From Octopus bimaculoides (taxonomy: Eukaryota): a stretch of DNA of 64,000 nt. Shown one piece after another: positions 1 through 64,000 of the stretch (positions are counted from its first letter, which is position 1; the number at the start of each line of letters is the position of its first letter). Both the position numbers and the translations under genes were made by a program. Below the pieces are notes generated by a model. It had not been told where the DNA came from. It saw only the letters and a list, made by a program, of their open reading frames with translations, and did no database searches. The stretch is from assembly GCF_001194135.2 (NCBI RefSeq), contig NC_068989.1, forward strand, positions 130,576 through 194,575, written 5' to 3'.

Positions 1-320
1 CAGACACAAAGGGATACAAGACCAATACCAAAAGTAAGGATCAAGAGCAGCAGCAGAAGAGAAAACATAGGTGAGGGAATGGTCAGAGTACCACTAAGAA
101 CAACAATATGCACACACACACACACATGCACAGTTACAGATGCAGCTGCATGCACAGATAAGAAAATATATTACATGGTGAAATTAAATTGCAAAAAAAA
201 GTGATATTTTGTAAATATTGTAAATATTACATAAATAATTTAAGAGAAAACTGTTTTAGAAACCGATTGGTTATTATTGTTGATGATGTAATTTTACAAG
301 ATTTAGTAACTCTATTTCAG

Positions 321-447
321 CATTGAGATGTTTAAACTAACCTGTGATGACCTCCAAGAATGGATAAGAGAGAAAGATAATGCACTCTATGATGATGACG
401 TCGGAAAAGATCTTGAAAGCAGCAAAAATCTGAGAAGAAAACACATG
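321..447 (+). CDS. SPTBN5: betaH-spectrin exon 1 (in window)
   Basis: ttcag|...|gtaggt; IEMFKLTCDDLQEWIREKDNALYDDDVGKDLESSKNLRRKHM; 127 nt, phase 2->0. Confidence 0.93.
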
Positions 448-530
448 GTAGGTATAACATGTTAATACAAAAGCTTGATTTGATAAAAATTCTGTATTCT
501 TTAGCTGAATTGTTTCATTATTTCTTTCAG

Positions 531-595
531 AATTTTGAACGAGAACTTGTTCCTGTTGAAACAAAAATGACAAAAATGGCCTTTCTAGCTGACAC
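531..595 (+). CDS. SPTBN5: betaH-spectrin exon 2
   Basis: ttcag|...|gtaagt; NFERELVPVETKMTKMAFLAD(T); 65 nt, phase 0->2. Confidence 0.93.
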
Positions 596-1264
596 GTAAG
601 TCTTTTGCTTGAATTGGTTAATCAGATGAAAATAACAGATTTTACATAACAACAGTTAGGCATGGGAACAAAGAAATGAAAGTATAAATTTCAAATCTAT
701 CTACTTATATATTCTCTATTGTAAATAGAACTGGATGTTAACCTATGAATTATAACAAGACAAACTTGGGCCTTAGGAAATGTATTTAAGTCTAGAGCTA
801 AAAAGAAATTTTGTTTAAAATATTATACCTAAAACCATGGTAAAGTTTCTTTCATTTTATTCCTTATCTGGAGTTATTATTTTTGTAAACCCGTTTTATA
901 TTTGCCAATCATTTTAATCATATTTTTTTATAGATTCTTTTCCATCTGGTAAGGGGCATTTCATGAGAATTGTATGTCATGGTTTCTTATCACTTTCATT
1001 TAGTTTATTAGCTTCTATTCTCTGTGTGTGTGTGTATGCGTGTTTTGTAAAGATTTTAGTTCATCAAAATTAGTTTTTAGAGCCTTCTTTCATTATTTCC
1101 ATAGCTGCATGCAGTTTTCAGTCGGCTGCTTTTGGGAGTAGTTTGTATTTGCTTGTTTTATTGTCTGTTGCATCAATCAGTTTTTGTATCATTGTTGTTT
1201 CTTTGGTAGAGAAAAATTTACACTCAGATAAATCTTGAGTCCAAGTGCAGAAATACTTGTTTAA

Positions 1265-1456
1265 CCCTTTAGCATTTAAATCAACTGTATCCAGCCAAAA
1301 TATTCCACCTGGCCAGATTTAGCTTTTCACACTTAGCCTACAGTGTCACATTGCAAATAAACAGCCATATCTCCAAGCTATGAAATAATACCTAATAAAT
1401 TTAAAATGTGAATACACAAGCATTACATTTGACAGAGTAATTTAAATGCTAAAGGG
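1265..1456. mobile_element. MITE with piggyBac-like ends
   Basis: 16-bp TIRs ccctttagcatttaaa / tttaaatgctaaaggg; TTAA on the left, degenerate TAAT on the right. Confidence 0.7.
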
Positions 1457-1669
1457 TAATTTAAATGCTTATATATTTAATGTTTGAGGAAGTTGAAATG
1501 TTATTTAATCTACTGCATGTTGTGTTTCAAGAAAATACCTACAGTTTTTTCATTGGCTTTTCAGCTTTTTGGTTATTACGACAGACTCAAATGTTTATTG
1601 AAACTTTTTTTTTTGAAGAATGGCTTTAAGAATTTATAAAACATATAAGATTTATCCTTTTATTCTACT

Positions 1670-1900
1670 GGTTTCATGCACTGATTTGTGGCATTACTTG
1701 CATGGATTGGATGGTGTGACAGGGGCTGGCAAGGCCAAGTGTCACACCAGGATCAATTGTCTGTTTTGGCATGGCATCCTATGACTGGATACCCTTCCTA
1801 TTGCCAACCACTTCACAGATTCACAGAGTATAACTGGGTGTTTATTACATAGCACCACTGCTCTTTATATGGCACCAGCACAGACAGGTCCACCAAAGAA
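1670..1900 (-). mobile_element. Degenerate RTE 3' UTR copy
   Basis: Contains gcatggattggatgg and ggatacccttcctattgccaaccac, motifs shared with the young RTE tails. Confidence 0.55.
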
Positions 1901-2479
1901 CTTGTGAAGCAAAACCCCCTCAACTGGGAGGGATGAGTAGTAATGAGGGAGGTGGCTTTGTGTCAGTTGTTGAGAGATAAAATGTATAGTGGAACAGAGA
2001 TAGATGTCTTGCTGGGGTGTGAGAATAGGTGATCTGATAGAGAGGATTGGTTTGGGTGAATAAGAAAGATGGAGCGAATGACTGTAGCAAATGCTGGAGA
2101 GAAATAAAGGCGAGACTCAGGAACATGGATTGCAGTGGCTATGTTGGGACATTGAGGGTGATAGCAGCTAAGTGAAGTGTTTATGATGAAGAACAGCACA
2201 GAGGAGAGAAGGTAGGGGAAGATAATGGGAAGAAAGTAACTGGGAAAGTCAGTGGGTGTAATATGTGTTTGCTCTGCTTTCAGGTGAAAGGATGGGTGTT
2301 AGGGGATAAAATGTGAAGGGAAATGGTTGACAGGGCAGAGAGAATAGAGTGGGGGTGGGCATCAGTTCCTCACTGACAAGCATTACCAAGGTGGTAATGT
2401 CTGTTTTCTTGCTCACTAGAACTTTGGTGCTCTGATTCCAGGTTTACTTCCACACCTGGAATTTCTTTTCTAATTCTGT

Positions 2480-2990
2480 TACAGAATCTGCTATGAAAGC
2501 AAGATCATCAGTATATAAGCATTCCCAGGAGCAGCCAGTCTTGGATTATTCTGTTGTAGTCTGGAGAATAATAGGTGGATAGGAGGGGACTGATAATTAA
2601 AGCCTGATGAACATCTACCTGTACACTAAATTCATCGCTGTTCTCATGGTTAACTCTCACATTACTGGTAAAGCCGCCACACATGCCCTGTACGGCTTTT
2701 ACAAGCCATTCATCTACCCCTAGATTTGTTAAGCCCACCATATCACACAGTAGAGTTCTGTCAAAGGCTTTCTCCAACTCAATAAATGCCAAGTCCAATG
2801 GTTTGTCCTTAGCCAAATACTTCTGCAGTTGTCTTACTTTAAAGAGAGCATCAGTAGTGCTTCTCCCCAGTGTAAAGACAAACTGCATTTACTCTAATCT
2901 GATTCTCTCCCTAATTAATTGGGCTGTTGTTCTTTCCATAGCTTTCATGACCTGGTCCAGCAATTTTTTTCTACTGTAGACATCAGGCTT
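2480..2990 (-). mobile_element. RTE-clade LINE reverse transcriptase fragment
   Basis: Minus-strand ORF GRSTTDALFKVRQLQKYLAKDKPLDLAFIELEKAFDR...FSVQVDVHQ matches non-LTR RT motifs; decayed. Confidence 0.85.
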
Positions 2991-3029
2991 GAAATCTTGC
3001 GGGTAAGAGGCTGGTTGTTTACATCAAAC

Positions 3030-3390
3030 CCAGTACTCGGCTGTTATTTATTTTATCAACCTCAGACACATGAAAGGTGGTCAACTTTAGCGAAATTTGA
3101 ACTCAGAACATCAACATGGATGAAATGCCACTAAATGTTTTTTTAACTGCTATGCTAACAATTTTGCCAGCTTCCCACTTTAATAGTAATAATCCTTTCT
3201 ACTTTAGGCAGAAGGCCTGAATTTTGTGAGTGGAAGCTAGTCAATTACATCAACTTCAGTCCTCAACTGCTTCTTATTTCAATCACTCTGAAAGGAACAA
3301 AGGCAGGATTTGAACTCAGAATATGTAAAGATGGATGAAATGTCACTAAGCAGTTTGTCTGGTAATGCTAACAATTCTGCTAGTTAGTAC
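3030..3390 (-). mobile_element. Two adjacent degenerate tRNA-derived SINEs (family B)
   Basis: tttgaactcagaa (reverse B-box) and gaaatgccactaa...tgctaacaattttgccagc occur twice; the same family is at 11130, 23960, 43770 and 49540. Confidence 0.55.
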
Positions 3391-4274
3391 ACTGACTTGG
3401 AAGGATTGGAACTTAGAATGAAGAGAGATGAAACTAAATAGGTGTCAAGTGCAAGACTTCATTTTCTCAGCCATCTCCACTGATTTTCGTCTCCTATCCT
3501 TAATGTTATAGTAACTCAAATGTGTCATATATTACAGTACGTGATGCTTGTGAAAAATTGAAATGATATCAAGTGAATTAGTAAATAAGATTGCTTAAGT
3601 GTTTTGTTCACAGTATTTATTACATGAAATTCTTTTAATCTTTTACTGGTTTCTGTCATTGAACCATGGCCACCCTGGACTTCCACCTTCAATGTTTTTT
3701 TTTTTCTCTATTCACCTTGGTTGGTACTTATTTCAGTTTGGCATTTACCTGATTGATCTTATAAAGAAAAACTGCATAAACATCATTTTTAATCTGCTAT
3801 AAACATAAATGCAGACCCTGTCCTCTCATGTACACTTACCACATGCACATGTGCACGCACACACACACACAATCAACTCTAGTAGAAGATACATGTTGAA
3901 GGTTCGGTATTGTAGGACCAATCCTGGAGCCACATATTTGGAAAACAATCTTAACCCTGCAGCAGCCATGCTTGCACCTGATTGTGGAAATTCAAATATT
4001 TGCATGTCTTGTTGCCAACCCATGCCAGCATGAAAAAACACACTAATTGATGATGAGGATACCTTAATGCCAATAACAATTGTGAAGTGTGATACTTCAT
4101 TTCATTGTGATAAGTTGTGGACTTTAATTAAGGATGCAATGAAATGTGGTTTAGTATTTTAGTGTCTGAATATTTTTAGAAATAAATATATAAAAAAATA
4201 ATTAATTTGGTGAAAATTCATCTGATAACTGATAACTGTTGTGGTAATTGCATCACTTTATTATTTTAATTAAG

Positions 4275-4356
4275 TGTCCGTTCTGCATACCCTAATGAAA
4301 AGAATTATGTTGACCAAAGGCAAAAGGAAGTCGAGAAGCAGTGGAAAGCATTACAA
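4275..4356 (+). CDS. SPTBN5: betaH-spectrin exon 3
   Basis: ttaag|...|gtaagc; VRSAYPNEKNYVDQRQKEVEKQWKALQ; 82 nt, phase 2->0. Confidence 0.92.
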
Positions 4357-5257
4357 GTAAGCGAAAGACTTCATTTACTCTTACTCGATTCTTGTTTCTG
4401 TTTGCTGCTGCTATCGTCAACCAAGGCGCAAATATTGTTTTATTAACTTGCAAAAGAAAAATTCTATTAATTTAAGATTCAAACTGAAATATTTAGACAA
4501 TTCTTTTTTATTAGCTTATCTACTCCTTGGGAACGAGATGGCATTAAAATAGAATTATGTAAGAAGCTACTGAGTGAAGAAGTTCAAAAATGATATTTTT
4601 AATCCTAAACATTCACACAATTGATACGCATATTTCAAGAAGATGTTATAAGGTTGAAATGGGAATATAAATATTACAGAATTTTTTTATGGCTTGAAGT
4701 AAAAAAAGAAAAAAAAGAAATGTTGATCATGGTGGTGAAATGTTTGAACAGGAGACTTTAGCTACATCATGATTCCAACTGCCAATATTTACACTGGATT
4801 TGCTCAACTTTGGGTTGTACTTCCGATACTTTTTCACATTGATATGTATATGATTAAAATATATTTAATTTGATAAATATATTTTCCTATGTAATTTCAA
4901 AAGACTGTTGAAAGTAGTCGTTTTAGAATTTTAAATTTGTTTGTTTTTGCATCATTAATTGTTTCCAAATAAAATGTTGATGGATTAACCTATTCAAACA
5001 GAAAAGGACATGAGTTTTTCACTATGTCATCAAAATCAATCCTGCTGTACTCTCTTTTCTGTTTATAAGGCTACACCTCAGATTCACATTCTAAGCTATG
5101 AACATGCCATAAAATGTTTACCTATAACAAAATAAATAAGATTTATCATTTATTCTCTGTCTAACCAAAGGAATAATTAGGGGCTTTTGGAAATGTAATC
5201 AACTCTAGTTGTGTTAAATTTGATACTTATAGTTACTACTTTCTTTGCATATTGGAG

Positions 5258-5335
5258 GACAAAGTACAAAAAAGAAGGAAACAGCTTGATGATTCTGTTA
5301 CACAACATCAGTTTGCAGAAGATGGCAAAGATCTT
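5258..5335 (+). CDS. SPTBN5: betaH-spectrin exon 4
   Basis: ttggag| (rare GAG acceptor)...|gtaagt; DKVQKRRKQLDDSVTQHQFAEDGKDL; 78 nt, phase 0->0. Confidence 0.88.
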
Positions 5336-6169
5336 GTAAGTATTTCTTTTCTTCACTAATTAGTTATTGATTTGGTCAATATCTGCTAATCTAACACTTG
5401 GCATAAAATTTCCAGAATTTATATTAATTGGTTATATTTCTAATAGTTGTTGATTGTGTGTGTGTGTGTAATGCCCCAGATACCTCAAATTAAGCAACAG
5501 GCCTCCTATCTCTCTTTGATTTGGGCAGCCTTTTACTCTTTATGATGGTATGTATTTGGAAGATTTTGCTTAGCCTGGGCTCCATTTTCAGTAATGATAT
5601 ATTTTGGAATCGGATGCAGAACCTTCAATTCCAATTTATTTATTTATTTTAGTTCCTGGATATTGAATTTCTTGGCTTATTTGTATTCGATTATTAATCA
5701 AGGATGGTGGATAATTCCTGTCAAGGTCTATCCTTCAGTTCTTGATGTCAAATATCATAGATGTTTGTATCAGATGTTCTTGTACAAATCCTTTTGCCTA
5801 AGTTATAAGAGACATTCATTCTGGTGTGTCTCAGATGGCCTGAATTGAATCGAAGGTATTGTTTGGAGTCTGTTAGTTTATAGTAAATGTCCCATCTCTA
5901 CTTGATTGTTGATATTCTTTATATGGATGTCAAAGATGCCTGTATATGTGTATCAAGTGACAAAAACAGTACATATTTTATAACTCGAACAGTTGCAGAA
6001 ATGTTTATTAAATGTGTTATTCATTGAAATAAGCAGCTTTGCAAACCACAACCCTTTCCCATTTGCAATACAAGTTTTGAATTCCACCTTCGTAAAATGT
6101 TTTGTCTTTAGAAAAAAACCTGACCACCCCTTCCCCCATCTGTTTTATTATTGAGCTGTGTATTTTGCA

Positions 6170-6540
6170 TAGGACTGTCTTTAATCACTTGGAGAAGTGT
6201 CAGGAGCACAAATGCTTGCCATCATAAAGCACAAATCATCTTAGGAGTAAGCTTTGTAGTATAAAGTCTTGCATTGTTCCGTAGGAATATTACTTCCATC
6301 CAATGTCTTTTGCTTTTAAGGTAAGCTATCCAGCACACACTTGAGTTGCATCATGTAAATTTCTGCTGTAACTGTTTGATTTGTAATGGACAACATCAGC
6401 TGCAGTCCACCAAACACATTCTGCCACTGGATGATCCAGTGGTACTGAATCATTTAGTGACAGCCAGGGATAGCTTCTATTCCTGTTTGAGTATGAGAAC
6501 ATTTTTCATCACAAGCAAGTAAACAATTGTAAAAACAGTT
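6170..6540 (-). mobile_element. Decayed mariner transposase relic
   Basis: Minus-strand frames give ACDEK, CVWWTAADVVHY, TVTAEIY, NNARLY and PDTSPSD, degenerate forms of mariner TCDEKW/CVWW/HDNARPH/SPDLAPSD. Confidence 0.6.
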
Positions 6541-7144
6541 TGTTTTACTTTTATTTATTTGTTTTTCTCATGTAAAGAACAAAAAGATTCTGAAGTTTGT
6601 CATCTCATAATGTGGCACCCGTTTGCCTAGCCTCCATAACTGGGCCAACCAGTGCTTCTTGAATGGAATTATTGGACAAAAACTGAATATGGAGGCTCAT
6701 CATACAGAAGGGTTAGAAGACCATCTCTTGCTCAGTTGCCACAGTTTTGGCATAGTTTCTACAGTTGGTTGTCTTTCATAACACCAACTACCACTTAACT
6801 GAATCTTGTGGGTGTTGATTTTGTGGTACCAACATCAGAAAGATGGCCATGCCCTTGGCAAGATTCTTTGTGGTATATCTGCTTTATTTGCCAAACACTG
6901 TACACAATTTACTGGATGCATTTTATCAACATGGGTGAGATCACTTAAATAATTTGCTGGACGATAGAATCTCTATGACTGGGGAAGGATCGGAATAGGA
7001 GAGAGAACGAAGACATCACATGAAGTGTTGAGAGAAATTAAAAATGGAAGAAACAAATGTATATTGTGGTTATGAGAAGAGTAACAGCAGTGACAGTGTT
7101 GGGCTGGGTCTGTAATTAAGAGAAAGAGAAAGTATAGTACCAAG

Positions 7145-7268
7145 NNNNNNNNNNNNNNNNNNNNNNNNNNNNNNNNNNNNNNNNNNNNNNNNNNNNNNNN
7201 NNNNNNNNNNNNNNNNNNNNNNNNNNNNNNNNNNNNNNNNNNNNNNNNNNNNNNNNNNNNNNNNNNNN
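7145..7268. other. Assembly gap (124 N)
   Basis: N run inside purine-rich low-complexity sequence. Confidence 1.
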
Positions 7269-7961
7269 AGATACAGACAGGCAGGCAGAGAGTGCTAAGG
7301 GTGGTGGGGTGGATTATGTTGGAGAAGATCAAAGGCTATCCCATGATATGTGGATGGAGGGGTACATGAAATGGACATAAAGAGGTGGTGATTAGAAGCT
7401 AGAGAAATATGGAAAGGGTCAGGGGAAGTAAAAGATGTAGTGATTGTTGTAAAGGTGGAGGGGTACCAAAGAGATGGAGCTGTGAGGAAAGGTTCAGTGA
7501 ATGAAAGAGGGACAGAAAAATATTGTATAAGTAGTGGGGTACTGTAGATGAATGCAGTAAATGCATCCCAGTCACCATTCCTATTCCTGTTCTAGAGTTT
7601 CCTCTGCCAAGTTTTCAAGACAATGCAAGTTTTCGCTAGCACTGCATGTTAACCTTTATCATTAATTTTGTGAATTCCAGTATCTGAGGTTGATTATCAC
7701 TACTTCATCCCATGTCTAAGTCTTCTACAAGTTCCATCCTCGCTTGGCATTTTTTTTATGCAGCTTTTGTCATCCATGTACATCACATGTCTATGTACTC
7801 GTCTCTTTTGCAAACACTAACATTGTCCAATGAAGCATGTTCACAGCATTTCTTTCTAATCTTCATAGAGGCTCTGCGTTCAAGGCTCACCACATAAATA
7901 CTATATTGTACGTGTGAGTGTGTTTGTTACATTGTGAAATGTGTGATATATATCATTTCAG

Positions 7962-8089
7962 TTGGCATGGGCTGAAATTATGGAGTCAAAATTGAAATCC
8001 TCTGAAAAACCTCGTGACTATAAGACAGCTGAAAGTATGCTGCAAGAACACAAGGAGTTAGGAAAAGAAATTGAACAGAAGAAAGAAAA
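7962..8089 (+). CDS. SPTBN5: betaH-spectrin exon 5
   Basis: ttcag|...|gtaagt; LAWAEIMESKLKSSEKPRDYKTAESMLQEHKELGKEIEQKKE(K); 128 nt, phase 0->2. Confidence 0.93.
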
Positions 8090-8944
8090 GTAAGTTTAAG
8101 TTTACATTTATTGAAATGTGTTCATACGAAACAAGATCTGTGAATAAATACATATTTCATTCTAAAATATAATTCTCCTTTTGTAGATTGCTAATATCAA
8201 AAGATAAAGTGGTCTTCTGAAGATTCTCATTTTTCATTTTATTGACCAGTTTAGATATTTTTGTTAACCTGGACATGAATGTTAGCCTCTTCCAAGCTGC
8301 TCAAAAAAATCCCTATTCAGTTAGATATTTCCATCACTATTTGTAGCAGGGAAATTTATCTAGTTATCTAGGAATTGAATCTTTTTTAAAGTATCATTGC
8401 TAGACACAGTGTATTGCCAATGAAGGGAAACAAAACAGTGGACTTTTAGCTGATAGGCTAATCTTCTACAGATTAATGAAGCTGCTTATGTCATTTTAGT
8501 TCCTAATGTGGTGAATGTTAAAAATACCAACTGAGAATATGTGAAACTATCTTCAAGTTCTACTGAAAATAACCATTCCCAAATGCAATGACATTTATAT
8601 TTGGCTGAGGTAATTTTTAGTTAACATGCATATCTCTTCCAATCATATATGATTGGAAGAGGTATGTAATTTTAAACTGGTAATATAATTTAAACTATAT
8701 TGAGAGTTAATGTAATCTTAAACTGGAGATACAGGGGTTGGGGAACTATTAGAAGACTAGTAATGCTGAAATTTTTTATAATCAGGTTTATTATTTTTGT
8801 TTTGTCCTGATTATTGTCTAATATGATGATGATGATGGTGTTTTTGTATATCGTTTGAAAGTAATTGGGGAGAGTACTGTTCCATGATTAATTGCATCTA
8901 TTATATGAAAATATTAGCTTGTGGAAAGAAAATCTATAAATTGA

Positions 8945-9285
8945 ACCAGCGTCGCCTTACTGGCACTTGTGCCGGTGGTACGTGAAAAACAGCATTCAAG
9001 CGAGGGCGTTTCCAGTGCTGCTGGACTGGCTCCTGTGCAGGTGACACGTAAAAACACCATTTGAGCGTGGCCGTTGCCAGTACCGCCTGAATGGCCCTCG
9101 TGCTGGTGGCATGTAAAAGCATCCACTACACTCTCGGAGTGGTTGGCGTTAGGAAGGGCATCCAGCTGTAGAAACTCTGCCAGATCAGATTGGAGCCTGG
9201 TGCAGCCATCTGGCTCACCAGTCCTCAGTCAAATTGTCCAACCCATGCCAGCATGGAAAGTGGACGTTAAACGATGATGGTGATG
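8945..9285 (+). mobile_element. RTE LINE 3' UTR copy with (GAT)n tail
   Basis: gagtggttggcgttaggaagggcatccagctgtagaaac...ggacgttaaacgatgatg. Confidence 0.85.
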
Positions 9286-9401
9286 TTTGTCAACCAAATT
9301 TCACAAAGTTCATTGGCTCATATTTTCAATTTCTAAGAGAAAACTACTAAACTTATAGAATTAACCTTTCCAAATTTATAATTTTATTTATTTATTTTCA
9401 G

Positions 9402-9549
9402 ATTCCGTCATTTGGAGAATGTCAAACTGCCTGGAGGTCATACAGCAAAAACGGAAGAACTTTTGAAAAAACTGAAAATTAAAGAGAATAATCTCGATAA
9501 TATCTGGCAGAAGAAGCATAAAGAATTGAAGGATACCTTGAGCCTTCAG
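9402..9549 (+). CDS. SPTBN5: betaH-spectrin exon 6
   Basis: ttcag|...|gtatct; FRHLENVKLPGGHTAKTEELLKKLKIKENNLDNIWQKKHKELKDTLSLQ; 148 nt, phase 2->0. Confidence 0.9.
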
Positions 9550-10676
9550 GTATCTCCATTTGTTGTTTAGCCTCTGGTCAACTCCAGTTGAACAGATCTC
9601 TCATCAAACATATTACATTTTGTTAGAGCTATCTAGAATTACATTGCTTGATGAGGGAGATTTGGTTGTTTTTTCTAATAGATCAAGCAACCTTGTAGAC
9701 ACTCCCTTAGTGGTTCTAAGATTTTTGATGCTTAGTTTAGGTAAACTATGGTCAAGGAATCTATGATCAGACATTCTAACCAGTCTAGCTCAGACTATCC
9801 AATATGTCCTTCCATTTTTTTTAAAGATTGCGGTGTTATTGGTAAAAGATTTAACTGCCTAGAAGATCAACTGATCACATATAAGCTCTTTCATTGACTC
9901 TGCAATTCAATGAAAATTTGAGCATTAGATTTCAGAAGCTTAGGATATTGCCAAAAATATTTCCACATATTCAACAAGTATAAAATTTAGACAACATAAA
10001 ATTGTAAATAACAGCATATAAATACTGGGTTGAAAAAGCACATTAGATCTAAAATGTTGAAGGTTGCCCATGAAACAACTTTTTACTTCTTCTGTCTAAA
10101 GAGTTTTTAACCCAATATTTGCATCCTATTGTTTCTAGATTTACTTACTTCCAGATCTGCCTTTCCAAATAAGAATTACCTCACATTTTCTTGAAGTTTA
10201 TAAAAATTCTTATAACATCAACAACATAGAATTAATTTTTTTTTTAAATCCTATTGATAATAATAAGATAATACTTTATCTATAGTTATTATTTCAATTT
10301 ATAAAGAATTTATTTTCTGAATGTATTGTCAATGTGTTCAACTGATAACCTTATGGTTACCACTTGAAAACCTGATGCAGCCTTTGTGATCTTAGACAAT
10401 GATCAATGTTCTGTGAGTTAATCACATACAGCCTACTTTGTCTTGTAAGTTTGGGTAGGTCACCTAATTCGACTTATCTCAGTTTATGAAGCTGTTGGAA
10501 TAATTACAAGATCTGGGAATGTGATATATTGGCTATGCTGTTGAGAAGATTCTTCTGCTTATCACTAACACCACCACCATCTCTTGACTAAAGCATTCAC
10601 TTTAAGTTCCAATAACTCTACGAGACAAACTATTAAGGTAAAAAAAAAATAACTAATTTTTATTTTTATTTGACAG

Positions 10677-10754
10677 GGCTTCAATAAAGAAGCTGATTAT
10701 ATGGATTACTTGAACAGTGGAAATGAGTCCTTACTTGAGGTTTCTGGAAAACCA
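10677..10754 (+). CDS. SPTBN5: betaH-spectrin exon 7
   Basis: gacag|...|gtatgt; GFNKEADYMDYLNSGNESLLEVSGKP; 78 nt, phase 0->0. Confidence 0.88.
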
Positions 10755-11129
10755 GTATGTATAAATGTCTTAAAGTACTCTTTTTGTCTAAAAATATGCT
10801 CTACTTTTCAGCTTTGGCTTATTATGGTTTTCTTTCTTATGTTTTAAAAATAGGCTTGTGAAAACTTAAACAATAGAACTCCAGACAAAATACTTTTCTA
10901 CACCCAACATAGTTCTTTATTGTTCTTAGTCCAAACAAACTTGTCCCAGTCAGCTTTATCTCTTTACTGGTAATATTGATAGTATTAGCAATAGTCTTCT
11001 TTTCTTAAGCCTTGAGCTTCTGGTAGAGTCATAGGGGTGTCAGCATGACACAGCATGCCTTGAGTATGTTTAAACCTAACAGAGCCCTTTCCTCTCCAAG
11101 TATTGATCACAGCTCAATTTATTTGAACA

Positions 11130-11310
11130 AGACAGACAGAGAGATTGAAAATAATTCACCCAGTGCTGGTGTGCTGTGTAATAAACCCTAAAGGGAAGAA
11201 AGGGAAAAGTTGACTTCAGCAGGATTTAAAATCAGAGCACAGAAGTCTAGATTGAATACTGCAAGTCAGTCATTCTGTCCAACACTTTAATAACTTGGGC
11301 GCTTCACCAC
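11130..11310 (-). mobile_element. tRNA-derived SINE (family B), degenerate
   Basis: aaagttgacttcagcaggatttaaaatcagagc...attctgtccaacac similar to the other family B copies. Confidence 0.5.
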
Positions 11311-11475
11311 CATTTACCAGTTTTGCAGCAGTGAATGCAATTCAATCACTTTTTTTTGCCTTCTCTGACATGTTTCAAGAGAAATGTTTTGTTTGACATA
11401 ATTTCTATCATTCTGTGGATAGGCCATTATTTCGTTGATCTCACACGATTTCAGTTGTTATTTTTTTTTTTGTAG

Positions 11476-11615
11476 GACTCTTTGGATGATGTGGTGTGTC
11501 AAATTCGTCAAAATGAACTTTTCTGTAGCAAAATGAAGGCTGGTGATGAAAGGGTTAATGCTTTTAAACAAAAGGCAGATACATTATTGAATGAAAAACA
11601 TCCAGACTCAGAACA
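11476..11615 (+). CDS. SPTBN5: betaH-spectrin exon 8
   Basis: tgtag|...|gtaagt; DSLDDVVCQIRQNELFCSKMKAGDERVNAFKQKADTLLNEKHPDSE(H); 140 nt, phase 0->2. Confidence 0.93.
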
Positions 11616-11879
11616 GTAAGTAATACCTACAAATATCTGTTGTTTTAACTCCAAATCAGCTGTAATCAAGCAAACCTATAATCAAAAGTATCCCAGCCAT
11701 GCCCATCCTACTTATTTTGTTTTCAGACAATGCGTCTAGGACTATATTATTTAATGCGTCCTATATTTTAAAGAGAGTAAATTGTTACTTGAGGGTAATT
11801 TGGTTGTCATGATTGACCAGATTGTGATACTAGAACTGTCATTTGAAGATTTTATGTTGATTTCTACAATTATACAAAA

Positions 11880-12250
11880 TCTAGTTTTTGTAATCTTGTT
11901 GTTTTTGTTTTGTTTTGTTTTTTCTTATGGTTTGGTCTCGAAGGAGAGTCGGTGCCTGTGGCCTTCCCAGTCCTTAGAAGACTGGGAAGACCGGTGTCAT
12001 TGCTATTCTTCTTGAATTGTAAGTTGACAGTTGTAGGAAAAACATGTGCAGAGATAGAATTCCTGAAGCGTGATGTTTCTGATGATGAACCAAGACTGAG
12101 CAGAGTGCTTCGTGTGGAGGCCTGAGTAGTTGGATACAACATGAGATCAACAGGCACCGTGGAACAGATGCTAGTATAGTGTCTCTCTCTGCCATACGTT
12201 ACAGTGGAATGGAGAATGGGAAACAATTCCATGCCAATCAGTCAAATGGC
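11880..12250 (-). mobile_element. LINE 3' end (CR1/L2/jockey-like) with A-rich tail
   Basis: Minus ORF SRFRNSISAHVFPTTVNL resembles the C-terminal FRNSFFPxTV motif; it is followed by a 3' stem-loop and an (AAAAC)n-like tail. Confidence 0.5.
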
Positions 12251-13096
12251 CTTTCTTTGAATAGTTTACATTCTGTGTGTGTGTATAAGGTCAGCACTGT
12301 TTAGATGCAAGAGCAAATCTGTTCTGGAGAATTCACTTGAGTTTTGAAGAGGGTTAATAATTGTTGCCTGTGAGACAATGCAGCTGTGATATAAGAATAA
12401 TAACAACCAATGAAACATTTAGAGAGAGAATTTATAATAGTAAATGGAGGATTCAAGGGTCTGACATAGGACTGGCAGTGATGGAGAGCACTGGTGGATC
12501 TGGTCAGCTGTGTGCATGATGACATCTCTAGGACCACTAAGTTGGGATGACCCCCAGCTCCATTAAGCAAGAGCATGAAGCAAGTAAACAAGGAAGGTTT
12601 TTGAATAGTTGTCCAATGTACAGGTGAAGTTTCACTTGATAAATCTTCAATAAAGGCAGGATAATCAGTATCCTCTTAATGCTTGGGCACACTGGCAGTT
12701 GTCTAGGGGGACCAACAGTAATACTGTGTATACTGTAGCTTGCTGTCAATAAATGCTTTATTTGGAAGTCTGTTATACGGTTAAGTTGACCCTTATAATT
12801 AATGAAACAAACATACTTTCTAAAGCTGGAAATTGAAGCTATGTTAATGTTATTAATGTTTAATTTAAATGAAGTGGGTGGCTGGCTGCAAAGAAATTAA
12901 GAACAAAGATGGTTTGATAAATATGGAATTCTGAACTTTTTTTTTTTTTAATGGTTACTAACTTTATTTTGTTTTAACACATACTTTTGAAAATAATTTA
13001 CATATTTACAAAAGATCAAATAAAATCAAACCTGAAAAGATTCTGAAATTCTTATAAAAAGATTGTGTATGCATTTGTTCATGTATTGACTTAATA

Positions 13097-13290
13097 TCAT
13101 CATTATTTAACATCCACTTTCTATGCTGGCATGGGTTGGACGGTTTGACTGAAAACTGGTAAGCTGAGGAGCTGCATCAGGTTCCAATCTGATTTGGCAC
13201 GGTTTCTATGGCTGAACGTCCAATGCCAACCGCTCCAAGAGTGTAGGGGTGCTTTTTACATGCCACTGGCAATGGCTATGACTACAATCC
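13097..13290 (-). mobile_element. RTE 3' UTR copy
   Basis: catcattatttaacatccactttctatgctggcatgggttggacgg... Confidence 0.8.
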
Positions 13291-13394
13291 CAGCATTAGA
13301 CATAAAAAAGAAAGTTTAAAATAAAGATGATGTGTTTTTTTTCTCAAAATTCCACATAAGTTTACATGTTTACTATCATCTAATTTTTTTTTAG

Positions 13395-13518
13395 TATTGG
13401 TAAACGTAAGAACCAAATTCTGCAGCATCGAGCTGCAGTGAAAGAAAAGGCTTTACAACGGGCAGACGACTTAGAAAAGGCTAGGAAATTTCTTGAATTC
13501 AAGCGTAATGCTAATGAA
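13395..13518 (+). CDS. SPTBN5: betaH-spectrin exon 9
   Basis: tttag|...|gtaagt; IGKRKNQILQHRAAVKEKALQRADDLEKARKFLEFKRNANE; 124 nt, phase 2->0. Confidence 0.93.
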
Positions 13519-13794
13519 GTAAGTAGCTTCTCTAAAGATCATCTTTGGTAATTTTTTCATATTGCAGATTAATTCAGTTATGTATTTTTATTTTCTTAGC
13601 CCACAAAAGAGAATATTTACCTGTAACCTGTGAAACCATTTGATATTAGAAGGTGGAGCCAAATGAGTGGAGGTGTTGAATATTTAAGGTTTCAAAACAG
13701 AGTGGGGAGCTTTCAAATGGTTTTATGTGATTTAAAGTAACCCATCTTTCCTCAACAGAAGTCTGCAACCAAGATTCCAGTTTCAAAGCATTTT

Positions 13795-13833
<39 letters not shown>

Positions 13834-14022
13834 TGGCATCTGTTTGACTAGATCAATACAGTGATTGTCAGAAATGAATGAAACTGCAGGAAAGACGTAA
13901 TAACAAGGCTGCATCAAAGCATCAATGAAAATCTTAAATGGTAGCCTAATGTAATGTAGGAACAGCACTATTTCTATTTTCAGATGAATCTATTCTGATG
14001 TTTTTTTTCTAATTTCTTTCAG

Positions 14023-14166
14023 CTGTCTGAATGGATCAAAAACAAAAACCAATCAGTTAAAGACTCCTCTAAAGATGCCACTAATGTATCAGCTGCCTTG
14101 TTGAAACACCAAGCTTTTGAAGCTGAGCTAAAGGCTAACAGTGAATGGCTTCAGTCTTTGAATAAG
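14023..14166 (+). CDS. SPTBN5: betaH-spectrin exon 10
   Basis: ttcag|...|gtattt; LSEWIKNK...LLKHQAFEAELKANSEWLQSLNK; 144 nt, phase 0->0. Confidence 0.93.
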
Positions 14167-14439
14167 GTATTTTGGAGTTTTGTAGGATTTTATTTGTTTT
14201 GTTTTTTGATGATGTTGTCAATCATAGTCTGAAAGAACACCATTTTGCAATTTTGTTTCTAAAGTACTTCTGCATCAATCCTGTCCAAAGTGATGGCTAT
14301 TTTGGTCAAATTCTTTGGGTCTTTATAATAGTTACAAAACTGACTGTTTCTTTTTTTTTTTTTTTTTTTTTTTTTTTTGTTTTGGTTTTACATTTTAAAT
14401 TTGACTAATCTGCATTTTCTCCCATTACCTTACCTGAAA

Positions 14440-16322
14440 TAAAAAGATGTTCTGGAAAGAGGTGCAGAGGGTAAGAAAGGTGGTTGAAGGAAGGGAAGAA
14501 AGGGTGAAGGATGTAAATGGAAGCAAGGATGTACAAAGGAGATGGGCAGTGTATTTTAGTGAGCTGTTAAATGTGGAGAATGTTAGGGAGGCAAGTATAG
14601 TGGCTGTTAAAGGAGAGAGGAGAATGCCTGTTGTTGGGAATGGCAGTACGGTGCAATTGGAAGAGAGGTAAGGGAATCCTTGCAGAAGATGGCAAACCGG
14701 AAGGCACCAGATACAGATGGGTATACAGTGGAATGCTTAAAGAAAGAAAGGGGTGACAGTGATTGAATGGTTACTGAGGCTTATGAATGCTTGTTATATG
14801 GCTGGAAGAGTACCAAAGGACTGGTGCAGTGCCTGTATAGTGCCACTGTACAAGGGGAAAGGGGATAAATGTACGTGTAGAAATTTTAAGGGTAGAAGTC
14901 TTCTGTGTGGTTGGTAAACTATATGGGAGAATTCTGATTGTAAGGGGGAGGAGCAGTGTGGTTTTAGGAGTGGAAACGGGGTGTGCAGATCAAATATTTA
15001 TAATAAGGCAGATGTGTGAGAAGTTTTTGGCAAAAGGGAGGGAGGTGTATTGGGCCTTTATGGATTTAGAGAAGGCATATGACCTTGTGGACAAGAATGC
15101 AATGTGGCAGGTATTGCAGTTGTATGGAGTAGATGGTAGATTGTTGAAAGCTGCTCAGAGTTTTTATAGAGATATTTTGGTGGTGAAGTGAGTGGTTTGA
15201 TGTGAAGGTGGGGTTAAGACAGGGTTGTGTTATGTCTCCATGGCTGTTTAATTTATATATGGATGGTGTGGTGAGAGAGGTAAATGCTAGAACCTTTGGT
15301 AGGGGAACCCAAATGGTGGAAGAAAATGGAGAAAAATGGCAGGTGAGTCAGTTGTTGTTGTTTGCTGATGATACAGCACTGGTGGTGGATTCGGAAGAGC
15401 AACTGAGGAGACTGGTGGTAGAGTTTGGAAGAGTGTGTGAGAGGAGGAAACTGAAAGAGAATGTAGCTAAGAGTAAAGTGATGTTTGAGAGATGGAATGG
15501 CTGGTAGGATGGATGTGAGTATAAATGGTGAGATGTTAGAGGAGGTGAGCGTTTTTAAGGATCTGGGATCACATGTGACGACAGATGGGGATGGGGTTGG
15601 CTGAGGAAGTGGGATATAGAGTGAGGGGGGGAGTAAAATATTTGGAGTTGTGAAAGTTATGCTGAGATATAAAAGGTTGAGTATGGAAATAAAAAGAGGT
15701 GTGATTGAGCTGACAATGTTATATGGTGCAGAGATGTGGGGGCTGAGAGAGGCAGAAAGGAGGTGACTACGTGTGTTTGAGATGAGATGACTGAGGGCTA
15801 TGGTTGGTTTGACACGGATGGACAGAATGAGGAGGTGTGAAGGCAAGCAGGAATGAGAGAAAAACTAACAACCAAAATGGATAGATGAATATTGAGGTGG
15901 TTTGGTGGACATGGAAAGGATGGTAAGGAGGGTGATGAAGGCAGCAGAACCAGAGGCAGACCTCAGTTTGTGTGGATGGATGGAGTGAGGGAAGCTTTGG
16001 TGGTTAGAGGTGTTGGAGTGAGAAAGGCAAGAGAGTTTCTAAATGATTGGAAAGCTTGGAGAGTGTTTGTGGATGGATGAGTGAATCTGGATGTTGCTCA
16101 AAGGAATACAGCACCAGCATGATGCGGCAGGGGTAAACCAACATATGCTGTCAGGCCGCGCTGCTGATATTAGGGGTTGCATTCTATGCCTTGACCCGAG
16201 CATAGAATGGAGCTCACCTCTTTGAGATGGGAAATGAATGGAATGTCTGCTGTGTGTCTTGTTGTGGCTACTCCCTCCTAAAAAAAATGGGGAATAGGCC
16301 TGGGTAGATATGAAAAAAAAAT
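14440..16322 (+). mobile_element. 5'-truncated RTE LINE (second family), RT through 3' UTR
   Basis: Frameshifted ORF pieces FMDLEKAYD, GLRQGCVMSPWLFNLYMD, LLFADDTALV, RWFGH, RGRP; A-rich end near 16314. Confidence 0.9.
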
Positions 16323-16489
16323 ACCTTGCTCCAATAGGAAGAAAAGATTAAATACTATGTTTCTGTTTTAGTTTACTTGAAGTAATATAAAGAGAGACTA
16401 TATGTGATGAGTTTTATTTTCCTGTAGTAGAAAATAAGAGAAATCTATATTTTAAAGTACAAATAGAAAGATATATTTTTTTTTTTCCA

Positions 16490-16620
16490 ATGTGCAAGAG
16501 CAGCCATATATAGGATAAAATCCTAGAAGAAACTTGCTCTGGCTGCCACACAATGGACTGAACCCAAAACCATTTGGTTGAAAACTGAACTTCATAACCA
16601 CACAGCTATATTTGTGCCAC
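16490..16620 (-). mobile_element. tRNA-derived SINE (family A), degenerate
   Basis: ggactgaacccaaaaccatttggttg...aaccacacagc = reverse of the family A head. Confidence 0.55.
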
Positions 16621-16798
16621 ACACACAATATTCATTTCATGCTAAATGTCATATCTATTTGAATAAATTTTCAAGTGTGTGTGTGTGTGTGTGTGTAGAG
16701 TAAAAACTTACTGATCAAATGATTTTTGTTCATTTTACATTAATAAAACTGATGTTTATGATTTTGTTTTAATGTTTATATCATTTATTCTTTGGTAG

Positions 16799-16972
16799 GA
16801 TGGAAAGGCTATGCTTGATTCTGGTCATGAAAACTCTAAAGAGGTGCAAGAAATTCTCAGTCAAGTGAATAAACAGTGGGAAGAATTATATAAAAATTCT
16901 GTAAATCAGTCCAGTACTTTAAACCATGCTTCACAGATAGGAAATCTCAATAAGAGTGTTGATGATTCCATT
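16799..16972 (+). CDS. SPTBN5: betaH-spectrin exon 11
   Basis: ggtag|...|gtaagt; DGKAMLDSGHENSKEV...KQWEEL...NKSVDDSI; 174 nt, phase 0->0. Confidence 0.93.
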
Positions 16973-17409
16973 GTAAGTTTTGATTCTCTACTTTTCTGTT
17001 ATTATATTCCAACTTTTCTGTTAATGCTTAAACATGATAGGGATTTTTACTGCTAATATTTATAGTTGAAAGATGAAATATTTAATAACATTGGATATTG
17101 ATTAAAAAAATTAAATAAAACAGACATCTATATTGTATTACAACTACTTGAAGCCAGGGGGTTGAATATTGCTATGAAGAAGTTAGGTTGATTGTCTCCT
17201 TGTGGTTGTAAAGTGTTGATGACTTGGGATTTGCCATATCTGAGTGAATTATATGATCTGATCTCTAAAGTACAAATGCTGGACTTAAAAATTGAACAAA
17301 GTGAATTATAAATGCATTCCTTTGATGTTTTCACTAAATATTTATTGAATATTACTCAAACTAAGCATTAGAACATATTTTATTTTACAATTTTTTTTTT
17401 TAATATTAG

Positions 17410-17499
17410 GTAAGTATAACAGAACTTGGTAACAAAGTCAGATGTGAAGATGTTGGGTCTGATCTTCGGAATTGTAAAGATCTTCTAAAGAAACACCAG
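17410..17499 (+). CDS. SPTBN5: betaH-spectrin exon 12
   Basis: attag|GTAAGT...|gtttgt; VSITELGNKVRCEDVGSDLRNCKDLLKKHQ; 90 nt, phase 0->0. Confidence 0.9.
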
Positions 17500-17909
17500 G
17501 TTTGTATTTTTCCTTAACTCTTTAATGGATATTATCTCTACAAGCATCAAGAATTGTAATTTGATCCTGACTATATTTAAAATTTGATCTACGGGAATCA
17601 TATTTTCCAAACTCTCATTTTATGATCCTTTTGAGTTGGTTGCATCCAGCTATATAGTCACAAGAATATTTTCAATAAAGTGTCCATTTATGAAGGATAA
17701 AGTATTTTCAAAAACATTCCTAATATATTCCCCTTTTTAAGAGCACTTTCTGCTCACTAAACTTACAAATAATTTAGGTTTCTATGTGCCCATAAAACTT
17801 TTATCATATAAATGAGGTTTTCAAAGGTACAAATGAAGTTGGATTTAATTTTCAATTTTTTCCCCTTGTCTAAAATTCTGATCCTTCCAAAAGATTGGGA
17901 CATGTTCTG

Positions 17910-18640
17910 AGTTGGATGGTTTGATTAATAACTGGTAAGCTGAGGAGCTGCACTAGGTTCCAATCTGGTTTAGCATAGTTTTTACAGCTGGATGCCCTTC
18001 CTGTCACCAACCATTCCAAGAGTGGGTGCTTTTTATGTGCCAGTTGCGAAACACCAGCATTGACCACAGCTACAATCTCACTTGGCTTGACAGGTCTTCT
18101 CAAGCATGCTATATTGCCAAATGTTGTGGTCACTGCCACTGTGAGGTCCCAAGTTCAAAGGATGCTTTTTACGTGCCACTGGCATGGGTGCCAGGTACAT
18201 GACACTGGCAACAGCCATAACTGTGATTCCACTTGGCTTGACGATTCTTCTCAAGCACAGCATATTGACCAACATTCGAAGGGTGCTCTCTACGTGTCAC
18301 TGGCATGAGTGCCAGTTACACTACACTGGCGTCAGCCACGACTGCAAATTCACTTGGCTTGATGGGTCTTCTCAAGCACAGCTTATCACCAAAGGTCTCA
18401 GTCACTTGCCTTTGCCTCCATGAGGTCCGAAGTTAGAAGATCGTGCTTCATCACCTTGTCCCATGTCTTCTTGGGTCTACCTCTTCCACAGGTTCCCTCC
18501 ACTGTTGGAGGTTGGTACTTCTTCACACTGCTCTCCTCATCCATAAGCATCACATGACCTTACCAGTGCAGTCATCTCTCTTGTACACCTCATCTGATGC
18601 TTCTTATGCCCAACATTTCTCTCAAGATGCTTACATTTTT
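17910..18640 (-). mobile_element. RTE LINE 3' end (ORF C-terminus plus 3' UTR)
   Basis: Reverse strand encodes a degenerate RLxWxGHV...GRPKKTW segment; UTR matches the young copies. Confidence 0.85.
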
Positions 18641-18939
18641 GTGTAACATCCATATTAATTATTGTCAATGACTGATATGAAGATAAATAAATTTGACCAG
18701 TTTTTAACTTATTTGCTGACTTGGCTGACTGGAAGCAGCAGATAAGAGTTAATTCCGACATGTTCAAATGAGATGATTTTATAAATAGGAAAATTCGACT
18801 TAAGTAGATTCATAGCGCCTCCACAGCAAGAAACCTGTTCTGTTCTGGCCCATCCTCTCACACTCTAATCCTTCATACCCTAGCATAAAGCTGCCTAAAA
18901 CCTCTGTAGTAGCCCTCCCAGTTTAAGGAAATCCTAGTC

Positions 18940-19168
18940 TTTCAGGCTGCATGGTAACTTCATTATTGCTTGTACCACACAAAAAAGAAAGTATCCTGTA
19001 TCTGCTATAAAAGGGCTGGTGTTAGGAAGAGCATCTAGCCATAAAAAAAAAACCCATGCCAAAGCAGACACTAGAGTCTAATTCAGTCTTCGGACCCATC
19101 ATATCCAACTAAACTGTCCAATCCATGCTAGCATTGGAACGTAAACATTAAATGATGATGATGATGAT
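18940..19168 (+). mobile_element. RTE-tail element, (GAT)n end
   Basis: ggtgttaggaagagcatctagcc...ccaatccatgctagcattggaacgtaaacattaaatgatgatgatg. Confidence 0.7.
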
Positions 19169-19300
19169 AATAAGGTACAAATTAGGTTAGCAAAATTATC
19201 AATTTACAAATATATTTACTTTTTTCTTTTTACCTTTTTGAAAATTGAAAATGAATTCTAGTTTCTTTCTTGAGAATTTCATTCTTATTTTATTCCTCAG

Positions 19301-19431
19301 AACCTTGAAAATGAGAAAGCATCAATTGGAGAGAATTTGAAAGTTATAACTTGCCAAAGTCAAGAATTAGCTAAAGCTGATCCCAAAAACAAAGCTAACA
19401 TTATTCAGAGTGTAAATGAAGCTAATATTGA
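19301..19431 (+). CDS. SPTBN5: betaH-spectrin exon 13
   Basis: ctcag|...|gtaaga; NLENEKASIGENLKVITCQSQELAKADPKNKANIIQSVNEANI(E); 131 nt, phase 0->2. Confidence 0.92.
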
Positions 19432-19549
19432 GTAAGACACTTTTGAATTCTTAAACTTTACCAGAAACAAAGAATTTCTCATCTTTTTCGTTAGCTTACC
19501 ATATTATCCTGAGGCCTTTAACAGTTGAACATACATATTAACACATGTG

Positions 19550-19700
19550 ACAGGCTTCTTTGAGGTTCTGCCTACCAGATTCACTCACAAGGCTTTGGCC
19601 AACTCAGGGCTATAGTAGAAGAAAATTGTCCAAGGTGCCATGCAATGAGACTGAACCTGGTAAGCTGTGGCTGGGAAGCAAGCTTTTTACTGCTCAATCA
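19550..19700 (-). mobile_element. tRNA-derived SINE (family A)
   Basis: ctaccagattcactcacaaggctttggcc...gctatagtagaag...ctgaacctgg...gggaagcaagc. Confidence 0.7.
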
Positions 19701-19994
19701 TGCTGGCACCTGTTAAAAATGTAGTTGATTTTAAAGAAGTTTATTTTCATTTCATTATTTCAGATATAAGTTAATTCTTCTTTTTGCAACATTAAAGAAT
19801 CATTTCAAAGGATTTTTTTCTGATCAAATTAACAATCCATTTAGTTTGACTAAATTTTATTTTTTATTTTTGTAATACTTGTGATTTATATTGTGTAATA
19901 TTAGTTATGTTGTTTCAAATATTGTTATCTATAGCTTGGTTTTTTTTTATGAATTTTATTTGATTAACTCTGACTGTTTTCTTTTTTATTTCAG

Positions 19995-20181
19995 ATTTGA
20001 AAAACTGACACCTAAGTTTAATTCCCGTAAGCAAACTTTGAATCAAGCTTATGGTTGGCACCAAATGAATTTTGATGTTGATAATGAACTTCTATGGATC
20101 AAAGAAAAGCTACATAGTGTCTCTTCTACTAATTATGGTAAAACCCTGTTGGAGGCTCAGAATTTGCACACAAAACATCAG
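19995..20181 (+). CDS. SPTBN5: betaH-spectrin exon 14
   Basis: ttcag|...|gtatga; FEKLTPK...FDVDNELLWIKEK...YGKTLLEAQNLHTKHQ; 187 nt, phase 2->0. Confidence 0.94.
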
Positions 20182-21209
20182 GTATGATACTCTGTGATTT
20201 TGTGGGCACATTTTCTTTCCCAATTTTGGTAACAACACAATATCTACAGATATTTCTTAAAATAAAAACAAAATCATCTTGTGTGTTTTGTTTATTAGTG
20301 TTTTTTTTTTCTGTTTACTATTGTACACTATTGTCCATTTACTTTGTGATTTACTCATAAACTATTTCAAAAGTTACAATGTCTACACTTCACTGATGAG
20401 GTCTAATAAGACTGAATCAAGTTTAGAGTTGTTCCCCTTACTTGCTGAACGATATAAATAATGTTAACCATTGACTAATATTGTTTTCCTTTCCCAATTT
20501 TTTTGAGTTTTTTGATTTTAGCTTTATTGATACCTCTCAGAAAAGTGTGTTACTTAAAAATTAATAAATTTATTTGTTAAAAGAAAAAATTATGTTTTTA
20601 AAATATTTAAAAATGTAATGCTTTTATATTTTTGAAAATTGATTCTCTTTATCAAAACTGGACATTTAGTGGGGAATGATCCTAATTAGCTTTTGTTTGG
20701 GGTTCAGGGTATCCATCATTTAGGAAATATGGACTGAAATAATAGCCTGTTGCTTCTTGAAACTTCTGAAATTTTAGATGGTTGACTTTGTATTCCTGCT
20801 TTTAGCTGTTTATATCAATGTAGCTTATTAGAATTCACTATTATACTTCATGCAACTCAACTCTGATTGTGTATACTTGTAATCAAATTCATTCCCACAT
20901 TGTTCATTCTACCTGTCCCCTCAAGTATAATGTAGTTTGGATTACTGTACCTAATGTGCCCTTTTTTCCTAAATTTAAAATGGAAATTTTATAGAAAATT
21001 GAAATAGGAATTAATTAAAATTTCAGGCTTTTATTGAATTTCAATTTCACTTTCTTATTTTGATTCATGAAAAGTAAATCACTGAATTGATTTTTTTATA
21101 AAATATATTAAAAAAAAAAAAAAAAGGTGTCCTTGTGAAATTCTTCTCTTTCATATTTAAAACTATCGCTTCATTTCTTTTTGTTTTTTGTTTTTTTCTT
21201 TATTTTTAG

Positions 21210-21410
21210 AAATTGGGTGTTGAAATTCAAGGTCATCAACCCTTGATAGACAAAGTTTTATCTACTGGAGCAAAACTCATTCAGGAACAACACTTTGCTT
21301 CTAAGTCTATAAAAGACAAATGCCAGGACCTGCAACTCTCTTGGGATGACCTACTTCGTAAATATAAGATCAGAAAGAAGAATCTAGATTTGTCTTTACA
21401 AACTCAGAAG
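21210..21410 (+). CDS. SPTBN5: betaH-spectrin exon 15
   Basis: tttag|...|gtataa; KLGVEIQGHQPLIDKV...SWDDLL...LSLQTQK; 201 nt, phase 0->0. Confidence 0.94.
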
Positions 21411-22107
21411 GTATAAATATTTATTTAAGTCAAATGATTACTTCCATAAGAAATAAATATTCACAATTGTTTGTATTAGTATTTAGTAGAAAGGATCAAA
21501 ACCTATGACCCTTTTCTCTCCATTCATCACCAAGCTATTAATTTTGATATAGTTTGGTGTTCAGTTTGAACATCTGATTATCAACATCTGCTGAGGTAGA
21601 TGTAGACGATTCTTGAGGTCTGAGTGAGGAAGTAACTTGCTATTCTGAGGTGCAGTATCCATTGTAGTTTTAAAAGAGGAAACAGCATGCCTCCTACATT
21701 GTTATAGTTTTAGAGTAAGTAATGAGGAGACAGTAGTGTGAAGGAGAGAAAATCTTTGCCACTCAACTGAGTGTTTTGATTTTAGATGAGGTCTAATACG
21801 TATGTGTAACAGTTCTTTGCCAGATGTGTGAACAGTAATTCATGGTGTTTCTCACTTCTACTCCATACAGTCACTAATTTTCTGGCCCTAAAGAGAAAAA
21901 CCAATTTTTGGCATGCAGTTTTATTTTTGCTACGTTATGAATGTTAGTGAGATTGCTAAGGGAGATGATCTGTAATTGTGAGGCCTAACGTTTAGAGTGA
22001 TTTTGAGGATTTTAATTGTATGTTGGCCCATACTAGAAAATGTGAAAGAGAAGACTATCCTTGATGTGTGTAATAATTGTCTCTTTGTTTTGTTAAAGGG
22101 ATGAGAC

Positions 22108-22722
22108 TCATCATCATCATCATTTTACGTCTGTTTTCCATGCTGGCATGGGTTGGACAGTTCGACTGGGGTCTGGGAAGCCAATCTGATCTGGCAGTGT
22201 TTCTACAGCTGGATGCCCTTCCTAATGCCAACCACTCCGAGAGTGTAGTGGGTGCTTTTTACGTGCCACTGGCACAAGGGGCCAGAGGAGCTGGCATCGA
22301 CCACGATCGGATGGTGCTTTTTACGTGCCACCGACACAGAAGCCAGTCGAGGTGGCACTGGCATCGGCCACATTCAGATGGTGCTTTTTACGTGCTACCA
22401 GGACGGGGCTCACAACTACAATTTCCATTTGATTTGATTTTGATATTGCTGATGTTGATGTACTTGACTCAATAGGTCTCCTCAAGCACAGTACTTTTGA
22501 GTGGGCTGGTTTTGCGACACTGGTGTAAGTTACAGCTGTGTACTCACTTTATTTGCCGGGTCTTCTCAGTCACAGCATACCTCCAGAGGTCTCTGTCTTT
22601 TGCCATTGCCTCTGTGAGGCCCAACATTCAAAGGTCATGCTTCAATACCTCATCCCATGTCTTCCTGGGTCTCCTTCTACCCTGGATTCCTTCCACCGTT
22701 TGGGAGTGGCACTTCTTCCATT
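22108..22722 (-). mobile_element. RTE LINE 3' end
   Basis: (CAT)n tail, UTR with internal tandem units, and reverse-strand GRRPRKTWDEVLKHDL ORF end. Confidence 0.88.
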
Positions 22723-23638
22723 TCAATATTGGGAAATGTCTTTGAGGTCTCTGCTCTTGGTAATGATACAGGTTTGACATAAAGTGTCTTGATGGCATGT
22801 GGATGATGCTTGTGTATGGAAAGTTACGGTGGAATGGAGAGTCATTTCATCTCCACCAAAGGGAGCATTAATAGAAATGTTAACAAACCTGGGGTGGGAG
22901 TGCTTATCTCTCAATCAGAGATATATGATGGTGATAACACTAATTATTGTAGAAATTTTTAGATGACAAACATTTCATTTCATTTCGATTTCAGTAGCAT
23001 CAGCCTTAGCAGGGTGTGAAAGCTAAAAACAGTTGTAGTATTGAAGTAAATGAGGACAATAATTTAAGTTCAAATCCTACCAAATTTTAGTTAAAATTCT
23101 GATCTGGTTGATAAACTAAGTATCAATTATAAACTCATGTAGTTGATTATATTCTCTCCATCAACCTCTTTCAGCAGCTGAACTTAGATTTGAATAGATA
23201 TTCATTTCATTGCCATCGTTAATCAAAGTAGATTCATTTATTTCTGCTCATTATATATTTCAGTGTTTGTTTCCACATCATTTACTGATCATGGAATCAA
23301 TATGATATTAGAAATATAATCCTGACACCACAGCTCTACGTTCTCTCATTCTTTTATTTATTTATTTATTTTAGCATATATTTTACTTCCTTAAAATTAC
23401 TGATAGATTTCTATGGACATATTATGTGTTCATTGTATTTTTGAACCCATTGATTAAACAAGCAAATTATGCAACATATTAGCCAGTTATTGGAATTATT
23501 TTGGACCTTTTTTTAAGGTTCAAATGCTAATCAAATCTTACATGTACCAGTTTGTGTCGGAAAAAATTCTTTTTCCAGTTAAATTTATTTCATTTTGTTA
23601 ATCACGATAAAAATGGACTTCAAAATTTGTTTTCAAAG

Positions 23639-23869
23639 TATTTATCAGAAGTAGCAGAAGTAACTAGCTGGATTAACTACCAAATGGAGATTTTATCAAG
23701 CACGGATTATGGTAAAGATGAAAATGCTGCTGACAGGCTGTTGGCAAAGAATAAGGTGTTAGAGACTGACCGACAGACCTATCAAGGTGTGGCTAATGCA
23801 CTTGGCAAAGAAGCTACCAGACTCATTAAAAGTGGCAGTGATAATCCTTCAATGATTCGTAAAACACAG
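23639..23869 (+). CDS. SPTBN5: betaH-spectrin exon 16
   Basis: tcaaag|...|gttaga; YLSEVAEVTSWIN...STDYGKDENAADRLL...MIRKTQ; 231 nt, phase 0->0. Confidence 0.92.
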
Positions 23870-24337
23870 GTTAGAATTTTCTTTAAAGACTTTTCTCTAA
23901 GAACACAATTTCTTTCTAAATAGTTGCACATTATAGTTTATGCTTGTATTCATTGAACATATTGAAGATTTGGAGAGTTCTGGCTGCCTGCTGAAAGGGT
24001 AACACTTCAAATCCCACCAAGTCCCATTGAAGTCACTTTTGTCTTTCATCCTTCCAGGATTGATAAAGCTCTAGCCCTGTACTGGGGGGACACACAAACA
24101 CACTCACATCCATTCACTCACTCACTCACTCACTCATTCTTCTATGAGTAAATGGTTAAAACTTTACAGTAAATACAATGGTTGAAATTTTTTTTACTTT
24201 TTTTTTTAATTGTTTTGTAAATGTGATATTGATTTGTAAAATATATCTTGTACAATTTTATAACAGTTGTATTCTATTTGTTGACAGTCTTTTACATGTT
24301 TTTTTTTTTCTAATCAATTAATAACTTGTCCATTTAG

Positions 24338-24520
24338 GATGGTCTGTATGATATGTTGAATAAACTGAAACAGCTCTCAGCTGAGCGCCGTGTTAAACTG
24401 GAAGAGTCGAAAAATATTCATGCGTTCCGAAGAGAACATGCAGACTGTGAAGAATGGATTGCAGAACAGATGCAGATAGCTTCTTTGGAGGAATATGGAG
24501 AAGATTATGAACACTTCGAA
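24338..24520 (+). CDS. SPTBN5: betaH-spectrin exon 17
   Basis: tttag|...|gtaaga; DGLYDMLNKL...EEWIAEQ...YGEDYEHFE; 183 nt, phase 0->0. Confidence 0.94.
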
Positions 24521-25166
24521 GTAAGAATCTGAGCACTTTGAAGTATTCGATTATTTACCTGTTACTTTATATGATGTTTATAATTAGCTATTTCCCTTTT
24601 TCTGTTCTGAAATAGAATTACATATTAACTTGCTTGTTACAAGTAGAATTTGTTTTGTTAAAAGATAAGCTGAGTAAAGTTTTAAATGTTTTTAATCATC
24701 ACATTAGCAATCTATTTTATATCTCCAAATGAAATTTGTCAGATTTATTCAGTTGGTTTTATCTACTTCTGTTTTTGGCTTCATTTGTCGGAAATTAACA
24801 TTTATAAATTTTCAAGATTATTTTATATTTGTTCATTGATGGTCATGAATATACAAACCTTCTTTATTCTCTTCACAACTTAGCTTTGATTCCAAAACAT
24901 TTTGAAGGCATTTTGATTTACGTTATGAAAATCTTTGGAAAGGCACAATCCTTAAAATATGTACCCTATCTACTATATCCTAAAAATCTCAAGCTTCCTA
25001 GTTTTCCCTTAATAATTGAACCTTTTTTATATTTTTCATATAACTCACATACAATTTATTCATATACTTAAGTCATCACAGCCCGAAAGGTAATCTACTT
25101 AAAAAGCCTTGATATTTTTTTAGTTGAAATTTTCTTACCACTACTTCAATGTTTTATATTATCCAG

Positions 25167-25312
25167 GTATTGCAAGGTAAATTTGATGAATTTAAGTGGA
25201 ATATTGAAGCAGGTGTTGAACGTTTCAATCGATGTGACAAACTTGCTGGCTTATTAATAGAAGGAGATGGACCATATGCCAATGAAGTTCGCAAGAAACA
25301 AGAAAGTTTAGC
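25167..25312 (+). CDS. SPTBN5: betaH-spectrin exon 18
   Basis: tccag|...|gtgagt; VLQGKFDEFKWNIEAGVERFNRC...KKQESL(A); 146 nt, phase 0->2. Confidence 0.94.
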
Positions 25313-26070
25313 GTGAGTGTGTTTTCTCTTGTCATGCTTAAAGACAAATCTTGAATTCTAAGATGAATAAAATATCCCTCCAAAAAAAAAAAACAAATCC
25401 AGAATTTATTAAGATTATAATAAACTGAAGCTTCTATTCCGACAGTTTATACAAAGTCTGAGTTGTTCGAACTTTCCATCACCCATCAATATTATGTTAC
25501 AATTAGCTCTGTTTATAAATGTTTTTTCAACTGCATGATTAAATTTCACAATTTGTTTAATTGCTTGGAAAATCTACTTAAGATATCTAATGCTACAACC
25601 GATATCAAAGTTGAGGTCAAGAGAGAGAGAGAGTGAAAGGAGTATAATCTTTTTCGACAAGAAGTTTTTTTTTAAAAACCCTTGTTTTGTTTAATTTCTG
25701 GGATAATTTGAATTTATTTTTAAATAATAATTTAAGCAGCTTAATTTTCAAAATTATAGAAATGATAATTAGTTGGATTTTATTGTTCCTCTCCAAAGTT
25801 GAATTTTTTTTTTTCTGATTCGCAGAAATAATAAGTTTAATTAAAATAACTTGGAATATTTGGTTACATTCTTCTATGTCTTACAAAGATGACTTGGTAT
25901 TTCATCTTTTTGGTTCATAAAAGAACATTTTCTGTAAATTGCTGATTCTAATCCACTCCTACAAACATTAATCTTGTATTAATATTTACAGGAAATGAAA
26001 CAGAAATGATCTTAACCTTCAATACTGCAAAAGTTTCCATTCCAAAATCAAATTTTTCTGACTATTCCTA

Positions 26071-26460
26071 GGTGCACCCATGTCTGTGTGTAGGTAAGAA
26101 GTTTGCTTCTCAACCAGATGGTTTGAGGTTCAGACTCACTGTGTGGCAAGTGTCTTCTGCTATAGCCCTAGGTTGACCAAAGCCTTATCAGTGGATTTGA
26201 TAGAAGGGAAACTGGAAGAAGCCTGCTGTATCTACATATGTGTGTGTGTGTCGCTGTCTTTTTGCCTTGTGATATTTGTCAGCCTGTGTTACTGTCATGC
26301 AAATGTTCTTCATTTCCTATCTTCTGTGAAAACATGCTTAGGTCGGGGGGGGGGGAACATGAGGGCTAGCAACAGGAAGGGCATCCAGCCAGAGAAAGTC
26401 TGCCTCCACATATTTCTTCTCACTCGTGCAAGCAGGGAAAAGTGCAATGATGATGATGAC
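26071..26460 (+). mobile_element. tRNA-derived SINE (family A) with RTE-like 3' tail
   Basis: Head ggtaagaagtttgcttctcaacc...ggttcagactc; tail aggaagggcatccagcc...aatgatgatgatgac. Confidence 0.7.
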
Positions 26461-26594
26461 CTACTGGTCTTGTGGTTATTTTCATTGGTTTACATCATTA
26501 TCATTCAATTTTTGATTGACTTGGCCTTTTTGTGTTGTGTTTGTTTCTACTGCAATATCTCAGTACTTTATCTATAATGTCTTTTGTTTTGCAG

Positions 26595-26709
26595 AGACTC
26601 TTGGAATCAGCTGCTGGTTCAGATAGAAACACGTCAAGAAAAGCTGCGTGCTGCAAGTCAGCTGCACCGTTTCAGTCGCGATGTTGCTGATGCTCTCGAT
26701 AGAATCCAG
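26595..26709 (+). CDS. SPTBN5: betaH-spectrin exon 19
   Basis: tgcag|...|gtaaga; DSWNQLL...HRFSRDVADALDRIQ; 115 nt, phase 2->0. Confidence 0.95.
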
Positions 26710-27202
26710 GTAAGAATCTATCAGGTTAAATGTAGTTAGATAACTAAGGCGTTTCCATTTGTAATGCAGCGTTGTGAGTTGGTATTCTACTACAAACATT
26801 TTTCTTCTAGCAAGGCAATCCACTCTAGTTTTGTCCTACTTTAACTGGAAAGTAACTACTTGTCCATTTGAGAGAATTACTATGTGACAGATAATGTTCT
26901 TCAAGAAGAAATTTGCTTCTTATTTGTTTTGAAATTCTGAAACTTATAACTTCTTTCTTCTGATCACTCAGTAGGGACTGGGCTCACTCAGTCACTGGGT
27001 GTGGTTTCGTTATCATCACTATTATACTTTTAAAATAATATAGGAATGTTTTAATGGTTTAGCTGAATAAAATGACCAAACAAATAGCAGCAGTTCCATG
27101 AACGAATATTTATTAGAAGGTCTCATTTATGTATAAGAAATTATTTCTTTTGTTTATTTACTATGGAGATTCAAATGCTAATATTGGCAAATATATTTGC
27201 AG

Positions 27203-27313
27203 GAAAAACGAAGCAGCATTCCTGATGACCTTGGCAGAGACATGCAAACAACTGCAAGTTACCAAAAGAGACATGAAGTGTTTGAAAATGATCTGATGGC
27301 TTTAGAGGCACAG
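27203..27313 (+). CDS. SPTBN5: betaH-spectrin exon 20
   Basis: tgcag|...|gtaaaa; EKRSSIPDDLGRDMQ...HEVFENDLMALEAQ; 111 nt, phase 0->0. Confidence 0.95.
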
Positions 27314-27486
27314 GTAAAATGCAGTTATCAACTACCACCATGTTCTCCTCGATCATAGAGTTCAGTTCAATCAACTTCTCCTGTCAATCTACTTTTGAAT
27401 AATTTCAAGACTTTTATTCCAAGAAGTGTTGCATGTCTTGTGAGACATATATTTTGCATGCCAATGACTTTTTTCTCTCTCCACAG

Positions 27487-27669
27487 CTTCAAGTACTGAT
27501 GGATGATTCTTCTCATTTGCTAAAAGTCTATACTTCTGAGGAGCTAAGAAATAGCATTATTAATTCTAAGGAAGAAATCCTTGCTAAGTGGAGTGAATTA
27601 CAAGAAATGGCAGAATTACGCAAAGAGAAACTAGCTGCAGCTGCTAATTACCATCATTTTCAGACTTCA
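27487..27669 (+). CDS. SPTBN5: betaH-spectrin exon 21
   Basis: cacag|...|gtaagt; LQVLMDDSSHL...KWSELQE...HHFQTS; 183 nt, phase 0->0. Confidence 0.95.
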
Positions 27670-28200
27670 GTAAGTTTATCTAGAATTTTCTACCTGATTT
27701 TTAGAAATAAATTTTTAAAAAAAGAAATAGTAACTATTTTTAACTTCGACAGAAGGGCAACAGTTTTGAGAAGATGAATTAGTTAGTCCCATGGACTGCA
27801 ATACTTGACTTGCAGAATGCTTTGATGTGAAGTTGTAGCTTCTGTCAGTCTCAAGATATTCAAACATGTGAGAGAAATATGTATCAAGTATTTATTCTTC
27901 AATCATGTCTTCTTTTCTGGCATATTCAGAATTACTTTATCCTTTGTATTGAACCAGTTTTGGAAGCTGTATTTCAGAAAGATTTAGTTGCAATTTTTTA
28001 AGGTTTAGTCCTGTATAGAAGCTTGCTTACAAGTTCACTGTAATTAGTTTGCAATACTGAGTTCAATACATTGCACAGTAAAAAATTAGTCAATTTCAGA
28101 ATCTTATCCCAGAATGAAAGAGCTTATCGTTCATTTGTTTATTTCTTCAGAAACTTCAATGATGCTATGAATCCTTGTGATTCACAAAATACTAGCAAAA

Positions 28201-28581
28201 TCATCATCATCATCATCATCATCGTTTAACGTCCGCTTTCCATGCTAGCACGGGTTGAACGATTTGACTGAGGACTGGTGAAACCGGATGGCAACACCAG
28301 GCTCCAATCTAATTTGGCAGAGTTTCTACAGCTGGATGCCCTTCCTAACGCCAACCACTCAGAGTGTAGTGGGTGCTTTTACGTGTCACCCGCAAGAAAA
28401 CGGCCACGCTCGAAATGGTGTTTTTTATGTGCCACCCGCACAAGAGCCAGTCCAGGGGCACTGGCAACGATCTCGCTCGAAAACCCTACAAAGCCAGTCA
28501 GGCGGTACTGGCAACGGTCACGCTCAGGATGGTACATCTTATGTGCCACCCGCACAAGAGCCAGTCCATGGGCCCTGGCAA
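28201..28581 (-). mobile_element. Young RTE 3' UTR copy
   Basis: (CAT)n then cgtttaacgtccgctttccatgctagc; near-identical to 39721, 40052 and 63781. Confidence 0.9.
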
Positions 28582-29214
28582 CAAAATGTTTTGTAAATTT
28601 TTTTACAGAGTAATTAGCATTTGTTTATTGCTAAGATAATCAGAAATAAATTCCTTTTGAGAGAGTGCCAAGATTCATGAGAAGAGTTGATAATTCCATT
28701 GTGTACCATTTCCATATGGGTTTGGAACTATACCAATTTCACATTAATCTAGGAACTTTGTACTACTTTCCAGTGTGTACAGTTCCATGTGAACTATTGG
28801 AAGTCTGTACTAGTGCTTATGCTCCTCTCTTGGAACTCTAAATTGTTTTATGTGATATCTTGAAATTTTTCATGTTCTCCGTCTATCTTTGGACTATTCT
28901 TTGTGACGTTACACCTGTTTACCGTTCTCTGCAGCATCTGTGAATTGTTTACTTCTCTCTGTGTATCGAAGAGCTGTATACTGTTTCTGATGTGGTTTTG
29001 GTATCATGTTTAAGTCTTAGAATTATTTTCATTGCATGGATCTTCAAAATATTTACAATTCTTCAGAAATATTCTATTTGCTACATTATAAAATCACAAT
29101 ATAAGAAAGATAACCATGTCAAAGACAACTGTTTGATTTCTGGATACCTTAAATTTCGATGTGTAATTTTTAATGTATTTTCATTACAAACTGTTTAATT
29201 GTTCTGTTATAAAG

Positions 29215-29418
29215 GTGCGAGAACTTCTTGGTTGGGCTTCTGAAATTGAACGGGAGATGAGCTCTGAACCTCAAGTTAGAGATTTACAAGCTGTACTTCA
29301 ATTAGAGAACCGGTATAATGAACTAAAAGCTGAGATTGATGCTCGTCAGGATATATTTCTTCAAGTTGCTGACGAAGGAGCCCAAATGATTGAAAATAAA
29401 CATTATGCAAAGGCAGAG
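29215..29418 (+). CDS. SPTBN5: betaH-spectrin exon 22
   Basis: taaag|...|gtatct; VRELLGWASE...LKAEIDARQD...HYAKAE; 204 nt, phase 0->0. Confidence 0.93.
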
Positions 29419-30642
29419 GTATCTATGATTTTTCTATAGTTTATTAATATTAAAAGGTAAATGCTGTGGTGAAAGAAACTGTGTGTTGGATGCAAATGAA
29501 AGGACTGAGACACCTTTCCTTTTTGGCTACGTTTTCTTTGGCATCTTCAAGTTTCACTTGAAGAAAGTAAGGGTGGAGAGGGAGTTAGGGTTAGGGTTAG
29601 AATTCTCTTGCCCAATAAATTTATTGAAAGTTTAGTGGGAGTATCAAATCTGGCCCAAGATAATGGGCTTGCTCTTATATATTGTATTTGTAAATTGGAG
29701 AATAGCAGTTTGGAAAAGATACTTGACTGTGGCTTTCAGGGAAATCAGATTTATGAGTTTCCTTGATTGGTCCTGAGTTACCTCCATTTTTGGATGTTTC
29801 TTTGTTATTTCTTGTTTTTGTTATTTTGCTATTTTCTCAATCTGAAGCCCCAATACACTCCCCAGCATTTTGGGTCTTTGTGGCCAATAAAGCAATTATT
29901 ATTTAAATGTAAATGAACAAGGGGAATGATGGACTTAATGTCTTAGAGTTTGTAGTTTCATTTCTTTGTTGGGAGTTCAAATCTCACTGAAGTTGACCTT
30001 CTTTCTGAAGGTAAATTATTACCAGTAACAAACTGTAGGAAATTTCCTCTATTTCACTCTGTGTTACAAAAATTGGTTTGTGCTTTACATAGTCAAAAAT
30101 AAACTTCAATTCAATTGTAAATAAAAGCCACATCAGTTCTCAAAGAAAAATTTAATTGACTGTTCCACTGCTTATAGATCTTTAAAGATGCATATAAATG
30201 TAGAGGTTGTAGGTCCTAGTAACACTGGAAAGATACCTGGGCTCTACAGTAGAGACATGTCATACATGGCCTCATTTTAGATTCACTACTAATCATATTC
30301 TGTTGTTTAGAGCCATTTGATCAAAGATTTGATTGTTAACATGGAAAATATTGATGTTCTTTTTTTGTTGATTTAACATGAGTATTATGTGATTAAGACA
30401 ATATTTCAAGCAGATTGTTTGTGTAACATAATGCACCTGTGAGAATGTGCTTCTTCACGAGTTTGTTTCCCTCTGGTGAGCCTGTACATTTTCGATGGGC
30501 TTGTGTATTTTATCTGTGAACCCACACTTCTATAATGACTGTATACTCTGCAGTGATTCTGCTCCACTGTGGAAAGAGAAATACTTGGCACAAAAGTTCC
30601 TTGCCTTGAAAAAAGTTTCCTTTTTTTATTTTTCCTCCTCAG

Positions 30643-30792
30643 ATTCAGGAAAAGGTTGATCAAATTCTTTTAACTCAAGACAGACTTAATACTTTGTGGG
30701 AAAAACGCAAACAATACAACAACCAGCTTCATGGTTTGCATGTCTTTTTAAGAGATACCAATCAATTAAACAGAATTGCTTCTTCTCAAGAG
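30643..30792 (+). CDS. SPTBN5: betaH-spectrin exon 23
   Basis: ctcag|...|gtatgg; IQEKVDQ...LWEKRK...VFLRDTNQLNRIASSQE; 150 nt, phase 0->0. Confidence 0.94.
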
Positions 30793-31660
30793 GTATGGAA
30801 TTTTTTTTCGCTTCACATATTTTTCACTTAGAATATTTCAGCTAAATATTTTTTATTTATTAGTTGTTTTTTTTGTTGTTGTTGTTGTTTTTTAAGATAA
30901 CTTATCGGTTTATTGTAAACTATTTGTCTATCAGTTAACATGTTACATAAAGAAAATTATTTTAACTATGATCTAGTTGTTGTTTAGCTCCAGCTCAGCT
31001 CTGACTGAGCAGATTCATTGTGAAAGGCATTTCAACAATGATCAACCTGTCTATTTTCAAACATTTACTTGAGATGAATTTTGGATAACAAATCACACCC
31101 TATCGTCTTGAGTAGACTTGTTAAGAAGGTGTAATTTGTGGCCAATTTGGATTCTGTTCTAATTGTTTGAATGACTATTTAAGTAGATAGATACTCCCAC
31201 ATTAAACAATTTAGAATTGTGTTAAGACTATTGATACTTCTAACTAATTTGGATCTGAAAAGATAATATCAGAAACCCCTGTTTAGTTACCACTGTACAA
31301 AATGCTGTTTCATAAGTGGGATTTTTTCATTTTTTTTTTTATTATTATGATTAAAACTTTATAGTTGAGTAGAAACTTCAAACATTCAACTGCTGGGTCT
31401 GCTGAAGACATTTTCATAATTCCATTGTAAATTTGAAAATATTCAAATGGACTTAGAATTTATAAGCTGAAGTGAATCAGAAATACATAGATTGCTGTTG
31501 AAGGCATCAAATGTATATAAGAATATTTTTACATTTTCTGTATTTTGTGACTGTGTGTTATAATAACATCATCATCTTCGTCGTTTAACATCTGTTTTCC
31601 ATGCTGGCATGGGTTGGACATATTTGGTAATTGTCATCACATTTTAAAATTTCGTTTCAG

Positions 31661-31765
31661 GCTTCTCTCAACACTTCTGATTGTGGTCTGAATGTAGAAG
31701 AAGCAGAAACTCTTGCTCGTAAACATGCAAACTTTGAAAATTTGGTTGTTGCTCAGGATGAAAAA
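31661..31765 (+). CDS. SPTBN5: betaH-spectrin exon 24
   Basis: ttcag|...|gtatgt; ASLNTSDCGLNVEEAETLARKHANFENLVVAQDEK; 105 nt, phase 0->0. Confidence 0.94.
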
Positions 31766-31973
31766 GTATGTGTTATTTGAAAAGGCATTTTCCTTTTCTA
31801 TATAAAAAAATTTACAATGTAAATGTGTGCATTCTTAACTTCATTTAATACTAGAAGAATTGAACAAAGAAATTAACTAATTAACTGTAATTTCCAATTG
31901 TTCATACTGTAAAAGAATTGACCTTGATCATTTCTCTAACTATCTAGCTATAGTTCTATTCACCTGTTTTCAG

Positions 31974-32065
31974 TTGGAAAGTGTCAAGTGCCAAGCTAAA
32001 GAACTGCTGAAAAATAAACATGTATCTTCTGACATTGAAGCGCCATTGGAAGCCATCATAAAAAG
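31974..32065 (+). CDS. SPTBN5: betaH-spectrin exon 25
   Basis: ttcag|...|gtattt; LESVKCQAKELLKNKHVSSDIEAPLEAIIK(R); 92 nt, phase 0->2. Confidence 0.92.
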
Positions 32066-33111
32066 GTATTTTTCACATTTTTGTTCTATTTTCTCATTTT
32101 TTTTCTTCTGTTATTTTGATAATTTATTATTTTCCAGCTAGATAACCATATTAGAGTAGCACTAAGATCCAAGGCATTCCAGGCATGACCACCTTTTTTA
32201 TTGTTTTATTTTTTCAAGACAGTGTCTCTAATGTTCCTTTTTTAACAAAGTAGAATGTGGTTTAAAGAGATTTATCTGCTATTTCTTTAAAGTCAGGCAT
32301 AGAAATATTCTTTTGGTTCACAAAGTCTTTTGCTGACCTACTCCATGTAGTTATAAATGGATACTATAAGGATGTAGGGGTTATTCTTTAACCACAGGTC
32401 AGTCCTGATTAAACTGACCTTTCATCAAAGGCATTGACTATCCCATCTTTTGTTTCAGCTATAATGTATCCAGGAGTGTTATATTATTATTTTTAACATA
32501 CTAGGGTGTGATCTTAGAGATATTGGGCTGTTGTTTCTAGCAGGTCTAATTACTTCATAAAGGCTCCTTCATTACTGCAAAACAGGACAGTTTGTACTAA
32601 GAGATGACTGGACAACTGTTTAATTAAAGCCTACTTAACACTGTTCAGTTAAAAAACATTGCATAAGCATAGCTTGGAGATTTATGAGTTCCAAGCTATG
32701 CTCATGGAATGTTTTTTAGCTGCCCCAAGATATATTACATAAAGTATTTTCCACTATCATAATGATCCCATGTATTCTAGGACTTAATACCACTTTATAC
32801 TCTCATTTCTGCAGAGGTATCAGAAATATAAAACATTTTTGGCTGTCATATCATCTTAATTGATATTATACCATGCTGCAGTTCATATAAGATTGAAGAA
32901 CATTTGACTTTATAGTTTTAGGTGTATTTTTGTTTAAAGTAACTCTATTACAATATATTGTACCCTCATGAATACCCAATCTTGGAAATATAGATGATTG
33001 TCCAGATAGTTGTCTTGAAGAGAAATAATCAAGAGATCTAATCTTATTATACATACTAAATATATGCATAATTTATGTATTAATCTTTTATTTATTTTTT
33101 TCCTTTTGTAG

Positions 33112-33202
33112 GAGAAAATCCATAAAAAACCAATGTAATGCCAGGAAAGAAAATCTGCAGAATTCCTTAGGTTACTTCCGTTTTAAAAGAGACCAAGATG
33201 AG
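33112..33202 (+). CDS. SPTBN5: betaH-spectrin exon 26
   Basis: tgtag|...|gtaatt; RKSIKNQCNARKENLQNSLGYFRFKRDQDE; 91 nt, phase 2->0. Confidence 0.93.
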
Positions 33203-33313
33203 GTAATTTTGTTGCATATGAAATGTAAAGTGTTATGAAAGAATAATGTGACTGGTTCTCAATGAATTGTGCATTGGTTTCATCTTCTTTAGCTGGGTCT
33301 GCCTATCAAGTAT

Positions 33314-33564
33314 AAAATTAAATGCGCCCTTTTTTAAAGCCTAGCCAGGCTCATGGGCCTAGTTTCAATGGCGTATGTGTTCCCCAGCTGGACAGGATGC
33401 CAGTCCATCGCAGCGTTACTCATTTTTGCCAGTTGAGTGGACTGGAGCAACGTGAAATGAAGTGTTTTGCTCAAGAACACAACACGTCGCCTGGTCCAGG
33501 AATCGAAACCACAATCTTACAATCATGGTGCTGACACCCTAACCACTAAGCCACGTGCCTCCAC
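33314..33564 (-). mobile_element. tRNA-derived SINE with 13-bp TSD (central domain possibly Deu/Nin-like)
   Basis: Direct repeat gcctatcaagtat at 33301-33313 and 33565-33577; minus-strand head tggcttagtggttagggtgtcagc (A-box) and ggtttcgattcc (B-box). Confidence 0.85.
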
Positions 33565-34540
33565 GCCTATCAAGTATGGTTAAACAATATTGTTTAACCA
33601 TATTAGCTCTGGATCATGTTTCATCTTTGTTTCTTTTTTATCTCCTGATCAGTCCTAACGGAGCAGATCAATGATCAAAAGTATCCCAACCATATTTGTC
33701 CCATCTTTTTCCAGGCATGTCTTTACAGCTATAATATTTAGAATGTTCTTTCTTCTCTTGTAATACTGAAGGCTGTGATTTGAGGGAGATTTGTTGGGTT
33801 TTGTCTGGCAAAGTCAAGCAAAAGCATAAAGGATCCCTCAGTGAACCAAAGGATCACTTGTATGTTGCCTAGTTTAATACTCCTGCCTGGCCTTTGGGCA
33901 CTTTAGCAGAGTCCACTCTATTGTAAGCATTTAGGCCATGCCATTGGACTCAGAATAACTTCCATCCTTCCTCTCACCAATCGTAGTCCTTGAAAGTGCC
34001 ACCTTTTCTTCTTAGATGAAGCCATTCAGAATGTAAACCAGTCACTGGTAGCTATCGTTTACATTAACAAGTTTTTCAACCTAGTGCAACTTGACCATTT
34101 CATCTCCAGAGGTAACCTCTAGTTGAATATGTAATTTTTAATGGACAGGTGCATCATGTTATTCTGTGAGCTCACAGATTGTGAATTTATACCCCTTGCA
34201 TGTTTTGTGGGTTTTTCTGATAATCTCGTGTACATAAATTGATGCTGTTGTCAGGAATTAGTAATTACCAGATATTCTAGAAATATTATGTCTGCTGGAC
34301 TTTCTTTACTATCTGGAGGATATGGGGATTATTTGGTATTGACTTAATGCTTTTAAACTTTGTGTTAAGTTCAATGAGTTCTTGCAGATCTCATTGAGTT
34401 CAACCTAAAGATACATTGTATATTCCAATAATGAAATCTTGGGACTGTTTTTTTAATATGTTTAGGAGCTTCATTTTTTCGTTATTATACTATCAGTATA
34501 TTATGAAATATAAAAGTTGTCTTCATTATCTATATTATAG

Positions 34541-34699
34541 ATTGAAAACTGGATGGATGATAAGCTGAAAGTTGCTGTTGATGATGATGTTGTTAAAGAT
34601 ACTACTGATCTTAATGTGAAACTGAAGAAACTGCAGAAACACCAAGCATTTGTTTCAGAAATATATGCCAACACTGATAGGATAGAAAAGACAAAGCAG
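34541..34699 (+). CDS. SPTBN5: betaH-spectrin exon 27
   Basis: tatag|...|gtctgt; IENWMDDKLK...KLQKHQAFVSEIYANTDRIEKTKQ; 159 nt, phase 0->0. Confidence 0.93.
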
Positions 34700-34926
34700 G
34701 TCTGTTTCCAATATTTCTTTTAAATTGTTCCAATTTGTACAAATTACTAATGTTCATTTAATATTTAGCCTTCATTCTCAATAATATCCTTTCCACCTAC
34801 GTTGTGCATTGATTACTCTACCAAACCAACAAATTATTCCCCCTCCACCGTATGCCTCACTTCCCCATTTGCTATTCCTGTTTCTACCCCAACACATGCA
34901 CACTCACAATCTGCCCATCCATGTCA

Positions 34927-34967
<41 letters not shown>

Positions 34968-35384
34968 TTCTCTACCATTTCACTTTCACTCTTCTGTCTC
35001 TCTTCACCCTCTTTCTGCTGTCAGTCATCATCTTCTCTCCACTATCTCCCCACAAATCATATATCATTGGTTACCCCTCCCTTCCACCATTCACCCATCA
35101 ACCCTACTCTTCTCTACCTATCATTCTATTTCAGCCTCTCACTCATTCCCCATCTCTAGCCATCTCCTACATCTTTTTTACCCACCCACACTCTTTTCAA
35201 TTCTTCTTACCTTGTATCTTGAGGGTCCACCCTAATTCCTCCTCACCACTATTTTCCATCTATTTCCAGCTCCATCTCAGCTATGCTATGCACAGTTTAC
35301 AACGCTTGGTCCTGTTAATGTAGGGTCTTGGATTTTCATGGAGAATCTTAGAAAATCCAGGCCCCTACATAAATGGGACTGAAC

Positions 35385-35720
35385 ATTGTAAACTGTACAT
35401 AGCCAATTGGAGGAAGATATTAAAGGACTCCCTCGACCCGGGGAACATCCTTAACACCAGAATGGAAGTCTTTGAACCCTGTTTGCACTTCAGGAAATTC
35501 CTGCTGGCATCCTGGGACCCACACGATAAGAGTCGATTACGAATAACAACCAAAGGGAGACAATCCCCTGTTGTTGGCTGTAACGAAGTCTTTTCCTCCT
35601 CCATTTTCTAGAGAGGCCAGTTGCTACAGAGGCTATGACCCAACAGGTTTTGGGGTCTGATGATATGCTGTAAAGTTAAGCACTTTATGGATGTGAAACC
35701 CAGGGTAATTCCATGGACCA
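35385..35720 (+). mobile_element. Penelope-like element 3' end (GIY-YIG C-terminus plus 3' UTR)
   Basis: CKLYIANWRKILKD / NILNTRMEVFEPCLHFRKFLLA fits the PLE terminus CxLCLxEK...LNxRxE...CxHxxKFLL (one frameshift); hammerhead motif downstream. Confidence 0.75.
35651..35713 (+). ncRNA. Type I hammerhead ribozyme motif (PLE-associated, variant)
   Basis: Stem I UGGGGU(35651-56)/AUUCCA(35708-13); core CUGAUGA 35657-63; stem II hairpin 35664-94; GAA 35695-97; stem III ACCC-A-GGGU; cleavage triplet GUA (35705-07). Confidence 0.6.
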
Positions 35721-35995
35721 ACCTTATCTATCTTTATACTCTACTTCTCTATAACTTAGAGTGTGCTTCTTTTTCAGATTTATGATTTACCGATGATATA
35801 TTCAGTATATATAAAACAAATGAGTGAAAAAGTAGTCAATATATATTGTAAAATATAATTACTAAATTTACTTTGCCGATCACTTTTGAAGTGTTGCCTG
35901 AAGATTCCACAAATTGTTGTCTTCACGCTACAAATTCCTTGTAAATTTAATACATGTTCCTTTTTCTTTATTGAATTGAAATTATTATGATTCAG

Positions 35996-36184
35996 AATGG
36001 AGAAGCATTAATTAAGAAGAATTATCAAAAACAAGAGATTCAGCAATCTATCAACTCCATGACCAGTAAATGGAACAACTTGTTGCATGCAGCAGAGAGC
36101 CGAGGCAAAGGATTGGAAGCAGCTCGAGATCTTCTTAGCTTCTATGAGCAGATTGAGAAAGTGAATGTTTGGATGAGAGAAAAG
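35996..36184 (+). CDS. SPTBN5: betaH-spectrin exon 28
   Basis: ttcag|...|gtaatt; NGEALIKK...KWNNLL...RGKGLEAARDLL...VWMREK; 189 nt, phase 0->0. Confidence 0.94.
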
Positions 36185-37009
36185 GTAATTTTAATTGTGT
36201 ATCTTCAAAGAAATTAGCCAAAAGTTGTGTTTAGCCTAGGTTCAGTACCAATCAAACTGATTTAAGATGTGGCCAGTTTATTCCATTTTCTTTCCTTTAA
36301 ATTCCTATGGTGTACACTCAGGACCATATTATCAGTTTGACAATCATGTGATAATCCTATCTTTTGCGTATTTAAGACTACATTGTCTAATGTACTTTTT
36401 TTTTTCACTATTTTACTTGTTTCAGTCATTTGACTGATAGAAATGGAAATGGCAGAAGATAAACTATATAATGTACAACAGTTATTTAATTTTCCTTTTC
36501 TATATATTTGATGATATTCCCAAAGTTTTCTAAGACTTGCCTTTGCCTGGCCTTGTTGAGATTATCTTGAATATAAATATATCCTGCATATTGTTTAATT
36601 TATACCGAGTTCCAAAAACTTGTTTCTATCAGGGTAAAATTGTTTGTAGACCTCAACCTTCTTAATAAATAAAACTAACCACTGAGAATAAAATTTTATA
36701 TTTTATATTAACATTGCCATTGTGCTACTTTAACCATCTTTCTGCATGTCTGGAAAATATTTCCAAATAAATTTGTTCCTCTCTCTGGTGAAGAAGTCAT
36801 TAGTCTTTTTTTTTTTTTGTTTGTTAGGCCAGGATGTTACTGTAATAATGTGATTGCTACATCTAATATTTATACTGAATTACAATAGGGTAGTGATTGG
36901 TTGGTCTAAAATAGGGGCAATTTGGAAGAAAGATTCAGCATAATATTTAAAATTGATGGGAAAATATTGTTATCTAATCATATTTTAATCTCTTCTGTAT
37001 TATTTTCAG

Positions 37010-37096
37010 GAAATATTAGTCAATGCTGGAGATATGGGACGGGACTATGAACATTGTTTGGAACTTTTAAAGAAAGTCAACAATCAAGATGCCGCT
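37010..37096 (+). CDS. SPTBN5: betaH-spectrin exon 29
   Basis: ttcag|...|gtaagt; EILVNAGDMGRDYEHCLELLKKVNNQDAA; 87 nt, phase 0->0. Confidence 0.94.
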
Positions 37097-37678
37097 GTAA
37101 GTATTCTGTGTTTTGAGTTACAACAAATAACTCAAGTATTATCTTAAATTAGAGCATTTTGATATTTGGTAATGTGTCTTCCTTTTGGTTATCACTGTTT
37201 TTTCCTGTTCAATGAAAATCATAACAAATATATACATGATTGAAAGTTTAGGAAGTCAAACAGCCAGAATACTGAACTTTGTCAAAACAGAATTATTGAG
37301 ACCAGACCAAATGACATCACTAAACTTACAAACTAATCAGAACTTGATTTTTTACCATGGTCAACAAGGGATGGAAATGTTTGGCAAACAAATGACATTA
37401 CCAGGAAGTCAAACAACCAGAAGGCTAAACCTTGCTAAAACATATTTGGACCAAAACACCTACAAGAAAAAGAAAAGACATCTCAAATTTGCAACTAATC
37501 ATAACTTGATCCTTTACCATAAAAACATGTATTTATGCTAAAATACTTTTTTACTTATAACATTTCGAACTCTTACAAGTGACCATGAAGAAACTTATGT
37601 CCTTCTACAGAAATTGTAACAAAACTTTTTTTCTTTCTCTCCATCTTGGTCATATAGTGATTCAGCTATAAGAACTAG

Positions 37679-38535
37679 GTCATCAGCATAGAGGAACTCC
37701 CAGAGGCAGCCAGTCTTGAATTCCTCTGTTGAGGTCTTGGAGGATGAAGATAAACAAAAGGGGGATGAGAACTGATCCTTGGTGAACTCCTACCTGTACA
37801 CTGAATTCATTGCCATATTTGTTGTCAACATTCACCTTACTGGCAGCATCATTGTACATGGCTTGTACAGCTCTCACCAACCACTCATCTATCCCTAGCT
37901 TCTGCATTGATCACCAGATAAGGAAGCGGGAGACCCTGTCAAAAGCTTTCTCCATGTGAGCAAAAGCCAAGTAAAGTGGTTTATTCTTGGCTAGATATTT
38001 CTTTTGCAGTTGCCTAACCAGGAATATAGTACCAGTTATGCTTCTTCCTGGCACAACTCCAAACTGCATCTCATCTATGCTGACTTTCTCCCTAATTAAT
38101 TGAGCTATGACCTTTTCTGTGACTTTCATCACCTGGTCCAGCAATTTGATGCTTCTGGAATTATTTCTGTCTCAGGCATCACCTTTGCCTTTGTAGCAGC
38201 TGACTATAATTTCACTTCACCAATCATTGGGTGTGACTCCCTTGTGCACAACTTGATTAACTATACAGATAACCAGGTTATATCCTACTCCGCCAGAGAT
38301 TTTAAGCATCTCAGTGGTGGTTCTTGATAGGCTGGAAGCTTTCCCTGTCTTCTTATCCTTAATTACTTTATCTACTAAGGTACTGTTCATTCAAATAGCC
38401 AGTCCCTCTGTTGACTCCACATTAGGCAGGCTCTCCTTTTCCCATGCATTCTCTACATTTAGCAGCCTTTTATAGTGACATTTTCTAGCCTCTTTCTTTG
38501 CAGAATCACTAAATGCAAGTGAACCATATTTCATT
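37679..38535 (-). mobile_element. RTE LINE RT fragment
   Basis: Minus ORFs EMQFGVVPGRS...AFAHMEKAFDRV and VGVHQGSVLIPLLF, ending in WEFLYADD. Confidence 0.9.
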
Positions 38536-38621
38536 TTGTGTTTGATGTAGGTTAATTAACACATTCAATTCTAGAAACTGTGTAATCTCAGAACAAATAT
38601 TTTATGGTTATATTTTTCTAG

Positions 38622-38719
38622 GGCATCAGGGTTGATGAAAACAGAATTCAGTCCATCAGTGATTTGGCTGATAAATTGAATAAAGAAGCCAAAGAAAAGA
38701 GAGATCATATGATAAAAGA
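38622..38719 (+). CDS. SPTBN5: betaH-spectrin exon 30
   Basis: tctag|...|gtaaga; GIRVDENRIQSISDLADKLNKEAKEKRDHMIK(D); 98 nt, phase 0->2. Confidence 0.92.
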
Positions 38720-38910
38720 GTAAGATATTATGAATAAATTTAGTTTGATTACCTGCCAATATAGGGAAGATTTTCTATTACTGTAATATTTAGTATAATT
38801 TTGATTTATGCTTCTAGGTTGATAAAAACTAAAAATAGCCTGATGCTGGAAATATATTACAAGATAGGTTAAAGGTGATACAAGAATTGAAAACCGAGAT
38901 TTCTGTCCAA

Positions 38911-39143
38911 CATTTAATGTCCGTTTTCCATATTGGTATGGGTTGGACAGCTTGAGAAGATCTGGCTAGGCCAGGTTCCATAGTCTGTTTTTCCTAATGC
39001 CAACCACTTACGAAGGGCATCCAGCTATAGAGACCAAACCAAAACAGTCTATAGAGCCTGGTTCGGCCTCTGGACTTGCCAGTTTCTGCCAAACCATCCA
39101 ATCCATGCCAGCATAGAAAAACAGATGTTAAATGTTGATGATG
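38911..39143. mobile_element. Head-to-head fused pair of RTE 3' tails
   Basis: Left part matches the minus-oriented tail, right part matches the plus-oriented tail; they join at cctaatgccaaccac/gaagggcatcc. Confidence 0.7.
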
Positions 39144-39425
39144 AATTTAATCTGTGAATTCTTCAGGCTCCCACTTTCTTATAAACTTTGTTAATTCAGC
39201 TTTGAGTATCAACTGAAACAAGCTCTAAAAGGTATCCAGAATTGTTAATGCAATATATTATTAATTATAATATTCTATTAATGCTGAAATTATTTTATTG
39301 ATATTAGAATTATTAATACAATATTTCATTTTTTTTTTTAGTTTGTGTGAACAATTTTTTTGTTCAAAAATGAAATTCTTGATGTTTGTTTTTTTAGTTT
39401 ATTATTTTGTACTACATTTTTCCAG

Positions 39426-39540
39426 TTGGCGGCAACTGCAAGGGGCTTTGCAGAAATACCGATCTGAACTGGAGAATCACTCTGAAATCCATGCATTTAA
39501 TAGAGACGTCAATGATGTAACAGAACGAATAAAAGAAAAG
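39426..39540 (+). CDS. SPTBN5: betaH-spectrin exon 31
   Basis: tccag|...|gtaaat; WRQLQGAL...EIHAFNRDVNDVTERIKEK; 115 nt, phase 2->0. Confidence 0.95.
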
Positions 39541-39720
39541 GTAAATTGAAAATGTAATCATCATCATCATTATTGTTTTAATGTTCACTTTTCCATGCTT
39601 GAATGGTCAGACTGGATTTGTTGAGGCACTGATTTTTGTACATAATTCTGTGTACTGTATATGCACCTTTCAGTTGTAGTACACCTGAACACTAAACACA
39701 ATAATTTCATTATTATTATT

Positions 39721-40041
39721 CATCATCATCATCATCATCATCGTTTAACGTCCGCTTTCCATGCTAGCATGGGTTGGACGATTTGACTGAGGACTGGTGA
39801 AACCGGATGGCAACACCAGGCTCCAGTCTGATTTGGCAGAGTTTCTACAGCTGGATGCCCTTCCTAACGCCAACCACTCAGAGAGTGTAGTGGGTGCTTT
39901 TACGTGTCACCCGCACGAAAACGGCCACGCTCGAAATGGTGTCTTTTATGTGCCACCCGCACAAGCCAGTCCAGGGGCACTGGCAACGATCTCGCTCGAA
40001 AATCCTACAGGAGCCAGTCAGGCGGTACTGGCAACGGCCAC
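39721..40041 (-). mobile_element. Young RTE 3' UTR copy
   Basis: (CAT)n tail plus UTR; ends at a 10-N gap. Confidence 0.9.
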
Positions 40042-40051
40042 NNNNNNNNNN
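40042..40051. other. Assembly gap (10 N)
   Basis: N run between two near-identical repeats. Confidence 1.
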
Positions 40052-40592
40052 TCATCATCATCATCATCGTTTAACGTCCGCTTTCCATGCTAGCATGGGT
40101 TGGACGATTTGACTGAGGACTGGTGAAACCGGATGGCAACACCAGGCTCCAGTCTGATTTGGCAGAGTTTCTACAGCTGGATGCCCTTCCTAACGCCAAC
40201 CACTCAGAGAGTGTAGTGGGTGCTTTTACGTGTCACCCGCACGAAAACGGCCACGCTCGAAATGGTGTCTTTTATGTGCCACCCGCACAAGCCAGTCCAG
40301 GGGCACTGGCAACGATCTTACTTGGCTTGCCGGGTCTTCTCACGCACAGCCCATTTCCAAAGGTCTCGGTCCGTAGTCATCGCCTCGGTGAGGCCCAATG
40401 TACGAAGGTCTTGCCTCACCACCTCAGCCCAGGTCTTCCTGGGCCTACCTCTTCCACGGGTTCCCTCAACTGTTAGGGTGTGGCACTTTTTCACGCAGCT
40501 ATCCTCCTCCATTCTCACCACATGTCCATACCAGCGCAATCGTCTCTCTTGCACGCCACAACTGATGCTTCTAATGTTCAGCTTTTCTCAAG
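40052..40592 (-). mobile_element. Young RTE LINE 3' end
   Basis: Intact ORF end MQERRLRWYGHVVRMEEDSCVKKC...GRGRPRKTWAEVVRQDL (40318-40554) plus UTR and (CAT)n. Confidence 0.92.
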
Positions 40593-40965
40593 ATACTTAT
40601 TATTATATATTGAAGTTACCCACAGTTTAATATTTTTTAAGATTACATAATTTTCAACATTTAAAATGAAAGTATACCATTACAACATATTTGTTGTATT
40701 TCATCTAATATCTTATCTTGCTGGAAAATATTTAGTTTAACATAATCCAATTAAATAAATAACATTTTTTTTTTTTCAAAAGACAGGGACTTTAAAATGA
40801 TTCTTTCACATCAAAATCAAAATGTTATGGCTCCTAATATTCTTTTGAGTAACACTTTAACAACATTTCTGTAACAATGTTATCAATCTGTATCTAGTGT
40901 GAATGATTGCATATTATTCTTTTTATACTTCCAATTAAATGTTTGATCAACCTTTTATCATTCAG

Positions 40966-41079
40966 GAAGTTCAGTTGTCTACTGATGATTATGGGAAAAA
41001 CTTAGCAGCTGTTCAACTATTGTTACGTAAGCAAGAAAAGATTGATATGGATTTCACTGTACTAGAAGCTGATATTAAG
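40966..41079 (+). CDS. SPTBN5: betaH-spectrin exon 32
   Basis: ttcag|...|gtttgt; EVQLSTDDYGKNLAAVQLLLRKQEKIDMDFTVLEADIK; 114 nt, phase 0->0. Confidence 0.92.
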
Positions 41080-41338
41080 GTTTGTATTTCAATTTTTCTT
41101 CAAAATATCTTTAAAATTATTTTATTGTAAAATGAGAACAATTCTGAGAGGAAGAAAATGAAAAGTGATCATTTATAGCTGTGTACCTTGAGATACGTAG
41201 CTCAATTTGTGCAGTTCACCCGAAATGTTCCAAACACAAACAAAAACCTGGTTTTAATGCTACGATAATAGCTCAAAAATATGCAAAAAAAATAGGAGAC
41301 AGGTGAAAGAACAACAAACAGGGTGTATTAATTTGATA

Positions 41339-41376
41339 CTCATGACATTTCAAGCCTATGCTCTTCTACAGAAAGA
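41339..41376 (-). other. Degenerate hammerhead-like motif
   Basis: Minus strand CUGUAGA-A-GAGC-AUAG-GCUU-GAAA-UGUC; A6 substituted, stem I weak. Confidence 0.35.
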
Positions 41377-42369
41377 AATAAGGAGAGAGAAAAAAATGAG
41401 AAAAAAAAAACATATCTGAATTAATGGTGTTCTGTGTTGAACAGATAAAATTCCAATGATGTTAGACAAATATGCATTTTTTGGTTGACTTCCTTGTATA
41501 TTTTCTTCTTTGAGGGAAAGATTACATCATTATTTTAGAATGTTTGTTAGAGATTTTATAACTATGGTAGTGTTCAATCAAAACAGTTCGTAGTTCCTGA
41601 AAAATTACAGAACAAGTAATCTTGCATGGGAAATGGTGCTACAATGTAAAGTTTCTGTTAATCTTTCAACTCCATCTGAGAAGTTTCATAAATAAATTAA
41701 AATTGGAAACGTTTGTTATTACATGTAGGAAAAGTTACATAGGTCATAATGATCCTATTGTTTTTAGACTGAGCACTATGGTAAAAATTGTTTTTTAAAA
41801 GGTAGAAATGAGCTGAGAAGTATATTTTCTTATAATTACTAAAAGTTTAAAATACTTGGAATTCCTTGTTCCCTAATTCTATAAAGGCAATAGGAGACAT
41901 GGATAAAGCTTTTCCTATTGAGTCATTCAAGCTACAACCAAAGCTAAATGAATGAACATGTCCATCTCCAGACTATCAAGTATGATTGGACTAAGAGGGA
42001 TGAAGATTTTTCATTGCAGATTTTGGCTTTTAGATTTTTGCAGTTCCATAAAATCCAGTCTCTGTTGAAAGTTACTGCTATCACTAGAGAAAAAGTACAT
42101 ACTAGTAATGATTTTTGAACCAATAACCTTTCACGTTGCTAGGCTATCTTTGTATCATTAAAACAGTTGCATCTCTTACATAGACATTAATGCTTCATAT
42201 TTTAAGAAATTGTTTTAAGCAGGTATTTTAGTCAAAGTTTATAAGAAAAATTATTTTAGTTTCTATGTGGCTTTGTATTTATTGCTCTTATGTATAATTT
42301 TTGCATAAAAGATTTAGTCATTTTTATATTAAAAGTAGAGGTTTTAAATATAAGTTTTAATTATTCCAG

Positions 42370-42491
42370 AAACTTGAAAAACATGCTGACAAGCTGGAGC
42401 AGAAATATCCCCATCTTTCTAGTTCCATTGAAAAGAAATTAACTGAAGCTAAAATTAGTTGGGAAGATCTTCAAAAACTCTTACGGAAACG
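42370..42491 (+). CDS. SPTBN5: betaH-spectrin exon 33
   Basis: tccag|...|gtaagc; KLEKHADKLEQKYP...SWEDLQKLLRK(R); 122 nt, phase 0->2. Confidence 0.94.
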
Positions 42492-42808
42492 GTAAGCTGG
42501 TTATTTGATTTAAGCACTGTTCAACAGTTTTTACATCGTATCAATACATGTGTCTTGGAGGAGAATTTTCTCCCAAGACTAAATCATGAATAGAAGATCT
42601 TCTCACATCCAAATACATTCAAATGTGTTAAATATGACTTTATACAAATATTCTTAATTCAATGTTGTTTCATGCAGCATTGTGTGCATATGTACAATGA
42701 ACTGCAGAAAATATTTCTTCTTTGTGAAATTGTGGAGAGATTAGAGTGGATTGTTCATTAGATAACACAGAATTCAGCAAAGACATTTTTATTTTCTCTT
42801 TTTTGCAG

Positions 42809-42869
42809 AAAGTCAAAGTTGGCTGAATCCTATGAGCTGCTGAAATTTCTCACTGATGCCAATGAATCG
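42809..42869 (+). CDS. SPTBN5: betaH-spectrin exon 34
   Basis: tgcag|...|gtaatt; KSKLAESYELLKFLTDANES; 61 nt, phase 2->0. Confidence 0.92.
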
Positions 42870-43502
42870 GTAATTTGTGTTTAATGGTTGTCTGCAAATT
42901 TGAAGGATTGTAAATTTCTGTTTCTTATTTAATCAAATTATCTTTGATAAGACAGCAAGGCATGATTTTTTTTTCCCCCCCAATTGAATCATTTAAAACG
43001 ATATTTTTTTTAAAATTACACTTTAGAATTCTTTAAGATATTGGAATTAGGGGCAGATTCTTATATATCAATTTTTATGGCTTTCCATATTGATTATGAC
43101 AAGACCAATGTTTATTTCCACCCCCATTACTACAGTATTTTCTTTCAGTTGAGAGAAAAGATGGAGATTCACTTGTACTTTTGGAACCTCTACATAATTA
43201 CTTTCTCTACGAAAAATAGTAAACAAATCTTCCACAATAAGAATTGTGGAAAATTTCCCAACAAAAATTTACTAAATGTATTTTCATAGAAGTTCAGTTG
43301 AATATAAAGTAATGACATAGATTCAAGGCATTTTTTCAAATCAGTATTTTCTGAGCAAAGAAACTTCACCTTTAATTAATCTCTTTATAACACTTTGTAT
43401 AATGTTTAGAAGTGGCTACACTAAGCAGCAATAATCTTCTCAAGTTTTATATTTCTTCAAATCATTGTTTTTTCTTTGCTTTGCTTTTTGCACGTAATTT
43501 AG

Positions 43503-43604
43503 GTGAACTGGTCCAGTAATATGGCTAAACAAATCAACACATCTGAACTTGCCAAAGATTCCCTTGAAGCTGAGAATATGTTGCAGTTGCATCATGAACG
43601 AAAA
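43503..43604 (+). CDS. SPTBN5: betaH-spectrin exon 35
   Basis: tttag|...|gttagt; VNWSSNMAKQINTSELAKDSLEAENMLQLHHERK; 102 nt, phase 0->0. Confidence 0.92.
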
Positions 43605-43769
43605 GTTAGTATTATTTATGTCTACAATAATGGATGAAATTGTAGTGATATGATATATACATATATATTTATATATACATATTTTTACATTCATGCACAC
43701 ACACATACACACACGAGTACTAGATAGATAGTGTGCTCATTATATAGTTTGCGATGCCCTGCTATTTAG

Positions 43770-43900
43770 AATGTTCTTTGTTCAAATTTTGCAAAGGTTC
43801 ACTTTGCCTTTTATCCTTTCAGAGTTGACAAAATAAGTCCCAGTTCAACTCTGGAATCAATGTAATTCACTTCCCCGCCCCTCGAAAATTTAAACCAAAA
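43770..43900 (+). mobile_element. tRNA-derived SINE (family B), degenerate
   Basis: gttcaaattttgcaaaggttcactttgccttttatcctttcagagttgacaaaataagt. Confidence 0.55.
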
Positions 43901-44289
43901 TATTTAGAATGATGAGAGACATTAAGCATAATATTGTGATGTTTATATGTTAAGATTTTAAGGAGAAAGTTTGTTCCATACATTTGTGTGATAAATAATG
44001 AAAGGTAATTAGAGTTCTTGACTTTTTTGATGAATGGCAACGGATGTAACATTGATGCTTTCTAAGGGCTATTGATGGTATAAGTAACAAAAATGTGAAA
44101 TAATATACAAGTTGAAAGAAAGTTACAGACTTGATTGTAAGAGATCTTAGCACTTAACTTGCTGTAGTTGTGATTACGTTATACTGAATAGAGTCCAACT
44201 CTGAATGTAGGGAATAGTTCATCTTTTCTGGAAATATCAGTGAATAACAATGATTAAAACTTAATTATTGCAAAATGAAAGAAGAAACT

Positions 44290-45065
44290 TTAATCTTGGT
44301 TCGTTTATTTTCTGATGCATGAACTAAAACCATTTTAAGCATAAAAATTAAGCCACAGTTGTGTAGGGTTTAGAGGCATTCACTGAAATCCTTTTTATGC
44401 TGGGTGTACAGCTTAATGAGACCCATAAGTTGTGTCTATTAAATGATTGTCCATACCTGTGGAATTGCATGAAATACTTATTTACTAATCTAGGGGAGAC
44501 CCTTCCCATGCAGGTTTTCATGCTGAGTGAGAAGGGCAGGGCAAGCCAAAGGACCTTATGGTAGTGCTTTCTTTTATGGTTGTTAGGCCCCAGCATATAG
44601 GAGATGTAGTAGTCCTTGAACCCACTGGCTACCAAAGCTTTGTTTAATAGAGGGCCACATCATTGAAAATATCTTTATTCAAGGATAGGTTTCATATCCT
44701 CTTACTGACAGCCTTCACCAGGTTTTTAAACACAATAGGTAGGTAGCAGGAGGCTATGTTAATGTACGATAGCCTTTCATTTGGTTTGTGGTAGGGCCTG
44801 TAACAGGCACCCAGATCAAGCATCACATCTAAAAAGTTCACTACAGTAAAGTTGGTCTCAATTGTAACCTTAAGGACAAGGGAGCTAAGCATGTGAATTA
44901 GGTTTGCCTGTTTGTACCTCCAGAGGTGATTAAAGTATCATCTTTGTAGAGACCAAAATGGACTGGCAAGAGCCCCTTCATTAATGTGTCCAATATATAT
45001 AATCTTATGGGGTCACAGATATCTGTCCTTTCGAATGCTCCCATCGACACATTGAAGTAGCCTGC
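44290..45065 (-). mobile_element. Penelope-like element RT relic
   Basis: Minus frames YFNVSMGAF...GLYKDD (catalytic YxDD), LKVTIETNFTVVNFLDV...YRPYHKPN and VLWLALPFS...FNRHNLWVSLSC are typical of PLE RT/linker; stops present. Confidence 0.85.
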
Positions 45066-45323
45066 TGTAGTTTGTGAAAGCGCTTATTATTTACACATGT
45101 CACTAATAATTTCACACACACAGGAAAATAAAATACAACAAAATAAATCCTCTGAGAAATTAGGTTTAATAGTAATTTTGTTTTTTTAATACTTTTTCAT
45201 TCCATCATATCCTTTCTTTCACTCTTTTTCTTTTTCACGCTTTACCTTTCATCCACTTTCTAACTTATTTTCTTACCTTCTGTTCCCCTCTCTTTCTCAT
45301 ATATTTATATATTTAATTATTAG

Positions 45324-45524
45324 GCTGAGATTGATGGTCGTCAGAAATTGTTCAAAGTGGTTCGTGAACAAGGAAACAATTTACTGAAGAAACTTGAGAC
45401 AGCTTCATCTCCTGAGTCTGCAGATGTTGACAAAATGATCAAAGAATTAGACAAGAGTCGTCTTCTTCTTACAGGAGCTTGGGACAAACGAAATAAGCTT
45501 CTTACTGAGTGCCATAACTTGCAG
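45324..45524 (+). CDS. SPTBN5: betaH-spectrin exon 36
   Basis: attag|...|gttgat; AEIDGRQKLFK...AWDKRNKLLTECHNLQ; 201 nt, phase 0->0. Confidence 0.93.
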
Positions 45525-46084
45525 GTTGATTTCAAATTCATCACTTCTTTCTTTCTTTCATTTTACTTCTATTTATCACTTGTATTAAGAGGTAAATAAA
45601 TTTACATGTGGTAAAAAATAAGTATTTAAAGTTTAGACTAAAGTTTTGCCAATCCATTTTTATTTAAAGTATGTTGTAAAAAAAAAAGACCCCAAATAAT
45701 TATGTCTTGCAATCCATTTTTGTGTTGGGTTACCACTGAATACTTTGTGGAGACAGGAAATATAGAAAGCATTGAAATGGATTCCATAAAAAAATTTTAC
45801 CTTAGCACTGCATGGTAGTAAAAACACTTGATTGACAATTATATGGTACCCTTTTTGTACACTAGGAAATTGTATTTTATAAGGTATTAATTTACAGCTA
45901 GGTAGAGTACATTATTTGTTACAGACACAGTATAGTACCAGTGTTAATATAGAAATTATCAACTATTCAGTTGGTAGGTTGGTACCTTGTCAACTTGGTC
46001 TGTAAAATAATTTAAAAGGTTGCCTATTTAATCTTCAATATTCCAGCTTTAAATTAAAACTCATATGTATTATTTACATTTCAG

Positions 46085-46162
46085 ATATACAAGGAGACTG
46101 TGGAACAGGTTGATGGATGGCTTGCTGCTAAGGAAGCCATTCTCAGTAACAAAGATGTTGGG
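46085..46162 (+). CDS. SPTBN5: betaH-spectrin exon 37
   Basis: ttcag|...|gtaaat; IYKETVEQVDGWLAAKEAILSNKDVG; 78 nt, phase 0->0. Confidence 0.94.
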
Positions 46163-46328
46163 GTAAATATGCATGTATTTCTATTTTCTTGAATTTAACA
46201 TTGTCAGCTTATTGCAAACCACAGCTATACAAATATAAATACAATTTGGACCCTGATAATCTGAAGTGCTACAGATGTGGATTAGGAAAAATTCCCATTT
46301 TGAGATTTAAAAATGCTTGTGTCTGCTG

Positions 46329-46331
<3 letters not shown>

Positions 46332-46384
<53 letters not shown>

Positions 46385-46478
46385 NNNNNNNNNNNNNNNN
46401 NNNNNNNNNNNNNNNNNNNNNNNNNNNNNNNNNNNNNNNNNNNNNNNNNNNNNNNNNNNNNNNNNNNNNNNNNNNNNN

Positions 46479-46539
<61 letters not shown>
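46332..46539. repeat. (CT)n microsatellite spanning a 94-N gap (46385-46478)
   Basis: Direct reading. Confidence 0.98.
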
Positions 46540-46540
<1 letters not shown>

Positions 46541-47039
46541 ACACTATTTTATATTTAACGTTGCCTTACATATTCCAAATTTTCATTTCCAAAATCTGTC
46601 AACTCTTTGAATTTATTAATGAGGTGGAAGTAATTTTGTTTAAACTATATTTTTACTTGAAAATATATATATATAAAAAAAAAGGGGGACACAATTGATC
46701 TTAACTTTTAAGCTTAATTTGCATGATTAACCTGCCAAATTATAAGACTTCAAATATCTTGTGTGTATTAGAAGTGTGTAGTGAGAGCTGTATTCAGTCC
46801 GCTACATCTTTTTAACTGGAATTTCTAGGATTTTAGTTTCCTGTATTCTTCTGTTTGTGTGCATCCATTTTTTATTTTTAAATGTATCACTAAATTAAGA
46901 GTGTATCCACACTTGTTCTCTTATTCACCGAAGATCTTTGAAGATGAAAGTATGAATGATTAATGTAAGTTAATTATGCATCATCTTTAATAAGAGATAT
47001 GAATACATTGAAATGTAAAACAAATTTTGCTTTCTTCAG

Positions 47040-47303
47040 GATTCTCTATATTCTGTTGAAGAACTGCTGAAAAAGCACAAAGCCTTTGAAAAGACTCTGC
47101 ATTCTCAACAAGACAAAATAGAAGACTTGAAACAATTCTCTGACAACCTTTGCAATGAGCAGCACTATGCAAGTGCTGAAATAAAGGGTTTGAACCAAGC
47201 TGTTTGTGAAAGGCACCAGAAACTTTGGACTACTTCTCAGGCACGCCACAAGACTTTAGATGATGCCCGCAAATATCAGCTGTTCTTGCGTAATCTTTAT
47301 GAA
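47040..47303 (+). CDS. SPTBN5: betaH-spectrin exon 38
   Basis: ttcag|...|gtatgt; DSLYSVEELLKKHKAFEK...LFLRNLYE; 264 nt, phase 0->0. Confidence 0.95.
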
Positions 47304-47420
47304 GTATGTATTTTTTAATTACATTGAGTCTTTGTGCATGTGTTTATGCTTGCATGTGCACACACACACACACACACACACACAGAAACAGTCACACACA
47401 CTCACACGCACACATATATA

Positions 47421-47995
47421 TCATCATCATCATCGTTTAACGTCCGCCTTCCATGCTAGCATGGGTTGGATAATTTAACTGAGGACTGGCAAACCAGATG
47501 GCTGCACCAGGCTCCAATCCGACCTTGCAAAGTTTCTACAGCTGGATGCCCTTCTTAATGCCAACCACTCCGAGAGTGTAGTGGGTGCTTTTACTTGCCA
47601 CCGGCACGAGAGCCAGTCAGGCGGTACTGGCAATGGCCACACTCAAAATGGTGTTTTTTACGTGCCACCTGCACAGGAGCCAGTCCAGCGGCACTGGCAA
47701 CGACCTTGCTTGAATGTTTTTTCACGTGCCACCGGCGCAAGTGCCAGTAAGGCGACGCTGGTAACGACCACGCTCAAATGGTGCTATTTACGTGCCACTG
47801 GCATGGAAGCCAGACAGCTGCTCTGGCAATGATCACACTCAGACGGTGCTCTTAGCGCTCCACTGGCATGGGTGCCAGTCATCGAATATGGTTCAATCAT
47901 GATTTCGATTTCACTTGCCCAAGCCGAGTTTAGTGTCCAATGAAGGAGAGGTTGGCATGGGTGCCAGTCGTTGAATTTGGTTCGATTTCGATTTA
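47421..47995 (-). mobile_element. RTE 3' UTR copy with expanded internal tandem units
   Basis: (CAT)n tail; several ttttacgtgccac..ggc units. Confidence 0.85.
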
Positions 47996-48124
47996 TATAT
48001 ATACAGACAAATATATTTTAATGAGGTTTCTTAAATATATATTAACTGATAGTCTGAAGTAATGAAAAAAGAATAGAGCATACAGAGAATGGCCTGCTTA
48101 TTAATGTTTAAAATTTAAATTCAG

Positions 48125-48271
48125 GTTACTAATTGGATTCAAGAGAAACTGAAAATTGCCAGTGAAGAGAACTACAAGGATCCCACCAATTTACAAGCTA
48201 AGATCCAGAAACACACTGCATTTGAGGCAGAGTTAACAGCAAATCGTAATCGTGTTGATGATGTCGTACAG
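48125..48271 (+). CDS. SPTBN5: betaH-spectrin exon 39
   Basis: ttcag|...|gttagt; VTNWIQEKLKIASEENYKDPTNLQAKIQKHTAFEAELTANRNRVDDVVQ; 147 nt, phase 0->0. Confidence 0.95.
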
Positions 48272-48360
48272 GTTAGTTACAAAGTTATTTTTGACACTGA
48301 CTTATTCTGTTCATAACACTCTAAGCAAAGACTGTAGTTTTTATTATCATCATATATGCA

Positions 48361-48518
48361 CAGGCTTGGTTTTGTGGCAAGAAGCTTGCTTCCCAACCTC
48401 ATAGTTCCAGGTTCAGTCCCACCGAGTGGCACCTTAGCCGAGTATCTTCTACTATAGCCTTGAGCCAATCAAAGCCTTATGAGCAGATTTGGTAAACAGA
48501 AACTGAAATAAGCCTGTC
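48361..48518 (+). mobile_element. tRNA-derived SINE (family A)
   Basis: gtggcaagaagcttgcttcccaacc...ggttcagtcccaccgagtggcacc...aaagccttatgagcagatttgg. Confidence 0.75.
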
Positions 48519-48519
48519 A

Positions 48520-48556
<37 letters not shown>

Positions 48557-48582
48557 GTATTGATTATTTCTACAAATTTAGA

Positions 48583-48668
48583 TGTACATTATTTACATTT
48601 GACGGATATTTGTCCTCATCTTGTTTGTTGTTAACACAACGTTTCACCTGATATACCCTGCAGGCCTT
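48583..48668 (-). mobile_element. 3' fragment of the hammerhead-bearing SINE-like family
   Basis: tgtacattatttacatttgacggatatttgtcctcatcttgtttgttgttaacacaacgtttc is nearly identical to 50885-50945. Confidence 0.85.
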
Positions 48669-49356
48669 TTAAGTAACAATCACTTTACTAGTATATTGGA
48701 AGATGTGTTAGAAGTATAATGTAGAAGTGTATAGAAAATTAATTCTTTTCAAAGACTGATGAAAACGGTTTTGAAGTTACAATTTTTTTATTTTTACTGC
48801 TCATGACTCTATTTTAGAATCATGTATTGTCAGCTATTAAAATAAAATTAATTTAATAAGTGTTTAACTGTTTAAATCTAGTAATGCTAACAGCAGCCTC
48901 CTGTTTATTTTACAATGAAATTCTTTGAAATTAAGAAGTCCTGAAATGTCTTTTTGTAAGTGCTCTGTTCTTCAATATAATACCATTTTCACTTACAATT
49001 GTAATATTTAATGGATATTTTATGCAACTATGAGATGTAGGTTTGAAGAAGTTGTTTCATTATGATCATCAATATTGATTGTTACTATTGATCTTCTTCC
49101 ATTCAACAGTTCTGGACTGCTTTGAAAAAATTAGATTATAGTGTAAGTTATAAGTATTGTGAGCATTTTTGTATTTTAATGGTGTAACAAGACATTGCTT
49201 TCACAGTTTCGTAGAAAGATGTTCACATTAATGGCTGCATGCTGTGTCTTCATTACTTATTTCAAATTATAATCTCAGACTTAAATGTTGGTTAAGTTTA
49301 CCTCTCTGTCTTCATTGATTTCTTTAAGATATGATTTATCATCTCTTGACATCTAG

Positions 49357-49494
49357 GAAGGAAGTAAATTGGTACAGGCTAATCATTATGCTAAAGACGA
49401 AATTGAAATTAGCTTAAAGGAATTGGAATGTTGCTGGAAAGAGCTGTTTTCAACAAGCAATAGAAAATATCAGTATCTAAAGGAAGCTTTTGAA
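49357..49494 (+). CDS. SPTBN5: betaH-spectrin exon 40
   Basis: tctag|...|gtaagt; EGSKLVQANHYAK...CWKEL...KEAFE; 138 nt, phase 0->0. Confidence 0.94.
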
Positions 49495-49539
49495 GTAAGT
49501 ACACAATAATAAATAATAATAATTCTTTTTAATTTTTGT

Positions 49540-49710
49540 TACAAAGTCAGCAATTTTGAGGGGATAAAATAAGTACAAGTGCTCAACTGATACACTTATG
49601 TTATCAATTCTGAAAGGATGAAAGTAAAGTTGACCCCAGAGGTATTTGAAACTCTGAAAATAAGGCTGGAAGAAAAGTCACTAACCATTTTGTTCAGCTC
49701 CCTAATGCCT
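49540..49710 (-). mobile_element. tRNA-derived SINE (family B)
   Basis: tgaaaggatgaaagtaaagttgaccccagaggtatttgaaactc. Confidence 0.55.
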
Positions 49711-50226
49711 CCTAAATAACAATAATAAAAATAAATTTTAATTCTTAAAATTACAAAGTATAATTTTTATTCTTAATTTTTAATCTTTAATACTTAATTG
49801 TATTGCTTATTTTTAAAGGGATGTAAAATTGGATATATAATATTTTGAAATTGAACCTGAAGATGTGTTGGAATAATTGTAAATCTGACAATTGCATATA
49901 TGTATTTATATATGTATATGTATGTATATATATATAGGTACACAGTTGTGTATATGTATATATATTGTAATCTTCCAATACTGAAACACATGTAGTTCCT
50001 TCGTATTTAATAAATATAAATATTAACTAAAGTATGATATAATTAATGAAGTATATTATATACCCAGCTGGTAATTTTGGTTATATCCTTTTAGTATTAT
50101 TTAGTGATGTGCAAACTGGTCAATTTTCTGTTGTTGTTTCGATATTTAAATTTTTTGTTGTTTCAAGTTTGAATTTGTTTGTTTCTCGATATCCTAATTT
50201 CATGTTTATCTTACTCTGTTTAACAG

Positions 50227-50352
50227 GCTCTAACAATAAATCGTGACTTGGATGATCTCAATCAGTGGCTGGATGAAACGGAGAGTCAACTGACCTCTGA
50301 AGACCATGGCAAAGATTTAGTCACTGTCACCATGCTTATTAAAAAAAATCAG
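50227..50352 (+). CDS. SPTBN5: betaH-spectrin exon 41
   Basis: aacag|...|gtattg; ALTINRDLDDLNQWLDETE...HGKDLVTVTMLIKKNQ; 126 nt, phase 0->0. Confidence 0.95.
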
Positions 50353-50932
50353 GTATTGATTGTCATCATCAGTTTTATCTCTGTTATAGAATGTTCATAT
50401 TATTATATGTAATAAAACTATTTATGTTCATAGAGGGCTTAAGGCACAGGTTTTTTTCTAGTTATTTCAGTTTATGAATTGCGAATAGCTTGAGGTGAAC
50501 TTAGTAATTTATTGCAGCTAGACAAAAAATTTTTTAACATGACGAATGTAAACTTCATTGATGAAGAAATATTTCTTCAAGACAATTGGTTAGTTTTGTA
50601 AAAGTTTTAATGAATTGATCACATGTTAGTAATTGTTATCTGGATTGCTAATGCATAAACAATAATTAATTAATTAATTAAATATGTAGTCAAATCATGT
50701 AATTACTTTCATTTCTCATACTTGTGAAATGCACTTTAGAACAGATTTAAAAATTGATTTTCTTTTTTATTGAATGCAAATCTATTTCCTACCCATCACA
50801 TTTGTCTTCTTTTTGTACAATCCACTGAAATCCTCTACCGTATGTTCTGGTGTTATCCCAGAATATTGAGAGATAAAGGATTGATACATTATTTACATTT
50901 GACTGATATTTGTCCTCATTTTGTTTGTTGTT

Positions 50933-50978
50933 AACACAACGTTTCGGCTGATATATCCTCCAGCCTTCTTCAGGTGTC
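50933..50978 (-). ncRNA. Minimal type I hammerhead ribozyme motif (intact)
   Basis: Minus strand GACAC-CUGAAGA-A-GGCUG-GAGGAUAUAU-CAGCC-GAA-AC-GU-U^GUGUU: stem I GACAC/GUGUU, stem II GGCUG/CAGCC, palindromic stem III ACGU. Confidence 0.72.
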
Positions 50979-51255
50979 TTGGGGAAATTTCAAACCTGGA
51001 TTCTCATTCCTAAGGTATTTTTCAATGTTATTATTATTGTTATTATTATTATTAGTGTTCAGGTCACTGCTTGGAATCAAACTCGGAATCTTGGGGTTAG
51101 TAGCTCGCGCTCTTAACCCCTACGCCATATGCCCATGGGCTACTAACCCCAAGATTCCAAATTCGATTCCAAGCAGTGACCTGAACACTAATAATAATAA
51201 TAATAATATCAAAAAATACCTTAGGAATGAGAACCCAGGTTTGAAATTTCTCCAA

Positions 51256-51298
51256 GACACCTGATGAAGGCTGGAGGGTATATCAGCCGAAATGTGTT
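51256..51298 (+). ncRNA. Hammerhead motif with stem III deletion (probably inactive)
   Basis: GACAC-CUGAUGA-A-GGCUG...CAGCC-GAAA-[CGU missing]-UGUGUU. Confidence 0.55.
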
Positions 51299-51799
51299 AA
51301 CAACAAACAAGATGAGGACAAATGTAAATAATGTACAGAATTCCTCATCTCTTAAATATAGAACTGTAAAGGATTGATATTTAGGATAGTCAGAAACTAC
51401 TTACGCTTTTTTTTTTTTCTTTTCTCTTTTTTTTTTATTACTATCTTGAAACCATTTATTATTATCTGTTCTCAACTAACTTGTTATAAAGACTACTCGG
51501 TGATAGAGCTGGTCCAAATGCTTGACAGGACTGTGCTGGGTAACTCACTGTTTTAAGATTTATTCATTTCAGGATCATATTAGCCTGATATGTTTAGTAG
51601 TTAATAATACTAATAAAATACTAAATTAATTATATCACTTCTTTTGCAATATTTATCTTGTGGACAATTAACTATTTTAATTATTAAGGTAATAGAAATT
51701 TAAAAGGAACATTTATTGTAATTAGCATTTCTATTTCTATTAAGATTTTGATAATCATCATAATAGGTATATATTCACTTCTTGCCAATTGTATTTCAG

Positions 51800-51930
51800 C
51801 GTCTGAAGCAAGATTTTGAGAACTATAGGAAGAAAACGAACAACCTTTATGAGTCCACAAAATCTTTGAAAGAGGAAAATCATTTCATGGGCAAAGAGTT
51901 ATTGAAAAGAACACAAGAAACTATTGATAG
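51800..51930 (+). CDS. SPTBN5: betaH-spectrin exon 42
   Basis: ttcag|...|gtaaaa; RLKQDFENYRK...NHFMGKEL...TQETID(R); 131 nt, phase 0->2. Confidence 0.94.
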
Positions 51931-51951
51931 GTAAAATATAGCTGCTATTTT

Positions 51952-51987
<36 letters not shown>
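51952..51987. repeat. (GTA)n microsatellite
   Basis: Direct reading. Confidence 0.95.
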
Positions 51988-52064
51988 AACATGTCGTCTA
52001 TACTTGTAATTGTGTTCATTCCTCAATATTTGCTGTAAATTCATGTTTATATTTTGCTAGCATA

Positions 52065-52934
52065 CAAGGTGGTATCAAAAGGTTTCTGGACTAGTTTAAG
52101 TTTAATAAAAAATAACTTATTTACCTCAGTTTTAAACTCATCTCCTTTGAAACAATCACCTTGCACAGCAATACACTGGTCCCAGAGTTCCTGCCACTTT
52201 TGGAATCTGGCCTGGAGCTTGTTCTCCTTAAGCAAGTCGAGGACCTTATATGATTTGCTCTGGATCTCAACAGCGATGTTAAAATGGTGACCTTTGAGCT
52301 GCATTTTCATCTTGGGGAAGAGATGGAAGTCTGCAGGGGCTAAATCTGGCCAATAAGTTGGGAATGGAAATGATACCATGTTTTGGGTGAGAGACTGGAG
52401 TGAGGAGAGCTTGGTGAAGAATCCAGTTCTTCATGCTCCACAGCGCCAGTCATATTTGCTGAATGTCCTCCCTCAAATGCTTCAAAACAACACAGTAGAA
52501 CTCTCAATTGATGGTTTGCACCTGGCAGGTGAATTCTTGATGCAAAATACATTTCCAGGTGTGATGCTTACAACAGGTCTTCCAGATCACTCATCATCTT
52601 CCAGGGACGTTTTTCTATTTTTGAAGCACTCATGCCACTCAAAACTTTGTGTTTGACCCTCTGCCTTATTGCCATAGCATGCTCAATGTCTCTGTAGCTC
52701 ACTTCCCAAGTTTAATACAAAATTTCACATTGGCTTTTTTGTTCCTGTCCATGACAAAATCGATGACAACAGCCTACATGTGATCAAAAAACACAGATTT
52801 TGCAACATGTAAAGTAAACCCAAGAATGTCACTTGGCACACTGCTTCATAAAGGACGCTGCTAGCTCTCACTTTGCACGTAACTATATACTGCCATCTGC
52901 TGGTGTGCTACAAAGCTATTCCGGGACCACCTCA
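52065..52934 (-). mobile_element. Internally deleted mariner element
   Basis: Minus ORF TYWPDLAPADFHLFPKMK; ends caaggtggt / accacctca, each flanked by TA. Confidence 0.85.
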
Positions 52935-53251
52935 TATAAGTGTCACATCTATGGAATTAGTTCTTCCTGAGTATTTTCAGATATTTCAGTTTATCCAATC
53001 TTCTGTTGTATTCCTTCTGGATTTGAAATCATCGTTATTTAATGTTTGTTGCCCATGCTGGCATGGGTTGGACTAATGTTTACAGCACCTAGGTTTCCCA
53101 ACCACACTCCCATTTAAGTACTAAGCTCAACATTGCTTAACATCAGTGATTGGAAAAGAACTGGTGCTTTCACTGTGATATGGTCATAAACTATAAAAGG
53201 TTAAAATATTTGATCTTTTCTAATTTCTATTTTTTTTTTCCTTCCTTTCAG

Positions 53252-53438
53252 GTTTGAATCATTATCAGAACCATTCAATATTAGAGAAGAAAACTTAAAT
53301 GATTCTCTTCAATTATACCGTTTCTATCGGGATCTAGAAGATGAACTGACTTGGATTAATGAGAAACAGCCAATTGTGGAATCAAAAGATTTTGGTAAAT
53401 CTCTCCCTGAAGTGCAGAACCTTTTGAAGAAATTCCAG
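53252..53438 (+). CDS. SPTBN5: betaH-spectrin exon 43
   Basis: ttcag|...|gtatgg; FESLSEP...RFYRDLEDELTWINEK...LLKKFQ; 187 nt, phase 2->0. Confidence 0.95.
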
Positions 53439-54417
53439 GTATGGATTATTCTGTGTTAGAATAATCTAATATCTTGATAAGGCTCTGAATAATTTTTGTT
53501 TGGGATTTTATCTAATAGATGAGAACATGAAATTAGAGAGATACAAACAAGGAAATAAGGAATCAACTAAATTTGTGTATAATTGTTGAATCCTAAGTCA
53601 GCTCTGATTTAGTAAATCTTTAATCAAAGACGTTTCAGTTATGACCATCCAATCTTTTTCCTAAGCATAACATGTATGAGCCACCATTATCTAATGTGTT
53701 CTTGTTTTTACAACATTAAAGTATGACTTGAGGAGATTTGGGTGTTATTTCTAGCATATCAAGTGACCATATAGGTATGCCTCATCATTAAGTTTGTATA
53801 TGATTTTCAAGTGTGGACTAATTAGACCTGTATTTTGAAGAAGCACTTAATTGGCAGATTTTAAAAGCTAAATGTTAATAAAAGCTGGGAAATACTTAAA
53901 TAGTCTGGTTTTGATAGTTTAATTTGGACCCATCCAAGATTTAAAATTTTTCATTTACTTAGCACTAGAGAAACTGGAACCCAGGGTTAAATAATATGTA
54001 TGCTGGAGAGTCATGAAAGAATTAAGTAAATAACTTTCAAGACTTACTAGAGACCATAGTCAGAACTTTGTTTTCTGTAAAGTTAGGTGGCTGTGAGAGA
54101 GATCTTCACACAATTGGTAGGTTAATGCAGCTGAGGTAATTATACTCAGTAAGCTTCCTGCTTGTTCTTTAGCTTGGTAAATTGAGACAAATAAAACTGG
54201 GTGTCTCACTGAGATGAAATGAAGAACTTGCTGCAGATAATATTTTGTAATTCATGAGCTGGGAATTAAACCTCATTTACTAAGCTTCTGTCTGGAAATT
54301 TAGATTCTGTTTTAAGATTGTATTTAGTAAAACAAAGTGTATCTTGTTATATCTTTATTGGATGCTGAAATGAAAATTCTTTGAAGTTAAAACACTAATA
54401 AACCCTGTATTTTGTAG

Positions 54418-54618
54418 GCTGTTGAGTTTGAAATTATTGGCCATGAACCTTCCATTGAAGCTGTTGCAACAACTGCTCGCAATATGTTGAAAAGTAACCA
54501 TTTTGAAGCAGCTGATATTCAAGCTCGGATTGATAATCTTCACATCAAACTTCAGCGACTTAAAGAATGCGCTTCTGTACGAAAAATAAAACTTCAGAAT
54601 TCTTTGGAAGCACAGAAA
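54418..54618 (+). CDS. SPTBN5: betaH-spectrin exon 44
   Basis: tgtag|...|gtaggt; AVEFEIIGHEPSIE...SVRKIKLQNSLEAQK; 201 nt, phase 0->0. Confidence 0.95.
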
Positions 54619-55579
54619 GTAGGTTTTTTTTTTGTTTTTTGTTACTTTTAATATTAACCTTTGAAGAACGGTTCAAATTTTGCTCCCAAGAAACCTAGTA
54701 TTTGCTTAAAGTTGGGTATGTTTGGTCGTATGAAAACCTCCATGTCATACACAAGTCTTGTTTTCATCTCATTACTTTTTTTAATGATAACATTGATACT
54801 GTTTATTACTGTTATATATATGAGTCAGTGTGTTGGCGTATGAGGGATGTGAGTACTTTCATGTCAATCACCCATGTTGCTTGTCTTGAGGCACTCCAGA
54901 GTGTGAGTGTGTGTGTGTGTGTGTAGTAGTAGTAGTAGAAATATCTTCCTAGATGTAGGGACAGCACTTTATTGTGAAGAGAAAGCCAGTGTTTGAATTG
55001 AATCCTTTGCTATGTTGAGTATGTGTGTTTCTTAGATTTTTACCATTAATATGGATCTCTTCTAACATTTGTGGCAACCTTGAAGGTTCTAATTGTGTGC
55101 TTGGATGGGTTCAGTACGATAATGTTTTTTTTTTTTGTTTTTGTCATCTGTAGACTGTTTAAAGAAATTTTCACAGCTCTATTGAAGAATGTTTTTGAGA
55201 TCTCTGTTCATGGAGTTAGTGTAGATTTGATATGAATTATCTAGATTGCATGTGACAATGATTGTGTAGGGAAGATTAATGAAAGGTGATATCATGTGTG
55301 TAGGGGCTGGTTTTATTGAAGTAGATCGTTGAGAGTGTAGGGAGACAAACCACAGCCTAATGACTGAAACAAGTAAAAGAAAAGATTTATCAGTTTTCTC
55401 TACAAGGTATTGGTCAGGCCAAGACTTTAGTAGAACACTAGAACACTATGTTAGATGCTAAGCCATAAGACTGAATCTGAGACCACCTGATTCTGCAGCA
55501 AATTTAACTGCACAGGACAGTAATTTTTGTTAAGGTAATTTAAACTGAATTTATCATTCTCTTGTGTTCTGTAATACAG

Positions 55580-55675
55580 TTTTATGCTGAAGTGGATGAA
55601 GCTGAAGCCTGGATGAAAGAGAAATTACCACTTTTGACAACTTCTGATCTTGGTGTTGATGAAGATTCTGTACAG
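55580..55675 (+). CDS. SPTBN5: betaH-spectrin exon 45
   Basis: tacag|...|gtatct; FYAEVDEAEAWMKEKLPLLTTSDLGVDEDSVQ; 96 nt, phase 0->0. Confidence 0.95.
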
Positions 55676-55949
55676 GTATCTATGCTTATGTGTCATTTAA
55701 TTTATCACAAATGTTGCTTTTAATTAATCACTGGAAAAACTGAACTAATTTATCTGAAATTATAGTAACTTATGACAGTGTGAGTCTGTTATTGAATGCG
55801 TGTGTGTTTAGATAGGTCTCCAGCCTATCCAGAAAAGAGGTAATAACTCCAGCTAAGAACTGACTTAGACTGTGATGACTTACCCAAACCATATCAGCAT
55901 GGAAATCACCAAGTGATTTTAATTGTAATTTTTAATTGTTATATTTTAG

Positions 55950-56084
55950 ATCCTGATGAAGAAATTAGATGCTCTTGAGAGAGATATTGAAAATTTCAGT
56001 AATAACATTGGTGAATTAGCTGCTGTTCGACACAGTCTTGTAGACAGAGGACATTATGATGCAGAAAACATTCAGAGGTACCAG
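55950..56084 (+). CDS. SPTBN5: betaH-spectrin exon 46
   Basis: tttag|...|gtaaga; ILMKKLDALERDIENF...GHYDAENIQRYQ; 135 nt, phase 0->0. Confidence 0.95.
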
Positions 56085-56345
56085 GTAAGAAAGTGTTGTA
56101 TTCTTCATATTATCAATGATTTTTTTTCTATTAAGCAAGCTAGAATAATACAAAAAAGAAAGATCTGACATTCAATGAATGTGCAAGTTATGTGATGCCA
56201 TTGTAAATATTAAGGGTTCTGATTGAGCAAACGTATTCTAACAGTGACTGTCTTATTCTGTTATTTCAGGTTTCATATATTTAATATGCGATAGATATCA
56301 TACATTTAATACTACATCATCAATGTAGCCAAGATGTCATTTTTA

Positions 56346-56378
56346 TAACCCTAACCCTAACCTTAACCCTAACCCTAA
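56346..56378. repeat. Short interstitial (TTAGGG)n-like tract
   Basis: taaccctaaccctaaccttaaccctaaccctaa. Confidence 0.8.
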
Positions 56379-56545
56379 CATCAACTCTGAATTCCAATCC
56401 CATCTCAAAATATTTCAGGAGCAAAATGTCTTAATTGCTTAAGGAATGAAACCTTGTCTTAGAATTGGACAAATTATGCTTTGTTAAAATAGTTTAGAAA
56501 TATCTATTATATTGAAGAAAAATGTTTTTTTTTTTATCTTTCAAG

Positions 56546-56728
56546 GAAAAAATAGAAACCATGTATAGCAACCTGCAGGATTTGTTGACTCAAAGACGTA
56601 TCAAACTAACAGAAGGCAAGCAATTTTTTGAATTTCTTAAAGATGTTGAAGAAGCTTCCAGCCGAATCCGTGAAAAGGCTGCCATTGCCACCAGTGAAGA
56701 TTGTGGTCAAGATTTGGAACATGTTGAA
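56546..56728 (+). CDS. SPTBN5: betaH-spectrin exon 47
   Basis: tcaag|...|gtgaga; EKIETMYSNL...ATSEDCGQDLEHVE; 183 nt, phase 0->0. Confidence 0.93.
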
Positions 56729-57979
56729 GTGAGAATGCTTTTTTTTTTTTTTTTTCTACACCTAAATTTATACATCAAAATTAAAAATTCTGATAGTGTT
56801 TTGTATATTTAACAACTTCATTGTAAGGATTGCATAATTGGTTGCTTGCTATCCAATGTTGAAACAAATTGTGTATTTCTGTGGCCCTTAACTCTACCTT
56901 GAGAAATTACATCAAAGGAAAGCCTCTATGAAGACATAAAGAAATAATGACAGGGAAGTGGCATATATTAATGATTCATCTCGTTTCACTGATATTAGAT
57001 TCAAACAGAATAACAAATATTGCTTCTACCACTAGAGACACTGATAGCATCAAAACCTGCAGGAATCAATCGGCTGATAAAAAGAATGGCATATTCTGTA
57101 TATAGATTATTGATTATTGTTCTTAATCAAACTTTTCATAATTATTATTACACTTATTGTTGTATATCAGTATCCACTGTTTAAATTTCATTTGTAGTAG
57201 GTAAAAAATGCATACCAGTCATATTCTTCTCTAAAGCATTTGATCTTAAGAATATCAGATTAGTGAGGAAATTCATTTTTAATGCAGTTATGTCTCAATT
57301 CTTCTATTAATGACTCTATTGATCTATGATATTGTCTTGCTCTTACAGCAGTTCCTGTCACAACTTACTGTCTCAAATATATGGATTATACCTGCTAAAA
57401 ATGATATTTTACCTTGTCCTTATACTGATCTAATTTATACTTGTCTGTACTTGGTGCTGAATAAGTGGCTTTTATCATGGTTTCAATGAAATTCCTTGGA
57501 TGTAATTACTTTAGACTATGATTTGGATTTCTTGAAGAATAAAGAGGTTCCCAATTCACCCAGCATATTCACAATAAAAAAGACTCTAATTTTGCTTCAT
57601 CACCACAGCTTTCTAAGTGTGAAAAAATGGATCATCTACCAGAGTTTGTATTCTCTGGCCAATTGCCATTTTACTAATCTCTCTATATAAAATTCTTTGT
57701 CTCTGTCTGTTCCCAATGCATTCTCAAATGGCTCAACCAAATCAAATCAAATTTTACATGGGAACAGTATCAGACTCTGTGAGTGTCAGCATATATATTT
57801 TTTTTTCATTTGGATTAAAACAATACAACATTGGCACTGGTTCAGTATTACATGTCAAAAGTGAAAGAATAACATCTATATTGTAATGTGATATATTGTT
57901 TCACTTTTTCACTTTTAATTCCAATTGTATCCTATACAAGACAATGACCTCAAACTAAGTCATTTTATGTCAACCATAC

Positions 57980-58079
57980 NNNNNNNNNNNNNNNNNNNNN
58001 NNNNNNNNNNNNNNNNNNNNNNNNNNNNNNNNNNNNNNNNNNNNNNNNNNNNNNNNNNNNNNNNNNNNNNNNNNNNNNN
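57980..58079. other. Assembly gap (100 N, probably unsized)
   Basis: N run located where spectrin exons are missing. Confidence 1.
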
Positions 58080-59307
58080 GGCTTCTTTCAGTTTCCGTCT
58101 ACCAAATCCACTCACAAGGCTTTGGGGGGAGGGGGAAATATGTACAAAAATACGGAGATTATGATTCTGAAAAAAAAAATTGTAAAATTTCAATTTTTCA
58201 ACAAAAAAAAAATTACCCCAACCCCCTCCCGATTCTACAGCCTTGACCCTCAAGCAGGCTATTCACATGCTAGAAATAACAGCCAAATCTTACAAAACTA
58301 CGATGACATAATGAAAGAAACAAAAGAAAATATGTAATCAATCTACTCACCTTTCTGCAAAGATTTCTTTCAGAGTAATTTCCTGCTGTAATATGACAAA
58401 GTGAAATTAAAGTGTTCATTTAAGGAAATATTGAAGCAGCTTGCTCCAGAGGAAATAATAGATTTTTTTGAAAACAAACGGTATTATTGCCACAAGTAAA
58501 ACATGTGTTTGCACACACGATATGAAGGAACACCTTAATTTAACTTAGTCACAGTGTTTCTTTGCTATTTTCACTTTTCTTTTTTCAAAAGAGTTTGCTG
58601 TTATTTCTGCTCTCGTATTTCAATATAATAAAAACGTTGATATTTCATGGCTTTTCAGTTATTTTCAATGCAACTATCGGTTCTGTGGTGAAAGCATCTG
58701 GCTTAGTGGTTACGATAGTGGTTCCCTACTGACTTTTAGCTATGCCCAAAATCTCCACTGATACCATTTTACAACATTTTATAAAATGGGAAGTGGAGTC
58801 TACCAGCAGTACTATCCAATGGGATATTATACTCTAGAACATTCTGAACTAACATTTTTTATCACTCAATTATTGGTCTTCTTGGTTGTATTTAGTAGAA
58901 TTATATTATTCGATTTGTGGACAGCAGAATTTGGCTTGCTTGTCCAGGCAGCGGAATGGCATCATTGAAAAGCTGAAACCAAGCGCATTGTGACCAGCAA
59001 TGTTTAACAGCATCCAATAATCTGGTTGATCACATGACCATGTGATATTGTTCAATTAGCCAAACATTTGTGATCTTCCTTCTGAGATCGGTTTAGGTGT
59101 GCAAGGTCCCATCACTTAATGTGTTTGATAGACCACAGGATTATCATTTGGTCCACTTCTCTTCTCCTTTGAGTTTTCAAACTCAGTTCATGAGATTTCA
59201 TCTTCCAAAGCAGACTTTTTTATTTTTGTGGTGGGAGGTAGTTTTAATGGTTTATGTTGATATATCTATTGATTACTAGAATCCTGCATTGTTTCTGTTT
59301 TCTGTAG

Positions 59308-59406
59308 ATCCAACAAAAAATCGACACCCTCACTGAAGCTTATCAGACAATGTTACAGAATTGGAAGGAACACAAAAAGGTTCATGAATACAATCTTGAA
59401 GCTCAG
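59308..59406 (+). CDS. SPTBN5: betaH-spectrin exon 48 (first exon after the gap)
   Basis: tgtag|...|gtatgt; IQQKIDTLTEAYQTMLQNWKEHKKVHEYNLEAQ; 99 nt, phase 0->0. Confidence 0.92.
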
Positions 59407-60074
59407 GTATGTCAATTAATTTCATTTAACATTATTTTTCCTTTTTATTTCATTGGTTAGTAACATCAGTGCTAATGACCTTTACAGACCTCTCAAACTG
59501 AGGAGAATAGACAATTGTCAGTTTGAAATTCTTGAATTTCAAAAATATTTCACTATAATATTGTGAGAGGAAATGGTTTTATAACTGAATATTTTCCCTG
59601 ATCCAAACCTCCAAGTCATTTAAATAGGCAAAACTTATATTACACTCGATTACAGTGTTAAATCTCTTTGGCAGTTTGTTAGTACTGTATTGCAAATAAT
59701 AACATGACTCTTGAATATAAAAACTTTTGCATTTTATTGGATAATTGATTTAATTTCTGAGGCTTTCAACCTAAAAACATTTCAGTTATGGAAATGAACT
59801 AATTTAGCTTCTTCTACTCCGGCACAAATATTAACTTCTTATCATAGAAAAACTGAATGCATACTATAAGACTTTCTAGTTAGCAGTTTTATGGGAGATA
59901 TGTTTGCACTATTGCTGCCTATATGCTCATATACATAAGCTCAAATATAATTACAATAATTATATTGTCTGAGAACAAGGCATCTGGCAGTAAAAAAAGA
60001 AGAAAAAAAATTTATCAGCAAACAGATTTTCTATTCATTCTCTGCTGGATGTGTAATGTCAGTTTGCTTACACA

Positions 60075-60465
60075 ATAGAGTGTAAGCACCCTGAGAGAAA
60101 AGTTGGACATAAGAGGCATCAGATGTGGTGTGCAAAAGAGACGACTGCACTGGTATGGTCATGTGTTACATATGGATGAGGACAGCTGTATGAAGAAGTG
60201 TCACGCCCTAACAGTGGAGGGAACCTGTGGAAGAGGTAGACCCAGGAAGACATGGGATGAAGTGGTGAAGCATGACCTTTGAATGTTGGGCTTCACAGAA
60301 GCAATGACAAATGACTGAGACCTTTGAAGATATGCTGTGCTTGAGAAGACCCGGCAAGTCAAGTGAGATCGTAGCCATGGCTGATGCCAGTGTCATGTAA
60401 CCAGCCTGTTTAAAAGTACCCTTTGATCGTCGGGCAATATACTGTGCTTGAGAAGACCTCACATG
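60075..60465 (+). mobile_element. RTE LINE ORF C-terminus
   Basis: Plus frame VQKRRLHWYGHV...CMKKCHALTVEGTCGRGRPRKTWDEVVKHDL. Confidence 0.88.
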
Positions 60466-60643
60466 CACATGCCTATATACCTGTCATATGTATATAGGTG
60501 TGTATGTGGAGAGGGAGAGAGAGATGGTCACAAAGGCACTGTAACAATATATGGAATGTTTTTGAATTTTCAGGTTTCCTAGTTTCCATTTATATCAAAA
60601 TAGTACATTTTTATTCTTAATTTCATTGTAAACTTTCTTTTAG

Positions 60644-60826
60644 AAATTCCGTAAAGAAATGGAGCAGTTTGAAAGCTGGATAGCAGTAAGAGACCAGACT
60701 GTGAAAGATCAGAAATTCGGTAATTCTATTGAAGAAGTAGAAGAACTAATCCGAAAACATGAAGATTTTGAAAAAACTATTGCTGCACAGGAAGAAAAAT
60801 ATAACGCACTCCTTAAAAAAATCAAG
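60644..60826 (+). CDS. SPTBN5: betaH-spectrin exon 49 (final partial repeat)
   Basis: tttag|...|gtttga; KFRKEMEQFESWIAVRD...GNSIEEVEELIRKHEDFEKTIAAQEEKYNALLKKIK; 183 nt, phase 0->0. Confidence 0.94.
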
Positions 60827-61254
60827 GTTTGATACTCTGCCTTCATAACATTATTACTTTTTCTTCTTCCCTTCTTGATCAAAGTTTAAAAAATATTATC
60901 TTTTACTGAGTATTTCTATCAATTTTATCAATCTTCGTATAAACAGCATTTTCTGAAGGATGTAGCATAAGAATTCCAGTATGATTTATTTGTATGAATT
61001 GTAATATTGAAAACTGGTATCTGTTTGTTATAAATTTGAGAGTGATAAAAACCATCATCATCTTGTACTGCTTACACAGATTCCCATGGCTCTATGTTGC
61101 CATCCAATTCCATTATTATGAATTTGAATTCGGAGCTTCAGTCATAATGAATCTTTCATTAGCTGATCACACAACCATGGCCACCACTCCTATGGATGTG
61201 TTGCAGTTACTCTCTTGATAGAGATTGGTGATCCCAACTGTTGATCTTCTAGGA

Positions 61255-61316
61255 CAGTGGTTCCCAAACTTTTTATTTAAATGAGTTTTCCAATGGCTCC
61301 CTTTTAATATGCTTAT

Positions 61317-61357
<41 letters not shown>

Positions 61358-61430
61358 TCTGAATTTAGTTCATGGACCCACAATACTACTCCTAGTACTA
61401 CCTTTGCAGACCCCAGGTTGGGAACCACTG
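61255..61430. mobile_element. hAT (Charlie-like) MITE with internal (TA)n
   Basis: TIRs cagtggttcccaa / ttgggaaccactg; partly matching 8-bp flanks ttctagga / ttctatct. Confidence 0.7.
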
Positions 61431-61745
61431 TTCTATCTGCCCAGCATCAATGTAAGAAGCATTGTTGGCTTGGTTGTGCTCTTCTGCGACCTCTTCACAA
61501 TCTACCGTGCTGCAGTATCCCTAGTAGCATGGCTGAATGGATGCTATGCCTTGCCAGAGGGTAGCCCATAAAAACTGGTCTGATGTTTGAGACAGAGGAA
61601 AGACAGCTGCCAGACATGATAGATGTTGTTAACTATGTAAAAGTAGATCATGATTCTTCAGCTTTACTCTAATAGCTTTCAGACCCCAAATGAGAGAGAG
61701 AGAGAATATGAAAGAAATTGTTGTATTCAGTGCTTAGGTGTACTA

Positions 61746-62272
61746 TTGGGTTGTCCAGAAAGTTTGTGCCGATTTTTAAAGGAAAGAAAAAGGTCAATAA
61801 ATACTTGCCATTACATTTTTAATCAACCAAATATGAACCATTTTGTTGCACAATGCATCTCCATCTTTCCTTTAACTTGAAAATACCCTCTTCCCAGAAT
61901 TGAGGTAGTTTCATGGCAAAGAATTCATCAAGGTATCTTTTTACGTCATCCAAGGAATTGAAATTTTTACCATTAAGACTATTCTGCAGAGACCTGAATA
62001 AGTGGAAATCTAAAGGAGCAATATCTGGTGAATATGGAGGGTGGGGTAACACATCCCAGTCGAGCTGCAGCAATTTTTGTCTGGTTCCCAAAGAAATGTG
62101 TGGTCTTGCATCATCATGTTGGAAAACAACACCCTTCCTTTTGGCTAATTCTAGACGTTTCTCTTTTATTGGTGCTTTTAACTCGTCCAGTTGTGTGCAG
62201 TATTTCTCAGAATTAATTGTCTGCTTACTTGGGAGAAGCTCATAGTACAGAATTCCTTTCCAATCCCACCAT
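61746..62272 (-). mobile_element. Mariner transposase 3' fragment with one TIR
   Basis: Minus ORF FQHDDARPH...DVLPHPPYSPDIAPLDFHLFRSLQNSL; TA followed by ttgggttgtccagaaag terminus. Confidence 0.9.
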
Positions 62273-63037
62273 AAGAGATTTTATTGTTGGTATATGTAGA
62301 AATAAAATAAAAATGCATGGGTATATATATGAGTGAGTGTGTGTGTGGATTCAATGTATTTAATAGAGGTTTGGAGGAATTAGTTGTATCTTTGAAACAA
62401 ATAAAGAGAAATTAACAGCATATTCACAAGTCTAGTTTTAAAGTTAAACTTGAAAATTTTTTTGAGTTTATGAAATTTATGTAAGTTTCCATTGAGTGAA
62501 CTGTATCTTCTGATGATTGCAAAATGATTATAGAATCATAAATTTTGGAGGGTCTGAGATTGGAAATAAAATTTCAGCTATTCTGAGTTGAGATCTGTTT
62601 GTTGAGTTATTGGTTGGTCAGAGCTATGTAAAACACGTCCTGTGTCCTCCATTGTTTCCTCAATCAGCATATTGTTGCTCAGGGGTATAGATGATCTCTT
62701 TAAAAATGGTTTGGACAACTTCTTTGATAAAATAGATAAGTGCTTAAAGGGAAAATATTCCTAATGGAGTTAGCTTGGGGAAATTTCTTCAAATATTACT
62801 TCTGCTTAGTTGTAGATTCACTAACGTTACACTTAAAATGAACTCTCCCTGAATGTATACAAGTCTAACAACTTTCCTAGATTCTACCTCTGGAGGTGAA
62901 ACAAAACATCTGTAATAGATAGGAACTTAAATCCTATGAACAGCTTGTTCAGTGCTCTTTGCTTGTAACCAGTTTAGTTTTTTTGCTTAAAGATGTCTTC
63001 AGGTTGTTGGTAAATTAATATAAATGATAATCTCTCT

Positions 63038-63038
<1 letters not shown>

Positions 63039-63072
<34 letters not shown>

Positions 63073-63190
63073 CCATTCTCTCTATCTATCTCTCTATCAT
63101 TCTCTCTATCTCTCTATCTAGCATTCTATCTATCTATCTGTCTATTATTCTCTCTCTATCTATCTATCTATCTATCTATCATTCTCTCTA
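63039..63190. repeat. (TATC)n / (TC)n compound microsatellite
   Basis: Direct reading. Confidence 0.9.
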
Positions 63191-63595
63191 TTAATAAAAG
63201 TTGTATCTTCTTAGGATTAAGGTCAGGGTTGATAGTTTTTAAGAAATACTTGAATCTCTCTAGTCTTAGCTTAAACTTGCCACATTAAGGGCACTTTGTT
63301 GCAGTCTTAAATTTGTTTGATGTAGCTATTTTGTTTATTTTGATTCAGTAATTAATAACTTTTAAACTGATTAAACTGTTGCAAGTTTGAGATTGTTCCA
63401 GAGAATATAGTATCCTTTAATCAATTTAAGAGACGTATCATCAGCTGCCACGAATAGCATTGTACCATACGAAAGGAATATAACTGCTTTGTGATTAAAT
63501 ACATCAAAACATTGATATCTCGAAAACACTGATAACACATTTTACCTTTACTTTCTAAACTTATTAAGATAGGTTTAAAATCTTTGTCATTATAG

Positions 63596-63718
63596 ATTGA
63601 AGATGCTATGGCTGAAAAGCACTTAAAAGACCAACAGGATCAAATGCAATCAGAAAACCGAAAAGATAAGGATCGACTCAATGAAATTCGACGAAAGGAA
63701 CAAGAACGAATCTTAGAG
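63596..63718 (+). CDS. SPTBN5: betaH-spectrin exon 50 (charged post-repeat segment)
   Basis: tatag|...|gtcagt; IEDAMAEKHLKDQQDQMQSENRKDKDRLNEIRRKEQERILE; 123 nt, phase 0->0. Confidence 0.88.
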
Positions 63719-63780
63719 GTCAGTAAAAGAAAAATATTTGGGGTTTCGAAATTTTTTTTTTTTTTTAACTTAGAAAGATG

Positions 63781-64000
63781 TCATCGTTTAACGTCCGCTT
63801 TCCATGCTAGCATGGGTTGGACGATTTGACTGAGGACTGGTGAAACCGGATGGCAACACCAGGCTCCAGTCTGATTTGGCAGAGTTTCTACAGCTGGATG
63901 CCCTTCCTAACGCCAACCACTCAGAGAGTGTAGTGGGTGCTTTTACGTGTCACCCGCACGAAAACGGCCATGCTCGAAATGGTGTCTTTTATGTGCCACC
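63781..64000 (-). mobile_element. Young RTE 3' UTR copy (runs off the window)
   Basis: One mismatch versus 39741-39957 over about 217 nt. Confidence 0.92.

What the first reader, a model, noticed from the sequence alone, without database searches (positions are those of the whole stretch)
10677..56728. Exon-intron architecture duplicated 13 repeats apart: fossil of an ancient intragenic duplication
Seen: exons 7-17 measure 78, 140+124, 144, 174+90, 131, 187, 201, 231, 183 nt. Exons 37-47 measure 78, 264, 147, 138+126, 131, 187, 201, 96+135, 183 nt. Ten boundaries fall at homologous codons with the same phase, including the phase-2 one (NIE|FEK vs IDR|FES). Examples: KP|DSLDDV vs VG|DSLYSV; NANE|LSEW vs NLYE|VTNW; TQK|YLSE vs AQK|FYAE; YEHFE| vs LEHVE|. 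The exon 5 and exon 35 starts also match. The proteins are only distantly similar. Established: spectrin repeat arrays grew by multi-repeat block duplication with an eight-repeat periodicity. Inference: these introns predate the duplication that built betaH-spectrin, and the four unshared introns mark later gains or losses. I am not aware of this being shown at the intron level for betaH-spectrin.
Basis: partly seen in the sequence, partly recalled or inferred. Interest (0 to 1): 0.72.

Follow-up and report, generated by a model that had tools for sequence, protein, structure and literature searches.

The report
Duplicated exon pattern in βH-spectrin gene
Two stretches of an octopus giant-spectrin (βH/SPTBN5) gene, 13 protein repeats apart, are cut by introns at the same codons; this is a real, very old trace of an internal duplication, also seen in a sea slug, a hippopotamus and the ordinary β-spectrin gene, and it is interesting to specialists rather than surprising.

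Summary
The window holds repeats 7-30 of the Octopus bimaculoides βH-spectrin gene on the + strand. I placed introns on a 106-column repeat model. Register +13 repeats gives 11 identical position-and-phase matches out of 18 comparable introns. Every other register gives 0-4. Permutation gives P≤0.0013 under the harshest null. Both flagged N gaps lie inside introns, in repetitive DNA, and do not touch the exons.

The +13 peak recurs in a sea slug βH gene (11 matches) and in hippopotamus SPTBN5 (7 matches). Of the 47 octopus introns, 31 sit at identical positions in hippo. A fish conventional β-spectrin gene matches both βH copies, with 7 introns at register 0 and 6-8 at +13. So these introns predate the β/βH split.

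Protein profiles show the array [a-h][a-e][a-h][a-d]. Intron patterns pair unit 1 with unit 3 and unit 2 with unit 4, which fits a 13-repeat tandem duplication.

I could not find it published at intron level. It is a new example of a classic phenomenon, of moderate interest.

The parts
7962..8089 (+). Exon 5 (128 nt). Its start is the intron at repeat 8, column 9, phase 0, and it matches the start of exon 35.
10677..10754 (+). Block A exon 7 (78 nt), start of repeat 9. Boundaries 0/0 and 26/0 are both shared with block B.
11476..11615 (+). Block A exon 8 (140 nt). It ends at the unshared intron R9 72/2, which is also present in sea slug and hippo.
13395..13518 (+). Block A exon 9 (124 nt). 140+124 = 264, the length of block B exon 38. 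It ends at R10 8/0 (shared).
14023..14166 (+). Block A exon 10 (144 nt), between R10 8/0 and 58/0. The same exon exists in R18, R23 and conventional β R10.
16799..16972 (+). Block A exon 11 (174 nt). It ends at the unshared intron R11 10/0.
17410..17499 (+). Block A exon 12 (90 nt). It ends at R11 40/0 (shared).
19301..19431 (+). Block A exon 13 (131 nt). It ends at the shared phase-2 intron R11 83/2.
19995..20181 (+). Block A exon 14 (187 nt). It ends at R12 40/0 (shared).
21210..21410 (+). Block A exon 15 (201 nt). It ends at R13 1/0 (shared).
23639..23869 (+). Block A exon 16 (231 nt). The acceptor at 23639 was confirmed against the RefSeq and Argonauta proteins. It ends at R13 78/0 (shared).
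24338..24520 (+). Block A exon 17 (183 nt). It ends at R14 33/0 (shared, and also present in conventional β R14).
34541..34699 (+). Exon 27 (159 nt), between R18 8/0 and 58/0. It is the third copy of the 'e'-family exon and a trace of the older eight/five-repeat duplication.
40042..40051 (.). Assembly gap (10 N) inside intron 31. It is flanked by identical 267-nt direct repeats and has no effect on exons.
43503..43604 (+). Exon 35 (102 nt). Its start is the intron at R21 9/0, and it matches the start of exon 5.
46085..46162 (+). Block B exon 37 (78 nt), start of repeat 22.
46385..46478 (.). Assembly gap (94 N) inside intron 37, within a (TC)n microsatellite. It has no effect on exons.
47040..47303 (+). 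Block B exon 38 (264 nt).
48125..48271 (+). Block B exon 39 (147 nt), between R23 8/0 and 58/0.
49357..49494 (+). Block B exon 40 (138 nt). It ends at the unshared intron R23 104/0, which is also in hippo.
50227..50352 (+). Block B exon 41 (126 nt). 138+126 = 264 = 174+90 in block A.
51800..51930 (+). Block B exon 42 (131 nt). It ends at the phase-2 intron R24 83/2.
53252..53438 (+). Block B exon 43 (187 nt).
54418..54618 (+). Block B exon 44 (201 nt).
55580..55675 (+). Block B exon 45 (96 nt). It ends at the unshared intron R26 33/0.
55950..56084 (+). Block B exon 46 (135 nt). 96+135 = 231, the length of block A exon 16.
56546..56728 (+). Block B exon 47 (183 nt). It ends at R27 33/0.

Best explanation
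The window carries repeats 7-30 of the Octopus bimaculoides βH-spectrin (karst/SPTBN5) gene. Its repeat array has the family order [1-5][a b c d e f g h][a b c d e][a b c d e f g h][a b c d]. That stretch is roughly repeats 6-18, copied to 19-30. The copying most simply happened by unequal crossing-over in a β-spectrin-like ancestor that already had introns at these codons. Both copies, and the single-copy homologous repeats of conventional β-spectrin, have kept many of those introns at the same codon and phase ever since. The coding sequence meanwhile diverged to about 28% identity. This is an evolutionary record, not a functional element.

Shown: the shared positions, their statistical excess, their recurrence in other phyla, and their presence in β-spectrin.

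Inferred: that the separating event was a single 13-repeat tandem duplication, and that it happened before the animal-choanoflagellate split.
For: A gene model built without the paralogy, identical to RefSeq, gives equal exon lengths in the two blocks. Offset 13 gives 11 of 18 matches against 0-4 elsewhere, and the permutations are significant. The direct alignment has one 1-codon gap and introns in the same columns. Profile similarity is enriched at offsets 8, 13 and 21 and yields the family order. The +13 peak is replicated in Plakobranchus (11 matches, next best offset 6; pooled re-deal P(any)=4e-5) and in hippo SPTBN5 (7 matches, next best 4; P13=8e-5). Of 47 octopus introns, 31 are at identical positions in hippo and 42 in the sea slug. 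Conventional β introns match βH at register 0 (7 matches) and +13 (6-8 matches). Intron sets pair unit 1 with unit 3 (R6/R19, R8/R21, R9/R22) and unit 2 with unit 4 (R14/R27, R16/R29), as a [unit1+unit2] tandem copy predicts. There is no DNA-level similarity between the blocks except a 42-nt conserved motif, so the resemblance is not recent. The choanoflagellate Salpingoeca urceolata has a 30-repeat protein with the same family order.
Against: Some +13 pairs share no intron: R7/R20, R15/R28, R17/R30. For families a-d the protein profiles do not single out the +13 partner; for example R9 is closest to R17, R15 to R20 and R7 to R28. A clean R6-R18 copy predicts a 31st 'e' repeat, and none exists. 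α-spectrin repeats score higher with block B than block A does, so deeper shared ancestry is possible. Only one conventional β gene (a fish) was examined, and no α-spectrin or non-bilaterian gene structure could be examined. The splice junctions rest on gene models and cross-species conservation, not on RNA reads I could inspect.
Confidence: 0.85

Rival explanations
1. The 13-repeat register is not one duplication. The array descends from an older, strictly eight-periodic array, as in α-spectrin. Blocks A and B are units 1 and 3 of that array, and three repeats (f-h) were later deleted from unit 2. The shared introns would still be ancestral, but they would date to the eight-repeat unit and not to 'the duplication that built βH'.
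For: Offset 8 is also enriched at protein level. R10, R18 and R23 all share 8/0 and 58/0. R4 40/0 and R5 1/0 in hippo match the g and h families. R9, R22 and R30 share 0/0 and 26/0. α-spectrin is strictly eight-periodic and resembles block B.
Against: Intron sets group unit 1 with unit 3 and unit 2 with unit 4, not all units equally: R6/R19 against R14/R27, and R8/R21 against R16/R29. Conventional β shows the same two types in its two units. This is what a copy of [unit1+unit2] predicts.
Confidence: 0.12
2. Introns were gained independently at the same sites in the two blocks, because homologous sequence offers the same proto-splice sites.
For: Positions 40/0 and 83/2 recur in several non-homologous registers, which hints at favoured sites.
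Against: Eleven coincidences fall in one register against 0-4 in the others. Most of them are unique positions: 0/0, 26/0, 8/0, 58/0, 1/0, 78/0, 33/0, 9/0. They are shared across molluscs and a mammal, and also with single-copy β-spectrin.
Confidence: 0.02
3. The coincidence comes from repeat periodicity alone, with introns preferring certain positions of the 106-residue unit.
For: There is some positional recurrence, and phase 1 is absent altogether.
Against: The offset scan and both permutation nulls preserve exactly this preference and still reject it. The exon lengths 131, 187 and 201 are not multiples of the repeat length.
Confidence: 0.005
4. The pattern is an artefact of hand-picked exon boundaries, or of recent gene conversion or an assembly duplication.
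For: The window has four N gaps, and one of them is flanked by an exact duplicate.
Against: The model built without the paralogy, the RefSeq protein, and the sea slug and hippo genes all give the same boundaries. The blocks are 27.6% identical in protein and show no DNA similarity.
Confidence: 0.005

Closest known systems
Nested intragenic duplications of spectrin repeats inferred from protein sequences (Thomas et al. 1997, Mol Biol Evol 14:1285, cited as ref. 15 in PMC13545430; the paper was not readable here, and its content is from my own knowledge of the abstract)
   Same: It concerns the same gene family and reaches the same conclusion, that repeat arrays grew by multi-repeat, non-uniform block duplications. 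My profile analysis reproduces this pattern.
   Different: That work used Drosophila protein sequence. The fly gene has few introns, so it offers no intron evidence. Here the evidence is the position and phase of introns in intron-rich genes, plus the conventional β gene as an outgroup.
Eight-repeat periodicity of α-spectrin (established knowledge, reproduced here)
   Same: α repeats i and i+8 are the closest pairs, with profile scores of 198-261. The same a-h families recur in β and βH.
   Different: The βH register is 13 (8+5), not 8. The intron structure of α could not be examined, because the only α locus obtained (L003) has no introns.
Classic 'intron fossils' of internal gene duplication, such as the three-domain serum albumin/α-fetoprotein genes with repeated exon sets of equal phase (established knowledge)
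   Same: Equal exon lengths and phases recur at a fixed protein offset, while the sequence has diverged.
   Different: Here the copied unit is 13 structural repeats (about 1380 residues). Intron positions are not periodic with the 106-residue repeat. The pattern is older than Bilateria.
Exon-intron organisation of the human erythroid α- and β-spectrin genes (Kotula 1991; Amin 1993; from my own knowledge, not held in the library)
   Same: Exon boundaries do not follow the 106-residue repeat. The fish β gene mapped here shows the same large 871- and 757-nt exons.
   Different: As far as I know, those papers did not compare β with βH or look at the +13 register.

Membership tests
βH-spectrin (karst / SMA-1 / SPTBN5) | About 30 spectrin repeats, against 17 in conventional β | tested here: met
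   The Argonauta orthologue has 30 repeat-model hits, and twelve aligned orthologues are collinear in 30 repeats. The window itself encodes repeats 7-30, less about 2.4 repeats lost in an assembly gap.
βH-spectrin (karst / SMA-1 / SPTBN5) | N-terminal CH-domain actin-binding region, SH3 domain inside repeat 5, C-terminal PH domain | tested here: met
   The precomputed Pfam domains of the same-species protein cluster and of the orthologues include CH, SH3, Spectrin and PH. These parts lie outside the window.
βH-spectrin (karst / SMA-1 / SPTBN5) | Closer to named βH/SPTBN5 orthologues than to conventional β or α | tested here: met
   The ranking puts the 3700-4000-aa βH proteins first. α and conventional β cover only about half of the query at 25-30% identity.
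Intragenic block duplication recorded by intron positions | Collinear protein similarity at one fixed offset | tested here: met
   Offset 13 has z=8.7 in the profile comparison. The direct alignment has one gap in 562 columns.
Intragenic block duplication recorded by intron positions | Intron position and phase coincide at that offset far more than at other offsets | tested here: met
   11 of 18 against 0-4; permutations; replicated.
Intragenic block duplication recorded by intron positions | The shared introns are ancestral: present in distant orthologues and in a single-copy outgroup gene | tested here: met
   Hippo and sea slug; fish conventional β. Non-bilaterian genes were not obtainable.
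Intragenic block duplication recorded by intron positions | The +13 partners are exclusive sister repeats in a phylogeny | tested here: inconclusive
   This holds for repeats 8 and 10-14. It does not hold for repeats 6, 7, 9, 15 and 17, where other family members score as high or higher.
Recent segmental duplication or gene conversion | Nucleotide-level similarity of exons and introns between the copies | tested here: not met
   Only a 42-nt motif at 69-74% identity links exons of R10, R18 and R23. All other repeats in the region are intronic dispersed elements or microsatellites.

The most novel reading that the evidence does not exclude
The intron map of βH- and β-spectrin genes is a readable record of the whole nested history of the repeat array: an eight-repeat unit, then a 13-repeat block. 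It would date to before the animal-choanoflagellate split. At least seven named introns (R6 83/2, R10 8/0 and 58/0, R11 40/0, R12 40/0, R14 33/0, R16 73/0) would then be older than the β/βH divergence. Intron characters could then settle how α, β and βH arose from one ancestor, which protein trees have not resolved.
Probability: 0.45. Interest if true: 0.55.

Novelty: new member of a known kind. Interest (0 to 1): 0.4.

Why it matters
It gives character-based evidence, largely independent of sequence divergence, for how the giant 30-repeat spectrin was built, where protein similarity is only about 28% and partly ambiguous. It shows that dozens of introns in this gene have stayed at the same codon since before protostomes and deuterostomes split. 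Several of them predate the β/βH split. It also offers a practical marker set (position and phase per repeat) for annotating spectrin genes and checking repeat numbering in new genomes. For example, it exposes four exons missing from the current octopus model. It does not reveal a new mechanism or function.

Tried and rejected
1. A protein search with a single 88-aa exon found nothing. The full draft protein was needed.

2. The first exon-chaining pass, with strict splice thresholds, missed 13 exons. The retrained pass inserted a spurious 25-nt exon with a 221-nt partner in place of the 231-nt exon. I rejected that solution because the AG at 23637-23638 gives a phase-0 join that matches RefSeq and Argonauta.

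3. Genomic loci for other orthologues were mostly unobtainable.
   - Argonauta (111 kb) and Limulus (177 kb) exceed the length limit.
   - Tubulanus, Pomacea, Geodia, Lampetra, Mactra and Patella α-spectrin are not on record.

5. I asked whether βH repeats 18-30 are specifically orthologous to α repeats 1-13, as an 'unsplit ancestor' reading would predict. α repeats i and i+8 behave identically towards βH, so there is no 1:1 collinear signal.

6. Seven literature searches found no intron-level analysis of spectrin block duplication. Thomas et al. 1997 is not held.

Full report
WHAT THE WINDOW IS

The window is AT-rich eukaryotic DNA (about 35% G+C) with four N gaps. Stop-free stretches rich in E, K, L and Q lie all along the + strand. 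I built a gene model from the sequence alone. I trained a codon log-odds table on clear open stretches, scored splice sites with position weight matrices, and chained candidate exons by dynamic programming with phase compatibility. No use was made of similarity between parts of the gene.

The retrained pass gave 51 exons. After one correction (below) the model has 50 exons and 2282 residues with no stop codon. Pfam finds 22 Spectrin stretches in it.

A database search with the model gave these hits:
- a 100%-identical protein (P0001);
- an Argonauta hians orthologue at 81% identity (3989 aa);
- a long list of 3700-4000-aa βH-spectrin/karst/SPTBN5 proteins from molluscs, a nemertean, arthropods, nematodes, lamprey and mammals.

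The cluster of P0001 contains XP_052826268.1 of Octopus bimaculoides. My model is an exact substring of that RefSeq protein.

CHECKING THE OBSERVATION

The chainer recovered 78, 140, 124, 144, 174, 90, 131, 187, 201 and 183 nt for exons 7-15 and 17. It recovered 78, 264, 147, 138, 126, 131, 187, 201, 96, 135 and 183 nt for exons 37-47, at the coordinates listed under 'parts'.

The only disagreement was exon 16. The chainer preferred a 25-nt exon plus a 221-nt exon. It yields ...TQK|YLSEVAEV..., exactly as in the RefSeq and Argonauta proteins.

THE FLAGGED GAPS

Gap 40042-40051 lies in the intron between exons 39426-39540 and 40966-41079. It is flanked by two 100%-identical 267-nt copies (39726-39992 and 40052-40318) of a dispersed intronic repeat. 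This looks like two contig ends that overlapped and were joined with Ns.

Gap 46385-46478 lies in the intron between the 78-nt and 264-nt exons of block B. It sits in the middle of a (TC)n microsatellite.

The octopus RefSeq protein and the Argonauta protein run through both junctions with no missing or extra residue. The sea slug and hippo genes have the same 78|264 (78|173+91) arrangement. No exon is hidden there, and the frame is not in question.

PUTTING INTRONS ON A COMMON COORDINATE

I built a 106-column repeat model from the octopus and Argonauta repeats, without any intron information. I then assigned every intron a repeat number, a column and a phase.

Argonauta has 30 repeats. The window starts at repeat 7. 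Block A is repeats 9-14 and block B is repeats 22-27, so the offset is exactly 13 repeats.

Shared positions at offset 13 are:
- R8/R21 9/0
- R9/R22 0/0 and 26/0
- R10/R23 8/0 and 58/0
- R11/R24 40/0 and 83/2
- R12/R25 40/0
- R13/R26 1/0 and 78/0
- R14/R27 33/0

Unshared positions are R9 72/2, R11 10/0, R23 104/0 and R26 33/0.

A direct global alignment of the two blocks does not depend on the repeat model. It has 27.6% identity and one single-codon gap in 562 columns (z=33 against shuffled sequence). The introns fall in the same columns.

IS IT MORE THAN CHANCE OR PERIODICITY?

I counted matches at every offset from 1 to 20 repeats. Offset 13 has 11 of 18 comparable introns. All other offsets have 0-4 of up to 46.

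Null 1 shuffles which repeat carries which set of positions, so any preference for certain columns is kept. The result is P(offset 13 reaches 11)=0 in 200000 trials and P(any offset reaches 11)=0.0013. The second figure is inflated, because the paired sets themselves are being shuffled.

Null 2 pools all position/phase pairs and re-deals them. The result is P(any offset)=1e-5.

PROTEIN-LEVEL STRUCTURE OF THE ARRAY

I used twelve full-length orthologues aligned 1:1 over 30 repeats and compared per-repeat profiles. After removing each repeat's general consensus-likeness, offsets 8, 13 and 21 stand out (z=5.6, 8.7, 4.4) and no other offset does.

The families are:
- a {6, 14, 19, 27}
- b {7, 15, 20, 28}
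- c {8, 16, 21, 29}
- d {9, 17, 22, 30}
- e {10, 18, 23}
- f {11, 24}
- g {12, 25}
- h {13, 26}

Repeats 3, 4 and 5 lean towards f, g and h. The array therefore reads [1-5][a-h][a-e][a-h][a-d].

For repeats 8 and 10-14 the +13 partner is the best hit. For repeats 6, 7, 9, 15 and 17 other family members score as high or higher.

OTHER SPECIES

I wrote an exact protein-to-genome splice mapper and validated it on the window, where it reproduces all 50 exons.

Hippopotamus SPTBN5 (locus L001) has 66 coding exons. The sea slug Plakobranchus ocellatus (L004) has a partial βH model of 58 exons.

Exon lengths already show the pattern:
- Sea slug block A: 78, 140, 124, 147, 174, 221, 187, 201.
- Sea slug block B: 78, 264, 147, 155+109, 131, 187, 201, 96, 135, 183.
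- Hippo block B: 78, 173+91, 147, 138, 257, 187.

On the common coordinate, 42 of 47 octopus introns are at identical positions in the sea slug and 31 of 47 in hippo.

The +13 peak is there in both. The sea slug has 11 matches (next best offset 6; pooled re-deal P13=0 in 50000, P(any)=4e-5). Hippo has 7 matches (next best 4; P13=8e-5, P(any)=0.029).

With repeats 6 and 28-30 now visible, further +13 pairs appear: R6/R19 (16/0, 83/2) and R16/R29 (73/0). R7/R20, R15/R28 and R17/R30 share nothing.

Two of the four 'unshared' octopus introns (R9 72/2 and R23 104/0) are also in hippo, so that asymmetry predates Bilateria. The other two are at least shared with the sea slug.

CONVENTIONAL β-SPECTRIN AS AN OUTGROUP

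I mapped the 36-exon gene of a catfish β-spectrin (L002). Its repeats correspond to βH as follows:
- β1-7 to βH1-7
- β8-13 about equally to βH8-13 and βH21-26
- β14-16 to βH14-16
- β17 to βH30

Its introns match βH introns in two registers only. Register 0 gives 7 matches. Register +13 gives 6-8, depending on the βH species. There is a minor peak at +8 (3-4).

β R10 8/0 and 58/0, R11 40/0, R12 40/0, R14 33/0, R16 73/0 and R6 83/2 are present in the single β copy and in both βH copies. These introns therefore existed before β and βH diverged, and before the two βH copies diverged.

WHICH DUPLICATION?

Intron sets group unit 1 with unit 3:
- R6 and R19: 16/0, about 40-44/0, 83/2
- R8 and R21: 9/0
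- R9 and R22: 0/0, 26/0

They group unit 2 with unit 4:
- R14 and R27: 33/0
- R16 and R29: 73/0

β shows the unit-1 type in β6 and the unit-2 type in β14-16. This is what a tandem copy of [unit 1 + unit 2], that is 13 repeats, predicts. I take that as the most likely event.

Several points count against it. No 31st 'e' repeat exists. The b family shows no shared intron. The e family (R10, R18, R23, β10) and possibly the g, h and d families (hippo R4 40/0, R5 1/0; R30 0/0 and 26/0) also carry traces of the older eight-repeat duplication.

α-spectrin is strictly eight-periodic ([e][a-h][a-h]...) and scores slightly better with block B than with block A. But α repeats i and i+8 behave identically towards βH. 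This argues against a specific collinear orthology of α1-13 with βH18-30, and for α simply being slow-evolving. I could not obtain an α gene with introns.

AGE

The choanoflagellate Salpingoeca urceolata encodes a 3712-aa protein that aligns over 30 repeats with the same family order. Only 8 of 27 repeats hit their exact animal counterpart best. So the 30-repeat architecture probably predates animals. This is an inference from family order only.

NOVELTY

Block duplication of spectrin repeats is established at protein level: Thomas et al. 1997, cited in PMC13545430, and the eight-repeat periodicity. Seven full-text searches found no paper using intron positions for βH or for β versus βH. The key older papers are not in the library, so I cannot exclude that a gene-structure paper noted it.

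The phenomenon itself, introns as fossils of internal duplication, is classical. I rate this a new, well-supported example of a known kind, and of moderate interest.

Noticed in passing
window 56729-59307 (N gap 57980-58079): Argonauta has 252 residues between ...DLEHVE and IQQKIDTL... (rest of repeat 27, repeat 28 and most of repeat 29). In sea slug and hippo these are four exons of about 192, 156, 218 and 190 nt. They are absent from the window: tblastn finds only 31-39% paralogous hits. RefSeq XP_052826268.1 skips them in frame, and the older UniParc model stops at 56728. The exons are probably hidden in the 100-N gap.
   Followed up: yes
window 39726-40318: The 10-N gap is flanked by two 100%-identical 267-nt copies of a dispersed repeat. 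This looks like an unresolved contig overlap rather than missing sequence.
   Followed up: partly
window 53077-53191 (- strand): A full-length 5S rRNA match (Rfam RF00001, 60.5 bits, E=3e-10) lies inside an intron. It directly adjoins a copy of the dispersed repeat family seen at 13088, 22105, 28207, 31566, 38895, 39726, 40052 and 47418. It may be a 5S-derived SINE or a 5S pseudogene.
   Followed up: no
window 14447-16080 (+ strand), intron between exons 10 and 11: A string of ORFs includes one (15202-15507) that matches Pfam RVT_1 (E=2.7e-15). This is a degraded retrotransposon in sense orientation inside the intron.
   Followed up: partly
window introns of repeats 7-27; L001; L004: None of the introns inside repeats 6-30 is phase 1 in octopus (38 phase 0, 9 phase 2), sea slug (42 and 13) or hippo (35 and 13). 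Phase-1 introns do occur outside the repeat region and in the fish β gene.
   Followed up: partly
window 14103-14144, 34636-34677, 48208-48249: The only exon-to-exon nucleotide similarity in the region is a 42-nt stretch (69-74% identity) encoding the KHxAFEAEL motif of repeats 10, 18 and 23, the three 'e'-family repeats that also share introns 8/0 and 58/0.
   Followed up: partly
window 4260-4275: The older UniParc model of this gene (P0001) has five extra residues (FFSIC) at the start of exon 3, which implies an acceptor 15 nt upstream of 4275. The current RefSeq, Argonauta and my model use 4275.
   Followed up: no
protein P0041 (Salpingoeca urceolata): A choanoflagellate transcriptome encodes a CH-SH3-30-repeat-PH protein with the same a-h/a-e/a-h/a-d family order as animal βH-spectrin.
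   Followed up: partly
locus L003 (ENA metagenome scaffold, 64.5 kb): A 1384-aa α-spectrin N-terminal half (51% identical to limpet α-spectrin) is encoded as one uninterrupted ORF. It comes from an unidentified eukaryote with an intron-poor spectrin gene.
   Followed up: no
proteins P0039 and other α-spectrins: α-spectrin repeats i and i+8 (2/10, 3/11, 4/12, 5/13, 6/14, 7/15, 8/16) are by far each other's best matches (profile scores 198-261). This is much tighter than any βH paralogue pair.
   Followed up: partly
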